Assembly: GCA_001949185.1 (NCBI GenBank)
Contig: BDGG01000018.1
Coordinates: 434,001 to 498,000 of the forward strand
DNA length: 64,000 bases
DNA from: Ramazzottius varieornatus
Lineage: Eukaryota > Animalia > Tardigrada
Reading direction: 5' to 3'
Below the pieces are notes generated by a model, which ran no database searches, was not told the origin of the DNA, and worked only from the letters and a program-made list of their open reading frames with translations. Position numbers and translations under genes: made by a program. Positions 1 through 64,000 of the stretch are shown one piece after another. Numbering within the stretch: the first letter of the stretch is position 1; each line of letters opens with the position of its first letter.

Positions 1-1163
1 GCGACCGTTGTCATCCACGTGCGTACTTGCACAGTGAAATATCTGCGCGGAGATGGGTGTGCAGGTGCATGATGTGCCGATATCGGATGGTGCAGTAAGT
101 TTGTCTTTCATGCACCTGCATACAGGATTGCCGTTGAGATATACACGGTCTGCAGTGTGCATGTTTGTGAATTTCAGTCGATTTTCCGTTGTCGACTTGC
201 TCCTTACGGCGCCGGTGTTGTTTCCTAATCCAGGTACCGCTCCTGATCAGTCGTCAGTCAGCTTTCTTCTCGATGACGACTCGAAAATCACGGACAACGG
301 GACATTCGTCAGTCGGCACCCAGCTGACGACTTGGAAAGTCATATCAGTATGCTAGAGCATGGATCCTTCGACCTCGGTGCCTCCGACACAGCTTCAGAA
401 GCCGAAGTGATTCCCTTACTGGATCCTCCACCAAGAACACCAATTGTTGTACAAGATCGTTCTTTGCTTTTCGATAGTCAGGAAGTTAATAGTGATGTAG
501 TGAACGGCTTTGACGATACGGTGACTTTTGCTCGGGATGATGATGAGGTTACTTCCTCCTTGCTGCATCGTCCTGATGTGTAGTTATATTAGATGCAGAA
601 ATTGTAGTATGAGTTCCGTGACCAAAAGGCAATGATCATGCCTCTTGTTTTTGGTGAGAAGATTGTGACTTTTTCTCACTGGAGACAACTTTGTAATAAT
701 TTGTTTCTCTTCTGGAAAATCTCCTGCTGTCCTGGCTGCACCTTTCTTCGCTTTATCCTTACTGTTGTTGTTTCTGGTTTTTGCTCTTCTGCACTGAAGT
801 AAAATTCGCTTTCCCGAAGGAAGCCATCCATCTGTCTCAATACCCTGAAAACTGTCTGATGCACCTGCATACAAAAGATTCGGCTTCGCTGTCAGGCTCA
901 AGCACGCAGGATCGCGAAATGCGAGTACCGTAAATGAACGCGGCTGAGCTTTCTGTGACTGGACTCGTCTTTCGCGAACTACTTGTGGTTACCGAACTGG
1001 ACATTCAACACGCTGGGATTTTGTCCGTCAACCTCAAATCAAATCGATTAGAAACGAAGTGACGACAATACAGCAAACACTTTCCATGTTTGATGTCTTC
1101 ACTGGATCTCGCTGTTATTATCCACATTACAAATCAGAAGAGAATTCAAGATGTTGAAATCTC

Positions 1164-2392
1164 TTAAACAGATGAGAGGACTGGCGGCTCGTATCCTTCG
1201 GGACGATCGACAACGGTTCCCTCGGCTGTTACGGCGTGGGTCATGGCACCCTTTCCTTCACCGTGCATTTCTAACAATTTCGACACTGCAGAACAAACAG
1301 CGTTAGCTACCGGTTGATTGACCGCCACCGTCAACTTCTCTTGATTGACCGGAAACAAAACTTACAATCGAGTTTTGGTTTCTTCATGACTTTAACCTTG
1401 CGAATGTAGACATCGTGGAGCGGGTAAATGCCTTGGCAGGATTTCTCAATGTCCTTGGCCATGGTGTCCAGCTTCAAATCTTTGACGACGTCAAACAAGT
1501 TCTTGGAAGAAACTTGACGTGTGATGATGTCCACCATTCTCTTTCGGATTTGCTTGATCTGAGAAGAACCATCCGAACTCAAACCTCTACTTCAGACTTT
1601 GCTCATGGTATGAACCATCCGAACTTCCAGAGAACATCGAATAAAGCTGTCAGAAACTGACCTGCGCATGCTGAGCATAAGCAGTCTTCCGCTGGGTGTT
1701 GAAGCGTTTAGCGGTGAAAGCAATGACGAAGCAGCGCAAAAGAAATCCATCAGTAGTCTTGACGTCAACGTGGGCTTCGATAAGACTCTAAAAAGTACAA
1801 ACGTTAAAAAGTACGAAAAGGTACGTGACAATGAGGTGGATGGATAGTGTTACCTGCCACTTCTTGACCATGGAACGGATCTTGTCGGTGGTTAAAGTCA
1901 TGCCGTGAAAGTTTGTCAGGACATTCTTGCCGCTGACATCTTCCGAAATCAGGCGAAACTTCCTGAAGCCATCGTCGCTGTTGGTACTCAAATCGGCCTG
2001 AGAAATCTCGAAGACTCGTCCTTTCAAACCTTCCGAAGCGATCTCTGCAAAGGAACGAAGGTACCATCACCGAATCAGTCAATCAACCGTTTACCAATCA
2101 ATCGACACCACACGATTTTCAGTCCCAAGCAATACCATCTCCTTACTTGTGCCTTGCGTCCGGTTGACGATGGTTTTGCCGATGTTCCGTGTATCAAACA
2201 TGCCAGGAGCACGGACGTCGTACCATTCCTTGCGGGTGAAGGGATCAATACTGCAACAGAAAGCAATTTCTTCAAAGACAGTCGGAGGCAAACTCGTATG
2301 CAGAGAATGGCATAGCACGACTATACTTACACCTTCTTTTTGCCTCCCTTTTTGCCACCTTTGGCCAACTTCTTGTTCTTCCCAACAGCCAT
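1164..2392 (-). CDS. RPS3A: 40S ribosomal protein S3a (eS1), multi-exon
   Basis: Spliced exons give [20 protein letters not shown] / [14 protein letters not shown] / [13 protein letters not shown]...[23 protein letters not shown] / [28 protein letters not shown] / [19 protein letters not shown] introns; ATG at 2392, stop at 1164. Confidence 0.97.
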
Positions 2393-3097
2393 GATTGTGG
2401 ATGAATCCGATAACAAGGAAACGCAACTTTGCTGGAGGAAGAACGATCTAAACAGGTGGATATATGATTCAAAGCGAAGAACCGGGTATTTTTGCCGATC
2501 GATCTGGCCGGATGCAGGCGAAGTTTTTGGATTAACGCAAGCAGGCCGTGTTGCGTACCCCTGCTCCATCTCACATTGTGATCGATAAGAACAGAAGCCG
2601 GCTCACTGACGTCACGCAGTCCGTACAACGACGAGCGACACGTGAACGGTTTTTCTTCGCGTGGATCAACACAGCCCCGGGGGTGATTGAGGCTTTCCCA
2701 AAAGCAGTGAACCACACAGCCGAACAAACATGGTTCTCAGCTGTTTAAAGGTCTGCGACATACTACAGAGTTCCCTGGAGCGCGTGTGACGTCACGGCTC
2801 ACAATAGTCATCCCGTAAAAGCGCAAAATTTGATTTGTTCATCTTTCCATCGTCAGTCCAACATTCTTGAATCTTGATTCATTCGCGATTCATCCAACCT
2901 TTCTGGACCGGATGCTGATTGGCAGGTGAACATGGATGTTGTCGGATGATGATGGTCTCGGGAAACTGTTGATCGTGGCGACAGGCTCAAGTTGAACTGA
3001 AACGTCCATCTCCTTCAGCTTTCTTTTTTTCCAGATGTAAGCCTCTGCTGTCAGTCCAAGGCTTGGTAAATATTCTGAATGTTTCTTAGGTTTAAGG
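2393..3097. promoter_or_regulatory. Divergent (bidirectional) promoter region RPS3A/INCENP with two CRE-like TGACGTCA sites
   Basis: Head-to-head ATGs ~700 bp apart; TGACGTCA at 2607-2614 and 2787-2794; pyrimidine tract (TTCTTCCTCC on the minus strand, ~2435-2445) is a candidate 5'TOP start for RPS3A. Confidence 0.55.
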
Positions 3098-6000
3098 ATG
3101 CCTCCTAAAGGTCGAAGTAAAGCGCAGACGGCACCTCGTCCAGCAGAGAAGCCTCGAGATGCGGTTCCCCAGTCCGCATCGCAACCCAGTACAAGTGGCG
3201 CACTGCCTGTCGTCGATCCTCTCTTGGTCGGATACCCTCACGTCGACGCCTTGATGTTGAAGGTTCGTGCACAAGCAGCCAACTCTGATATACCCAGTGG
3301 TGCTTCAGCGGCCATGGGTTGGTTGGAAGAGTTCAGTTCCAAGCTGCAAAAGATCCGGGAGAATCCGATGGCTGAAGACGTTGTTCTGCCACCGCCGACG
3401 ACGGCGCGCAAGACCGCTCCGCGCAAGACGGTGGTGCGCAAGGCTACAACGCGCAAGGCGGCTACGGAGCGAGCTGAGGCTGTACCTTCTGGAGCGAAAC
3501 GACGGACGCGGGCGGCGGATGAACGAGCACGCAAACTGGCTGAAGAAACACAGGAAATCGTCATCGTCGATGAAGTGCAGGTGACCGAAGTGATTCAGAT
3601 AGTTTCGGAGAGAATTGTAGTGGAGGAAAAGACTGGAGAGGGGGAAGAGGAAGTCAAGCCTGTGCCTGCAAAGCGACGCACAACCAGAAAGAAGTCCTCA
3701 GCCGTCAAACGAAGTCCGAAGTTAGAATCTGTTGAGATTATCATTCCCTCCGAAGCTGTGGCTAAACCTCCGGTAGTGGCAGAGCCTCCAGTGGTTGAAG
3801 CAAAGCCTGAAGAAGTTTCACAGGCAATCGTACCAAAAGATCATCCCTTGGAGGCCATCGAAGAACGTCCAACGGCTGAAGGACAGACTTCGCTGCCTTC
3901 TGCTCAAGAAGACTTAGTCGGCGACGGCGACGTCTCGATGCACATGATAACTCCTGAGCCTGCTGAGAACCCCGTGGAGGAAGCCGTTGAAGCAGGTACA
4001 ACTGAGGTGAGTGAGAAGGACTTGATGGAAGTGGAGCAAGTTTCAGGTCAAGAAGAGAAGCAAAGGGAAGGGGAGAAAGTGGAGCCTGCATCGGCGGAAG
4101 TAGAGGATGAGTGGGTGGTGGTCGATGAAAAGGGCGACAACACGCGCTTGCTGGAAGCCTTTGCTGTGGATGGAGAGAAGACTGCGTCGCAGGAGGAAGC
4201 TCGTCCCGCCGAAGAAGTAAAACGTCAGCGAGGATCGAAAGAACCGTCCAGCAAAGACAAGGGGCCGACGGTGGCCAATGAAGAGCGGAGCCGCTCGGTA
4301 GCGCTGGAACGGATGCGCGCACGCGATGCGGAGCGGGCCAAGAAGGCGGCCGAGAAACGCGAGGAACTTGAACGCGCGCGCCAAGCCAAGGTTTGTCCCC
4401 CTCTTTCCAGTTTCACTTTTACCTTCCTCCCACGATTTCATCCTCAATTCGACATACTTAAAATCTAAAAGTAATATTTCGTGCAATCCATAATCGCAGC
4501 GCAGAATGACAGGTGAAGTTTATTGTGTGCAGGTGGATGAACGACTTTCGTTTGATTTATCCTTCTTCGAAATGGCAATGTTGTCCTGATGCCTTTGTCG
4601 ATAGGCATCCCTTTGTGTATTCTAGGTGGAAGCACATCTTTTGGAGAAGGGAAAGAAGTCCAAGCTGAGCTCGACCACGCAGCGTCAGCAGGAGGCGGAG
4701 AGACGGCGAAAGGAAGAGTTGGAACGCTACATGAAGCTGGCGGCCAAACCCCTCACCGAAGGATCTCCCGTCCGTCAGACGCACTACTCGGGCATGAAGG
4801 CAGCTTCAGCCGCCAAAGCCACTACTCCATCCAAACCAAGTGCACTCTCGCTGGGCGACGTCCAGAAGACTCCACCCAAGCTGCCTAGTTGGCAAAACGC
4901 CACCTCGACTTCAACCAGCAAGCAAAGCTCGCAGACAGTGTCTCATCAACCTGCTAAAGGCTTCAAACAGGTAAGAAACATCGGAGGAGTAATCATTTGA
5001 ATATCGAGACGGAAACCACATTTTTTCGAAGGTGCCTGCTGGAACCAAGATCTTCACACCACTGCAGATGCCCAGAGTAAACGTGGATGGCCTTCGTGTG
5101 GCACAAAAGCACGTCACGGACCGCGCTGGCTCTTCCCAAAAGACTGCAGTGCCGGCAATACCCTCACTCGACAGTCTTCGTACCAACTTGACCGACAGCC
5201 AACACAAGGCTAGCCAGCCGACGGCCAGCACCAGCGCCACCAACCACTCCTCTTCCGGAGGTAGTTTTTGAGGAAATAATGAGAAACGAAAACATATGAT
5301 TCTAATAAACTCGAAAAAACTTGATTTTGGAATATCGGCGCTCGACAAAGAAACTCCATCCGATTGTTTTGTCAAATGACGCACTTTTACGTTGTTGGCG
5401 GCTGGAAGGATACGCCACTTTGCAGAGTATCTTGTCGCATTTATCTGTGGAAGTCTGCTGCACTTTTGTTGCCTATTGTGTGGTTATCTTTGCAGATGGA
5501 AATAGTCAGGAGTCTCAGCGTGGTCGAGCAATGTCACCTCTGATGCGGCTTGTCAAGAAGCCTCCGTCCGGTCTGAAGAACGGCGAGAAGGTGAAGGAAG
5601 GCGAGCCGGAAAGCGACAGCTTGGTCCGCCAGACGGCTTCCATGAGTTTGAAGGATAAAGATGACGTGAGCATGGCGGAGGCTCCTCGACAGGCAGAAGG
5701 GCTGGACCAAGTTGACAAAGACAAGGATCAAGAGACAGAAGCCAAGAAGAACATTGAAGTGCAAAAGAAGGATGAAGGGGTGAAACAGCCCAGTCTGCCG
5801 GTGGCTGCAGTCCGACAGAAACTCATCTCTCCCCGTATTATCAATGGTCAGTCCACTACACTAGTTCAAACTCCAACGCTTTACTGAATAATAAGGTTCT
5901 CTGAAAGCTTGAAAAGTCTTCAGAAAAAAAGAAACATCACAATATTTCCAGCAAGTAAAAGAGAAGACTTGAGCGCGGCAAACAAAGTGGACAACCATGG

Positions 6001-7872
6001 TTTATCCAAGTGGCGCACGTTAACAGCCAGTCATATTAAGAGCCTGCGCCACTTGGGAAAACAGTCTTGTCGAGTTTGCTGGCCCAGCTTCCAAATGGAT
6101 TTTGATTTCACTCAAACTATTTTCGAAGGATGACTTGATTTCAATTCTCCACCAAAGTCAGGGTGAAAAAATTTCATGAAGAATCAAGATCCGAATGGCA
6201 AATCTGAGAGCGAAATGTCTGAAAATATGTGGATGTCGGGTGATTTTGCAGGTGGTTGCAGCAAGGAGGACAACGATCAGCCGTTGACAGCGGCCAACTC
6301 CACCTTCATCTATGTTCCCCGCTCGGCTGATCAAGCAGGCCTCTCCACGACCAGCGACGTCCAGCCCAAGCAGCCTTCCGTCGAACTCACTGGCTCCACC
6401 TTCTCCACTTCGGCCTTCCAAGCTGCCAAGTCCGTCTTCAGCAACCTCACCAACCCTTTCTCCGCCTTCCAAAGCCACACTTACAGTGCCAAGCCTGAAG
6501 TTCCCTCTTCCTTCCACACCGAGCACTTCCCAGTTCTTCCCCAAGAGAAAGAGAAACCTTTTTCTACCTTCAAAATGGAAGAACCAACCAATAATATGAT
6601 ACCCCAACCTTCTTCTTCTTCTCACTTAGACACTCTCAAGTCGACCAATCCTTTTTTGACGTTTTGTCAAAGCGAAAAAACTTCGAAAGCTCCTTCGTCC
6701 TGTACGGCTTTCTCAGCTTTGTCTCCCAAGGGGGAAAAGCTCACTTTTTGTAATCTACAATCCAGCACTTTTGTCTCTGTTTCTTCCAAGTCCCACTTGG
6801 AGGGGGCCAAATCTCCTCAACCTTTCTTCACTGTCCATCCGGAACCCCAGAGCAATCCATCCAGTAACAGTTCCACCAATGGCTTCGCTGCAGGTACAAA
6901 AGTCAATCGGGATTTTTATCATGAACCAAAATTCAGACCTTTTTCCGGATTTCTGAATTGATTTTCATTGAAATTCTGCAAGTTTTTTTGGGATGTTTTG
7001 CTTGGGATATTTTTGGCGGAAGAATGAAGGAGGGGTTATTGCTTTTTAGTTGCTGGTCCTCCAACGGCTGTGAAGGTGGATATGCCGTCGCAGAAGCTCC
7101 TACCGACTACTTCGCACAAAGTGCCTTCCGTGGTGGAAGTTATCAGCTCGAAGCCTCCCGAGAAACACAACAGCAAGAAACGCCCGGCGGAAGACGTCCA
7201 GACTTACGGCTTGGACATCCAACAAGACGACGATACGGTGAACAAATATTTTCCTTCAGAACCAGCTCGATAAATTCTTTTCAAGAGGTTTTCCCAAAGT
7301 GGCGCAGGTTTCTGACGCTATAGACTAGAGAAGGCACGACGAAAATGAAACTTTTCGCCGTTCTTCGCCGTGGCGAAAAGTATCGTTCTCGCTTCTCCGA
7401 GACTGTGGGCGTGCGCCACTTAGGAAAACCATCTCTGAGAGTTTGTTTTTCCAAGTGGCGCAGGCTGCTAATGTCATTGGCTGGAATTATGCGCTGGAAT
7501 TATGCGCCTTTTGCCTTGACTCTAACGTTTTCTTGGTTTTATGGTGTGAAATGTAGACATCATTTTTGAATGTTGCAGGACGACGAGGACAACCCGCGGA
7601 AAGTGGTGCCGAAGTGGGCCGAGTCGGCAAACTTGTCGGCACTGATGCGCAAGCAGCTGTGTCGAGAGATCGATCTGGACATGACGTTCGAAGGGGCGCG
7701 TCCCTCAGAGAAGGTGGCTCTGGGCGCCATCTTCCAAGCTCCCGAAGCACGCTACAACAAGCGCACTTCCTCGCAGATGTGGACCCATCCTCCGCTGGCT
7801 TTGGGTGTTTACACTCCGCACGGCCATCTCAAGCATGTTAAAGAAGGCCTTGAGAATATCGAAGATGTTTAG
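3098..7872 (+). CDS. INCENP: Inner centromere protein (INCENP-like), ~7 exons
   Basis: C-terminal IN-box YGLDIQQDDDT|DDEDNPRKVVPKWAE...IFQAPEARYNKRTSSQMW; N-terminal MGWLEEFSSKLQKI resembles the INCENP-N helix; charged SAH-like stretch (RMRARDAERAKKAAEKREELERARQAK). Internal exon boundaries are approximate. Confidence 0.85.
5374..5420. repeat. Palindromic N27 element, degenerate unit (INCENP intron)
   Basis: AAATGACGCA-N27-TACGCCACTT, flank ATCTTGTCG. Confidence 0.7.
6008..6054. repeat. Palindromic N27 element (INCENP intron)
   Basis: AAGTGGCGCA-N27-TGCGCCACTT, flank GGGAAAACAGTCTTGTCGAGTTTG. Confidence 0.9.
7297..7499. repeat. Palindromic N27 element, decayed multimer (INCENP last intron)
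   Basis: Left arms 7297 and 7453, right arms 7412 and ~7490; core TGTCATTGG. Confidence 0.75.
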
Positions 7873-8128
7873 AACGGAGGTTTTCCACTACTCTTTCTTT
7901 TTATTTTGATGTCGTTCCAACTTCTGGGAAAGAGTTCGAAAGACGGACAACGTGTTTTAAAATATTTTAACTGCTATTAACTAAAAGTGCTCATATATTG
8001 CAACCCAACTTTGATTTCGTTCGTATGGTACCAGTCCTGTCTGTTTATACTACTGTTAGATGAGTTTTTGACAATGTCGGTTTGTACGATAAAAAATTAA
8101 TACTGATTATAAGTTTGATTGATCTGCA

Positions 8129-8175
8129 AAGTGGCGCAGCTTTTTATTGTTATTGGCTGAAAGCGTGCGCCAGTT
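8129..8175. repeat. Palindromic N27 element, the only non-intronic copy (3' of INCENP)
   Basis: AAGTGGCGCA GCTTTTTAT TGTTATTGG CTGAAAGCG TGCGCCAGTT. Confidence 0.9.
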
Positions 8176-10694
8176 AGGAAAACCTGGGAAAACTTCCAAA
8201 CACGGATCCGTCTCTTTCGCAGTTTAAACTCATGAGTCGGTCAGTCAATGGATGGCAAGAATGGACCATAAACAGCGCGAGGGGCATAGCTGAATTAAAT
8301 CACAAAAATGAGTAAAAGTATCCAAAAACCAATCAACAATCCTCAAGAAGACCGGTAATGTAACACGTAAAGACCGAGTGAGATATATTACTAGTATTCG
8401 TAAAGTATACTACCTTTACGATTCACAAGGTTCAGAGTTCCGTGATAGCGAACATGCGCAGTACACGTGCTGAAGCAAAGAAAACCGAGAAGTAACTTTC
8501 GATACTGCCTATCTAATGACACAATTGTCGTATCTGCTGCAACTCTTCTTCACAGTTTAAACGTGGAACAGCTGTGATGAATCCTTGGAGAAGCGGGCGG
8601 AGATGACCACCGTGACGACGGGGTCGGCTTCCCTGTTCGGCTTGTGCTTGGGCTTCTTGCTGCTGATAATGCTTCCTTTCCGCAGTCAGGCTTTCCGACT
8701 TGGCCTTGGCATCCGCAACCTCATCTCGTTCCAAATCTTGGCGATCTGCAAAATCGAGAGAGGCGGACGCTTGCGATGGGCAGTATCTCCCCTGTTTACC
8801 TTTACTCAAGTTTGCTTTTCGCTGTGGTTAAAGTTTGATGAGGCACTTTGACTTGCCGTAGTCAAGCTCAAGCTGCTGTTGCAGCTGAGGTGACGTATGC
8901 GGTGTTAAGGTGGAAGGACTGTGTCGACTGGCATCCATCTTGTTCCATCTTTGCAGGAAGGAACTTGCTGTGTCTTGGATGCTGCGCTTGCCCAGGTGCA
9001 GATAGTGTCCGCACCTCCGATGACTTTCTGTCCATGGAGGAGTAAAGCAAGGAGAATTAGTATGACGACATCCCCCTCTCAACGACATAGCCGAAAGACC
9101 GGTACTGTATATAGTATTTCAAACTGATTTTGAAGAACCATCACGAGGTTGTCTCATATTGGGGAACACAAGCAGTCAATCAGGGTTCCTTACCCCTGAC
9201 AGTATCGCGGTCACATATCCGAGCGTCGACGTCACTGCAAAAACTCGTCATCACCAAAACAAGAAACATGGAGCACAACATGACGGCATTCTCACAGTGT
9301 CGACGGCCCATTATCCACAACACCAAAGATCGCGCTCTCACGGAAATTAAAGACTTGCAAACTGTTCCCGCGCAATCATTTCGGTCAACTTTTATACGTA
9401 CATCGTCATGACCAGCAACAACTTTCCCAAATATGTCTCGACATACTTGGACTGCAACCTTCTTGCTATTCATTCTCACGGTTCCAGCAGCACGGAATTC
9501 GCCGAGCTACTATCCGAACGTACGGTATATTACTGAGGATTTTTATGGACCCACCGCGAGATGCAAAAATGCTTCTGTGCGGTTGGTCACAATTGGACTT
9601 AGTGCTGGCTCCTTTGAATGTGGTTCTGCACCACGTTCCAAGCGCTCCGACGTTTCGGCCTACGCAAGGGAATCATGGAGCATTCTTCTGTTCCTTACGA
9701 TCGCGCCTGGGAGGCAGACACAGCCAGCTGGAATCTACTCCCACGGAATCGCAAGTCGATGCAGTTTGTCTCCGAAACGCGTTACGCTGCGGCTACTCAT
9801 GCTTTCGGAAAACCATCCGAATCTCCCAAACCCACGATTTTTATGTTTACCATAAAAAGCCTCGTAACACCTAAGGTCAGGCTCGAGGAGAAACGAATGG
9901 CGCCACCTGAAGAAAATCGCACAAGAAATTAAAGGAACAGAACGACAAATTCAAGATACGACAGGCAGTCAATCGCGTGGCGCCTTGATGGATATACACT
10001 GTAATTGGATATGGACAGCAAACGATCGATCCGCCATTTTCCGTCGGTTCAGATTTCAAAAACCCGATTCACTCTCGTCATTTCGCGTATCTCTTCGCTG
10101 ATTCCGGATGTAAACGGTTTACATTACTTCCCCGCAGCGTGATTGTATAGGTTTCCGGACGTACACAGGACTTACAGGTGGAGTCGAAGTTCGGACGGTG
10201 CCATCGTTGTCCGACTCCGCGAGGACTTTATCCTCCTTTCGCTTTACGGGCCATGGTAGCACTCCGTTCAGGGACATATCAGCACCTTCGGGTAACCACG
10301 GAGGTCTTTTCCAAAACGGAAGAGAGGACGATTAACAGGTTGCGGGTGCCAGGAAGGATTATCTGGTGCGATGAGAAACACAGTAGGAAATCAGAAAATG
10401 GCGCGCAATTGTCTCCCAGTTTCCGGTGAATGGTGGCGACTCACCCTCAGGGGTTCAGCTGTTCACCCCAGCAACACGGAAGGGCTTTTTGTCCAAAGAA
10501 CCCGAAATTTTTGGATTTTCTCAATTTTATTTTGCTGCGGACCGGAAGTCCTCCAGATTCCCAAAGAAACATCCTGAATTCAGTTGTCAATGTCTAGTCG
10601 GTGCACTCTTGACTCTCAAGGATAACCATCGTCGGGTTGTATTTGGTGGCTGTAGACGTGTTGGTTTTGAACGTGGAGGACATCGCGATCGGGA

Positions 10695-12750
<2,056 letters not shown>

Positions 12751-12797
12751 TATATTACTTTTCGCATGAGTATTCCGGTCTATGTCTCATTCTTCTC

Positions 12798-14270
12798 TTA
12801 TTTTTCCATCATGTAGTGCTTCATGGAATATTTCGAAGTAGACACGGTGGAAAGTAGTGCGTTGGAGAAGAGAAATTTGCGGAGTAAACACGAAAAGAGG
12901 AAGAAGGGCAGAAGCCAGAAAGTAAAGGCGGCGCCTGCTGTAGTCAGTCTGTGAAGGATGGTCGTCTGTACCCAGACGGGCACAACCGGGAAGTGAACAG
13001 TCACTTCCATGTGGAATGGCTGGTTGAGCTGTGGTCCTTTAACGCATATCGGCGAAGTGGTATCCAGTATAGTCCGAGCTGCAAAAAGCTAATGATCAGC
13101 AGGGTGAACAGGCAGGCCGCAGGTGGATGCGGGAATTCGTGTAGGTGAAATGAGAGCTTGGTAAAGGCAAGATCGTATTCGGCAAGATCGTTTGTTCAAG
13201 TGACGCACATTCTGGTAGTTATTGGCTCAAGAACTGCGCCACTGGGAAAAAAACGATCTTGTCGACTTTGACTGTTTTCCCAAGCGGTGCACATTTACGG
13301 TATTACTGGCTAAAGTGTGCGCCACTCGATGAGACGGTCTTTTCGACGTTGTTTGCCAGCGTCCCAAATTGTTCCTATACTATGAATTGTGCTATACCTT
13401 TTCGGAATGCTCCGTTTTGCATCAGGCTGGATAATGAGAAGTCGTTGACGCTTGAAGAGTTCATGTTGATGATCGGATCTTGCAGCGAGTAATCTTCACT
13501 TCCTTGAGGCGGAAGCGGTGAGGTTTGAACGAGGCGGAGAGACCCATCAGCGAGGAACTGTGAGCAAGGTGAAGCCGAGTTGTGCTGAATGATCGCCACC
13601 GTCGACATCCGGAAGTTGCTTCGTTGCTGAAATGGATATGAGGAAGCTTACAAAAAATTCACTCAGAACTAGTACTACAATATAAATATGTGTTTCCGAA
13701 GACCTACCCGTAAGATAAAATCGAAAAAGAGGATAAAAGTGAAGCCCACGATTCGCTCGTCGTTGTCCAAAGGAATATCCAGGGTGAGCTGAAACCTGTC
13801 GGGCTTCTTGTCCTCGTCCAAGTCTTCCTCTTTGCTCTAGAAGGCAAAGTTCGTCAACACATGATCGGTGTCATCAAAAAGCGAATGTCCTACTCGAAGC
13901 ACTGCGGGTCGGTAGGCGGAAGTCATCAGTTGGTTGTACTGTGGCATGGTACTCCAGGTCAGAACGCTACCGGAAGTTGTCTCCATATTTATCATTGCCA
14001 TTTGCTGGTACCGAACAAGAGGTTGTTCGTAGATGGTGGTGTACAAAGGCCAGATATCTTCGCGGAAAGCAAAAACAATCTGGTGTGAACTTTCAGCTGT
14101 ATCATGATGTAGACGAAAGTTGTACCTGAGTTGATGGCGAGCAAGGCAATGGGCACTGCCAGTGTCAAGGCCAGCAACAAAAGCTGGACAAGAACTGCAG
14201 CTGAGGTAAGGCTTCCTTTGTGCTCCTCTTGCACATCCTGATTATACACCGTCATGTACGCCATCTTCAT
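12798..14270 (-). CDS. TMEM231: Transmembrane protein 231 (ciliary transition-zone MKS module), multi-exon
   Basis: N-terminus MAYMTVYNQDVQEEHKGSLTSAAVLVQLLLLALTLAVPIALLAINS then IWPLYTTIYEQPLVRYQ (cf. recalled TMEM231 WLKRSSYEEQPTVRFQ); C-terminus QPFHMEVTVHFPVVPV...FWLLPFFLFSCLLRKFLFSNALLST. Two terminal TM segments. Confidence 0.8.
13198..13327. repeat. Palindromic N27 element dimer (TMEM231 intron)
   Basis: Units at 13198 (N27) and 13282 (N26). Confidence 0.85.
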
Positions 14271-15929
14271 GAATTATGCCGACGCTTTTGCAACAGAGTA
14301 AATTGAAAGCTAAGCATATACCTAACTTCTCGCAAGCTAACCCACTCGTCAAGTCCTCGACCCGACGAAGTAAAGTAAAAAGTACCGTGGGATTGCCCTC
14401 AACCTCATCAATCATTACTTTCTTCGAGCATGTCAGTTTCGGTGAAGAGCCTGGCTGGATTTACCTCAAGTAATCGATGAGCTAACTTACAGGGTGCGCA
14501 CCTGTGCTGATCTGGTAACACGGAAGTGGATCGATAAAGTCAGGGGCGACATGTTGAATCTACGCTGCACGTCCTGGTCGTGGCGGTTGCAGTTGTGCCC
14601 GAAATTGATTCTGCTCTAGATAAAAGATGCTCGGCTTAAGGTCGGCATTGGGTTTCCAAATGTCAGCATGCTCCAAGTTACTTGAGCATCCCCAGCAGCC
14701 TGTTTCCGCCCTGAACATCCCGAAACGATCTCTTTCTCCATTTTCGTTTGGTACACTCCTACGATTATCGCTCCGACAAATGGTCGTCAGGATCCATAAC
14801 CTTGCAACATTCAACGGAAAAAATATCAATCGCGCAGAGAATCAGGCATGTATTGGGATGATAACAGCACAGCACACAGTTTTGGATGGGGTACTCTTAT
14901 ATATACATTTGTATGTATCCAAAACTGTGTGCAAATTTTGTGAATATCCGTTCCGACAAAAACTTTGCTCGATGTCGAGTTCCGTTGTGTCGGCCTTGTA
15001 TACGTCGACCCTATCCAGATCTGAAGGATACAAGGAGAGACCCCAGGCCGAAGTAGCGACTACGACCTTGTCGGAGTACAGTACAAAGGTTCAGTCTGCG
15101 TTTTGATGGAGCAGAAGAGTGCCATGGTCCGGTCGGTTGATGGTAACTTTAATTTCCTTGTTGAAACAAAACTCTGCCCTTGACATGGACTTCACTTAAT
15201 TCTTTCGTGCAGGGACAGCTACATATATCCGATACGGTATGCAGGAAGTTCAGTAGCAAGGCGGGAGGTTATTTTGATGTTCTAAACCAAGAAGCCGATT
15301 TGCAAACTTACGGACTGTACACGTAGGTGCAGAGTAAATCTGGGGATGTGCCGGATCTGTTGTTTTACTTGGATATTGCCGGCTAGCTATCTAACATCGA
15401 ATCTCTCTATTATCTGCGAATCTGACAAACGATAAAACGAACTGAGCATATGTACAAATGTCGAACATCCTTTCCAGTCCGAAGTCACGTGCCACTGTAG
15501 CATCCAGCAGTCGTAAGTCCAGTAACGTGACATCGGGTTGGCAAGCATGTTCGACCTTGTACATGCCCAACCTTATGAACTGTGGATGATGGACAACGTC
15601 TTTTACGAACTTTGAAAGGGCAAAATACAGTAAGAACGACTTGCTTTGTTCAAGTGAATTATAGAAGAAGGCTCCCCGAGCGCCCCTGTGTGGCTGTGTC
15701 TATACACCGACTAGCCGTGTCCTCCACTGCCCGTTATTCCCTGTGACGGTATGATCTGCTCAATGCTTACTCTCGGTGCATTCCCTCAAAAGGCTTCGTT
15801 TTAAGTCACTTGGTTTAATGCCAGTACCTTGCTTTTTGTGAAGACGATCTTCAAGAAAGTGTTTCACTTTTCGTCGGCTCGCGGGACTAGTGGAGAATGG
15901 CTAACCTGGCAGCAAAGTAGGCTGAGTCC

Positions 15930-17057
15930 ATGTCGACGACGGTATCCTACTTCGACCGACAGATCAAATTTGTCATCGACTGGACCGTCCCCTCCTTCTC
16001 CACTCTCAAAGCCCAGACCGAGCCCATGTACTCTGCCACAACCACCGTTGGCACGTCGACATGGTGCTTGGCTTTGTACCACCGGGATCTAGACGGAGCA
16101 GAGGTTGATCTGATCAAAACCACGGGGCTGTACTTGGAGCACACCTTTAACGGAACGGACCATTATGAGATTCGCACGCAGTTTAAAATTGGGTAAGTCT
16201 GTCACTGACTTCGACCATGCGTACTGTACAGTAGGAGCAGGAATTTTGTTTCAGAGTTGTGAACGACGAGGACCAGTGATCGGACATATACATGTATGAA
16301 TGTAGCGACAGGTAAACGAGGGACTACGGTCTTTTCAACGCGAACAACGAAGTTTGGGGGTGTCCAGCTGTCTTTGAGCATAATGACATCTGGGGTCCCA
16401 AGGCCGGACTGATCCTCAAGAACGACAAGCTCAAGCTACGAGCTGAGATTGAGTACCTACCACCCAAAGATCCTCCACTGGACAAAGTTCTTCCCGAGGG
16501 AGCAGCCGAACCTTTGAAAAAGAAACTGAAGGTGCTGTCTGACTGCAACGTGGGGAAGGATTTCGTGCTGGTGGCAGCCGATGGGACCGAGCGTCTAGTT
16601 CACCGCTCAGTCCTAAAGGCCAATTCCCCCGTCTTCCAAGCCATGTTCGAAGCTGACATGATGGAAAGCAAGGAAGGTCGCTGTGAAATGCCGGACATCA
16701 CCACCCAGACGCTGGATCTACTGATCAACTTCATGTACTTTGACAACTCGCAGGCCGATTTGAGGGGAAAATGCCCAAGAAGTTCTGGTGGCTGCCGACA
16801 AGTATCAGCTGGATGAGTTGAAGGAAGCCTGTCAGCGTATACTAGTCAACGAAACCACGGATGAAACTGCAGCCCACCTGTTGATTCTGGCGGACCGTGT
16901 TGGCGCCTTGACCCTCAAGGAAGCTGCCATCGGACACGTGGTGACAAACATCGGCGCTATGCAGGAGAGTGGACAAGTCAAAAACATCTGCGTCGAAGGA
17001 GGAAGCGATCTTGCGCAGGCGCTCATTGGTGCTGTGGCTCGACTTGCAAAGGAATAA
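15930..17057 (+). pseudogene. SPOP-like MATH-BTB gene with inactivating lesions
   Basis: MATH (FVIDWTVPSFS...WCLALY...WGCPAVF...LILKNDKLKLRAEI) and BTB (DFVLVAADG...VHRSVLKANSPVFQAMFEADMMES...VAADKYQLDELKEACQ). In-frame TGA 16277-16279 and TAA 16313-16315, plus a +1 frameshift at GGGG 16764-16767. Confidence 0.75.
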
Positions 17058-17205
17058 GTCATTTTTGAATTTCGACTCTTCAAAATCAAATGCTTGTTGC
17101 TTTCTTCCATATTTTGTGGCCCTACTTGCCGAATAATGTCTTCCTCACGATTATCAATCTTCAGTATTTGGCTTTTTTTGCACGTATGGTCGTTTTGTAC
17201 GAACT

Positions 17206-18031
17206 TTATCCGATCATCACTCGTTTTCTTCCACGAAGCCGTACTTCATGGAATGTGGACAGTATTTCCTTGACATCCTTCTTGCAAGCTCTGAAATAAC
17301 AGTCTAGCAAATGGGTGAAAAGTTTCTCAGTGTTTGGGTGCGTGCTGAGGAAAGCTCGCTCGAGGACGTACAGGTCGACACTCTTATCTTCGGGACTATG
17401 ACTGACATAGCCCAGACCGAAATCTATAAAGTAAACGTTTAGATCGTCGTGAGGAGCTGTTAGGATGAGGTTGGAGGTCGTCAGGTCTCCGTGGATCATG
17501 TCGTTGTCGTGAAGACGCGCGATATTCCGCCCGATGATTTCCACCAGCAAATGCAGCTTCTCGCAAGTTCCCTCTGTCATACCCAGCAGCCTCGCACTAA
17601 CGTACTCTTTTACAGTGACGGAACCGGGAAAATACTGAACGCAAAGACGGCTGGTGTTGTAATCTGCGTAGTAAACTGTGGGAGCTTTCAAACCTGCAAT
17701 ACAAGTAACAAACAAGAAAATTCTAGACAGTTCACTAAAGCGACGCATAACGTCAGAAAAACAGCGGAAGAAAAGCTGCGCTCTGCCAAGATAGTGCGCG
17801 GGCTAAGCTGGGGGATGAGTAGAACGGTTACGTACCGGCGTTCTTGCAGCGCGTCAGCATGCGAGCTTCGGACTTGAACCTTTCCTGTGTAAGATGCTGG
17901 TCCAGGGTCGGATGTCGGTACTTCTTCGGGAAACGCTCCTTCACGACGGCTGGGTAACCGAGAAAATCACCACGATACAACTTACCTTCGGCACCTTGCT
18001 TCCACAGCACGAAGTCGGATAAGTCTTCCAT
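17206..18031 (-). CDS. TP53RK: EKC/KEOPS complex kinase TP53RK/Bud32, 2 exons
   Basis: KQGAEGKLY, VVKERFPKKYRHPTLD, IHGDLTTSNLIL, FIDFGLG, EDKSVDLYVLERAFLSTHP, EVRLRGRKRVMIG*. Confidence 0.96.
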
Positions 18032-18515
18032 CTCCGGACTTTGACTGCCAGTAAAGGATCAGTACGGCACGTATTACAGTAGACGATCCGAGATGAAGAG
18101 GCCAGCCTAGTGAGATGCTCCGAGAAGAACCGTTCTGGCGAGGATACTGTACCAAACTGGAAGAAGCAAATTACCAAAACGTCGGAAACTAGCGATTAGG
18201 CCACCCTTCATAATTCCGCAAGTTTTCCGAATGTTTGGATTTTGAGCAGAATTAAGTTTTAATGTGAACCACAGCGAACTTTACAGGGTGCGTTACATGT
18301 CCAGTATAAACCGTGTGGGTAGTGCTTGATTCTTGATCAGTCAATATGCCAGTTGTTCCTGTGCCAAAATCTTTTTCCTCGGTTAAGTAATAGATTCTCT
18401 GTCTGGATTCTATGGAATCTCGACCCCAAATTCCTCTGGTTGTTATCCGTCTGGCCTCAGCTACTTAAGCAAATCCCGGGGGCTCTGAAAAGCGTTGCCT
18501 GCGGACCGTCGAGCC

Positions 18516-19222
18516 ATGGAGCAGGTCCTAGCGCGTCAGCTGCTGGAGGCTGGGAAAGTGGTGGAAGCACAGTTGGACAACGAGATCAAGCGTCTGGATA
18601 AACTAGTTGTCAACGAAGATGACCTGGAGGAGCTGCGGGAAAGACGGTTACAAGCCATGAAGAACGATGCCGTCAAGAAGCAGGTGAGAATGGACAGATA
18701 TCCAAGCCTGAGTTGTGTCTTATGTTTTATTGATTTTAGGAATGGCGGTCGAACGGACACGGAGTTTACACCGAGCTGCCCGACGAGAAAGAATTCTTCC
18801 AGGCAGGCAAGAAGAGCAACAAGCTAGTCTGTCACTTCTACCGTCCCACCACGCTACGCTGCCAGATTGTTGACAAGCACTTGCAGTTGTTGGCGCCTCA
18901 GCATCTCGAGACGCGCTTCGTCAAAATCAACGTGGAACGCTGTCCCTTCCTAGCCCAACGACTCCGTATCGTCGTCATCCCTACCATCGCTCTTGTCATC
19001 GATGACAAGATTAAAGACTATATTGTAGGTTTTGACGATCTCGGTGGCACAGATGAGTTCTCGACGGCCATGATGGAGTGGCGACTGGCAAGAAGCAAAG
19101 CCATCAACTACAGCGGCGATCTCAGTCAGCCTCCTGATATCAAAGGTCCACCTTCTGTCCTCGGCATCAGCAAGAACAAGAATCTTCGTTCCAAGAAACA
19201 TGAATCTGATGATTCTGAGTGA
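18516..19222 (+). CDS. TXNDC9: Thioredoxin domain-containing protein 9 (phosducin-like 3), 2 exons
   Basis: [15 protein letters not shown] | [20 protein letters not shown]...[19 protein letters not shown]...[17 protein letters not shown]...[17 protein letters not shown]; intron ~18683-18740. Confidence 0.93.
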
Positions 19223-19574
19223 TGAAACTATTTCCCCTTTTCTTAAAGAAGGTTTTCCGTTTGTCATCCCACAGGAAATATTACTGTTCCTCTTGTTTCA
19301 TGTTATGTTAAATGTCATGTCATATGTCATACCGTAATGGCTAATAATCGGACAAGTTCTTTTATGAGTTCTGAACTTCTGATCATCTTCGGAGCTCGCA
19401 CCTTGAGATGACAAGCATAAAAAGCCTCGCAGAATATTAACATGCCAAGAAAAAATAGAAATCATATCTGAGCTGGGAAGAGGAGGTAAAATTCGAAGAG
19501 AATACTGTTTCAAAGATGCAGGACTCCACAAGGTAAAAATCGATAAAAATCTTCCCGCAAACGAAGCTAAAACG

Positions 19575-22500
19575 TCAATGCTGATACCACGACGCAGTCG
19601 CGGTCTTACGTAGGACACGTTCAACAACAATAGTCTCTTCAGGGTTATAACGGGCATGATAGAACTCTTCGAGATCGTCGATTGCTTTCTCTTCCAGCTG
19701 AATCAGGTTCAACGGTCGTGACCGCGATTTCTGCAGCTCGACCAACTGCGCTTTCTCTTCTTCCTGAATCGACTGAAAGCTGTCTTTCAAGTTCAACGGT
19801 GCTTCAGGAAGAACTCGATCGCTTGTTGACGGCCACTGTCCGGGCGAAGTCGAAAGACTGACAGAAGGAGGCGATAAAGATGAAGACTGTGGAATACTCC
19901 AGGGAGAACTTCCAGTCCGTCCAACGCTCGCTGACTTTGACAAACTCACGCTCGGTAAAGGCAAAGGACTTTTGTTCAAGCTTCTTGTTTGAGACTGTTC
20001 TTGAGCCATCATTGCACTGAGAGAAGGAACCACCTGAGCGGAAGGAGCAGACGTTGGTTTTCCCCACGGATTACCTAAAAGCACAAACTGCATATTACAT
20101 CACGTAATTTCACACGTCATATTATATGACATCACACAATTACCTTTTGGTCGTTCATTTTTCTGCTTCTCCAGTTCTCTCAACCGAATTTCCTCCGCTG
20201 CTTTCTCGATGGCCATCTGTTCTTTTTCAAACTCAATCAGGTTCTGTCCGGTAAACTTCTTGTTACTTCGTTGTGTGCCTTTGGGAGGAGGTGTTCGAAG
20301 GTTGAGCTTCTGTGGCTGCTTGTCCACTTTGAAGACTTCCGACCGCCTCTGCTCCTCCATGATGGACGACAAGGCAGAAGGCACCGCATTCCTGTCCGTC
20401 AGAGCTTCGTGAATGGTGAGAGAAGGTGGTGAGGATGGAAGCGAGACTGAGGAAGGGGAAGGGTTGGAGCTCTCGTCGTCGGAAGACTCCCGGAAGGAAG
20501 TGTTGGGACTCCATGCTGAGACTTTCGGAGGCGTCTTCTCTGTTTTACCATTCTTTGAAGGAGCTCTGACTTCTATCTTGACAATGTTTGAAATTTCAGG
20601 ACTGACTCCACCCTTTGTTTTACCATTAATTGTTGGCTTATTTTGTTCTAAAATGTTATTGTTTTCGGTGTTTTTCTTCTTCGATTTCTTCTTGGATGAC
20701 TTGGCTTCTGAAAAGCCTCCTTCGTCGATATTCTCTTTCAGGGAGAAGTCTGACGGCTTCGGGCTTTCTTTTTCCTTCGCATGAAGGTGCTTGCTCTTGG
20801 GCGAGGCGTCGGTAGGTTTTTTCGAGAAGGACTTCCGGCTGGAAGGTGTGGGTTCGGGTTGTTCCAGCTCGCCGTCGTCCTCAACGTACTGACGAGGCTT
20901 AACTTGGCCCACGGTATCCCAGTCGATACCTGGAATGTAAATCGGGGCGATTCCACGATATGAGAAGTCAAACCGCTCATGGTAGAGAGCTGTGAGGGTT
21001 GCAACAGCACGTTGGTCCAGATCCGACAAGTGCCTGGTTTCCACAAGCTCTGAAATTAAAAAGGAAGTAAGGAATGCACCGGTCAACAGAGAGTAAAGAC
21101 CTGCATACACAGTTACTAGTACAAAGTAGGAACCAATGTATGCAGGTGGAGGAAATAAAAACAATAACGCACCCGCACACACAACCCATGTTAGATATAC
21201 GGCACATTGTATGCAGGTGCGTGAAGTGTGAATTACGTACCAGGAAGCATGAAGACCATCAGCTGCAGACAGTCTTCCTTCAGCACCGTCGCGTTGTACA
21301 TATCAGCCATCTTGAACAACGGCCACATCTGGTCACTATTCAAGAACGGTTTAAAGTAAGTCGAGACCAAGTTCCTCAGGCCATCATACGTCAAAAAGTC
21401 CGCCAGCTTCAACAGCCCCACACACTCCTCCAATGTTCTCAGCGGTTCCCCTATCGTCTTCATGTACACGAACTCGACGAACTTTAGCCCAGTCTTCTCA
21501 TCACACGGTAGTACGGGTATTCTGTTCTTGTCAGAGTCCCGCCACCTGTTTCCCTCCAGAAGGTTCTCAAAGTAGAGCACTCGGGATGTGAGGATGGAAA
21601 TGTGGGCGTTGATCGTGACACCGTCCTCGTCACAGAGGAACTTGATGTCAGGCTCGACATCCCAAATACCTTTGGCTTTCGGGTAGAAGTCATTTCTAAT
21701 GCTTGGCCAGTCAGCCAAAGTAACAACTTTATCCAACGCATCGTCGAGCGTTTTCAGAGACTTGACTTTGCCATTTAAGTCAAGAACGGCCGGATATTCC
21801 CTATCAAGATACAAAAGTTGAGACCTAAGTTAGACCCAACGAGCCCACCAAGACTGTTCAATTTCATATAGCGCAGGCTTCTAGCTGACAAACCTATAAA
21901 CGTGAGCCACTTGAGTAAATAAACAAACTCGACCAGATCTTTTTCAAGTGGCGCACGCATTTAACCAACAACAGTGCAAAACGTGCGCTAGCTGGGAAAA
22001 CTATCTCTCGTTGAGTTGACTGTTTCTTACCTTTCATCCAACTGTACAAGTAAGTCTCGGAAGACTCGGCTCCCGGTCTGGAGGAACAGTTTCTCGGTGA
22101 GCAGACTGATACAGTCGTACGTCACCAAGACGGACGGGTTCGCCGAAGGAGCCTGGCGTTCCTGTGGATTTTTCTTCGATTTGGCCCATGTCAGCCAGTG
22201 CCGGTCAAAATTACCAGACCGTTGCGGTTGGTATCGAAATGGTGTGACCAGTTGGATGGCTGCGAAATTGCGGCCACCGGGCTCGGAGAAGACCTTCGTG
22301 GCTCGCCACAGCTTAGGAATCCGCTCGGCTTTCAGAACGGTGGAATATTCGCCCTTGGCGACTTTAGCTCGGTCGGAGGCAGTCAGCTTGAGCTCGTAAC
22401 ATTCGCCGAAGCTTGTTGAGCAGAGAAGCTTATCCGAACACAAACTGCAATTGACAGATGTTCAAAACAAGCAGATCGGAAATCGTGACGATCGAGCACC

Positions 22501-25059
22501 TGCATACACAAGCTGGTACATAATGCGCAGCAACCGCCTATGCAGATAAACGACGCGCACAAAATCACGCATCTGCATACACCAAAACCATACGCTTTCT
22601 TCGGTGATTATGTACGCAGGTGGACTGCCTCGAGAGACAGAAGTAAAGAAAGTTACCTGATATGGTATAGCGCGCTCATATCTCGAGGTACACCACCAAC
22701 GCTAATGGGTATCCAGCTTCCTTTACTCTTATCGACGTATAGCAGTGGCATGTCGAAGGCCAAAGCCACCACCACCAGGTCCCTACTCAACTTGGCTTCT
22801 CTGCCGGGAAGATCCATGTTTCCCCCGAAGACACAAATCTCCGTCAGCCTGTACGCTTCGCTACGGAGTACCCTCGACAATCTGGGCAACTTGGGCAACC
22901 TCTTGATCTCGTACTCATGCACCACCACGATCTCAGGCTGCTCTGTGGATGAGCAGATGACGACCGCCGCGTCAGAACAGCGAATGAACTTGGCTGGAAA
23001 AAGTCCTTTGACTTCGATCAGTTCTTTCGGGAGCGTTTGGTGTAGGTTAGCGCTGGAACTCTTCATATCTCGTTTCAGACCGAGCTGGCCGCCGTTGTAA
23101 CCACAGACAAACAGACAAGTCTGGTTCCAGAAAAGTGTGTGACAACGCTCGGCGGCGATACCGATGATACCCAGGTGAACTTGCGGACCTAAAAAAGATG
23201 AATTTTCCGTTAACTTTGTGGTTCACAAAATGGGCCGGCAAACAAACTCGGCCAAATCGCTGTCGCAAGTGGCGCACGTTTGCAGTGTTATTTGCCGTAA
23301 GCAACCGCCAATTGAAAAAACGATTTTGTCGAATGACTCGAATTTATATCTTTCCAGGTGGCGCACTTTTCCATTGTCCTTGGCTGAAGCGCGCGCCACT
23401 TGGGAAACCGGACTGTCTTGTCTGTTCGCCGAGCTCTCATTTTATTCATGGATGTTGAAAGGTGGGGACTGAATAGTTACCGGTGTGTTTCTTGGGTTGT
23501 CGCCATGAAGGACTCTGGAAGGTAGGAAGGACTGTCGGAAGCGGGACTTTGGCCGGTGGTGGTGCGAGTCCCAGTTGGTGGTACTGGTTCGACCCACAAA
23601 CGTAAACGAGACCCTCTTCGTCCAGGAAAACACTGTGATCGACACCAGCAGCCACCGCGACCATCTTCGAGTCGAACGGGAAGTCGATGCGGGTTGGAGC
23701 CAGGAGGGACTTTTCGGTGTTGACACCCAACCGTCCGCCATGTCCATGTCCACACCTATCAAAATATCCGTCAGATCAACCGGGGCTTACTTGTTGAACC
23801 GCACAGATCAAGGACCTGAATACACTGCCCGTACATTTGCGCACGACATCGCCGTATGCAGGTCAATAAACAAAATTTAAAGATGTAAAATGAGGGGTTT
23901 TACACAAAGACTCCGTTCGGTGTGAGGAAGATGGTGTGGTATTTCCTCAGGATAATGTCCATGACAGGTCGATCTAACGCTGTCAGGCCACCAGCGAACT
24001 GAGGAATGACGGTGAGAAGCGACGACGGTCTCCGCGTCCATCGCGCATCCCCGAAAGCATCCTCTTCTAACACAGATTCCAGTTGCTTCAGATGGAATTC
24101 TCCCTTCCCAATGTGCCTGAATATCTTGAGATCCTTGTTCCCGCAGTTCTCGCAGACATTATTGTCCGGGTCTGCTGACTTGTCTAGGAAAGTTGCGCGG
24201 AGTTTATCGGGAATATTCTTGTGTTGGTCATCGCCGAAGCCCAACGTGAAGTTGGAGTTGATCCCCCACGGATAGAAGGCCACGGGGTAGCAGTCTTCAG
24301 GCAGTGGCTCGGTTTGTTTCACGACTTTGTCTATACTTTGCTGTTCGTGGATGAGAAGCTGGACTGGTGTGAAACCGTCGTGGTCCCTCAGGGAAGTCTC
24401 GGCACCTTGGTCCAACAGGTAGGCAACGGTCGCAATCTCTGCAATGCCGTCACACCATTCAACTTAACTCCCAAGCGACGTCAAAACCATCGCTATACAC
24501 ATATGCAATATCATTACGTCATGCGCCAGTTCAACGAACCGTAGCCAATCAGGCAAAATGAGGCGGAACTTAACGATTAGACTGTACTACGATTGATTGT
24601 TGATTGACTAAACACAAGTGTTTGAAATTCGTTTTCACTTCCGTTCGAGAATCGTGCAACGGGAAGCTTTCTGGGCTGGAAGAAACGAGACTAACCTCCC
24701 TGGAAAGCAGCGCGATGGAGGGCAGACCATCCAGATTCCAAGTCTGGATCATCGAGAAGGACGCCTCTGTCGTGGTTGCTCCGATGATGGAATCCGCGAG
24801 ATCGAAGGTACCAGGCCAAAATGTCGATCTTCCCTAGCGCTGCCGCCAGATGGAACATGCTTTTCCCAGTGTCATCCTTCACCCTCCAAGGCTTGCCGGT
24901 CGAGCAGATGCAAGTGAGCAGTCGAATCAGCTGATCGGGAGTTTTGCAGCGCGTCACAGCGGCGACGATCGCGTTGCGATGCGCGGTCGAGGTACAGCCT
25001 GGCATGCAGTCAGTTGTCGGTGGAGGATGCGTTCCCAAGACTTTCTTCTCGGACGCCAT
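19575..25059 (-). CDS. IBTK: Inhibitor of Bruton tyrosine kinase homolog (ankyrin + RCC1 + BTB), multi-exon
   Basis: N-terminal DCMPGCTSTAHRNAIVAAVTR, ankyrin DLESGWSALHRAAFQG, RCC1 repeats (WGINSNFTLG; VAAGVDHSVFLDEEGLVYVCGSNQYHQLG), BTB (DIKFLCDEDGVTINAHISILTSRVLYF), C-terminal LNLIQLEEKAIDDLEEFY. Confidence 0.9.
21866..21993. repeat. Palindromic N27 element dimer (IBTK intron)
   Basis: Units at 21866 (N27) and 21946 (N28), linker AAACAAACTCGACCAGATC. Confidence 0.8.
23267..23401. repeat. Palindromic N27 element dimer (IBTK intron)
   Basis: Units at 23267 (N27) and 23356 (N26); outer end GCCGAGCTCTC ~23428. Confidence 0.85.
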
Positions 25060-25808
25060 TCTCGAGTTCCCGAAACAGAGACTCTGTGAAACCTAAAAGT
25101 GAAAATAAACAGTGAAGCGCACGACGACTCCGACCGAATTTCGAAGAGGTGGTCGAGACTTGGTCGAGCTCTCGAGGACGACAGAGGGATTGATCAAAGG
25201 AGAATGCTGACACAGTGGGTGAGGATGCGTGAAGCGAAGCAGGTGGTGGTAGTTATGCAATAGTTCAGAGATAAATTTAGAAGCATGAGCAGAAGGAAGA
25301 TCGTGCGAGAAGACGGAAGGATCCGAGATTAGAAGAACGAGAATGCTGCGCGAGCAAAAGTGGGAAAATGGAATTAACTTTGGAATTGGAAACGGCTTTG
25401 CGGAATTTAGCGCAGAGTCGTTAATGAAATCTGCTTCCGCCACGTGGCGCCAGCATCGCAGCTCTGTCGATCAAGGACTCAAATCTTTTCTGCTTTGCAC
25501 CACATTCATGATGGTAGATCGGCACACGACAGCCATTTCCCCGTCCATCAGAACTCTACTTCAACAGATTTTTTCGTAGAAACCATGCCTGTGATGTAAG
25601 ATGTCCACGGTGTGTACCTGATTACATCGACCGGAAATTGTGCAGCATGAGAATTACAAGGAAGAGAACTCGAAATGGTACCGTAGTGACAGTACAGCAA
25701 AACGAATTAATGAAAACCAAAGCCGTAGGAGCAGGGAAATTGATGTTTGCCCGATCGACCATCAGACGAAGTAGAGGAAAAAGCTGAAGAGATTTGCGGT
25801 TAGTCTGG

Positions 25809-27804
25809 CTACAGCTCCATGCTTTGTACAGAAGCGTCATCGACCTCATCCCCCTTATCTTCGTCGACCTCGTCGTCTCCGTCTGCACTTTCGTCCTCTT
25901 CTTCATCCTGGTCATCATCTTCGTCCAGATCACTGTCTGAAAGTTGCTTTCGGAAGGTTCGTACCCATCCCCGTTGGCGTATTTGAGAGAGGTGATCTTC
26001 CAAGTGAGGGTCCTTGCAATCTGCTGTGAAATAGCTGTACAACCATTTGCAAGGAGGTAGCTGCACTCTGGGAAGATGCTTGCCCTCTTGCTTGATTTGG
26101 GTGATGTACTGCCCGATGAATGCGCAGTCTCGCTTGTCCAACGGATACCCATACCGAAATCTGGGTGGTCCGCCATGGCTTCCCTAAAAATGGGGATGAT
26201 CTAAAAGCATACAGTGTCGTCCAAACACACAAAACGATCTTTACAGTGTAGTAAGAATACCTGTACGTCCGGCGGTTTTGATCCAAGAGGAAATTCATGA
26301 TTCCACTCGCCGACCTTTGTCTAGCTTTGTGAGACTCGTTCGGAGCCACTCAGTCTGTTTGGGGGGATACGGCCACCACAAGTCGAAAGACTCGACTGCC
26401 TTCACCACCTCACCAGCCAAGAACTTTCCTTTATCGGGGACTTAGTGCGACTCTGGGATAGTCAACTTTAGCCAGGGCACAAGAAGAGCCAAGTTCCACG
26501 TTGTCTTCCGGCCTGTGGCAACTTTGAAGTGCAGAAACGAGTCGACACTAGTGAAGGACTCAAGATACTTGAACATTGTGAAAATATAACTAGCCAGAAA
26601 ATCAGTAGGGAGGAAGTTTGTGCGGGTAACGGTCATATACTTCAGCGACTTAACTGAGGTCAGGCAGCCATTCCTTAAGTCACTAGGTGTGATGGCATAC
26701 GGAGAACATAACACCAGCCGGGTAACTTCGCTCTGGTGGCTGCGGTCCCTCCAGCTGGTCGGGGTTGAACAGAGCGCTCGAGAGGCACTTCTTTTCGGTA
26801 GAAATGTCCTCCTCCACGTATAGGCCTGGATATCTTCCCTTTGCTCGGTGCAGAGAGCCCTTCCACTCGTGACATACGCTGCAAATACATTGCGACTTTA
26901 ATGTCCTACAAACTTCGGTAAGCAGTGTTGTTCCGATACAATGTATTTTAATGCATAATGCAGAATTTAGTTCCGATATGGCCCGCTGCAGCCGTAGACT
27001 TAACATGGGCGACAGGATTTGAATTAGTTCCGCTGTCGCTGAACAACACTGTCGGTAAGGTAATGATACAAAAGTATGGTAATTCAGTGCTTCAAAGCAT
27101 TATCGGGAATTTATGATTTTATTCGAGCCTATGTTCCACTAATGAACTTTCGGATCTTACCGAGTCAAAGTCCTGCCTGCAGAAAATGGGGTTAGATTGG
27201 AGAAGACTTGGTCCTTTACATGAAGCGGCAAAACGTTCCAGAAATATTCGGTCTTGTCAAGCTCGTCCAATGCGTCTTTGGGCAGTTTCAGAAAGAATTG
27301 ATGGCCATGAAGTTTCTGTAACACGAAACGGCGGAGTGTCACTTTCGTTTGTGGTTTTTACTTTCTAGTGGACTGGGAAAGCAGTAGACAGCGCAGAGGA
27401 GACCTACCGGCAAGTGGTACTCGCCAAGTGCCATCTTCATGTCGACTTTACATCGAAACAGGACTTCGATGGCCTTTCGTCTTCCGTAGACCACCTCCTG
27501 TACGACACCCTTCAGTTCGATATCTTTGAAGAACTTGACAATGTCTCTAAACTTCATCCGACCACGCACGTGGCACAAGACCAGCTTCCATTCTCCAGCA
27601 GTCTGCAGCGGATCAGCTAGCGCTGAGCGACCAGCATCTGGGCGATCTCCCGACTTCTGAATCTTCCTTTGAGAACCAACAAAGAAATGGATTACTTTGC
27701 TGCAATCGTCCCACTGTACGCAATGGTTACATAGCTTCGAAGGAGCACTTAAATCGAAGCTACCTGGGATGCTGCACCGAAGGATCTAGAGTGTCCTTGT
27801 CCAT
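25809..27804 (-). pseudogene. Degenerate F-box gene (possible RRM-like N-terminus, acidic C-terminal tail)
   Basis: ATG in ACCGCCATGG context at 27804; spliced F-box-like LPLHVKDQVFSNLTPFSAGRTLTR|VCHEWK. Downstream frames do not join without a frameshift and stops (~26683, 26442, ~26297); ends in a D/E-rich tract. Confidence 0.5.
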
Positions 27805-28018
27805 GGCGGTTAATTTTCGGTCCCGCAGTCTTCCAGATTCTTCCATGTCTGCTGCAGAACGCGATGGCTTGCTTGTCGTGCACTTTTCCTGCAACACGAA
27901 GGCTGGCTTATTCCCAATAAGTATTCACCAGCGTCCTCAACGTCAAAATCTTAAACCACAGTGGAAAGTAAAGAAAGGGAAAACGGCTGCCTACGAAAAG
28001 TCCAAAACCCGCTCACTA

Positions 28019-28047
28019 GCACGCGTTCGCACGCGTTCGCACGCGTT
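28019..28047. repeat. Short tandem repeat (GCACGCGTTC)x3
   Basis: gcacgcgttc gcacgcgttc gcacgcgtt, between the two head-to-head decayed genes. Confidence 0.9.
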
Positions 28048-28439
28048 TATCCTACCAACAATATCGAAATTGCGATATCTAGTCTTTCACAGGCGGACCT
28101 TACCAAGCGTGCAGCTGTTTGTAGAGTGCACGTCTAGTCTTAGCTGCGCACCACGTGGTAGTTGTGGCCAACCAGCACGTTGTGGGTGCGCACGGTGGGG
28201 GCGCGTGGAAAAAAGATTGGAACTAGTGCGCGCCCACCTTCCCCAGTTCCCCGGTTGTCGTCCAGTGGTTGCCTGACGTCAGTGGCTTGCCCTTGGCCGA
28301 GGGGTCGAGTCGATCGGCCCAAACTATACCGCCTAAGTTTGCGTCAGAATCCGTTTTCGGACTTTCTTGACGGAAGCTTTGAATTCCTTGAACTTTTTTC
28401 GGTGTGATTGTCGCCAAGGATGAACTGGACGAGGCGAAG

Positions 28440-30167
28440 ATGAAAGACCAAGCAGTTCTAGATTCAGAAGTCTGGTACAAAGAAGGTTCCATCATCTGCC
28501 AGTATCATCCTTACGCCTGGACCGTCTCACCCAAGTTCGTGGCTCAGTACTGCTATCGATGCGGTCTCGATCCTCGCCCGGCCAAGGTCAAACGATGCTC
28601 GGCATGTCGTCACGCTAATTAATTGGAAAGACCGCCACAAAGTTGAATGCAGAGTCGTGTCTCATCCGGTAATTGTCCGTGCGTGGGAAAGACGCGAAGC
28701 TTTCACCATGCTCCTTGCTGTTCTGGCTCGTGTGGCGGTACGTGAGTACTGTGTGAAAGTTACGCTTTTTACAACCGAGTTTCTGTTGAAATAATCTTCG
28801 TCCTCAATATCGGCAAGTTCGTGCTCTGACAGTTTTGCGCTTTTGGAAAGAAATGGAAGGCGGAATCAGTGACGGCGGCATACTACGTGCCCCAATCACC
28901 GCAAAAGAGATGAAGAAAATGGTTGTGGCCGACGAGTGTGCGCCGGGTATGTTCGACGAATACGGCGACCTCTTTGAACTGTGCGATCCGCAACATCTGT
29001 ACCTCAAGAAGGATAGTAGCAAGTTCCAGGCTTCGGCTCGCTTGTCCGGGGCTATCGCCACAAATAAACGTCCGATGTGTGGGCGGGTCTACGATGCGGA
29101 TAAGCAGAAGCACTGCACGACACGCATCATCGGAACAGTGACGCACGCCACCTTGCGCATTGCTCCTGCATCAAGTGATTTAGTCGGAAATGTGTCTAAG
29201 TTGTCGCAAAGTCAATAGTCGGGGAGTAATATTCTTCCCGGTGTTCTTAGATTGTTATCGGCGAACGCTACTGCTTCAGAACCGTCGAAAGCCACACATA
29301 AGAGGTTTGCTACGGGTGACTTTGTCTACAGCTCTTATAAGTGGCATTTCGCCTGGCTTGGAGTTTGTGGCACTATTACAAACAAGCATGGCCTTTTTCC
29401 TTGTTTTGTTCTACTCTGCTTACGATGGATTTGAACAGTTCCATTTTTGCGCTGTAGCGAGCAGAACAGTACGCTGTGAAATGCGGGAACGCAGAATGTC
29501 CCGAGCCGATTCCATTTGACGATCGAGCAAGGCAGCCATGGCCATCGTGCGGACGAAACAAGGGCAGGCAGCTGCACTAAGGCAAAGCCATCATGGGAAA
29601 GCTGAGCCAGTGGCTGGACGAGCGGGAGCCTGTCGTTCCGGCGCTTGAGGTGGTTGGCGCTCAGATCGCCAGCGCCACTGCCCTTCTCCACCCGACCAAC
29701 CTGCTCTTGGACGTTGCACGCTAGGAAACCTGTCAATATCTGAAAGAGCAAAAGCCAGATGACAGTCTAGAGTATATTTCTTGCATGAAGCAGATCATTC
29801 GACTATCGATTACGTATGGTGACTTCTGTCTGTCAAAGAACAGCTCACTTTGCGTTACTTACCAAACTGTTTTTGGTTTAGACTGCGAGTGAACAAGTAC
29901 GACCGAACGACGCAGGAGGTGTACATAGACATTGTCTCGGCGCACATCAAACGAAAGGAGCACAGAGCTGCCTTACTTGGAGGAGTTGATGAGTCGTATA
30001 AAGCCATTTCTCCAGAGGACAGGATGGACGTGAACTGCGCTTTGGAGTCCGGTCGTTTGCTGTGTGTCGAGTTAGAGAAACCCAAGCCAAACGAGGCTAA
30101 AGTGAACGGCTTCTTTCGGAACTTGGCCGACTACTTTCTCGAGGACGGAATCGAAACTTATTTCTAA
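28440..30167 (+). pseudogene. SMYD-like / zf-MYND gene remnant
   Basis: GSIICQYHPYAWTV...YCYRCGLDPRPAKVKRCSACRHAN then, in a shifted frame, NWKDRHKVEC. The YCSxxCQ segment of the MYND finger is missing at ~28620. 3' extent is uncertain. Confidence 0.6.
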
Positions 30168-30816
30168 GAAGAACGCGCTTACATCGAAAAATCGGTGTGG
30201 GCAGACTAAAAGTACCACTGATGTACTAGATGGAGACGGTCTTACGTGACGTTTTTTACTTTTTAAGACTTAATCTTTTACTTCTTTCTGTGCAGAATAT
30301 CTGTAGGCTCTTGGTGGTGTTGGAACATTTAACAGATCTTGCAGCGCATGTGCCTCCACTGCGTCACCCTTGATGCCGCACTCGACGGTCAGCCATTTTG
30401 GGGGCGTAATTCTGACGGCGTAAACCGTTTGAAAACATGATCTTCAAGCGGAGAAGTTTCTTCGATCCTGAACTTCCTCTCGTCCAAAAGCCCATCCAGA
30501 GCTCTGGGACATCAGTTTGTCTATAGTACGATGATAACGAAAACCTAAGCGTGGTGGTGCAGTGAGCTCAGAAATGTAACCCGTCATAATTATTTCTCAA
30601 AAACACGTACGGGAGAATTATGTCATTTACCTCGTAGGTCTTATTTTGCTCATCGTACAACTTTGCTCACCACCGTTCACGAGCTGAATTCAGGCTACTT
30701 AGACTTGGGAGGTAGGTGTGACGTAGGTCAGCAAAGTTGTGCGCTGACCGAAGTAAGATCTGGCTCTTCGTACGGCAAAGACATCTCATGGCTGTAACGT
30801 TATGGCAAAGACATCG

Positions 30817-31897
30817 GAGTATCGGCATATGAGAATGCGTCCAAAGCATTTTCGGTCGGAATTGGCCTTTTCTGACATCAAGTTGTTCGGAATATTGTAC
30901 CAAACCATAGGTTCATTTTGCATAGACCTGGCAAAAGTGTGATTAAGTATGGTGTGGTGTTTTTCGGTTTGGTGTTCTTCCACACCGAAACTACGTTTTC
31001 GGTGCGAAAGCCACACCATTTTTTTCAGTGTGGTGTGAGTCGGACACCACTCTTTCGGTGCACCACACTACACCAAACCGAACAAGCGAAACCTGTGTGT
31101 TGTAACCGCTAGGCAGCAAAATTTGGCGTAACAAAGATGTACAAACAGAAACGGAATACTGTTAATGCACACGCCGAAGCAAAACCTGACGTCAGCATGC
31201 ATAATTCTGCTGGTCCTACAGGTTTTCCTTGCGTGTTTGGCTGATAGAGCGCACCATGATCCGCCTTGGCCCACAATTGTCCTATGAAGTGGTGCACCAA
31301 AATTTTTTCGGTTTGGTGTGATGTAGTGTCCTAGGACACCGAAACTGAAAGTTCGGTGTGAAACAGGCACCACTTTTTTCGATTTGGTGTTTTCCGCATA
31401 CCGAAAACAAAAAGTGTGGTTTGTTTTCGGTGTGGTGTGGTTTCACCACACCATTGCCAGGTCTAATGTTGCCGCACTTTGCCGCGGTAATGAAATCAAA
31501 ACGCTTGGCTGGAAGATTTGAAATTAAGGCTCCAAATACACAGGGGTGTTCTGGGCCAGTTTCAACACTGGCGATGTGTTGCAGCTGGAGACGCGCACCA
31601 GCGAGCACTTGCGGCGCACGTTGTCTCCACAGTCTTGGTACTTGATTGGTCGATTAAAAGTGCTGCGCACAGCGGATGAGACCGATGTGCGAGCTGATGT
31701 AAGAAAACACGTGCTTTCGGTGCTTCGTTTTATTCCTCATAACTCATTGACCAGTGGTCAAAAACTTGATTCTGACTTCGAATTCACATTCCTCAGGGTC
31801 CATTTGACATAGGTTTCAGTCTCGTTTGACTTCGCCCTTGCTCTCCTGAACAATTTAGTCGTCAGCCAGTTGGACGCATTCTCATATGCCGATACTC
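30817..31897. mobile_element. Non-autonomous DNA transposon, Sola2-like (GAG...CTC termini, 4-bp TSD)
   Basis: Perfect 28-bp TIRs GAGTATCGGCATATGAGAATGCGTCCAA (30817-30844) and complement (31870-31897); flanks ATCG / ATCT; interrupts the second copy of a ~30-bp tandem unit. Superfamily assignment is inference. Confidence 0.8.
30923..31465. mobile_element. hAT-like MITE nested in the Sola2-like element
   Basis: 12-bp TIRs TAGACCTGGCAA / TTGCCAGGTCTA; decayed 8-bp TSD ATTTTGCA / ATGTTGCC; many subterminal TTCGGT, GGTGTG and CACCGAAA motifs. Confidence 0.75.
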
Positions 31898-33349
31898 ATC
31901 TCATGGCTGTAAAGTTATCCGTCATGAGGTAAAGGCGGTAAAGCCTTTTAACGGAAGCCCGATTCCAGCTAGTAATAATAATGCTAAAACTAGAGCACAC
32001 TTATACCTTGGTGCACTTACTTCTTTGCATTACCGAACTAAAGAAACCGATAAAGTTTTCTTGTTGTGCGCTGTAGGACGCATAAAGTCTGGGTGAACGC
32101 CTGGATGAGTAGCTCGATCAGGCGCTAGGCTAGACTGATTGATCAGTAAGGATATACCTAATTCCCCGCCACAAAGCCAAAACGCACAACATGTCATTCC
32201 TCATCAGCCGCGCGTTTCTTGAGGAAGGTCGACATCTGTCACATTGCCTTCATGGTTACCAGACTACAACAGGCAGGTCTGACGGCTGTGAAATGTAACG
32301 GAGACTGGTGAAGTGGCAGAAAGTGCTGGTGGACAGGAGTTCCCCTTCGGTCAAGTGATGATCCCTTCTCTTGTGAAAGCAGCATGTGTTGCTGAGTGGC
32401 GGCACCTGTCAAAGGTTCCTGCACTTTTCAACATCGGCTTCGATAACAAGACATTGCCAGCAATACCCTGGTGAAGGTTGCCAACTTCGTCCAAAAATAA
32501 ACTTGCAATTAGCCAGATGAGTTTTTACGGTGCTTTAGTTATTTATGGTAGGTGGACGGTGGACTGCTAATTTATTAAGTGCAAAGGGGGATAGTTCTCC
32601 GTATGAGTGCATGGCTGAGGATGTGATCACATGTGGCATGTGGCAGCGGAAATTGAGTTTGCGGCGACGAAGCCAGCAGTTGAACGTTAAATACCGTATG
32701 CGGCCAACATCGATTATGTGTCTGCTATATTATGCATCACCACACTTGGCCATTATTTACTTCAAGCTCTCTAAAACACAGCTTGATCATCTGCCAAAGA
32801 GGAAATGATGGAGTTTAGCCCAACATATTCAGATCAAGTACGCGGAAGAGCCGTTGAGTGCCGAAACTGTCAAGTCACGCAGCAAATGCCTTTCCCTAAT
32901 CCCCATACGTACCCTCCGCAACTTATGACCATAAAATTCTTCATTCTCTCCATTTTCGCAAACCGAGCTACTTACCTTAGATTTCGCTCGAATCTCGATG
33001 CTCATACTAGTAGTTTTAACGGCTGGAAAACACCACACCGGTACGCACCTGCATACTTCTCCCAACGACAACAACGGAGTTTGGTGTATGCAGCTACATG
33101 AGCACCGACAGGGAGCACGCACTTTCATTCCCGACTAAAGCAGAGTCTGTTTTGTTCACTTTGATCACGGAAATTTACAGCCCTAAGTGAAACACGAATC
33201 TCTATCGTACGTTGTATGTCCGCTCTTCTTCTAGAAAGGATTACAAAGGTGGTATACACATGAATTGTCAACAAGAGAAACCTCTCATAGTCAGGGCTTC
33301 ATTCACTTGATCCATGCAAAGGAGGAAATAATGAAGCGGCAATGAATAA

Positions 33350-35428
33350 TCAATACATACTGTACAGTTCCAATGATATTTGGAAAGGGTACTTTTCTTC
33401 CTGTTTATCGAAAAAGCTGGATTTTAATTGTTGGCGGAAAAGCTGACTGTGCTGGAAGGCACAGACTTCCCGCTGACAGGCTAGTTCGGCGATCAAGGAG
33501 AACTTGTCCCAGCCGCGTGTTTGTGGCACATTGGTCGGCACTAACGAGGAAAAAATGGGGATGGCTTCTTCCGAGTCGGTGGCTTTCAGGCAGGCACGAA
33601 CATGCCCGTCCTCAAAGGTTTCAAAGGGGAACTTCAGTGAGCAACGTTTCACCCGCAGACCTGCAACCAGGCAAGAAAAAGACCACTTTAGCCAATCTCC
33701 TTTTTCTTCCAGAAGCACTTTGTCCACTTTGCATCGAACGTCGATGCCTCTTACGTTAACTAAATTTGAGCGTGACAATCGGATCATTTTTCGAAGGTAT
33801 CGACTTGGCATGTTCGAAAATGAGGCAATGCATGGGACTGGCGAAAACATTCGCCATCAGCTTTATTTGCTGACATTACTCAGTGGAGAATTCAAATTAT
33901 TCCCGGTGGGACAATTTTCTAACGATTCAGCGTTTACTCAGCGCGGCAAAATCCGTACGTGATGACATGGTAGTAGTATTTAGTATTTTGGATACTATAG
34001 CGTTTTGGATGAATTATAACCTATCACACGCTCATTGGCTTCCTGAGCACTGTTCTCCTGACTGTAAGTCGCGTTAAGGCGTAGTTGTACAGTACCAGAA
34101 TGAGAAAAGAGTTGACCCACCTGATTCGGAAAAGTCGAATTTCCATTCAATATAGGCAGAGGTGGTGCCGGGCTTGCGGCTCAAATAGGTCATGACTTCC
34201 TCTTGCTCGCCGATGCGGCAGTGCTCCGTCACCCACTCGGTATTCCGCTCGGCAAAAACCAACGAGTTCCATCCTGCAACACACAGGAAAAGCCGGACCT
34301 TAACACACGCACAAACAAGAAAAGAACCCCTTGGGGTAATTGGATTACAGTTGAATAGGAATTCTCGGGAAACTAATCATGGGCGTATCCCCAACACCTC
34401 AATTATAACCCCCACCAGATGGACTAGCGCATTCGACGGGACATATTACAGATTAAAACGAGAGCTCGTCGTGCTGGAATAAATACCTGCCGGAAGCGCT
34501 AGAAGATGTGGAAAGAGACTAGGGTATATAGACGGATGGTTGCGGCCCTCTTACCTTCGACCTTCATCCGTATTGGATTTGTTGGTCTTTTATAGCGATC
34601 ATTGCGGGCTGAATATCGTAATTCCAGACGACGGAGCGTCGTCTCATTGGTGCTAGGTCGAATGACATTGCCTAACACATTCAGCGCTTCGGACGAGGAG
34701 TGGAAGGGCACAAAGTCATCCTTGGCGTTGGCGCCATCACGATATTGACCGACCACCGGATCATCCTCATCATCATGATCATGGGAGTAGTTATAGTCAT
34801 CGAAGCTGGCATAGGGTGACAAAGTCCGTTCGCGGCGCGGTGGTCGGCCCTGCATGGTCCCAGCTGCTTTGCGCCGTGTGGGACTGGGGCTGGAACGCGG
34901 CGACAGGTCTTGGCGGAATTGTTGTTGGCGAGGTGTGGAGAGGATACCGTGGGAGCTGGCGTGATGGGGCTTTTGCACTAGCGAGGCCAAATCCTCGCTG
35001 CCGGCCCCATGATGATTGTCTTGACTAGTTAGATTTCCCGTCGATCGACTATTACTTATTCGACCGTAACGCGTGTTGTGCAGATAGTTGTTGGCGGCCT
35101 GCGAGCGGCCTAAGGGATTTAATGTCGACGATAAGATGCGAAAGTCCCGTGAAGGCGACTCGCCATTGTACAAGTAGTGCTGATCGACACTCTGTTGCCG
35201 GTTGCGGAACGCGGCGGCGGCATTACTGCGACGATTGACAGCGGCGGGCCCGTTCTTGTTATTGCGTACACCACTGGGATAGTATATGTATTTGGTCGGT
35301 GGGCCGTTATTGCCCTCCTCATTGCCCACTGTTTCGCCATTAGCGGGGGAAGGTCCCGTCGAGTAGACTTCAATGCTGGGCACGCGGTGCTGGTTAGCGA
35401 AATTATGGATTCTTCGCTGCGAAGCCAT
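33350..35428 (-). CDS. PAW (PNGase C-terminal mannose-binding-like) domain protein with a long low-complexity N-terminus, 3 exons
   Basis: Exons ~35428-34555, 34273-34121 and 33660-33350 join in frame: LELRYSARNDRYKR, GWNSLVF, MTYLSRKPGTTSAYIEWKFDFSESGLRV, FSLIAEL...AFQHSQLFRQQL...PFQISLEL. This resembles the recalled NGLY1 PAW domain (VYLARKEGSSFAYISWKF; AWQHTQLFRQSL). Confidence 0.8.
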
Positions 35429-38400
35429 TAACATGACGGGAGGCTTTCCTTTGCGCGCCCACTAAGCTCGTTGCCCCGATTAGCCGGCGCACTCTCGGGT
35501 TTCTCTTCCCCCTTCCCCCTTCGGCCTTGGTCGATTGTATTGACTCAGGGCCAATCGTACACAGTCGTTTGTATATTAAAGACCCATCATAAAAGAAACA
35601 CCAGTTGAAGATATGGCCAAGAAAAAAAGAGCGACATACAGCGGCAAGGGGAGAAGAGGACGAAAGACGATATGGATGAATGGCAAACAATTTGATCACA
35701 CGATATGGGTAAAATGATCCTCAGCGCCTATAAAGTAAGGGCAGAGAAGCAAACAAGAAAGGCGATGACCAATCTTTATAGCATTGGCAATTAATGATAC
35801 ATGCAGCACGCTGTCAGATAATCAGCGGCATCGCCGAATAAAAACGAGATGATGTGTAATCAAGCGTACATATCCAACCGACACGGTCCCAGCTCCAAAG
35901 AAAAAAGTCAGGCACCACTTTGGCCAACCTTTGCTTACACAACTAGAGTGAGTCCCGGAATGGGCAAGTAGGAAAGGGGAGCCTTTTTATCCGTTAACAG
36001 ATTCATCAGTTCAGCTGGCCGTAAATATGCGTACGGCCAACACATCTGCTAGAGGGGAAGTCCAGTGCCCCGTCTCGCTCTCTGTTCCTTCATTAAGCCT
36101 CCCTTGTACCAACACAAGCACACGGTACTCGGGCAGTACTCTAAAGCTGGCAGCGATCGATGGACCGTGCTCAAATTTACATATGACCAATACAAAGTAG
36201 CTTCTCTTGCGATGTGCTCTCCAGCAACCTTTTACCGATCGGAAATACGGGACGGAAAGAGTTCCTGTGTCAGTATACATATTAGGGCGCTGTAGGCCTG
36301 CTGCCTCAATGGCCATGGCGCACAAGGACCTATAGGCTGCCCATCAACGAGCTGCAGCCTCAAAGGGTAACGACTGCTGACGAAGCAATCCCCATCACGT
36401 CAGCTCCATATGTCGACAAGTATCAACAACCCAACAAAACTCAAACCCCGACAGGCCCGAAGTTACAACACGGTCCATCATGCCAACCCTACCGCACTGA
36501 CGTAAAAGGCAACAGGCAAACTGACAAAAAATCACAGCAACAGGGGAATCGAGCCAAGGTTATTCCCGCTTGAAGCAGTCAACCAATCGAAGTAGGCAAC
36601 GTGCCATGAAGCAGCTGTAGGACAGATGATGAAGCAGTTTGTGCGTCGTGTTGATCCCTTTCGTGTGATTGAGTCAAAAATGCGCGGAATCTTTCAGTCT
36701 TTCATCGTTTCCACTTACTCAGCCCCTGTTTGTCGGCGACTCGGCATCCCGTTCTTCCCTCGTTCAATTATCAGAAAATCCATACCACTCATTAAAAGTC
36801 TGGTTAGCATCCCACGCTCGGCACCATGGGTGCCCTGCATACAAGGCTTGCACTTGCGCTCTTGCCACTGTTGCCACATTGGAACTGGAGGGTAGAGACG
36901 TGATCGTACCGTTCGTACCTCTTTGAGAGATGCAACAAAATAGCTGCTAGAGCTCTTAGCGGTCTCCTCTCGACTTTATCTCCTATCTTGACTAGCCTAA
37001 TGATGGCCGTTACATCGAGCGCTTAATAAAGCGATCGTCGGTCGGTTGGATTTGTTTAAGTCAGATAGGCCACAGATAATTGCTAGTGTAAGGAGCACTA
37101 AGTGCCCCTTCCTACCGATTGTGTGGCTGGACCGCGGCAAGGCCTATTTGTGGAGTGACATATGGCCTCTTGTCCATCTTTGTCAAACAAAACGATTAGG
37201 GCTTGGTTCGCCCACTCATCAAGATCAGGAACGCCGATCCGGAAAGAGGACATGTGACAATGTACGCGATGGCAAGACTTAAAAAACAAACATCCGCCCT
37301 GCAGTATTGATCTTTGTTAATACCTACCTCCATCACCACAAACATGTAATTTAAAACGCAAACCTCACATGAGAAACTAAGTAGGGCCATCCTAAAGCCA
37401 ACGATCCCCGCTGCATTTCTCTACTCTTGCCTGCGGGAACAATCCGACAAAGCTACATTGTCATTTCGGTGCTCTGGCTTGAATTAGGCCATGATACAAG
37501 AAGAGACTCCGGTCTGGGATAGCAGAATGCCAGTTTGCACTCTGCAAGCTGGGCTGATGATTTGGAGGAGGGTTCTTCGGTGAAGGGAGTAAGGAGTTTC
37601 CTGGACTTATGTCGAGCTGGCATGCGTGCAGTGGAGGAGGTTTAGAGCCGCGGGTGTGGCAGTTTCTGCATTTGATGGTCATGAGGGATTGACGTTGGGG
37701 GGTTTTTTACGATGATGCAGCACGGCGCGACCATAAATCGTCATGTAAGAAAAAAAGTCGACGGGAAATGTGTGTGCTTGGATGGCAAGTGTCGAGACGG
37801 GCATCTCCATCTTGACGGATGCAGGGTATTTATTCTGCTTCCTTAAGCTTGCGGCAAATGTCACCCCTCGATGACTTACTCGAACAAAGGCCCGCAAACA
37901 GACAGAGCAGAGCTGCTATTCTTCCCATACACACAATGGACCTTCAGCTTCCTTCCGCACAATTCCTTCAGACGTTATTTTTCCCTCTCTCTAAAGAGCT
38001 AACACCAAGTGGGCGGAGTTAGTCACGCCAATACGACAGCAACGCCGCTCAAACCAGACTATCGTTAAGCCCGACGACATTCCCAGCCACCCTAGTCAAG
38101 TAGCGCACCTACAGCACTTTCCGTAAAAGACTACCCGGATGTTTCGTAGACAATACGTACTGTATACAGATTTTCCAGGGGGTAATATACGGTAGTTCTT
38201 GCTTTTGCGTTTCAACACTGGGGTAGTGACTAGTTACTTCTTTTCCCGAATTTTGATACTTTCAAGGATAGTAGTTTTGCGAGTATCGAAATGGAGGTAG
38301 AAAGGTAATAGTATGTGTGTTGAAAAACGTAAGGTGGGGCTGGTGGGCACAAGGGCTGATGCGACGTCAGCGGGTCATCGAAAGCTTGATATGGACTGTG

Positions 38401-39433
38401 TCACGCGAGGCGAAGGACAGGGCACGTCAAGGGTTCGATGAATGGCTGCTGAGGAGAGCCTCTTGTCCAGAGGACCAAAGAACCTCCCTGTCGCCATATA
38501 TCGACACTCTTGAGCTATCAGACTATTGATTACAGTCGTAAACCTTCCACCATCGGCTGTCGAGCTCGTCACTGTGTGCTGCCATAGTTTCCCTCGATGG
38601 CCAAGAAGCCCAATCATACTCGCTGCTTATTCACAACCTGCTGCCTGCAATTTACGTACAGTTTAGCTTAATTGCTTTGAACGTATACCGTCAAGAGTCC
38701 TTGGCCCAAGGCTGTTGCAAAGTGTGGAGCGAGTCTGCTTTCCCGAAATTCCGATGGCGCAGAGCGCAAAGCGCCTGTCGCAACGCCTCACTCCCAGACT
38801 TGCTGCCACAGAAAGCTCAGAAAAACTCAGAAAGCTTTTCTTACCACAAGTAACTAGTTTTTCCATGTACTGTAGTCGAAAATCTGCATCGGGCAGCCGT
38901 TCATAACTACACGATAAGGAAAGCAATACAGTACGTCGCCATCCAACATTCCCTACGCCCTGACGCCAGTATCCTCTTTTGGCATAGAATCAGGAGAAAC
39001 CAGGCCAGGTCTGATAACTTGCGCCGCAAAGGTTCCAGCCTTCTCATGAAGCTCATTTAATAAGGAAATCCAGCTTCTGGAAGTGTCAACTATGGCAATT
39101 TTGATGTGGCGGTGCTCCAGCAAATGACCGCTTTGCCAGTTTCGAGAGACAAGAGAGTAAGATATTCGTCAAGCGAATAAAACTAAAGTTTGGCGCAGAA
39201 TCGGACACAATGGTAAATTAGCTGCGGATGGGATGTAACCACATGGCGAGTATAATTCAATCAACAAGTCGACAACTAAAAGCAAAGTCCGCCATCTGTC
39301 GTCTATAGACCGACTTCTGCAGCAATTCCCGCCTCAACCATCAGGAAATCCAAGAAACGTGACTTACAACACCGTCAAAATCTTGCTAGAAGCTATATTC
39401 AGCCTTAGGCTCAGGCTGCTGCTGGACTGCTGG

Positions 39434-40607
39434 CTATTTGGAAGTAGTGGCAGCGTTGTGCTGCAAGGCAAAACTGCGCTGTCGTCGACGCTCCATGGCT
39501 GCGCGGAACGACGAAGCATCCTGGCAAAACGCAAGTCAACTTTGTGATCACAGTAGACGTTGATCGAACAGTTGCCCAATGAAATGAAGCTAAAAAAACG
39601 ATCACAGCCCACCTCCATTAGCTTGACATGTTCTGGCGGAGGAGCGCCACCTTTGCCAGCAGGCACAACCTCTGACATGGCCACTGACTCAGATTTCTCG
39701 GAGTAACCTTCTTCCCTGCTCTGAAACAGAAAGACATTCGCACATGCACAGCAGAAACAAGGACGATATCTGCTTGCAATGGCTTATAAGTACTGCCTTC
39801 AGCTGATAGTCGTGTACAACGGGAATGACGGTGACGGCAAGTGAATCGGCTACAGTCGACGAGCCGACCTCGGAATTCTGCAAATGAACATCAGCTCATT
39901 CAGCTGTAACTTTGACGGATCATGCATCTGTCTTTTCCAGGTTGTTGAATAAAGCCACAGATAATTTCTCACGGCGTTTTGGCTTTTGGCTTTGGTTGTC
40001 TTCATCAGTCGGGCAAAGCCGCTGCCGCCTCCACTCTCCGGCACGTCCACTACCTCTTCCGGAGTTTCATCCTACAGGAGAGAATAAGACATAGCAAGTC
40101 ACGTCACTTCATCACAAGACGAAGGCAGTAGAATTTCTGTCTGTCCTACCTTCTTGGGCTCAGCGGCGGAGGGAGGCACCCAGCGCCCAGCTTGGCCCGA
40201 AAGGATGGAAGTGAGGCTGTGTTGTGTGGTTACGGATGATGGAGGGATGGACTCTTCCTCTTTCGAGCCAGATGCGCCAGTCTAGGAGAGAAAAGGAGGA
40301 GTGATTAGCAATTAGAGGACATGGAGAGTTGACGGACTGCGTCGGTGAGGCGTACGTGCGTCTCCATGGAGGAGGTGGTGGAGTTTGTGGACTGCGACGG
40401 CGAGTGTGCCTTCTTCAGGCCTCCCAAGGCTACCTGCCAAGCCTTGCCAGTCTGCCTCGAGCGCTCCTTCCGCTCCTCCTCCTGCTTGTTAAAGATCTTG
40501 TTGGCGTTCATCTGGTTGCGGATGGCTTCCTTCTCCCGCTTCTTCAGCATCTTGGTGAACTCGACGCGATCGGCCACTGTCGTCGGATCCACTGTCTCTT
40601 CTGCCAT
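39434..40607 (-). CDS. Uncharacterised ~230-aa hydrophilic protein, 6 exons
   Basis: Exons 40607-40356, 40281-40150, 40071-39973, ~39877-39854, 39720-39613 and 39520-39434 have GT-AG boundaries and join into one open frame (MAEETVDPTTVADRVEFTKMLKKREKE...RAAMERRRQRSFALQHNAATTSK*). The small fourth exon is uncertain. Confidence 0.6.
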
Positions 40608-41357
40608 TCTCAAACCTGAAAGACAGGCAAAGGTCGCGCTGGAAAGGAGACGGCACTAGTCTTCGATTTTTTCTTCGCCTTGGCAAGAGATGTTAGGGTA
40701 CCAGGATAGTGACGCCAGTCGCTATCGAGTACTTACTGTACCGTGTTCCTTCTCCTTGCAGCGAAGTGGCCTTTGTCTGACCGCCGATCTGGTCAAGTGT
40801 GAAGGAAGAAAGGATGCCCCTGCTGTCATGGAATCCACAGCTGGGTCAGATTCGGCAGAGAAAAACACTCTGCCTTCAAACTGGTATCTCCTTTCTTGGT
40901 TCTCACCGAACGCCAAAATGAGATGCCAGAGGAGAATCGGAAGGGAATGACAAACGGGCTATCGGTAGAAGTTGAACCAGCGGCGGCGTTATGTCGCAAA
41001 CTATCTGTTACTTGTTGCATTTCCGGGGCGGCCCGGAGATACCGTGGGCAAAGGTACAGAAACACGCTGGAAGTGCGGGCGAGAATGATCAGATACTCTA
41101 AACTACAATCAGTCGTAACAGATACCTGGGAAACAAATGTACACTCTATCACAAGTCAAAATGAAAGACATTAACCGGTAGTCAATTGAGGGTGATCACA
41201 TAGAGACGAAGGTATTCTGCCAAAAGGTTCGACTAGCCTAAAAACACGCGACACATGCTTCAGTTCCGATCGGTTGCGAACGGAAACTTGCTGCAGCGTA
41301 ATCACATCTGTGAATATGTTCAAATATGAAGTAAACTGTACAAGAGGCTTCACTACA

Positions 41358-41905
41358 TCAAGCCGTTAAGGCAGACGGCGGCATCAAAACAATTTGACGG
41401 CGGGCAGCGCAATCGGCACATCGAGCCAGGACTTCCGGCGCATTGACGGGCATACCACGTTCGGCCATCTCGATGTCCTCATGATCAGCTTGGGTGGGCA
41501 TTCTTCCAGTGGTCAGGAAGACATCCAGCTGACGAGCTTTGGTGACGAACCAGCCCCCGAGGTAGTTCTGACACAGCAGAACCATCACCAACAAAGCTAG
41601 TAAGCCCCAGCCAACCAGTGCCGCAATCAACCAGCTCGAACTGTACGTGTCGGGAACCGTGTTCGCAGTTGCGCCAGGCCATTGTTCGGGCAGATTCTTA
41701 GGGACATCTGTAAGGAAAGGCACAATTACAAACTCGTTCCAGATACGTACAGCAGTGTAGGGAAAGGAGCACTTACAGGAGGAGTTTCTTCGGAAGCACC
41801 TAAACTCATCCTTTTCTCCAGGACAATCATCGGAGAGATCGCAGACCTTCTCTGCCGCAATCGCGAAGTTGGCAGTGAGGCACCTCTAATTGCCGCCATG
41901 GTACT
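41358..41905 (-). CDS. LDL-receptor class A-like module plus single TM helix; 3' part of a gene or a pseudogene
   Basis: RCLTANFAIAAEKVCDLSDDCPGEKDEFRC joined by a phase-1 GT-AG intron (41708-41776) to ...WLIAALVGWGLLALLVMVLLC... TAG at 41886-41888 is either a stop or a splice acceptor; no start found. Confidence 0.5.
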
Positions 41906-42105
41906 GGCAGACTCAAACAGAACAAAGGAAAGGGAAGGAAGAGAAGAGAGGGAGATGAAAAGTTCACTAATTTCCCCCGGTAACCCGGGAGCGAAGGTCA
42001 AAATGCAAAAAAAATCACAGATAGTTGGCGACATAACGCCGCCGCTGAGTTGAACTGAACAGAAAAATCCGGAGGGCTAAAATAAAGGAAAGAAGGCCTG
42101 CAGAA

Positions 42106-42534
42106 CAGAGCCCTGCAACATGCAGCACGTTCTGCACTGCACTGCACTTTACAACAATGCAGTGCAGTTGCAGTTGCCGAAATGGTGAGAAAATGCAGTT
42201 GCAGTGCAGTTGCGGTTTTGAAAAAGTGAGCACCGTTCATCGCAGTATACTGTGGTGGGCTACAAAACAGTAGTAACGTCGGCTTTTTTTGCATTTTCTG
42301 GCCGGATTCTACCGTTTTTCGGTCGGATCTCCGTAAAACAATGACGTTTACGTTGTGTTTGACATGCATTTCCGTTGGTGGGCAGATACTCTTAAATTTT
42401 GAAATGCGGTGCAGTAAAGTTGCAGATTGGAAAACAGCACAGAATTGCAGATGCAGTGCAGTTGCAGTTTCTGGAAACCGGATGCAGTGCAGAAGCAGCA
42501 CTGATTCAGGCTCAGCTACTGCTGCAGGGCTCTA
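42106..42534. mobile_element. hAT-like MITE with TGCAG subterminal repeats
   Basis: TIRs CAGAGCCCTGCAACA / TGCTGCAGGGCTCTA (13/15); 8-bp TSD CTGCAGAA / CCGCAGAA; internal TGCAGTGCAGTTGCAGTT arrays. Confidence 0.8.
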
Positions 42535-43258
42535 CCGCAGAAGGAAAAGGAGGGTCCAGCAAACAGGGGATGGGGCCGATCCCCGGGGGTAAGGACACCA
42601 AAATCCAGCAACCGGCCTAATCAATCAACAGACTGTCTAATTGACGGCAGACATTTGCATACTGGCCGATCAAAATCCTCCAACCCTCGCAGTCCAGGGA
42701 TGGGCTAAGGGCCTGATTTCGCCTGGGGAGATTCCTGGTATTCCCGGTAGCCTAGACTAACCATGTCTGGATATCGGTGATGTGAGCTCGGGTCGTGGGA
42801 AACCTTACCTAAGGGCTAACGCAAATCCGCCAGCAGGGAGGGAAGCACAGACCAGTTCTGGAAGATATCAACGAAAGAAAGCCCTTCGTGTGACTGTGCC
42901 ATCAAAAGTTGGTGCATCAGTCCGTGGCCAACTAAGACTTGAACTTGACGACTGTACTAAACATTTGAAGTCAACTTTTCGTCTCTTTTTCCAGGTTCCA
43001 TTCAGCAGAATGTCGTTCCTTGTTCTCGGTTTTGACTGCGTACATCGCTGGGGCTGCAGCACGCAGAGTGACTTTCGCCCTACGTAGCTAGCCAGCGGAC
43101 ATAACTTCACACAGTTTAGCAGTATTACTTGTACAAGATCATAAAGCGGAGGAACGTTAACGGGAAGACTAAAGAAGGTTGAAAGGCATCAAGAACTGTA
43201 CGAAGCTGTCTGCCCACTACTTTGTCGCTTTTTCCCCGCCAGCTCTGCTCGCCAGATA

Positions 43259-45396
43259 TCACCGTAAAACATCGGGCTGTGTGGCTTTTCTTTCATGAAT
43301 GGCTTCAAATTCCAAGAATCTTTGGAGAACAGGAGGAAGGTAGGTCTTGCCCAGACATCGCCTCGCTTCATAGGCGTTCAGCAGTATGGCATCACGGCAA
43401 AGAGCTTTGAGAGTGGGAACTGCCAAGTAAACCAAGCAGGTTAAGAAGATTTAAGGGAGAGACTTTTTCTGGAAAGGAATGGTACCGTGGTAGAGAGGAA
43501 CGATACGGATGGTTTTGGTAATGCCGTAGATATCACAGACAGCGAAGAGTGGCTGGTTGACGTCCAGTTCGAAGGGGTATGGTCCCCGACATTCTCCGTT
43601 GACGACAAAGTACAAGAAAGCCAGGTCCTCTCCTTCCTTAGTGTAGAAGACTCCTACGCGACTGCCTTCGGCCACCGGGGCTTTGCTTAACTCTTCCGGC
43701 AGCGGTGAATGGTTATCGATTGGCTGGTCGTACTTCAGCCTGCGAACAGAAAACCATTATGTGACAGCATAATAGCTTCCACAACTAGGGCATCCCGTTG
43801 CCCGTCCTATTCCTGTCTGCCTTTCCGACGGCTCAATATCTACGAAACAGGCAGGAACAAGAGTTTTGTTGAATGGATATCATCCAGGCACGTCCATCTT
43901 GCGTGGTATGCTTGCGTAATCTGCTCCCTTTTTTGTCTGACTCTCGCGTCACAGAAACCTTACGATATCGACCCTGTCTGGCAGCTCACCCACCATCCAC
44001 GCTTCCAGCACGTTCTATCTCTACTTTGAGAACATGATGAAAGAGTGATAAACTTATCCAGTCAGCACTGGGTGCCGCTGCACAAAAATGTAGGAGCTCG
44101 GCCAACAAACTCGACCAGATGGCTTTTTCGAGTGGCGCACGCTTTCGGTGATATGGTCTGAAAGAGTGCGCCACTTGAAAAGCAGTCTGCTTGCGTTTTT
44201 CCGCGAGCTCTCAAATATTACCACACGTCCAAGGAGCCTGTAAATTTTACATGGTGGGAAAGTGCTACACAATGGTTTGAGAGGGTTCGATCGCAAGCGT
44301 TTTTCTAGCCTGGATCAAGATAAAGTTAACGATCCGATTAAGTTCCTTATGGCGCGCACGTTACTGCCGACTGTGACGCACGTGGACACTAGCGTTTAAT
44401 CATTCTCAAGGGGGCTCGAACGGAAGAGAGCCATGTCAGGAATTCTCAAGCATCGATCAAGCGTGCCAGACTCTCATGTGCTGCACTAACCTGTTTGTGT
44501 GGCCGGAAACGTGACGGTTCTTCGTCTGTCTGCGTCTCCTGGGATTCAGTGCGTCAAAGTTAAGCCGAGCGCCAAATGGGGCGTTCCTCAGCATCTTTAA
44601 AAGCTTGCTTTCCGAGACGGTTAGCAGGCTACTCAGCTCGTCGTCCACTTCCGTTCGGTCCAAAGTGTACATCCAGGAAGTCCCTTCAGCCACTAAATCC
44701 GGCAAGGCAAACCTCGGGATGCAATCCCTTTTAGCCGGATCTGCAAAGCACACATCACAAAGCCCAATCTCAATCCAACATAATCGAACTTCGATTCGCA
44801 TACAAAGTCGCGGACACAGCGAGAGCGAAAATGGAAGGCCGTCTAACAAGATGCGCAACATCGTCATATTAAGTGGCGCGCACTCCGGGCTAATAACACT
44901 GACGATGTGCGCCAGCTGAGAACAATCTTCTCGTCGAGTTTGGTTGTTCTCCGAAGTGGCGCGCGTTTGTGGTGTTATTGGCAGAAAGAGTGCGCCAATT
45001 GGAAAACACTCAGTTTTGTCTGCAGCGTGCGACATCATCGCGGAAGTCGTCTCGACACGGCGCGCCACACAGTTAGCTGCTATCCTGCTGTGACGTCACG
45101 GAGTATTCTTTCTGCAGTCATTAACTCAACTAACCTGTTTCGGTTATGCCAATGCGCAAACTTCCATTCCATCCTAGATCGTTTCGTTCGACTTCCACCA
45201 AAAATAATTCATTTGGTCGTAGCGGTTTCTCACTGAAGACCAGTCCATCGGAAAAACTAGCCACTCTGGTCGCTACCGTCCGGTTTTCGCCCAAGCGGAC
45301 ATTGCGTCCTTGACAGGTGTGAAACCGATGAGGAATATTCCTTCCACACTCCCAGTTCTCCTTTCTGTCATTCGCGACGTTCACCGAGGTTGGCAT
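43259..45396 (-). CDS. NEURL2: Neuralized-like protein 2 (NHR domain + SOCS box), multi-exon
   Basis: NHR RFHTCQGRNVRL...ATRVASFSDGLVFSEKPLRPNELFLVEVERNDLGWNGSLRIGIT; FALPDL; GSRVGV...VNGECRGP...PLFAVCDIYGITKTIRIV; SOCS box VPTLKALCRDAI...LPPVLQRFL. Confidence 0.85.
44094..44210. repeat. Palindromic N27 element, full-length monomer (NEURL2 intron)
   Basis: GAGCTCGGCCAACAAACTCGACCAGAT...GAGTGGCGCA(44130)-N27-TGCGCCACTT(44176)...CGAGCTC. Confidence 0.9.
44871..45000. repeat. Palindromic N27 element dimer (NEURL2 intron 1)
   Basis: Units at 44871 (core CTAATAACA) and 44954 (core TGTTATTGG), both N27. Confidence 0.9.
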
Positions 45397-46500
45397 AGTT
45401 GTTCGACAGTGCGGAATATTAAAGGCAAAAACCGATGATCGCCAAATGCAGGTTCAAAATGCAAGTTTCAAAGTTTCCAGACGGCAGGAAAGATAAATGC
45501 GTGATGATCAAATTTGGTCAGGAAGAATATCTGATCAAGGCGGTAAAATAATTATGTAACACGAAAGCAGCTGCGCGTTTTCATTCGATGAACCTACTTT
45601 CGCAAGCAGGTTAAATTTTTCCAATCATACATGCTATCAAGCGATTAGGTAAGAGCTGGCTGTTTATGTAGCCTTCAGCATGCAGCAGCAGCGAAGCAAC
45701 CTAATTTGCAAGCCGGACAAAGCAAGCAAAAAGCACGAGCTCAAGCACACAAGTCGATCACGTTTGTCTCATATCGAATGAATGAGCGGAAAGAAAAATG
45801 AAAGTCTGGTGCTCCAACGAGATTTTCGCGGCCTGGCGGGCGCCAGTATCGACCTACGTACCCCACTCAGCTGGGCGGACTTGTGCCAAGCTTCCGCTTC
45901 CACACAAACGTACAGCCACGAGACTCACGGCAGTGACGATAATCCTCCACTCTCGTAGAACGCAAAATAGACTAGTTAGTAAAAAAATGCGATGTCTGAG
46001 CTAAATATGGTGCTGAAGCGCGATCTTTCCGGCACAGACTGTGTTAACTGAGGGACAACGGATTTTACTGCACATCCTAATCTCGTATGCTCGATTTTCA
46101 CACCGGAAGCCCCATAACAAGCTCAGCGTCTAAACTAGCCCAAATGTAAGCTAATTTCCCCATCAGTGAAGTGTAGCAGAAGGGAAACCCATCATCAATA
46201 GCAAAACAGCCGAAAACCATCATATACCTGCATACATGCGGACCGCAAAATGTGCTTGGCTCTCTGTATACAGGTTCATGAAGCCTCCCGTCCTTCAGTT
46301 TGAAGTCTCGTATGAAGTCGCGCATTCGGCAACATTTTTTTACGAATGAAAAATTCATACAATGGAAGAGGTCAATAAACAGAAAGTTCTTATGTAAGAC
46401 CGGGAAATGTATTGAAATACTATAATGGAAATCACACCTGGTAAAATTTGAGTTCGCTTGCCGATCATTCACTCACACGACGCCCCCGTGAGGTACCGTG

Positions 46501-49255
<2,755 letters not shown>

Positions 49256-50291
49256 CTTGAAAGATGGACGGGTAGACCGCAGACAGAAGGAGGATCAGCT
49301 GATAAAGTATGGAACGTCTGGTAGGCGTAGACCTTGAGTTGAATGACGGCTGATTTCCGTTTGGTCACCGAGGCACCTCCGCGAGTGCTTTCTTCCAACT
49401 CCAAACCTGTTATCGTCTTCAAAGGAGAACAAAACCCCAAAGCAAAGCGTGTAGAGACTGTGAACTTTCGACTTCCGGTCGGAGAACAAAATCTTATTGA
49501 CATTCGCTGACATGACAGTCTGACAGTTATGATGTGTGTTATTGATCGTCATGTCATAGGTTGGCTTGGTAGTTGCACTTGCACCGGAGGTCCGACATCC
49601 GAAACAGAGGATGAGGCAGCCGCTGGAAGCAGACGTTATCCATCGAGATGTCTGAGATCCGGCTACAATGCTTGTGCGCTTCGAAACAACGTGAAATACC
49701 AGGATCTCGAGCAGGACGACCTCAGCAAGTGTACTTACTGTGTCCGAAGATCGGAAAACGAAAACATTCCAGCTTTGGTTTTCTCCCGCCTTTCGGTACG
49801 CTTTCTCACGCAGACAAGCAATGATTATTACGTCATGAACCCTCAACATTGTTTAACGTAAAATTCGATTAGTCTTCTGACGTCAGCTACAACGATTGTA
49901 CCTCATCCAGTTTGTGCGAAAACTGTGAGAGGCGGAGTCAAGCCCACTTGACTAATTTATTGGCCACCCTAGCTAACCGTTGTTTTCGAGCCGTTGGAAA
50001 AATGCCCATTTTGAACTTCATCCAGAATCTGCGATCCTTGGACTTCCGTTGCCGCGTTCATCCCATGAAGTAAGCCCGATAGTCTTCCAGGACTCTTCTC
50101 GCACCGTCGTTCAAGAACGGACCTGCACCTAGATGGATCCACGAAGCTGAGCTCGGCAGAACAAGATGACGGTAGGGAAAATCTGTGTCGCATTCCCTTT
50201 TTTATTCCAGAAAATTCGCAAACCGTTGTTCATTTGTATCCAAAGTTCCATTCTTTTGTAGGATCGAGCGGATACGGGATGGCCCGAAAAC

Positions 50292-52233
50292 ATGGTGGAA
50301 GCTGACGATGAGACACAGTTCAAGAAACTGTTCGATCTGTACGGTCTAGGTGTCGACATTGCTGACATCTCCTTCGAGCTGTTGGACATCTGTAGCGAAA
50401 ACCTCGTCGAACTCGACTCTTCCTTCACAACTCCCAACGGTCCACTTGTCCCGGAAAACACTAAGGCAGTTTCAGACGAGATTGCCTTACCAAACATCGA
50501 ACAGTTTCACCAACAGAATGACCAACAGTCTTCGAAGCCAAACGAGCTCATGTTCTCTCCCAACATGTACGCTCACGACCAGCTGGCCTTCTCCGACTAC
50601 ATGATGGTCCACAGTACCTCTGGCATGCCCGCCATGTCGGCAGATGGTCGGTTGTTCGTCCAGCCGCTCTTTACCCCACAGAACGTTTCTCACGGACAGA
50701 CGGGACACTTCAGCTTCCATTCGTTGCCTCCTTCGCCTGTCGACTCCAACTTCTTCTTCGAACAACAGCCTCAATCAGCCCCTAAAGGTCCATTGACGGG
50801 CTACCCAGCTGGAGGATCGAAGTCGTTGAAGAAGTGCAAGACGTCGCCCGTCAGTTTGACGGAGCATCGAGCTCAAGCGGCCGTTAGAAAGTACTCAGCG
50901 GACTTGGACACTCCCAAAGAGAACCTGACGGTTGACGTTGATGAACTGTGGCCTGCAGATGACAACGTCTTTTCCGATGATGAAGAGGAGGTTGAGGAAG
51001 GGGAGTTTGGGAGTTTGGATGAGGTTGGGAAAGAAGGGAAGAAAAGGAAAGGTGCGGAGAAGGTGGAGGAGAACGGAGGCACGACATACCCCAAGCCACC
51101 CTATTCTTACAGCTCGCTGGTGGCTTTGGCCTTGAAGAACAGCCGCAATGGAAGGATGACTGTACGGGACATCTATAATTTCATGTGGTGAGTTCGCTTT
51201 GACAAACGGCAGCTCGGTAAACAAACTCGATCAAGTCATTTCCCAAGTGGCGCACGCTTCCAGCCGGTAGCACTGGAAGAATACGCCAGCAGTCGAACTG
51301 GATAAGATCGATTGCTCCAAGTGGCGCAGACATTCTCTTAATAGCAATGAGGATGTGCGCCACTCGGGGGAGAGTATACTATCGGGCTCGTTTTGAGCGA
51401 CGTTCGTTTAAACTGAAGGGGTGCTTTCATGGTTGAAATCTGCGATATGTTTAAATTTCAGTAACCATTTTCCGTACTTCCGGACGGCGGCGGTCGGGTG
51501 GAAGAACTCGGTGCGACATAACCTGTCGTTGAATCCGGCCTTCTTGAAGATCGTGGGCCAGACGGGACCTGCGCGAGCTCGAACGGCCTGTCGATGGACC
51601 ATCAACCCGGACAGGTTCAATAAAGTCACGGAAGAGATTGCCAGACATCGGACCAAATCGCTCAGCCTCATCCAACAAAGCATGAGGAACCCCGGTAAAT
51701 TCATTTTCTGATTATTTTATTCTTCAAAATAACGTCCGCTTAAGGTGTAATTGTGGATGAATATTTTCGTGTTTTCTTAGAGTTGTTGAAGCAAATCGAA
51801 GAAGGAACCGTGCAAGACTTTTCCAACGCCATTAAAGGCGTCACTGTCGAAGAGAAACGTCCCGGAGACCGTCGTCGTCGCTCTCCAAAGGTAAGGCAAT
51901 GTCGATGAGGAAAACTGTAAGTTAGACAAATGTTCCCCCTGATTTCTGATGCATGAACTTAGACAATGAATATTTGTCCATATTTGGCAGAAGCCTAAGA
52001 GCCGTCCTGGTTCTCCCCTCAGCATGGTCTTGGTGGAACGTCCAGCGAAAGCAACAGCCATGTTGCCCGTTGCCAGTCGCGTTCCGCCCAACCAGCGTGT
52101 CTTCCGACACGCCAACTACGTAGCCCCGACCTGGGATGTCTACTACAATCAGAAGTCTCCCAACGGAACCAGTGGTCCACAAGGAAGCTTCGGCTCGCAG
52201 GAAAACTTCCCTCCTTACGGCAGATCTCTCTAA
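50292..52233 (+). CDS. Forkhead box N1/4 (jumu-like) transcription factor
   Basis: [33 protein letters not shown]|[31 protein letters not shown]...[15 protein letters not shown]...SMRNPE. Start codon uncertain (acceptor upstream). Confidence 0.88.
51245..51365. repeat. Palindromic N27 element dimer (FoxN forkhead-domain intron)
   Basis: Units at 51245 and 51319, both N27. Confidence 0.9.
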
Positions 52234-52866
52234 ATTTGCCTCAAGTAGGCAAAACTTCAGGTTCTGCACCGTAGTAACTATGAAGCTAATGTTATTCTCC
52301 TTTCGTTTCAGCAAAAGCTACCTCAAGAATTTGTCGGTCTTTTCGAGCAGAAATGAGCTTGTCAGGAAGCCTACTTATTCTTAACTTTAACCTCTTAACT
52401 TTTATTCGTCGACGTGTGCGGTATGAGTGTAGTGCGGTGTAATTATCCAAATTTTCAACAGTCGTCTTGATCTCGGTCTTGATCTTGATTTCTAATTTTT
52501 TGGTTCCTTGATTTTCGGTGAAGAGTTCTGTTTGTTCACATTCCCATGCCATCCTATGTCGATCTCGAAAATTCAGGGATTTCTTCTGGTGTCCTATTAC
52601 CGTATCGTGTTTAATTTTTACTGTTCAGCTGACTTTGTCAGAGACTTCAAACGATAAAATTTCTGGACACAACAATAAAGTAAACCAAATAAATATTCGG
52701 TTGTTAGAATGTTAGTAAGTACACATACAGGCTCTGGCAAGTCAGGTTAGTGACAACGAATACCACAATAAAATTTTGGTTGAGCACCGGTTCCCTGAAA
52801 AAAATTTCAGGCTTCCGCTAAAAGCGAATAAGACAAAAGGCACAGCGAGGAAGATATCCAGATAAT

Positions 52867-55152
52867 TCAAGAGAAAGCCTGGAGGCCAGTAATGGCTCTT
52901 CCTAAGATCAACGTGTGAACATCATACGCCCCTTCATACGTGTTAACACTTTCCAGGTTACACATGTGGCGCATGACATGGTACTCGTCGGAGATACCAT
53001 TACCACCCAGCATATCGCGACACTTCCGGGCGATGTCCAAGGCTTTCCCGCAGGAATTTCGCTTGATCAGCGAAATCATTTCCGGTACGATCCTATGAAG
53101 CAACGGGTTATCTCAGGACTACTGAAAAGAAATAGTCCCTATTACTGGACAAAGGAGGTCGACAAGATTGTTTTCCCAAGTGGCACACTTTCGTAGCGGT
53201 GCTGGCTGCAAGCGTGCGCCGCTTGGCGAAACCAACAAACTCGTCAAGATCATTTTTCCAACTGGCGCACGCTTCCACCTAATAACACCAATAACATGCG
53301 CCACTTGGAGAAACGACCTTGTCAAGTTTGCCTGCCGAGTTTCCAAATAGCTTACTTGTTCTGGTCCTTCAAGCGTCCAACTTGAAGACAAGCCTGAAGC
53401 CCAATGGCAATCTCGGACACTGAGTCAGCCAGCTTCTTCTGAACGAGCTGTGTCTGAGCCAACGGTCGTTCGAACTGTATCCGATCGAGGGTGTACTGTC
53501 TCGCGATGTCCACACAGGCTTCTGCAGCGCCCAACGCACCCCATGCGATACCATACCGAGCCACATTGAGACACCCAAAAGGACCGCCAAGACCTGCAGA
53601 AAGAGAAACTCAGAAAATGGGAGCTCGTCAGATACGCTCGACATGATTATTCTTCATGTGGCGCAAGCTTTCAGTGTTCTCGGCCGAAGGGTGCGCCACT
53701 TCGAAAATAAATCTTGTTGAGTTTTCCCAATATTTCGAATAAATTCTTGTCTACCTGTTATGGTGGGGAACATGTTCTCAGCAGGTACTCTGACGTTATC
53801 CAGAGCTATCTGTCCCGTAATGGAGGCTCGCAGGCTCATTTTACCCTTGATGGTAGGAGTGGTGAAGCCGTCCATGCCTCGCTCCACGATGAAGCCTCGA
53901 ATTTTGCCATCCGGATCGCTTTTCGCCCATACTACTGCGATGTCAGCGATGGGCGAGTTGGTGATCCATGTCTTGGCGCCATTGAGTGTGTAGGTGTTGC
54001 TCTTCTTATCCAACTTTGCCCGGGTCTGCATGCTGCCTGGATCACTTCCGGCGTTGGGCTCTGTCAACAAGAAGCAACAGGTCAAGTGGCGCATGACATT
54101 ACAGCCTGACATACATGACATGAAACGTTACAAACGGCAACCATCGAAACGAACCAAATTTGAACTTGATTAATTCCGTACTGCTAATGATAAAATAGAC
54201 TACAGTAATATGGTTATATGAATCAATCAAGTCAAGTACCTACGATATTTCAACGCTGGTTGTAGTTTGAGTTTGAGAAATTCGATTACAGTCCAGTCGC
54301 TCGAAATCCCTACCGAATTTTTTGGATCTCAGTTCAGAGCCCGCCATACATTCACCATGCAGTATGCCATGCTAAATGCCAAAAATACGTAACACAAGCA
54401 CTACACTCTGTCTTAACTGGTGAAATCAAGTAATCAACTAGTAGGTGACCAAATGTCTGAACATGGCGCGCAGTGTGGTTAACTTTGGATGATTTTCGCG
54501 TTTAAGAAATGCGAAAATTTGGTACGGATTTCGAACGACCGGACTGTAATTTGTTTTCACCTGTCAATCCGAAGCATCCCACGATCTCTCCCGTCGCAAG
54601 TCTCGGCAGAAACCTCTCTTTCTGCTCTTCCGTGCCATAAGAGTAGATAGGATGCATGACGAGGGAAGACTGAACGGACATGGCTGAACGGTAACCACTG
54701 TCGACTCGTTCAATCTCGCGAGCAAGAAGACCATACGAAACGTAGTTCACCCCAGCACAGCCATACCCTTCGATCGTCGCTCCCAAGACTCCCAGCTGCC
54801 CCAACTCCGACATTATCTCACGATCGAAGTGTTCTTTGCGATAGGCTTCGATGACACGAGGGAGAAGCTTGGCTTGGCAGTAGGAACGAAACGTATCGCG
54901 GAGGGCTTTCTCATCTTCGTCCAGCATGGACTCCAGCAGCAGGGGGTCTTTCCAGTTAAACGTTTGCTTGTTCGTCAGCTTGACGGTTCCAGTATGGGGA
55001 GAAGGTTGAAGAGGTTTGGCGGTCTGCTGGTGTGTAGATGGCTTGTCCGTTGTGGGAGAAGGAGCATCTTGTGCTGGCTTCACCTTAAGTTGCGCAAGAT
55101 GGCGTGTAGATCGTAGAGCAGAAGGAGTCCTCTTGAAAGTAAAGGACAACAT
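52867..55152 (-). CDS. GCDH: Glutaryl-CoA dehydrogenase, mitochondrial, 4 exons
   Basis: [10 protein letters not shown]; [30 protein letters not shown]; GCFGLT|EPNAGSDP; [10 protein letters not shown]; [14 protein letters not shown]; [13 protein letters not shown]; [20 protein letters not shown]. Confidence 0.97.
53178..53306. repeat. Palindromic N27 element dimer (GCDH intron 3)
   Basis: Units at 53178 and 53260, both N27. Confidence 0.9.
53656..53701. repeat. Palindromic N27 element (GCDH intron 2)
   Basis: ATGTGGCGCA-N26-TGCGCCACTT. Confidence 0.85.
54289..54546. mobile_element. Tc1/mariner-like MITE in GCDH intron 1
   Basis: ~33-bp TIRs CAGTCCAGTCGCTCGAAATCCCTACCGAATTTT / complement with 4 mismatches; TA on both sides (54287-88, 54547-48). 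Confidence 0.8.
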
Positions 55153-56041
55153 GTTGACAATGGGAACTCCGCTTTCGGTCCTTTCGTGAAAAACGGAAGA
55201 TGAAATCAGAACGCAAACGTACGTAGACAAAAGTGCTGGCAAGTGGCCTGAGTAACTTGCGAAATGTTTTCGCCAGTTTTCGTGTGAACCTGACGTCAAC
55301 ATGGCGACGCGCGAGAAGGCTTCTGATCGGATGAACCGACGCATAACGCAAACTATCGATCGGGTGTGAGAGCACCGTGTCTGAGCACCGCAGGGAGAGG
55401 GAGACCATCGCAGTCATGACACAGGCAGCGTGATAATTTCGTTTACGTCAGAGATGATTCTAACATCCAACTGTTCAAGGTCTAAGCATGGATGATTTTT
55501 GATTTCCATACCACTCATAGTGGCTTTGGTTTGGTGACACCGTTTGGTCACAGACTTTGGCAGACAAGTCTTGAAAAGTCCAAGAAGAATCCCAATACGT
55601 TACCTGCGGAAAACTGAACACAAGCTTGAAAATTCCTTTGCTAGACTCCTTTCGCCGCAAGAGTGCTCACCAGACATGCTCCAGTGGACTTGACCTCAGG
55701 AACCTGAAAGCGTCACATTCGGTCATTCACAATATCGCGATCCAACCGGAAGCCCAGAACAGATTTGCTTCTTGCAGAGGAATACGTTTTGGTTGGTTAC
55801 AACTCTATGTCGAAATGCCACAGAACGCTGAACAGACAGCAGCACCTGGATTAGAAGAAACTGGAAAAGAACAACGTAAGTATGCGACAGCATTATACGC
55901 GATAAGATAACGCACTGTAGCTGCTGAGAAAACCGGAGAATCATGCACATTGTACTTTCATCGTTGAAAGTTGATACGCTCAACATATAAAACTAAAACT
56001 TCAATATCGGAGAATACATCGCTGGCGGTAAATTAGAGTAT

Positions 56042-58359
56042 TCAGGCTCGGCGCGGTTGCTTTTGCGGAGGCTGTCCACCCTGGTTGTTCTCCACTTCCT
56101 CCTCATCATCCTCAGATTCCAAGTCAGATTCACCTTCTGCCGCGTTCTCCATCCCACCCATCGTCCGGCCACTCGACGCATCAGGCCAGTTACCACCTGG
56201 TCGTTGAGTTTGTGGTCCTGTCTCTGCATAACTCCGTTTCTGCGACGAAGATCCAGCCGAGCGACCTTCAGTCACGTCGCCGGAAGGCCCTCCTTGTCCG
56301 AAAGCCCCACCAGCAGCTGGTGTCGGAACTCCGGGTCCTACCAGCCCACAAAATGAGAAACATGGATGAACAGACGCTAAATTTCGTACTAGTATTGAAA
56401 CGAGGACGATACCTTTAGCCTGCTGCATTGCTTTTCTAGCTGCATACATGTTGGCTTCTTCCTGGGTCTTCCCGATGTTCTTCTTGTATCTTATGCGCTT
56501 GTTACCAAACCTACACGAGGCAATACAGTTCGTCCCACTTAACATGGCTTTCGAGTTCACTAGCGGCAGTAGTTAGAGCTCAGCGAACAAACTCGACCAG
56601 ATCGTTCATCCAAGTGGCGCACACTTCCAGTCACTACCGCTGAAGACGCGCGCCACTTGGGACAGCAATTATACTCGACCAGATCATTTTTCGCAAGTGG
56701 CGCACATTCTCAGCAAAACTGGGTGGAGGGGTGGGCCACTTCGGGTACAATCTACTGGAGTGTATTTGCCGAGTTGTCGGTTGCTTCCATGAACTTACCA
56801 GTTGCTGACTTGAGCCACCGTGATGTTGCACTGTGGAAAATAAGCGGAGTATCTTTTTGTACAAGTATCTTTTGCAGCTCCGAAGCAAAGACTGACCATC
56901 CACCACTTACCGATTTAGCTAGTTCTTCCTTGGCTTCTTCACTGGGATACGGATTGCTGAGATGAGAATAAAAGTACTCGTTCAGTACTTCGGTAGCGTT
57001 CTTGCTGAAATTCCGTCGCTTCCTCCTCGCGTCCAAAAACCTGAAGGACAAATCGATTACATTTTCACCTGTGGTTCTTTCGTTTGAATAATCAGAGGCT
57101 CTCTACGTACAAATGAACTCACCGAGAACGTAGTATCATCACGGCTTCACATGTCGACTGTTTGAGCTGCATTTGAATCGAGCTGAATTTCTTCTTGATC
57201 ATCTGCACCATTCGGTCCATTTCCTAAAACCATAACATTCTGTCGCGGGTTTCACAAAATGACAGAATATCGACTTTCATGTTAATGATCATTGTTGATG
57301 CGAAAGGTTCTTCATTAAATTTAAACTTGAACTGGTCACGTGAATTCAACCAGATCCTTTTCTCAAGTGGCGCACGAACTCAGCTAACAATAGTGTAAAA
57401 TTGCGCCACTGAAAAACGATCTGGCTGAAATCATTTGCAAACGTCCCAAATACTTCCGCTTACCTTTGGTGTAATCGGTCGAGTTCGGCTTTGTTCCCTC
57501 AAGAGATTCGTCACATGCGTTGTGAACTCATTACAAGCCTTCTCGTATTTCTCCAGCTCCTGGTGGTAGATCGTGCGGATCTGTGCCAGCTTCGCCCTGT
57601 ATTCATGATGCTCCATGGTCGAGCACGGGAAGTCGCCATCAGGAGAGGTCGACGCTGATGCAGCCGAGGCAGCCACTGCGGAGCCCAACGCACCACCCGA
57701 AGCATTCTTCTCCGCGCCAGCGATACCTACAAACATTCTCCCATCAGAATGACACATCCTCGGAGAGAAACGGGACGTGGACAATGGACTGGACGAGATC
57801 GCTATCCCAAGTGGCGCACGCTCTCATGGTTAGCAGATAACAGCGTGCGCCACACTGGGAAGCAAGCGAGCATACCTTCTGCAATCAGCATGTTGTCCAG
57901 CCGCATCAACTGCTGATCCGGTGGTTCGTCTTCGATGAACGTCCGCAGGGACAACGCCGTCTTGTCCTTGATCTCACAAAGGACTGCGAATAACGCTGGC
58001 TTTGACGGGTGACAGTTGAGTGCATGTTTTCTTGCCTGAGCTTCGTCGAGAGACTGCAGAGAAAAGAACCATAATAACTGGTTAATAACCTGCATACACG
58101 ACTCACAAACTCCAACAGCTGGTACGTGTACAGTGGTTCATGACTGCCGTGAAATGCGTAAAATTTGATGTACCTGGTTGGTGATGTCCATGATCTGCGC
58201 CAGAACTTGTCCGATATCCATGCCTTGCTTATCGGTGGACCCAGGCATCTGCTCCGTAGGATTGAAGGTATTGAGACTGGGATAATACTGCTGGTGCTCA
58301 GGGTAGGATCCATAGCCTGGGGATCGAATGTTGTGCAGCTGCTGGCTTGGATCCGTCAT
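56042..58359 (-). CDS. exd: PBX/extradenticle TALE homeodomain protein
   Basis: PBC-A ([22 protein letters not shown]...[13 protein letters not shown]), PBC-B ([30 protein letters not shown]), homeodomain [39 protein letters not shown]|[11 protein letters not shown]|[12 protein letters not shown]. Confidence 0.96.
56612..56741. repeat. Palindromic N27 element dimer (PBX homeobox intron)
   Basis: Units at 56612 and 56695, both N27; outer ends GAGCTCAGCGAACAAACTCGACCAGATC and TTTGCCGAGTT. Confidence 0.9.
57365..57411. repeat. Palindromic N27 element (PBX intron)
   Basis: AAGTGGCGCA-N27-TGCGCCACTG. Confidence 0.9.
57809..57855. repeat. Palindromic N27 element (PBX intron)
   Basis: AAGTGGCGCA-N27-TGCGCCACAC. 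Confidence 0.9.
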
Positions 58360-59139
58360 GATGTTTTCTCCACCCGAATCCCTCCAGTGACTCCAGCACC
58401 TGTAACAAAACTCAACCTTCAGCGACACATCGTTCCGCAAATTTCCTATTCAAGCTCGCAGAGCAAGGCTGTCAAGGCAGAAGTTTCCTGATGTTTGTGA
58501 TTGTGAACTTTTAGTTCCCGTCCTGAACGGAAGTGTAATCAAGTCTCCAGTCAATCAAGCGACAGGTCCATACATACTAAGTTTTCTTCTGTGTATGACG
58601 TCAACTGAGGCATACGTATGGCATCCCAGGCTTTTGGAATCCTTTCCTATGTTAAAAGCTAGCTGTTAACGTCATGGGCCGCTGTAGCGAGTTTGCGAGG
58701 TGTCCTACCTTGATGCGTGGCTCAGGGTGACCAGTAACAGCTGATTAACGGAGTAAAGTCCTTCCTACCATAACTGAGTCTACATAACTCTGTTCCTACC
58801 GTCCTACGGTTGTGAAGATCGTCCTTCTTAATCGGACTTCCTGTTCTGTTCCAGATCGGATTCTCGGTAGCGCAAAAGCGAAAACCGTCCATCGAGAGTC
58901 AAAGGAGAGCCTTTAGTCGGCTGCTGAAAGCGCGGAGCTCCAACCAACTTCCGCTCAACCTCATTCCCCGTCGAATCCCCGAGGCAGTTATGTAAGTCGC
59001 TCCTTTCTCCCTGTATTACCTCAGAATTGGCGTCTGACAGTTTGTGGATTGTTTTACTATTTCAGAAGTCTTGAGGCCGTCGCACTGCGAATCTGTTCTG
59101 TGTCCACTTGCGGTCTGAAGATTTCACCTTCCCGCAAAG

Positions 59140-62100
59140 ATGTCCTCGCATCCGTCCAACATCAGCCGTCGCACTCGCTCCCGTGTCTCCGAAGCCGCTG
59201 GTGTGGAGAGCGGCAGCGAGAAGAACAAGTGTCCCATCTGCTTCGGCGACCTGACGGACATCATCGCCTACCAGCCCTGCACACACGTCCTCTGCTTCGA
59301 ATGCGCCGTCCGCAATCGCGTCCTCTGCGATCAGAAAGAATGCCCCATCTGTCGAACACAATGCGCCCAGGTATACCTTCTCCCCCTCTCTCACTTTTCA
59401 CTCTCCGAACCTTTCTTCCAGCATTGCAACGGTTTTAGGTCGTCTTAGCTGGGCTTCGGTTCAACAACGACGAACAAGACAATGTCCATCGTTTCGAGAC
59501 GCTAAGCAAAGTGGCGCAGGCACAAGGCAAGAGTGATCCCTTCTACGGGTTCCTCTTTGAAGATATCGCCATCGAGAGAGCCTACAGAAAAATCCTGACG
59601 CATGCCTGTAAGTTCTGCGATAGACCATTCAACGAGTTTCCGGAGCTGGTCAAGCATGTGCGCGATCGGCATGACCATCATTACTGCAACGTCTGCGTTA
59701 GCCACTTGATGGTAAACATATCTCATCTTACTTTGTTGATCAGTGCTGTATTTCTGATTGAAAAGTACCTTTCTGTCTTCTTGTAGTTGTTCACTTGGGA
59801 GCACAAGGTTTACCTGTACGATGAGCTGCTGCGGCACATGGAAGAAGGGGATCCGACGGATAAGAGGATACCTGCGCATCCACAGTGTCGCTTGTGTAAA
59901 TACCGCGGCTTCGATCAAGACGACCTGTACAAGCATTCGAAGAAGAACCACCAGCTGTGCTGGATATGTGAACGAACCACCAACAAAGTCGTCTTTTTCC
60001 AGTAAGAATTCTCCGTGACAAATAGGCAAACGACCGAGCTCGACAGAATTGTTTTTGTCAAGTGGCGCACACTTTCACTGTTATTCTTTAAAAACATGCG
60101 CCACTCTCAATAACGATGTTGACCAGTTCTGTGAGGAAAACTCCTTTGTTATTTGCAGTGACTTCTTCCAGCTGTATGAACACATGGCAGATTGTCACTA
60201 CGTCTGCAAGCTCTGCTCTAACCCGGCCGAAGCCAAGGTCGTCTCCTTCCTTGACGAACAGGACCAAGCCATCCACACCGCTGCCGAACACTCGGACGGG
60301 ACCATCCGACCCGACGTTCTTTTCAACTTTCAGCAGCGTGGTGCGGAACGACTAAAGGCTCGTCAACGACGTGGCGGAGAGGATCGCGTGGCCGACGAAG
60401 TCGAAAACCAAGTAAGCGACATACACCAGCAATTTTCAGAAATATGTGCTTGATCAATTGAGAGCTCGGCGAAGAAGCTTGACAAGACTGTGGTTCCAAC
60501 ACGGAACTATTAAGCTAGTAACACTGGACACTAGACATAGAGTGTGCCACTGGGTAAAACAATCACGCTCGACGAGATTATTTTCTCAAGCGGGTGCATG
60601 GTTCTAATGGGAATGTTCGGGGGCTTGCGCCACTTGGAAGAGCGATCTTGTCGCATTTCCTGTATTTCCTACACCGGTCGCATTTATCGTGTCATGTCCA
60701 TCGTTTTTTAGCGTCCACGGACTCCGCCACCTCCAAGAGACTTCACCATGAATCGCTCTCAGTTTCCGACGTTAGGAATGGACGGTCTGCCAAGTCATGG
60801 ACAGCCCACCGGAGGAGCTGCCGCCCATAACCAGTACAGCTCCGTCTCTAACAGATCGACCGAAACGGAAGTGAGTGGCGCAGCGGTGAAGAGTCAGTTC
60901 GTTCCGCCCAAGATGACGGCGGACGCATTCCCGGAGTTAGGTGGAAAGCCAGCTGCTGCCACAAGTAGCAAGAGCGAAGCTTCGGCCTCGCTATGGGCCA
61001 ACAAGGACGCCAAAGTCACCGCGCCCAACACCGAACGAACTTCTCCAAAGAAGGTAAAGGTGGAACATATTTTCGTATTGGAGGACGAAATATTCGGAAT
61101 AAAATTAAATGACAAATAATTGGAAATTGCATAAAAGTATTCGGAATAAAACTGCCACATCATTTCGAAATGTTGGTATGTCGAATTGCGTTTGGCTTCA
61201 GATGACGAGAGCGCTTCCTCCAGCAAGTGTGGCGGACACCTTCCAGTCGCAGGCGGACACTTTTCCGTCCCTCAGCGCTCCTTCCGCCACAGCCATGAAG
61301 AAGCTGAACAACGATTGGACATCAGTGCCGGTGAAGGCCAAGAAGGGCGAGAAGACGTCCAAGCCGCCGGAAACGTCCACAGCCACCAACCGATGGGATC
61401 TTCTTCCACAAGACACTTCTCCGCCATCCAGTCCAACACAGGAGAGAAGGACGGATAGCTTGAAAGACCATGACTACACCAAGAGTGCACAAACGAGTCA
61501 AGTCAACGGCGGAACAAAAGCTTTCGTCCAGCACAAACCGGGTAACATTTCTTTCCATTCGACAAATGTGGAAATACCTTTTCTAATATTTTGGACCTCT
61601 GCAAACAAACTCGGCAACATCGTGATCTCAGGGGGCGCCCGTTTTCATTGTTTTTTACTAGCAGCGTGCGCCACTTGAAAAAAACAATTTTGTTTAAGTT
61701 CGATTGTTTTTCCAACTGGCGCACGCGTACAGTGGTATTGACTGAAGGTGCGCGCCACTTGGTGGAATGATCCTGTCTAGATTGGCGCAGAATCATTTGA
61801 AAATATAAGTTTAGGATATTTTGGAAGTTAATGTTGCCGGTCGGCAGGTGGTTCCGGCGGTGGTTTCCCGACGGCGGTGTCATCCGACGCCTTTCCTTCG
61901 TTAGCAGCTCCCTCTAAAGCCAAGCTTCCGACGGCCTTCCGGACATCGGTGCCTGCTAGTGCCACCAAGAAGAAGGTGGTGCCTACCGCAGCCAAACCTT
62001 CGACACCGAGAGCCAAGAGTGAGAAAGAAGTGATCGCCGAGAGTCTCTTTAGGTCGCCGCTCAACACAAGGGACTTGTCAGACGACGATACGGGACCGGA

Positions 62101-63020
62101 ACCCACTGTCAAGGTGGTGCCTACACCCAAACCTGCTGCAGCTGTCATCAGTAAGTATCAAGCTCCAGAAACGTTCTTCCGAATTTTGAGCAAACAATTT
62201 GCGTTCTTTGTGAGGCCGATGAACGAAGCGTACAAGAGTGTCATTACAAGTGGCGCATACTTTCCGCTGATAACATGGAAATGTGCGCCACTTGAGGTAT
62301 CCATATTGTACGCCTCGTTACCCATCTTATAAGAGCCAGACACGATTACTCAGTTCGTTAGAAGTAAATTTAAGTGTCGAGGAGAACTACGGTCGTCTCT
62401 TTGCAGATGCAGCGCCGTATAAGATGAAGACGGACGATTTTCCCGGTCTGGCCAAAGCTCCACCGAAAGCCCCAGTCTATGTCCCTGAAAGACAGCCTGA
62501 TCGTGTGCGACAACAGAAAGGTAAGCTCGAAATTTAGACTTTGCTTGTGAACTGCTCGAGGTGGAAGAAAGAAGGCCGTTTTGCTGTTTCAGAGTTGAAG
62601 TCGCAGTGGGGCAACACGGTGGTCCAATACGAGACGGTCTTCACCTACGTCCCGCCACCCAACGCCAAAGAGCGCATCGTGGCTCTGCTATCGACAGTGC
62701 AGCCGCTGGAAGTGAAAGGCAGTAAGCTGTCGCTGGAGCACCTTCAGAAGGAGCTGATGGAGGAGAAGATATCGGCCTTGGAGTTTTGGATGGAGACGCA
62801 GCGCATCATGGGCAAGAAGTTTGCTCAAGTGATGCCCGAAGTCATCGCCCTCATCCCCAGTCTGACGGTACAGCAAGACCTCTTTGAAGTGGCCAAGACG
62901 CCCATCTACGGAAGCCAGCAAGTGTCCAAAGCCTTGCTGCCTTGTTCTACGTGTAGGCAAGTGCTGAAAACGGGGGCTGATAAAGAAGCTCATGAGAAGG
63001 TTCATAAAGGAGGGAAATAA
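59140..63020 (+). CDS. ZNF598: E3 ubiquitin ligase ZNF598/Hel2 homolog, multi-exon
   Basis: RING CPIC...CTHVLCFECAVRNRVLCDQKECPICR; C2H2 fingers (CKFC...HVRDRH; HMEEGD...HPQCRLC...LYKHSKKNHQLCWIC); repeated FPxL motifs; C-terminal CSTCRQVL...HEKVH. Confidence 0.88.
60060..60106. repeat. Palindromic N27 element (ZNF598 intron)
   Basis: AAGTGGCGCA CACTTTCAC TGTTATTCT TTAAAAACA TGCGCCACTC. Confidence 0.9.
60543..60635. repeat. Palindromic N27 element, decayed dimer (ZNF598 intron)
   Basis: Right arm TGTGCCACTG ~60543; unit ~60588-60635 with N27. Confidence 0.75.
61630..61760. repeat. Palindromic N27 element dimer (ZNF598 intron)
   Basis: Units at 61630 and 61714, both N27. Confidence 0.85.
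62248..62293. repeat. Palindromic N27 element (ZNF598 intron)
   Basis: AAGTGGCGCA-N26-TGCGCCACTT. Confidence 0.9.
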
Positions 63021-63268
63021 GTAGCTGACTGCTTCCAGCGCCAAAACGTCTGATCTTTGGCTTCTTTTGCTACTGCGCTTTGTCTGACTGCCTTTCAGGC
63101 ATACAGTTGTGGCGGTGTATGCTGGCACTAGCCTGGCTCACTTGCGAAATGATGTCGCCAGTTTCCGTCAAGTGTTCCCCTCATTTTCTTCCCATATACC
63201 CTATGTGCTGGGGTCTTTGCTCTGAATAAAGGAAAAAGGCGGACGACGGAGGTGACAAGTGAAACTTA

Positions 63269-63544
63269 GGCTGCGTTTCGTAAGTCAAAAATCCTAGTTA
63301 ACAACCAGCTTTTGCACACGTGACTGTCGACGTCACGAACGGGGTAGGTGCTGGGTTAACGGTTAACTAGCATAAAAAGGCTAGTTAACGGTTAACCCGA
63401 TTCAATCAAGCACACGTAAATCACAGTGCAGTTTGACTGTCCAAGCTCGTCTTTTTCAAGCATCTTTCTAATGTTCGTCCGTAGCTCTGACGTCAGCAAT
63501 CACGTGGCGGGTTATCAATTAGGGTTGACTTACGAAACGCAGCC
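63269..63544. mobile_element. PIF/Harbinger (Tourist-like) MITE
   Basis: Perfect 20-bp TIRs GGCTGCGTTTCGTAAGTCAA / TTGACTTACGAAACGCAGCC; TTA TSD at 63266-68 and 63545-47; internal inverted repeat 63353-63398. Confidence 0.9.
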
Positions 63545-64000
63545 TTATGCCCCATTCGTGCTTACGCGTCGGCGACAGAAGACAGCAGTAAAAACGGCTT
63601 TTTGGTGGCGTCATCGTTCGCACTTCCAGCGGCGAAAGTTCTGGGGCTGCAACGAAAGTTTTTGAGAACGAACGGTCCATTACTTAGCTTTTTCCGCTCG
63701 GTTTTTCGCCTCAACTTTTTCGTTTAGTGCCGTATTTCGCAACCTACGGGAATCAGGGTGAGCAGCCTGCGGAAAATGTTTTTCTGGCTGATTTTACTTT
63801 GGCGCGTTTTCTGTCTTCCTGTAATACAACCCCTTCTGTACTCACCCAGGATCTCTTGCATAGAATCTATCGAGGTATGTACTGACTCCTCGAGAAATGA
63901 CTGATGACGGGAATACCGAGGAGATGCATGAAAGGAATCTTGAAAGAGCAAAGGCAGTCGGCCACTTCCGAAAGGTTGTGGCCTATGACATGACACCACA

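What the first reader, a model, noticed from the sequence alone, without database searches (positions are those of the whole stretch)
5374..62293. Dispersed palindromic element with conserved GTGGCGCA arms held at a fixed 27-nt spacing
Seen: about 30 units at 21 loci of AAGTGGCGCA-N-TGCGCCACTT. By manual count the spacer is 27 nt in 24 units, 26 in five and 28 in one, while its sequence is heavily diverged (consensus CACTTTCAG-TGTTATTGG-CTGAAAGTG). Outer flanks extend the palindrome to ~117 bp (GAGCTCGGCNAACAAACTCGACNAGATC...GATCTNGTCGAGTTTGTTNGCCGAGCTC; best copy 44094-44210). The CpG-containing arms look better preserved than the spacer or flanks, and I found no TSD. Inference: a neutrally decaying MITE should erode roughly evenly. 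Arm and spacing conservation instead suggests a constrained site, such as a dimeric protein binding site, a recombination or transposase site, or a pre-mRNA hairpin. This is the best candidate here for an undescribed system.
Basis: partly seen in the sequence, partly recalled or inferred. Interest (0 to 1): 0.82.

Follow-up and report, generated by a model that had tools for sequence, protein, structure and literature searches.

The report
Old tardigrade MITE with protected motif
The palindromic repeat is real: it is an ancient small transposon (about 13,000 copies, specific to the tardigrade Ramazzottius varieornatus) with 4-bp target duplications, in which two inverted copies of one 11-12-bp motif have decayed four to five times more slowly than the rest, which suggests thousands of protein-binding sites kept by selection.

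Summary
The window (Ramazzottius varieornatus, contig 18) holds 32 units in 21 clusters. The genome holds about 13,000 units.

The element is a 123-124-bp palindromic MITE with termini GGGAGCTCGGC...GCCGAGCTCCC. It often occurs as 2-3 head-to-tail hairpin modules with an 82-84 bp period.

The TSD is exactly 4 bp and A-first/AWWT-like, which is the Sola1 hallmark.

The family is old. The best genome-wide pair is 83% identical. The element is absent from the two orthologous loci (Hypsibius, Paramacrobiotus) and three further relatives' loci examined. About 40-50% of copies lie in short introns, but the element does not supply the splice sites.

The uneven decay is real and is not an ascertainment artefact. 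Copies found with a flank-only profile still show arms at 0.84-0.96 identity, against 0.45-0.75 elsewhere. TSDs, the two units of a doublet, and non-arm columns have all decayed to about 0.5 pair identity. Arm pairs stay at 0.81.

Arm changes are not compensated, and left and right arm integrity is uncorrelated. Conservation is equal inside and outside introns. This argues against a hairpin and favours sequence-specific dsDNA recognition.

The arm AAGTGGCGC matches 8 of 9 positions of the Drosophila CTCF core. That is an untested lead.

The parts
5338..5455 (.). single MITE unit
   Evidence: nhmmer 57 bits
5969..6092 (.). single full-length unit, 124 bp between termini
7266..7494 (.). Disrupted cluster. 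One unit has its arms (7298, 7420) split by a roughly 105-nt unrelated insert. A partial unit follows at 7440-7494.
   Evidence: the insert has only 4-5 partial matches in the genome
8117..8183 (.). partial unit (hairpin core only)
13157..13363 (.). doublet (two hairpin modules); AAAT on both sides
21838..22018 (.). doublet, predicted intronic on the minus strand
23234..23436 (.). doublet, predicted intronic on the minus strand
44093..44206 (.). best-preserved single unit in the window
   Evidence: 90 bits; DNA fold -33 kcal/mol, z -4.8
44836..45011 (.). doublet
47012..47217 (.). doublet
48020..48130 (.). single unit, predicted intronic
51211..51393 (.). Doublet inside intron 1 (51186-51462) of the FoxM1-like gene RvY_18345. 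The intron position is shared with relatives, whose introns carry no element.
53146..53341 (.). Doublet inside GCDH intron 3. This is an ancient intron position, about 80-100 bp long in relatives.
53620..53724 (.). Single unit filling GCDH intron 2 (about 53594-53754). The residual intron is about 48 nt. This intron is absent in Hypsibius and Paramacrobiotus.
54070..54112 (.). half unit (right arm plus flank) at the 3' end of GCDH intron 1
56576..56773 (.). doublet
57331..57446 (.). single unit
57778..57865 (.). single unit, right flank truncated
60031..60129 (.). single unit in an intron of the ZNF598-like gene (plus strand)
60462..60658 (.). doublet in an intron of the ZNF598-like gene
61593..61784 (.). 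doublet in an intron of the ZNF598-like gene
62212..62320 (.). single unit in an intron of the ZNF598-like gene; its variant flanks are still complementary
   Evidence: fold z -7.2

Best explanation
The repeat is an old MITE specific to the Ramazzottius lineage. It is non-autonomous and of the cut-and-paste TIR type, with a 4-bp TSD, and is most like Sola1. It spread in essentially one ancient burst to about 13,000 hairpin units, landing at A/T-rich targets, often in short introns.

Since insertion, most of each copy has decayed neutrally, to about 30% difference from the consensus. The exception is two inverted copies of an 11-12-bp motif (CAAGTGGCGCAC), which have been held at about 90% identity.

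The most likely reason is purifying selection on each motif as a double-stranded DNA site for a sequence-specific protein. That protein could be a zinc-finger or architectural factor, or a protein derived from the element's own transposase. A hairpin is not the likely reason.

Shown: the element's anatomy, TSD, age, lineage restriction and intron bias, and the slower decay of the arms with unbiased ascertainment. Inferred: that selection, rather than another force, keeps the arms, and that the agent is a DNA-binding protein.
For: Real and abundant:
-. AAGTGGCGCAC occurs 7002 times, against 20 for the reversed control.

MITE anatomy and TSD:
- Termini are GGGAGCTCGGC...GCCGAGCTCCC.
- A 4-mer direct repeat is perfect in 5/25 elements, against 0-1 at shifted control offsets. 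There are no matches for k=3, 5 or 6.
- Per-position TSD identity is 0.49, against 0.275 in the control.

Old, with no close pairs:
- The best genome-wide BLAST identity is 83%.
- That agrees with a column-independent simulation.
- Pairwise identities show no over-dispersion.

Arm conservation without arm ascertainment:
- Flank-only HMM hits are followed by arms at 0.84-0.96 identity. Spacer stems are at 0.49-0.82 and the far flank at 0.45-0.75.
- Genome-wide, the flank 23-mer is exact only 12 times and within 2 mismatches 527 times. The 18 arm bases are exact 2048 times.

Neutral yardsticks, all post-insertion:
- TSD pairs 0.49 and doublet partners 0.535.
- Palindromic partners in the flank, linker and inner stem 0.52-0.60, against arm pairs 0.81.

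Not structure-driven:
- Arm pairs observed 0.814, expected under independence 0.818.
- Left and right arm mismatches are uncorrelated (rho -0.04).
- Arm identity is 0.914 in intron-called units and 0.901 in the others.

The motif has sharp edges, dropping from about 0.9 to about 0.6 within 2 nt.
Against: - No binding, accessibility, polymorphism or cross-species data for orthologous copies could be examined. Selection is inferred from rate contrast within one genome.
- Holding more than 20,000 sites under selection is demanding.
- The outer flanks carry palindromic subfamily variants. Part of the flank 'divergence' therefore predates insertion and inflates the contrast there. The linker, spacer, TSD and doublet comparisons do not suffer from this.
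- The TSD sample is small (25-28 elements).
- A published Sola1 MITE TIR also contains AAGTGG (PMC3845634). The motif may therefore have begun as a transposase site.
Confidence: 0.5

Rival explanations
1. Selfish cis-site filter. The arms are subterminal transposase-binding sites, and they look conserved only because copies with intact arms kept being mobilised or copied. The host gains nothing.
For: - This is a TIR MITE with a TSD.
- Palindromic, mutually linked TIR variants show that master elements evolved while keeping both ends matched.
- A B. mori/R. prolixus Sola1 MITE TIR contains ...GAAAGTGGTG....
Against: - TSDs have decayed as much as neutral columns (0.49 per position), so copies have not moved recently.
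- The terminal GGGAGCTC is only about 0.6-0.9 conserved among aligned copies. Termini should be at least as essential for transposition as internal sites.
- No near-identical pairs exist genome-wide.
- Frozen copies would stay in the genome and show decayed arms, yet at most about 5% of flank-anchored hits lack arms.
Confidence: 0.2
2. Structural element. The arms are kept because they form the stem of an RNA hairpin in pre-mRNA introns, or of a DNA cruciform.
For: - All 8 copies tested fold with the arm stem. DNA MFE z-scores range from -2.2 to -7.2.
- About 40-50% of clusters lie in introns.
Against: - There is no excess pairing over independence in the arms or inner stem.
- Arm mutations are not compensated: 10 double changes, 5 complementary. 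The commonest single changes, GT and AC, are left unrepaired.
- Conservation is equal in units not called intronic.
- The outer stems, which would matter most for looping out the insert, have decayed.
- There is no significant orientation bias relative to the gene strand (21/55).
Confidence: 0.1
3. No constraint. The contrast comes from residual ascertainment bias, alignment anchoring or a local mutational cold spot.
For: - Every collection method needs some similarity.
- hmmalign anchors on the arms.
- Only 351 kb of the genome could be sampled in detail.
Against: - Flank-only anchoring gives the same result.
- Genome-wide exact-match counts give per-site identity of about 0.70 for the flank and about 0.90 for the arms, with no alignment involved.
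- A G+C-rich motif in a genome with CpG o/e of 0.97 has no known reason to be cold.
Confidence: 0.1
4. Introner. The element creates new introns when it lands in exons.
For: - Two of the three GCDH introns, both carrying element sequence, are absent in Hypsibius and Paramacrobiotus.
- Elements often fill most of a short intron.
Against: - Splice sites lie 5-89 nt outside the element, at no fixed offset.
- GCDH intron 2 minus the element leaves a normal roughly 48-nt mini-intron, with the element sitting at an ATTT-type target.
- FoxM1-like intron 1 and GCDH intron 3 are ancient introns that merely received a doublet.
- Every tardigrade compared has its own lineage-specific introns.
Confidence: 0.05

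Closest known systems
Sola1-type MITEs (e.g. Sola1_NA of Bombyx mori / Rhodnius prolixus, PMC3845634)
   Same: - Small non-coding TIR element in high copy number.
- 4-bp TSD with an A...T / AWWT-like target.
- Termini start with GG.
- An AAGTGG-containing subterminal motif.
   Different: - The terminal 11 nt do not match the published Sola1_NA TIR (about 3-4 of 11).
- The whole element is one long palindrome, with a tendency to form 2-3 tandem hairpin modules.
- No autonomous Sola1 partner was looked for.
Transposon-dispersed transcription-factor / CTCF sites (SINE B2 in rodents; Drosophila CTCF core AGGTGGCGC, PMC1904468)
   Same: - A mobile element carried thousands of copies of one 9-12-bp motif across the genome.
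- The arm AAGTGGCGC matches 8 of 9 positions of the fly CTCF core.
   Different: - Here the motif comes as an inverted pair 27 bp apart.
- The motif is retained in about 90% of copies, not in a small exapted subset.
- The G at core position 2, shared by fly and vertebrate motifs (AGGNGGC), is A here.
- No binding data exist, and the presence of CTCF in this genome was not tested.
Introner elements (MITE-like intron-generating transposons of algae, fungi and some animals)
   Same: A short non-autonomous DNA element that is abundant in introns. Some host introns are lineage-specific.
   Different: Splice sites are not provided by the element or its TSD. Offsets are variable, and ancient introns are hit as well.
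Bacterial REP/BIME-type palindromic units
   Same: Dispersed imperfect palindromes in clusters of alternating modules, with a conserved core thought to be protein-bound.
   Different: This is a eukaryotic host, the element has TIRs and a TSD, and there is no relation in sequence. The resemblance is in layout only.

Membership tests
MITE (non-autonomous TIR DNA transposon) | terminal inverted repeats | tested here: met
   The termini GGGAGCTCGGCAAAC... and ...GTTTGCCGAGCTCCC are recovered at both ends of 25-28 elements.
MITE (non-autonomous TIR DNA transposon) | target-site duplication of fixed length | tested here: met
   The TSD is exactly 4 bp. It is perfect in 5/25 elements, against 0-1 at control offsets, and k=3, 5 and 6 give 0. 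Per-position identity is 0.49, against 0.275 in the control.
MITE (non-autonomous TIR DNA transposon) | small, non-coding, high copy number | tested here: met
   Singles are 123-124 bp. There are about 13,000 units, estimated from 7002 exact 11-mers and a density of 0.28 per kb.
MITE (non-autonomous TIR DNA transposon) | autonomous partner with matching TIRs | not tested
Only one flanking region (L003) was inspected, and it held no transposase-like ORF.
Sola1 superfamily | 4-bp TSD with AWWT/AWDT preference | tested here: inconclusive
   The length is met. The first base is A in 19/25 left flanks and AAAT is the commonest TSD, but ATTC, ACAG and AGGT also occur. The hallmark is as stated in PMC3845634.
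Sola1 superfamily | Terminal positions 1-11 align to a known member with at most 1 mismatch (Repbase rule, PMC4455052) | tested here: not met
   This was compared only with the one Sola1_NA TIR printed in PMC3845634 (GGACCGTTTAT... against GGGAGCTCGGC...). Repbase and Dfam were not available.
Sola1 superfamily | Sola1 DDD transposase in the genome | not testable with these tools
   No Pfam model exists for Sola (PMC5751038).
piggyBac / Kolobok | TTAA target duplication | tested here: not met
   None of the intact TSDs is TTAA.
Introner elements | element or its TSD supplies the splice sites at fixed positions | tested here: not met
   Offsets range from 5 to 89 nt. GCDH intron 2 keeps its own GT...CAG about 25 nt outside the element on each side.
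Introner elements | host intron absent from relatives | tested here: inconclusive
   This is met for GCDH introns 1 and 2. It is not met for GCDH intron 3 or FoxM1-like intron 1.
CTCF-type binding site | match to the conserved core AGGTGGCGC / AGGNGGC | tested here: inconclusive
   The arm AAGTGGCGC matches 8 of 9 positions. The mismatch falls on a G shared by the fly and vertebrate cores (PMC1904468).
CTCF-type binding site | CTCF encoded in the genome and bound at the sites | not tested
   C2H2 loci were found but their DNA could not be fetched. The literature only places CTCF in the panarthropod ancestor (PMC5094011).
Structured RNA family (Rfam) | match to a curated covariance model | tested here: not met
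   No Rfam hit at gathering score in the whole window.

The most novel reading that the evidence does not exclude
A single MITE burst seeded about 26,000 copies of a CTCF-like motif, in inverted pairs 27 bp apart and roughly one pair per gene, through the compact Ramazzottius genome. Nearly all were then retained as binding sites of an architectural or insulator-type protein. That protein could be CTCF itself with a shifted specificity, or a domesticated Sola1 transposase. If so, a transposon built most of this animal's chromatin-boundary map.
Probability: 0.15. Interest if true: 0.85.

Novelty: new variant of a known kind. Interest (0 to 1): 0.55.

Why it matters
If the arms are selected binding sites, this would be one of the clearest cases of a transposon wiring a near genome-wide set of protein-binding sites in an animal, and in a species studied for extreme stress tolerance and genome compaction. 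It also gives a clean internal test system, because each copy carries its own neutral controls (TSD, spacer, flanks) beside the constrained motif.

At the least, about 2-3% of this small genome, and a large share of its longer introns, is explained by one undescribed MITE family. Masking that family should improve annotation and intron-evolution studies in tardigrades.

Tried and rejected
- **Rfam, whole window:** nothing.
- **Metagenome scan for the arm pair:** only 8 unrelated, mostly G+C-rich (0.56-0.73) contigs of bacterial appearance, none with the flanks.
- **Element in relatives:** absent by nhmmer at E<=10 from the orthologous GCDH loci of Hypsibius exemplaris (22 kb) and Paramacrobiotus metropolitanus (22 kb). 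It is also absent from a P. metropolitanus FoxM1 locus and from two metagenome contigs of related tardigrades.
- **Subfamily explanation:** the global test showed no over-dispersion. Column-pair tests did find linked palindromic variants, but only in the outer flank.
- **'Fresh TSD / mobile lineage' idea:** an eyeballed bimodal TSD pattern disappeared in the larger set, where the distribution fits one binomial at 0.49.
- **In-situ recent duplication of doublets:** rejected. Within-doublet identity is 0.535, against 0.554 between loci.
- **Introner reading:** rejected as the main mechanism.
- **Codon-score exon caller:** too insensitive to classify single units. It was replaced by a spliced-ORF score calibrated on reversed sequence.
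- **Insert splitting unit 7298/7420:** not a longer relative of the family.
- **Synteny around GCDH:** does not extend to the neighbouring genes, so only this gene could be compared there.
- **Earlier-findings look-up:** returned nothing.
Full report
**Source**

The window is contig 18, positions 434001-498000, of a 55,842,812-bp, 200-contig assembly. A 303-aa ORF of the window is 99% identical to RvY_18346-2 of Ramazzottius varieornatus. A second ORF is 100% identical to RvY_18345. The assembly span fits the published 55.83 Mb (PMC5531438). CpG o/e is 0.97, so CpG decay is not an issue. Nothing here is human.

Yes.
- The arm pair occurs 8 times exactly in the window, against 0 in shuffles.
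- With N27 and up to 3 mismatches it occurs 24 times, against 0.27 expected.
- Genome-wide there are 2048 exact 9+9 pairs, against 0 for the reversed control.
- Iterated nhmmer from the best copy finds 32 units in 21 clusters in the window. It finds 37 units in 200 kb of contig 1.
- The 11-mer AAGTGGCGCAC occurs 7002 times, against 20 for its reversal.
- With the measured chance that an arm is intact (about 0.27), this gives about 13,000 units. That is 2-3% of the genome.

**Anatomy**

- A single element is 123-124 bp between the termini GGGAGCTCGGC and GCCGAGCTCCC.
- It is palindromic throughout except for a roughly 9-nt centre (TGTTATTGG or its complement). Both orientations occur.
- A quarter of clusters are doublets or triplets, arranged flank-hairpin-flank-hairpin-flank with an 82-84 bp period.
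- Every copy tested still folds as a hairpin around the arm stem, with z from -2.2 to -7.2.

**It is a transposon with a TSD**

- The four bases just outside GGG and just outside CCC are identical in 5 of 25 elements. Control offsets give 0-1.
- Comparisons with k=3, 5 and 6 give none, so the duplication is exactly 4 bp.
- In a second set of 28 elements the per-position identity is 0.49, against 0.275 for controls.
- The intact TSDs are AAAT (three times), ATTC, ACAG and AGGT. The first base is A in 19/25 left flanks.
- A 4-bp AWWT/AWDT duplication is described as the hallmark of Sola1 (PMC3845634).
- The printed Sola1_NA TIR does not match our first 11 bases, although it also contains AAGTGG. 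I therefore file the element as a TIR MITE, 'Sola1-like', with superfamily membership left open.
- TTAA-type families are excluded.

**Age and distribution**

- The best genome-wide match of the best window copy is 83% identical.
- A simulation with independent columns and 10,000-25,000 copies predicts a maximum of 0.80-0.81 and a 20th-best of 0.76-0.77. The observed values are 0.83 and 0.77.
- Pairwise identities among 69 unbiased units are not over-dispersed.
- The only substructure is a set of outer-flank column pairs (19/111, 28/102, 22/108, 25/105, 18/112). They vary as complementary pairs and are also linked to each other. This indicates at least two palindromic TIR variants among the master copies.
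- The element is absent from the orthologous 22-kb GCDH loci of Hypsibius exemplaris and Paramacrobiotus metropolitanus. It is also absent from three further loci of relatives.
- A scan of the metagenome collection found nothing related.

**Genomic context**

A spliced-ORF coding score was calibrated on reversed sequence. It places 38-53% of 95 clusters in introns, against null rates of 1-10%.

- In GCDH, a doublet sits in an intron whose position is shared by all three tardigrades. That intron is 263 bp here and about 80-100 bp in the others.
- In GCDH, a single unit fills an intron that the two relatives lack.
- In GCDH, a half unit ends a second lineage-specific intron.
- In the FoxM1-like gene, a doublet sits in an ancient intron. 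That intron is 277 bp here, and 89 bp with no element in a related metagenome contig.
- Splice sites lie 5-89 nt outside the elements, at no fixed offset.
- GCDH intron 2 minus the element is a normal roughly 48-nt intron, with the element at an ATTT-type target.

The element therefore lands in A/T-rich introns rather than making them.

**Uneven decay**

- With whole-profile collection, the arm columns are 0.84-0.97 identical to the consensus. The spacer is at about 0.68 and the flanks at about 0.6.
- A profile built only from the 38-nt left flank finds 65 hits. Nearly all are followed by intact arms.
- In the 51 hits at E<=0.1, the unselected far arm is at 0.84-0.92 and the far flank at 0.45-0.75.
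- Exact-match counts need no alignment. The flank 23-mer is exact 12 times and within 2 mismatches 527 times, which implies about 0.70 identity per site. The 18 arm bases are exact 2048 times, which implies about 0.90.

Three clocks start at insertion or formation and do not depend on the consensus:
- TSD pairs: 0.49.
- The two units of a doublet: 0.535, against 0.554 between loci.
- Palindromic partners in the linker, inner stem and flank: 0.52-0.60.

Arm partners stand at 0.81 on the same measure. After Jukes-Cantor correction, the arms have changed about four times more slowly than the rest.

**What keeps the arms?**

Pairing is not the cause.
- Observed arm pairing (0.814) equals the expectation from independent columns (0.818).
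- Double changes are rare and no more often complementary than chance.
- Mismatches in the left and right arms are uncorrelated, with rho -0.04.
- The inner stem shows no covariation.

Intron context is not the cause. Arm identity is 0.914 in intron-called units and 0.901 in the others, and there is no significant orientation bias.

Continued mobility is not the cause.
- TSDs are as decayed as neutral columns.
- The terminal bases are no better kept than the flanks.
- No close pairs exist.

The conserved block is 11-12 nt long with sharp edges, which is the shape of a protein-recognition site. I therefore favour purifying selection on each arm as a dsDNA binding site (confidence 0.5). The selfish cis-site filter follows at 0.2, structure at 0.1, artefact or cold spot at 0.1 and introner at 0.05.

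**Spacing**

- The spacer is 27 nt in 81% of sampled units and 82% genome-wide.
- The neighbouring 15-nt linker keeps its modal length in only 67% of units.
- Per nucleotide, length changes are thus about 3 times rarer in the spacer. The linker is rich in homopolymers, however, so this is only suggestive.

**A lead on the factor**

- The Drosophila CTCF site has 'a strong AGGTGGCGC consensus' (PMC1904468). The arm reads AAGTGGCGC.
- The mismatch falls on a G that fly and vertebrate motifs share.
- I could not check whether this genome encodes CTCF. The literature only places CTCF in the panarthropod ancestor.
- This is a resemblance to test, not a finding.

**Literature**

No paper in the library links Ramazzottius with MITEs of this kind, with introners or with this motif.

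**Verdict**

The thing itself is a new member of a known kind, a Sola1-like MITE. Its unusual property, which makes it a new variant worth following up, is near-universal retention of an inverted motif pair.

Noticed in passing
window 52870-55302 (minus strand); L059, L060: The glutaryl-CoA dehydrogenase genes of three tardigrades share only one intron position. Each species also has its own private introns: two in R. varieornatus, one in H. exemplaris and one in P. metropolitanus. This points to fast intron turnover in the phylum.
   Followed up: partly
window 54070-54560 (minus strand): The Ramazzottius-specific 477-bp GCDH intron 1 has TTGACAG both at the end of the upstream exon and as its own last 7 bases. 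This looks like a duplication, and the intron ends in a half MITE unit. The origin of this intron is unexplained.
   Followed up: partly
window 30972-31036 and 31326-31390: There are two 65-nt copies, 72% identical, of a hairpin-plus-T-run sequence 354 bp apart. No credible Rfam match was found. The only hit was a lncRNA model at 17 bits, against a cut-off of 70.
   Followed up: partly
window 42132-42498: A cluster of degenerate TGCAGTGCAGTTGCAG-like repeats lies inside or near an ORF on the minus strand.
   Followed up: no
window 7306-7412: A roughly 105-nt sequence, itself partly palindromic, splits the spacer of one MITE unit. A 45-nt core of it recurs 4-5 times in the genome at 85-93% identity, so it is a second, much rarer small repeat.
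   Followed up: partly
window 59140-63020 (plus strand): A ZNF598/Hel2-like RING and zinc-finger gene carries MITE units in at least four consecutive predicted introns. This is the densest gene-level load in the window.
   Followed up: partly
L062 (ENA metagenome contig k141_3215220) and L063: Two environmental metagenome contigs encode close relatives of Ramazzottius proteins: FoxM1-like at 55-61% identity and GCDH at 83%. They probably come from uncultured tardigrades and could serve as outgroups.
   Followed up: partly
G000 contig 1, 1478-1652: Three arm motifs at an exact 82-bp period lie at the very start of the largest contig. This is a triplet array next to a scaffold end.
   Followed up: no
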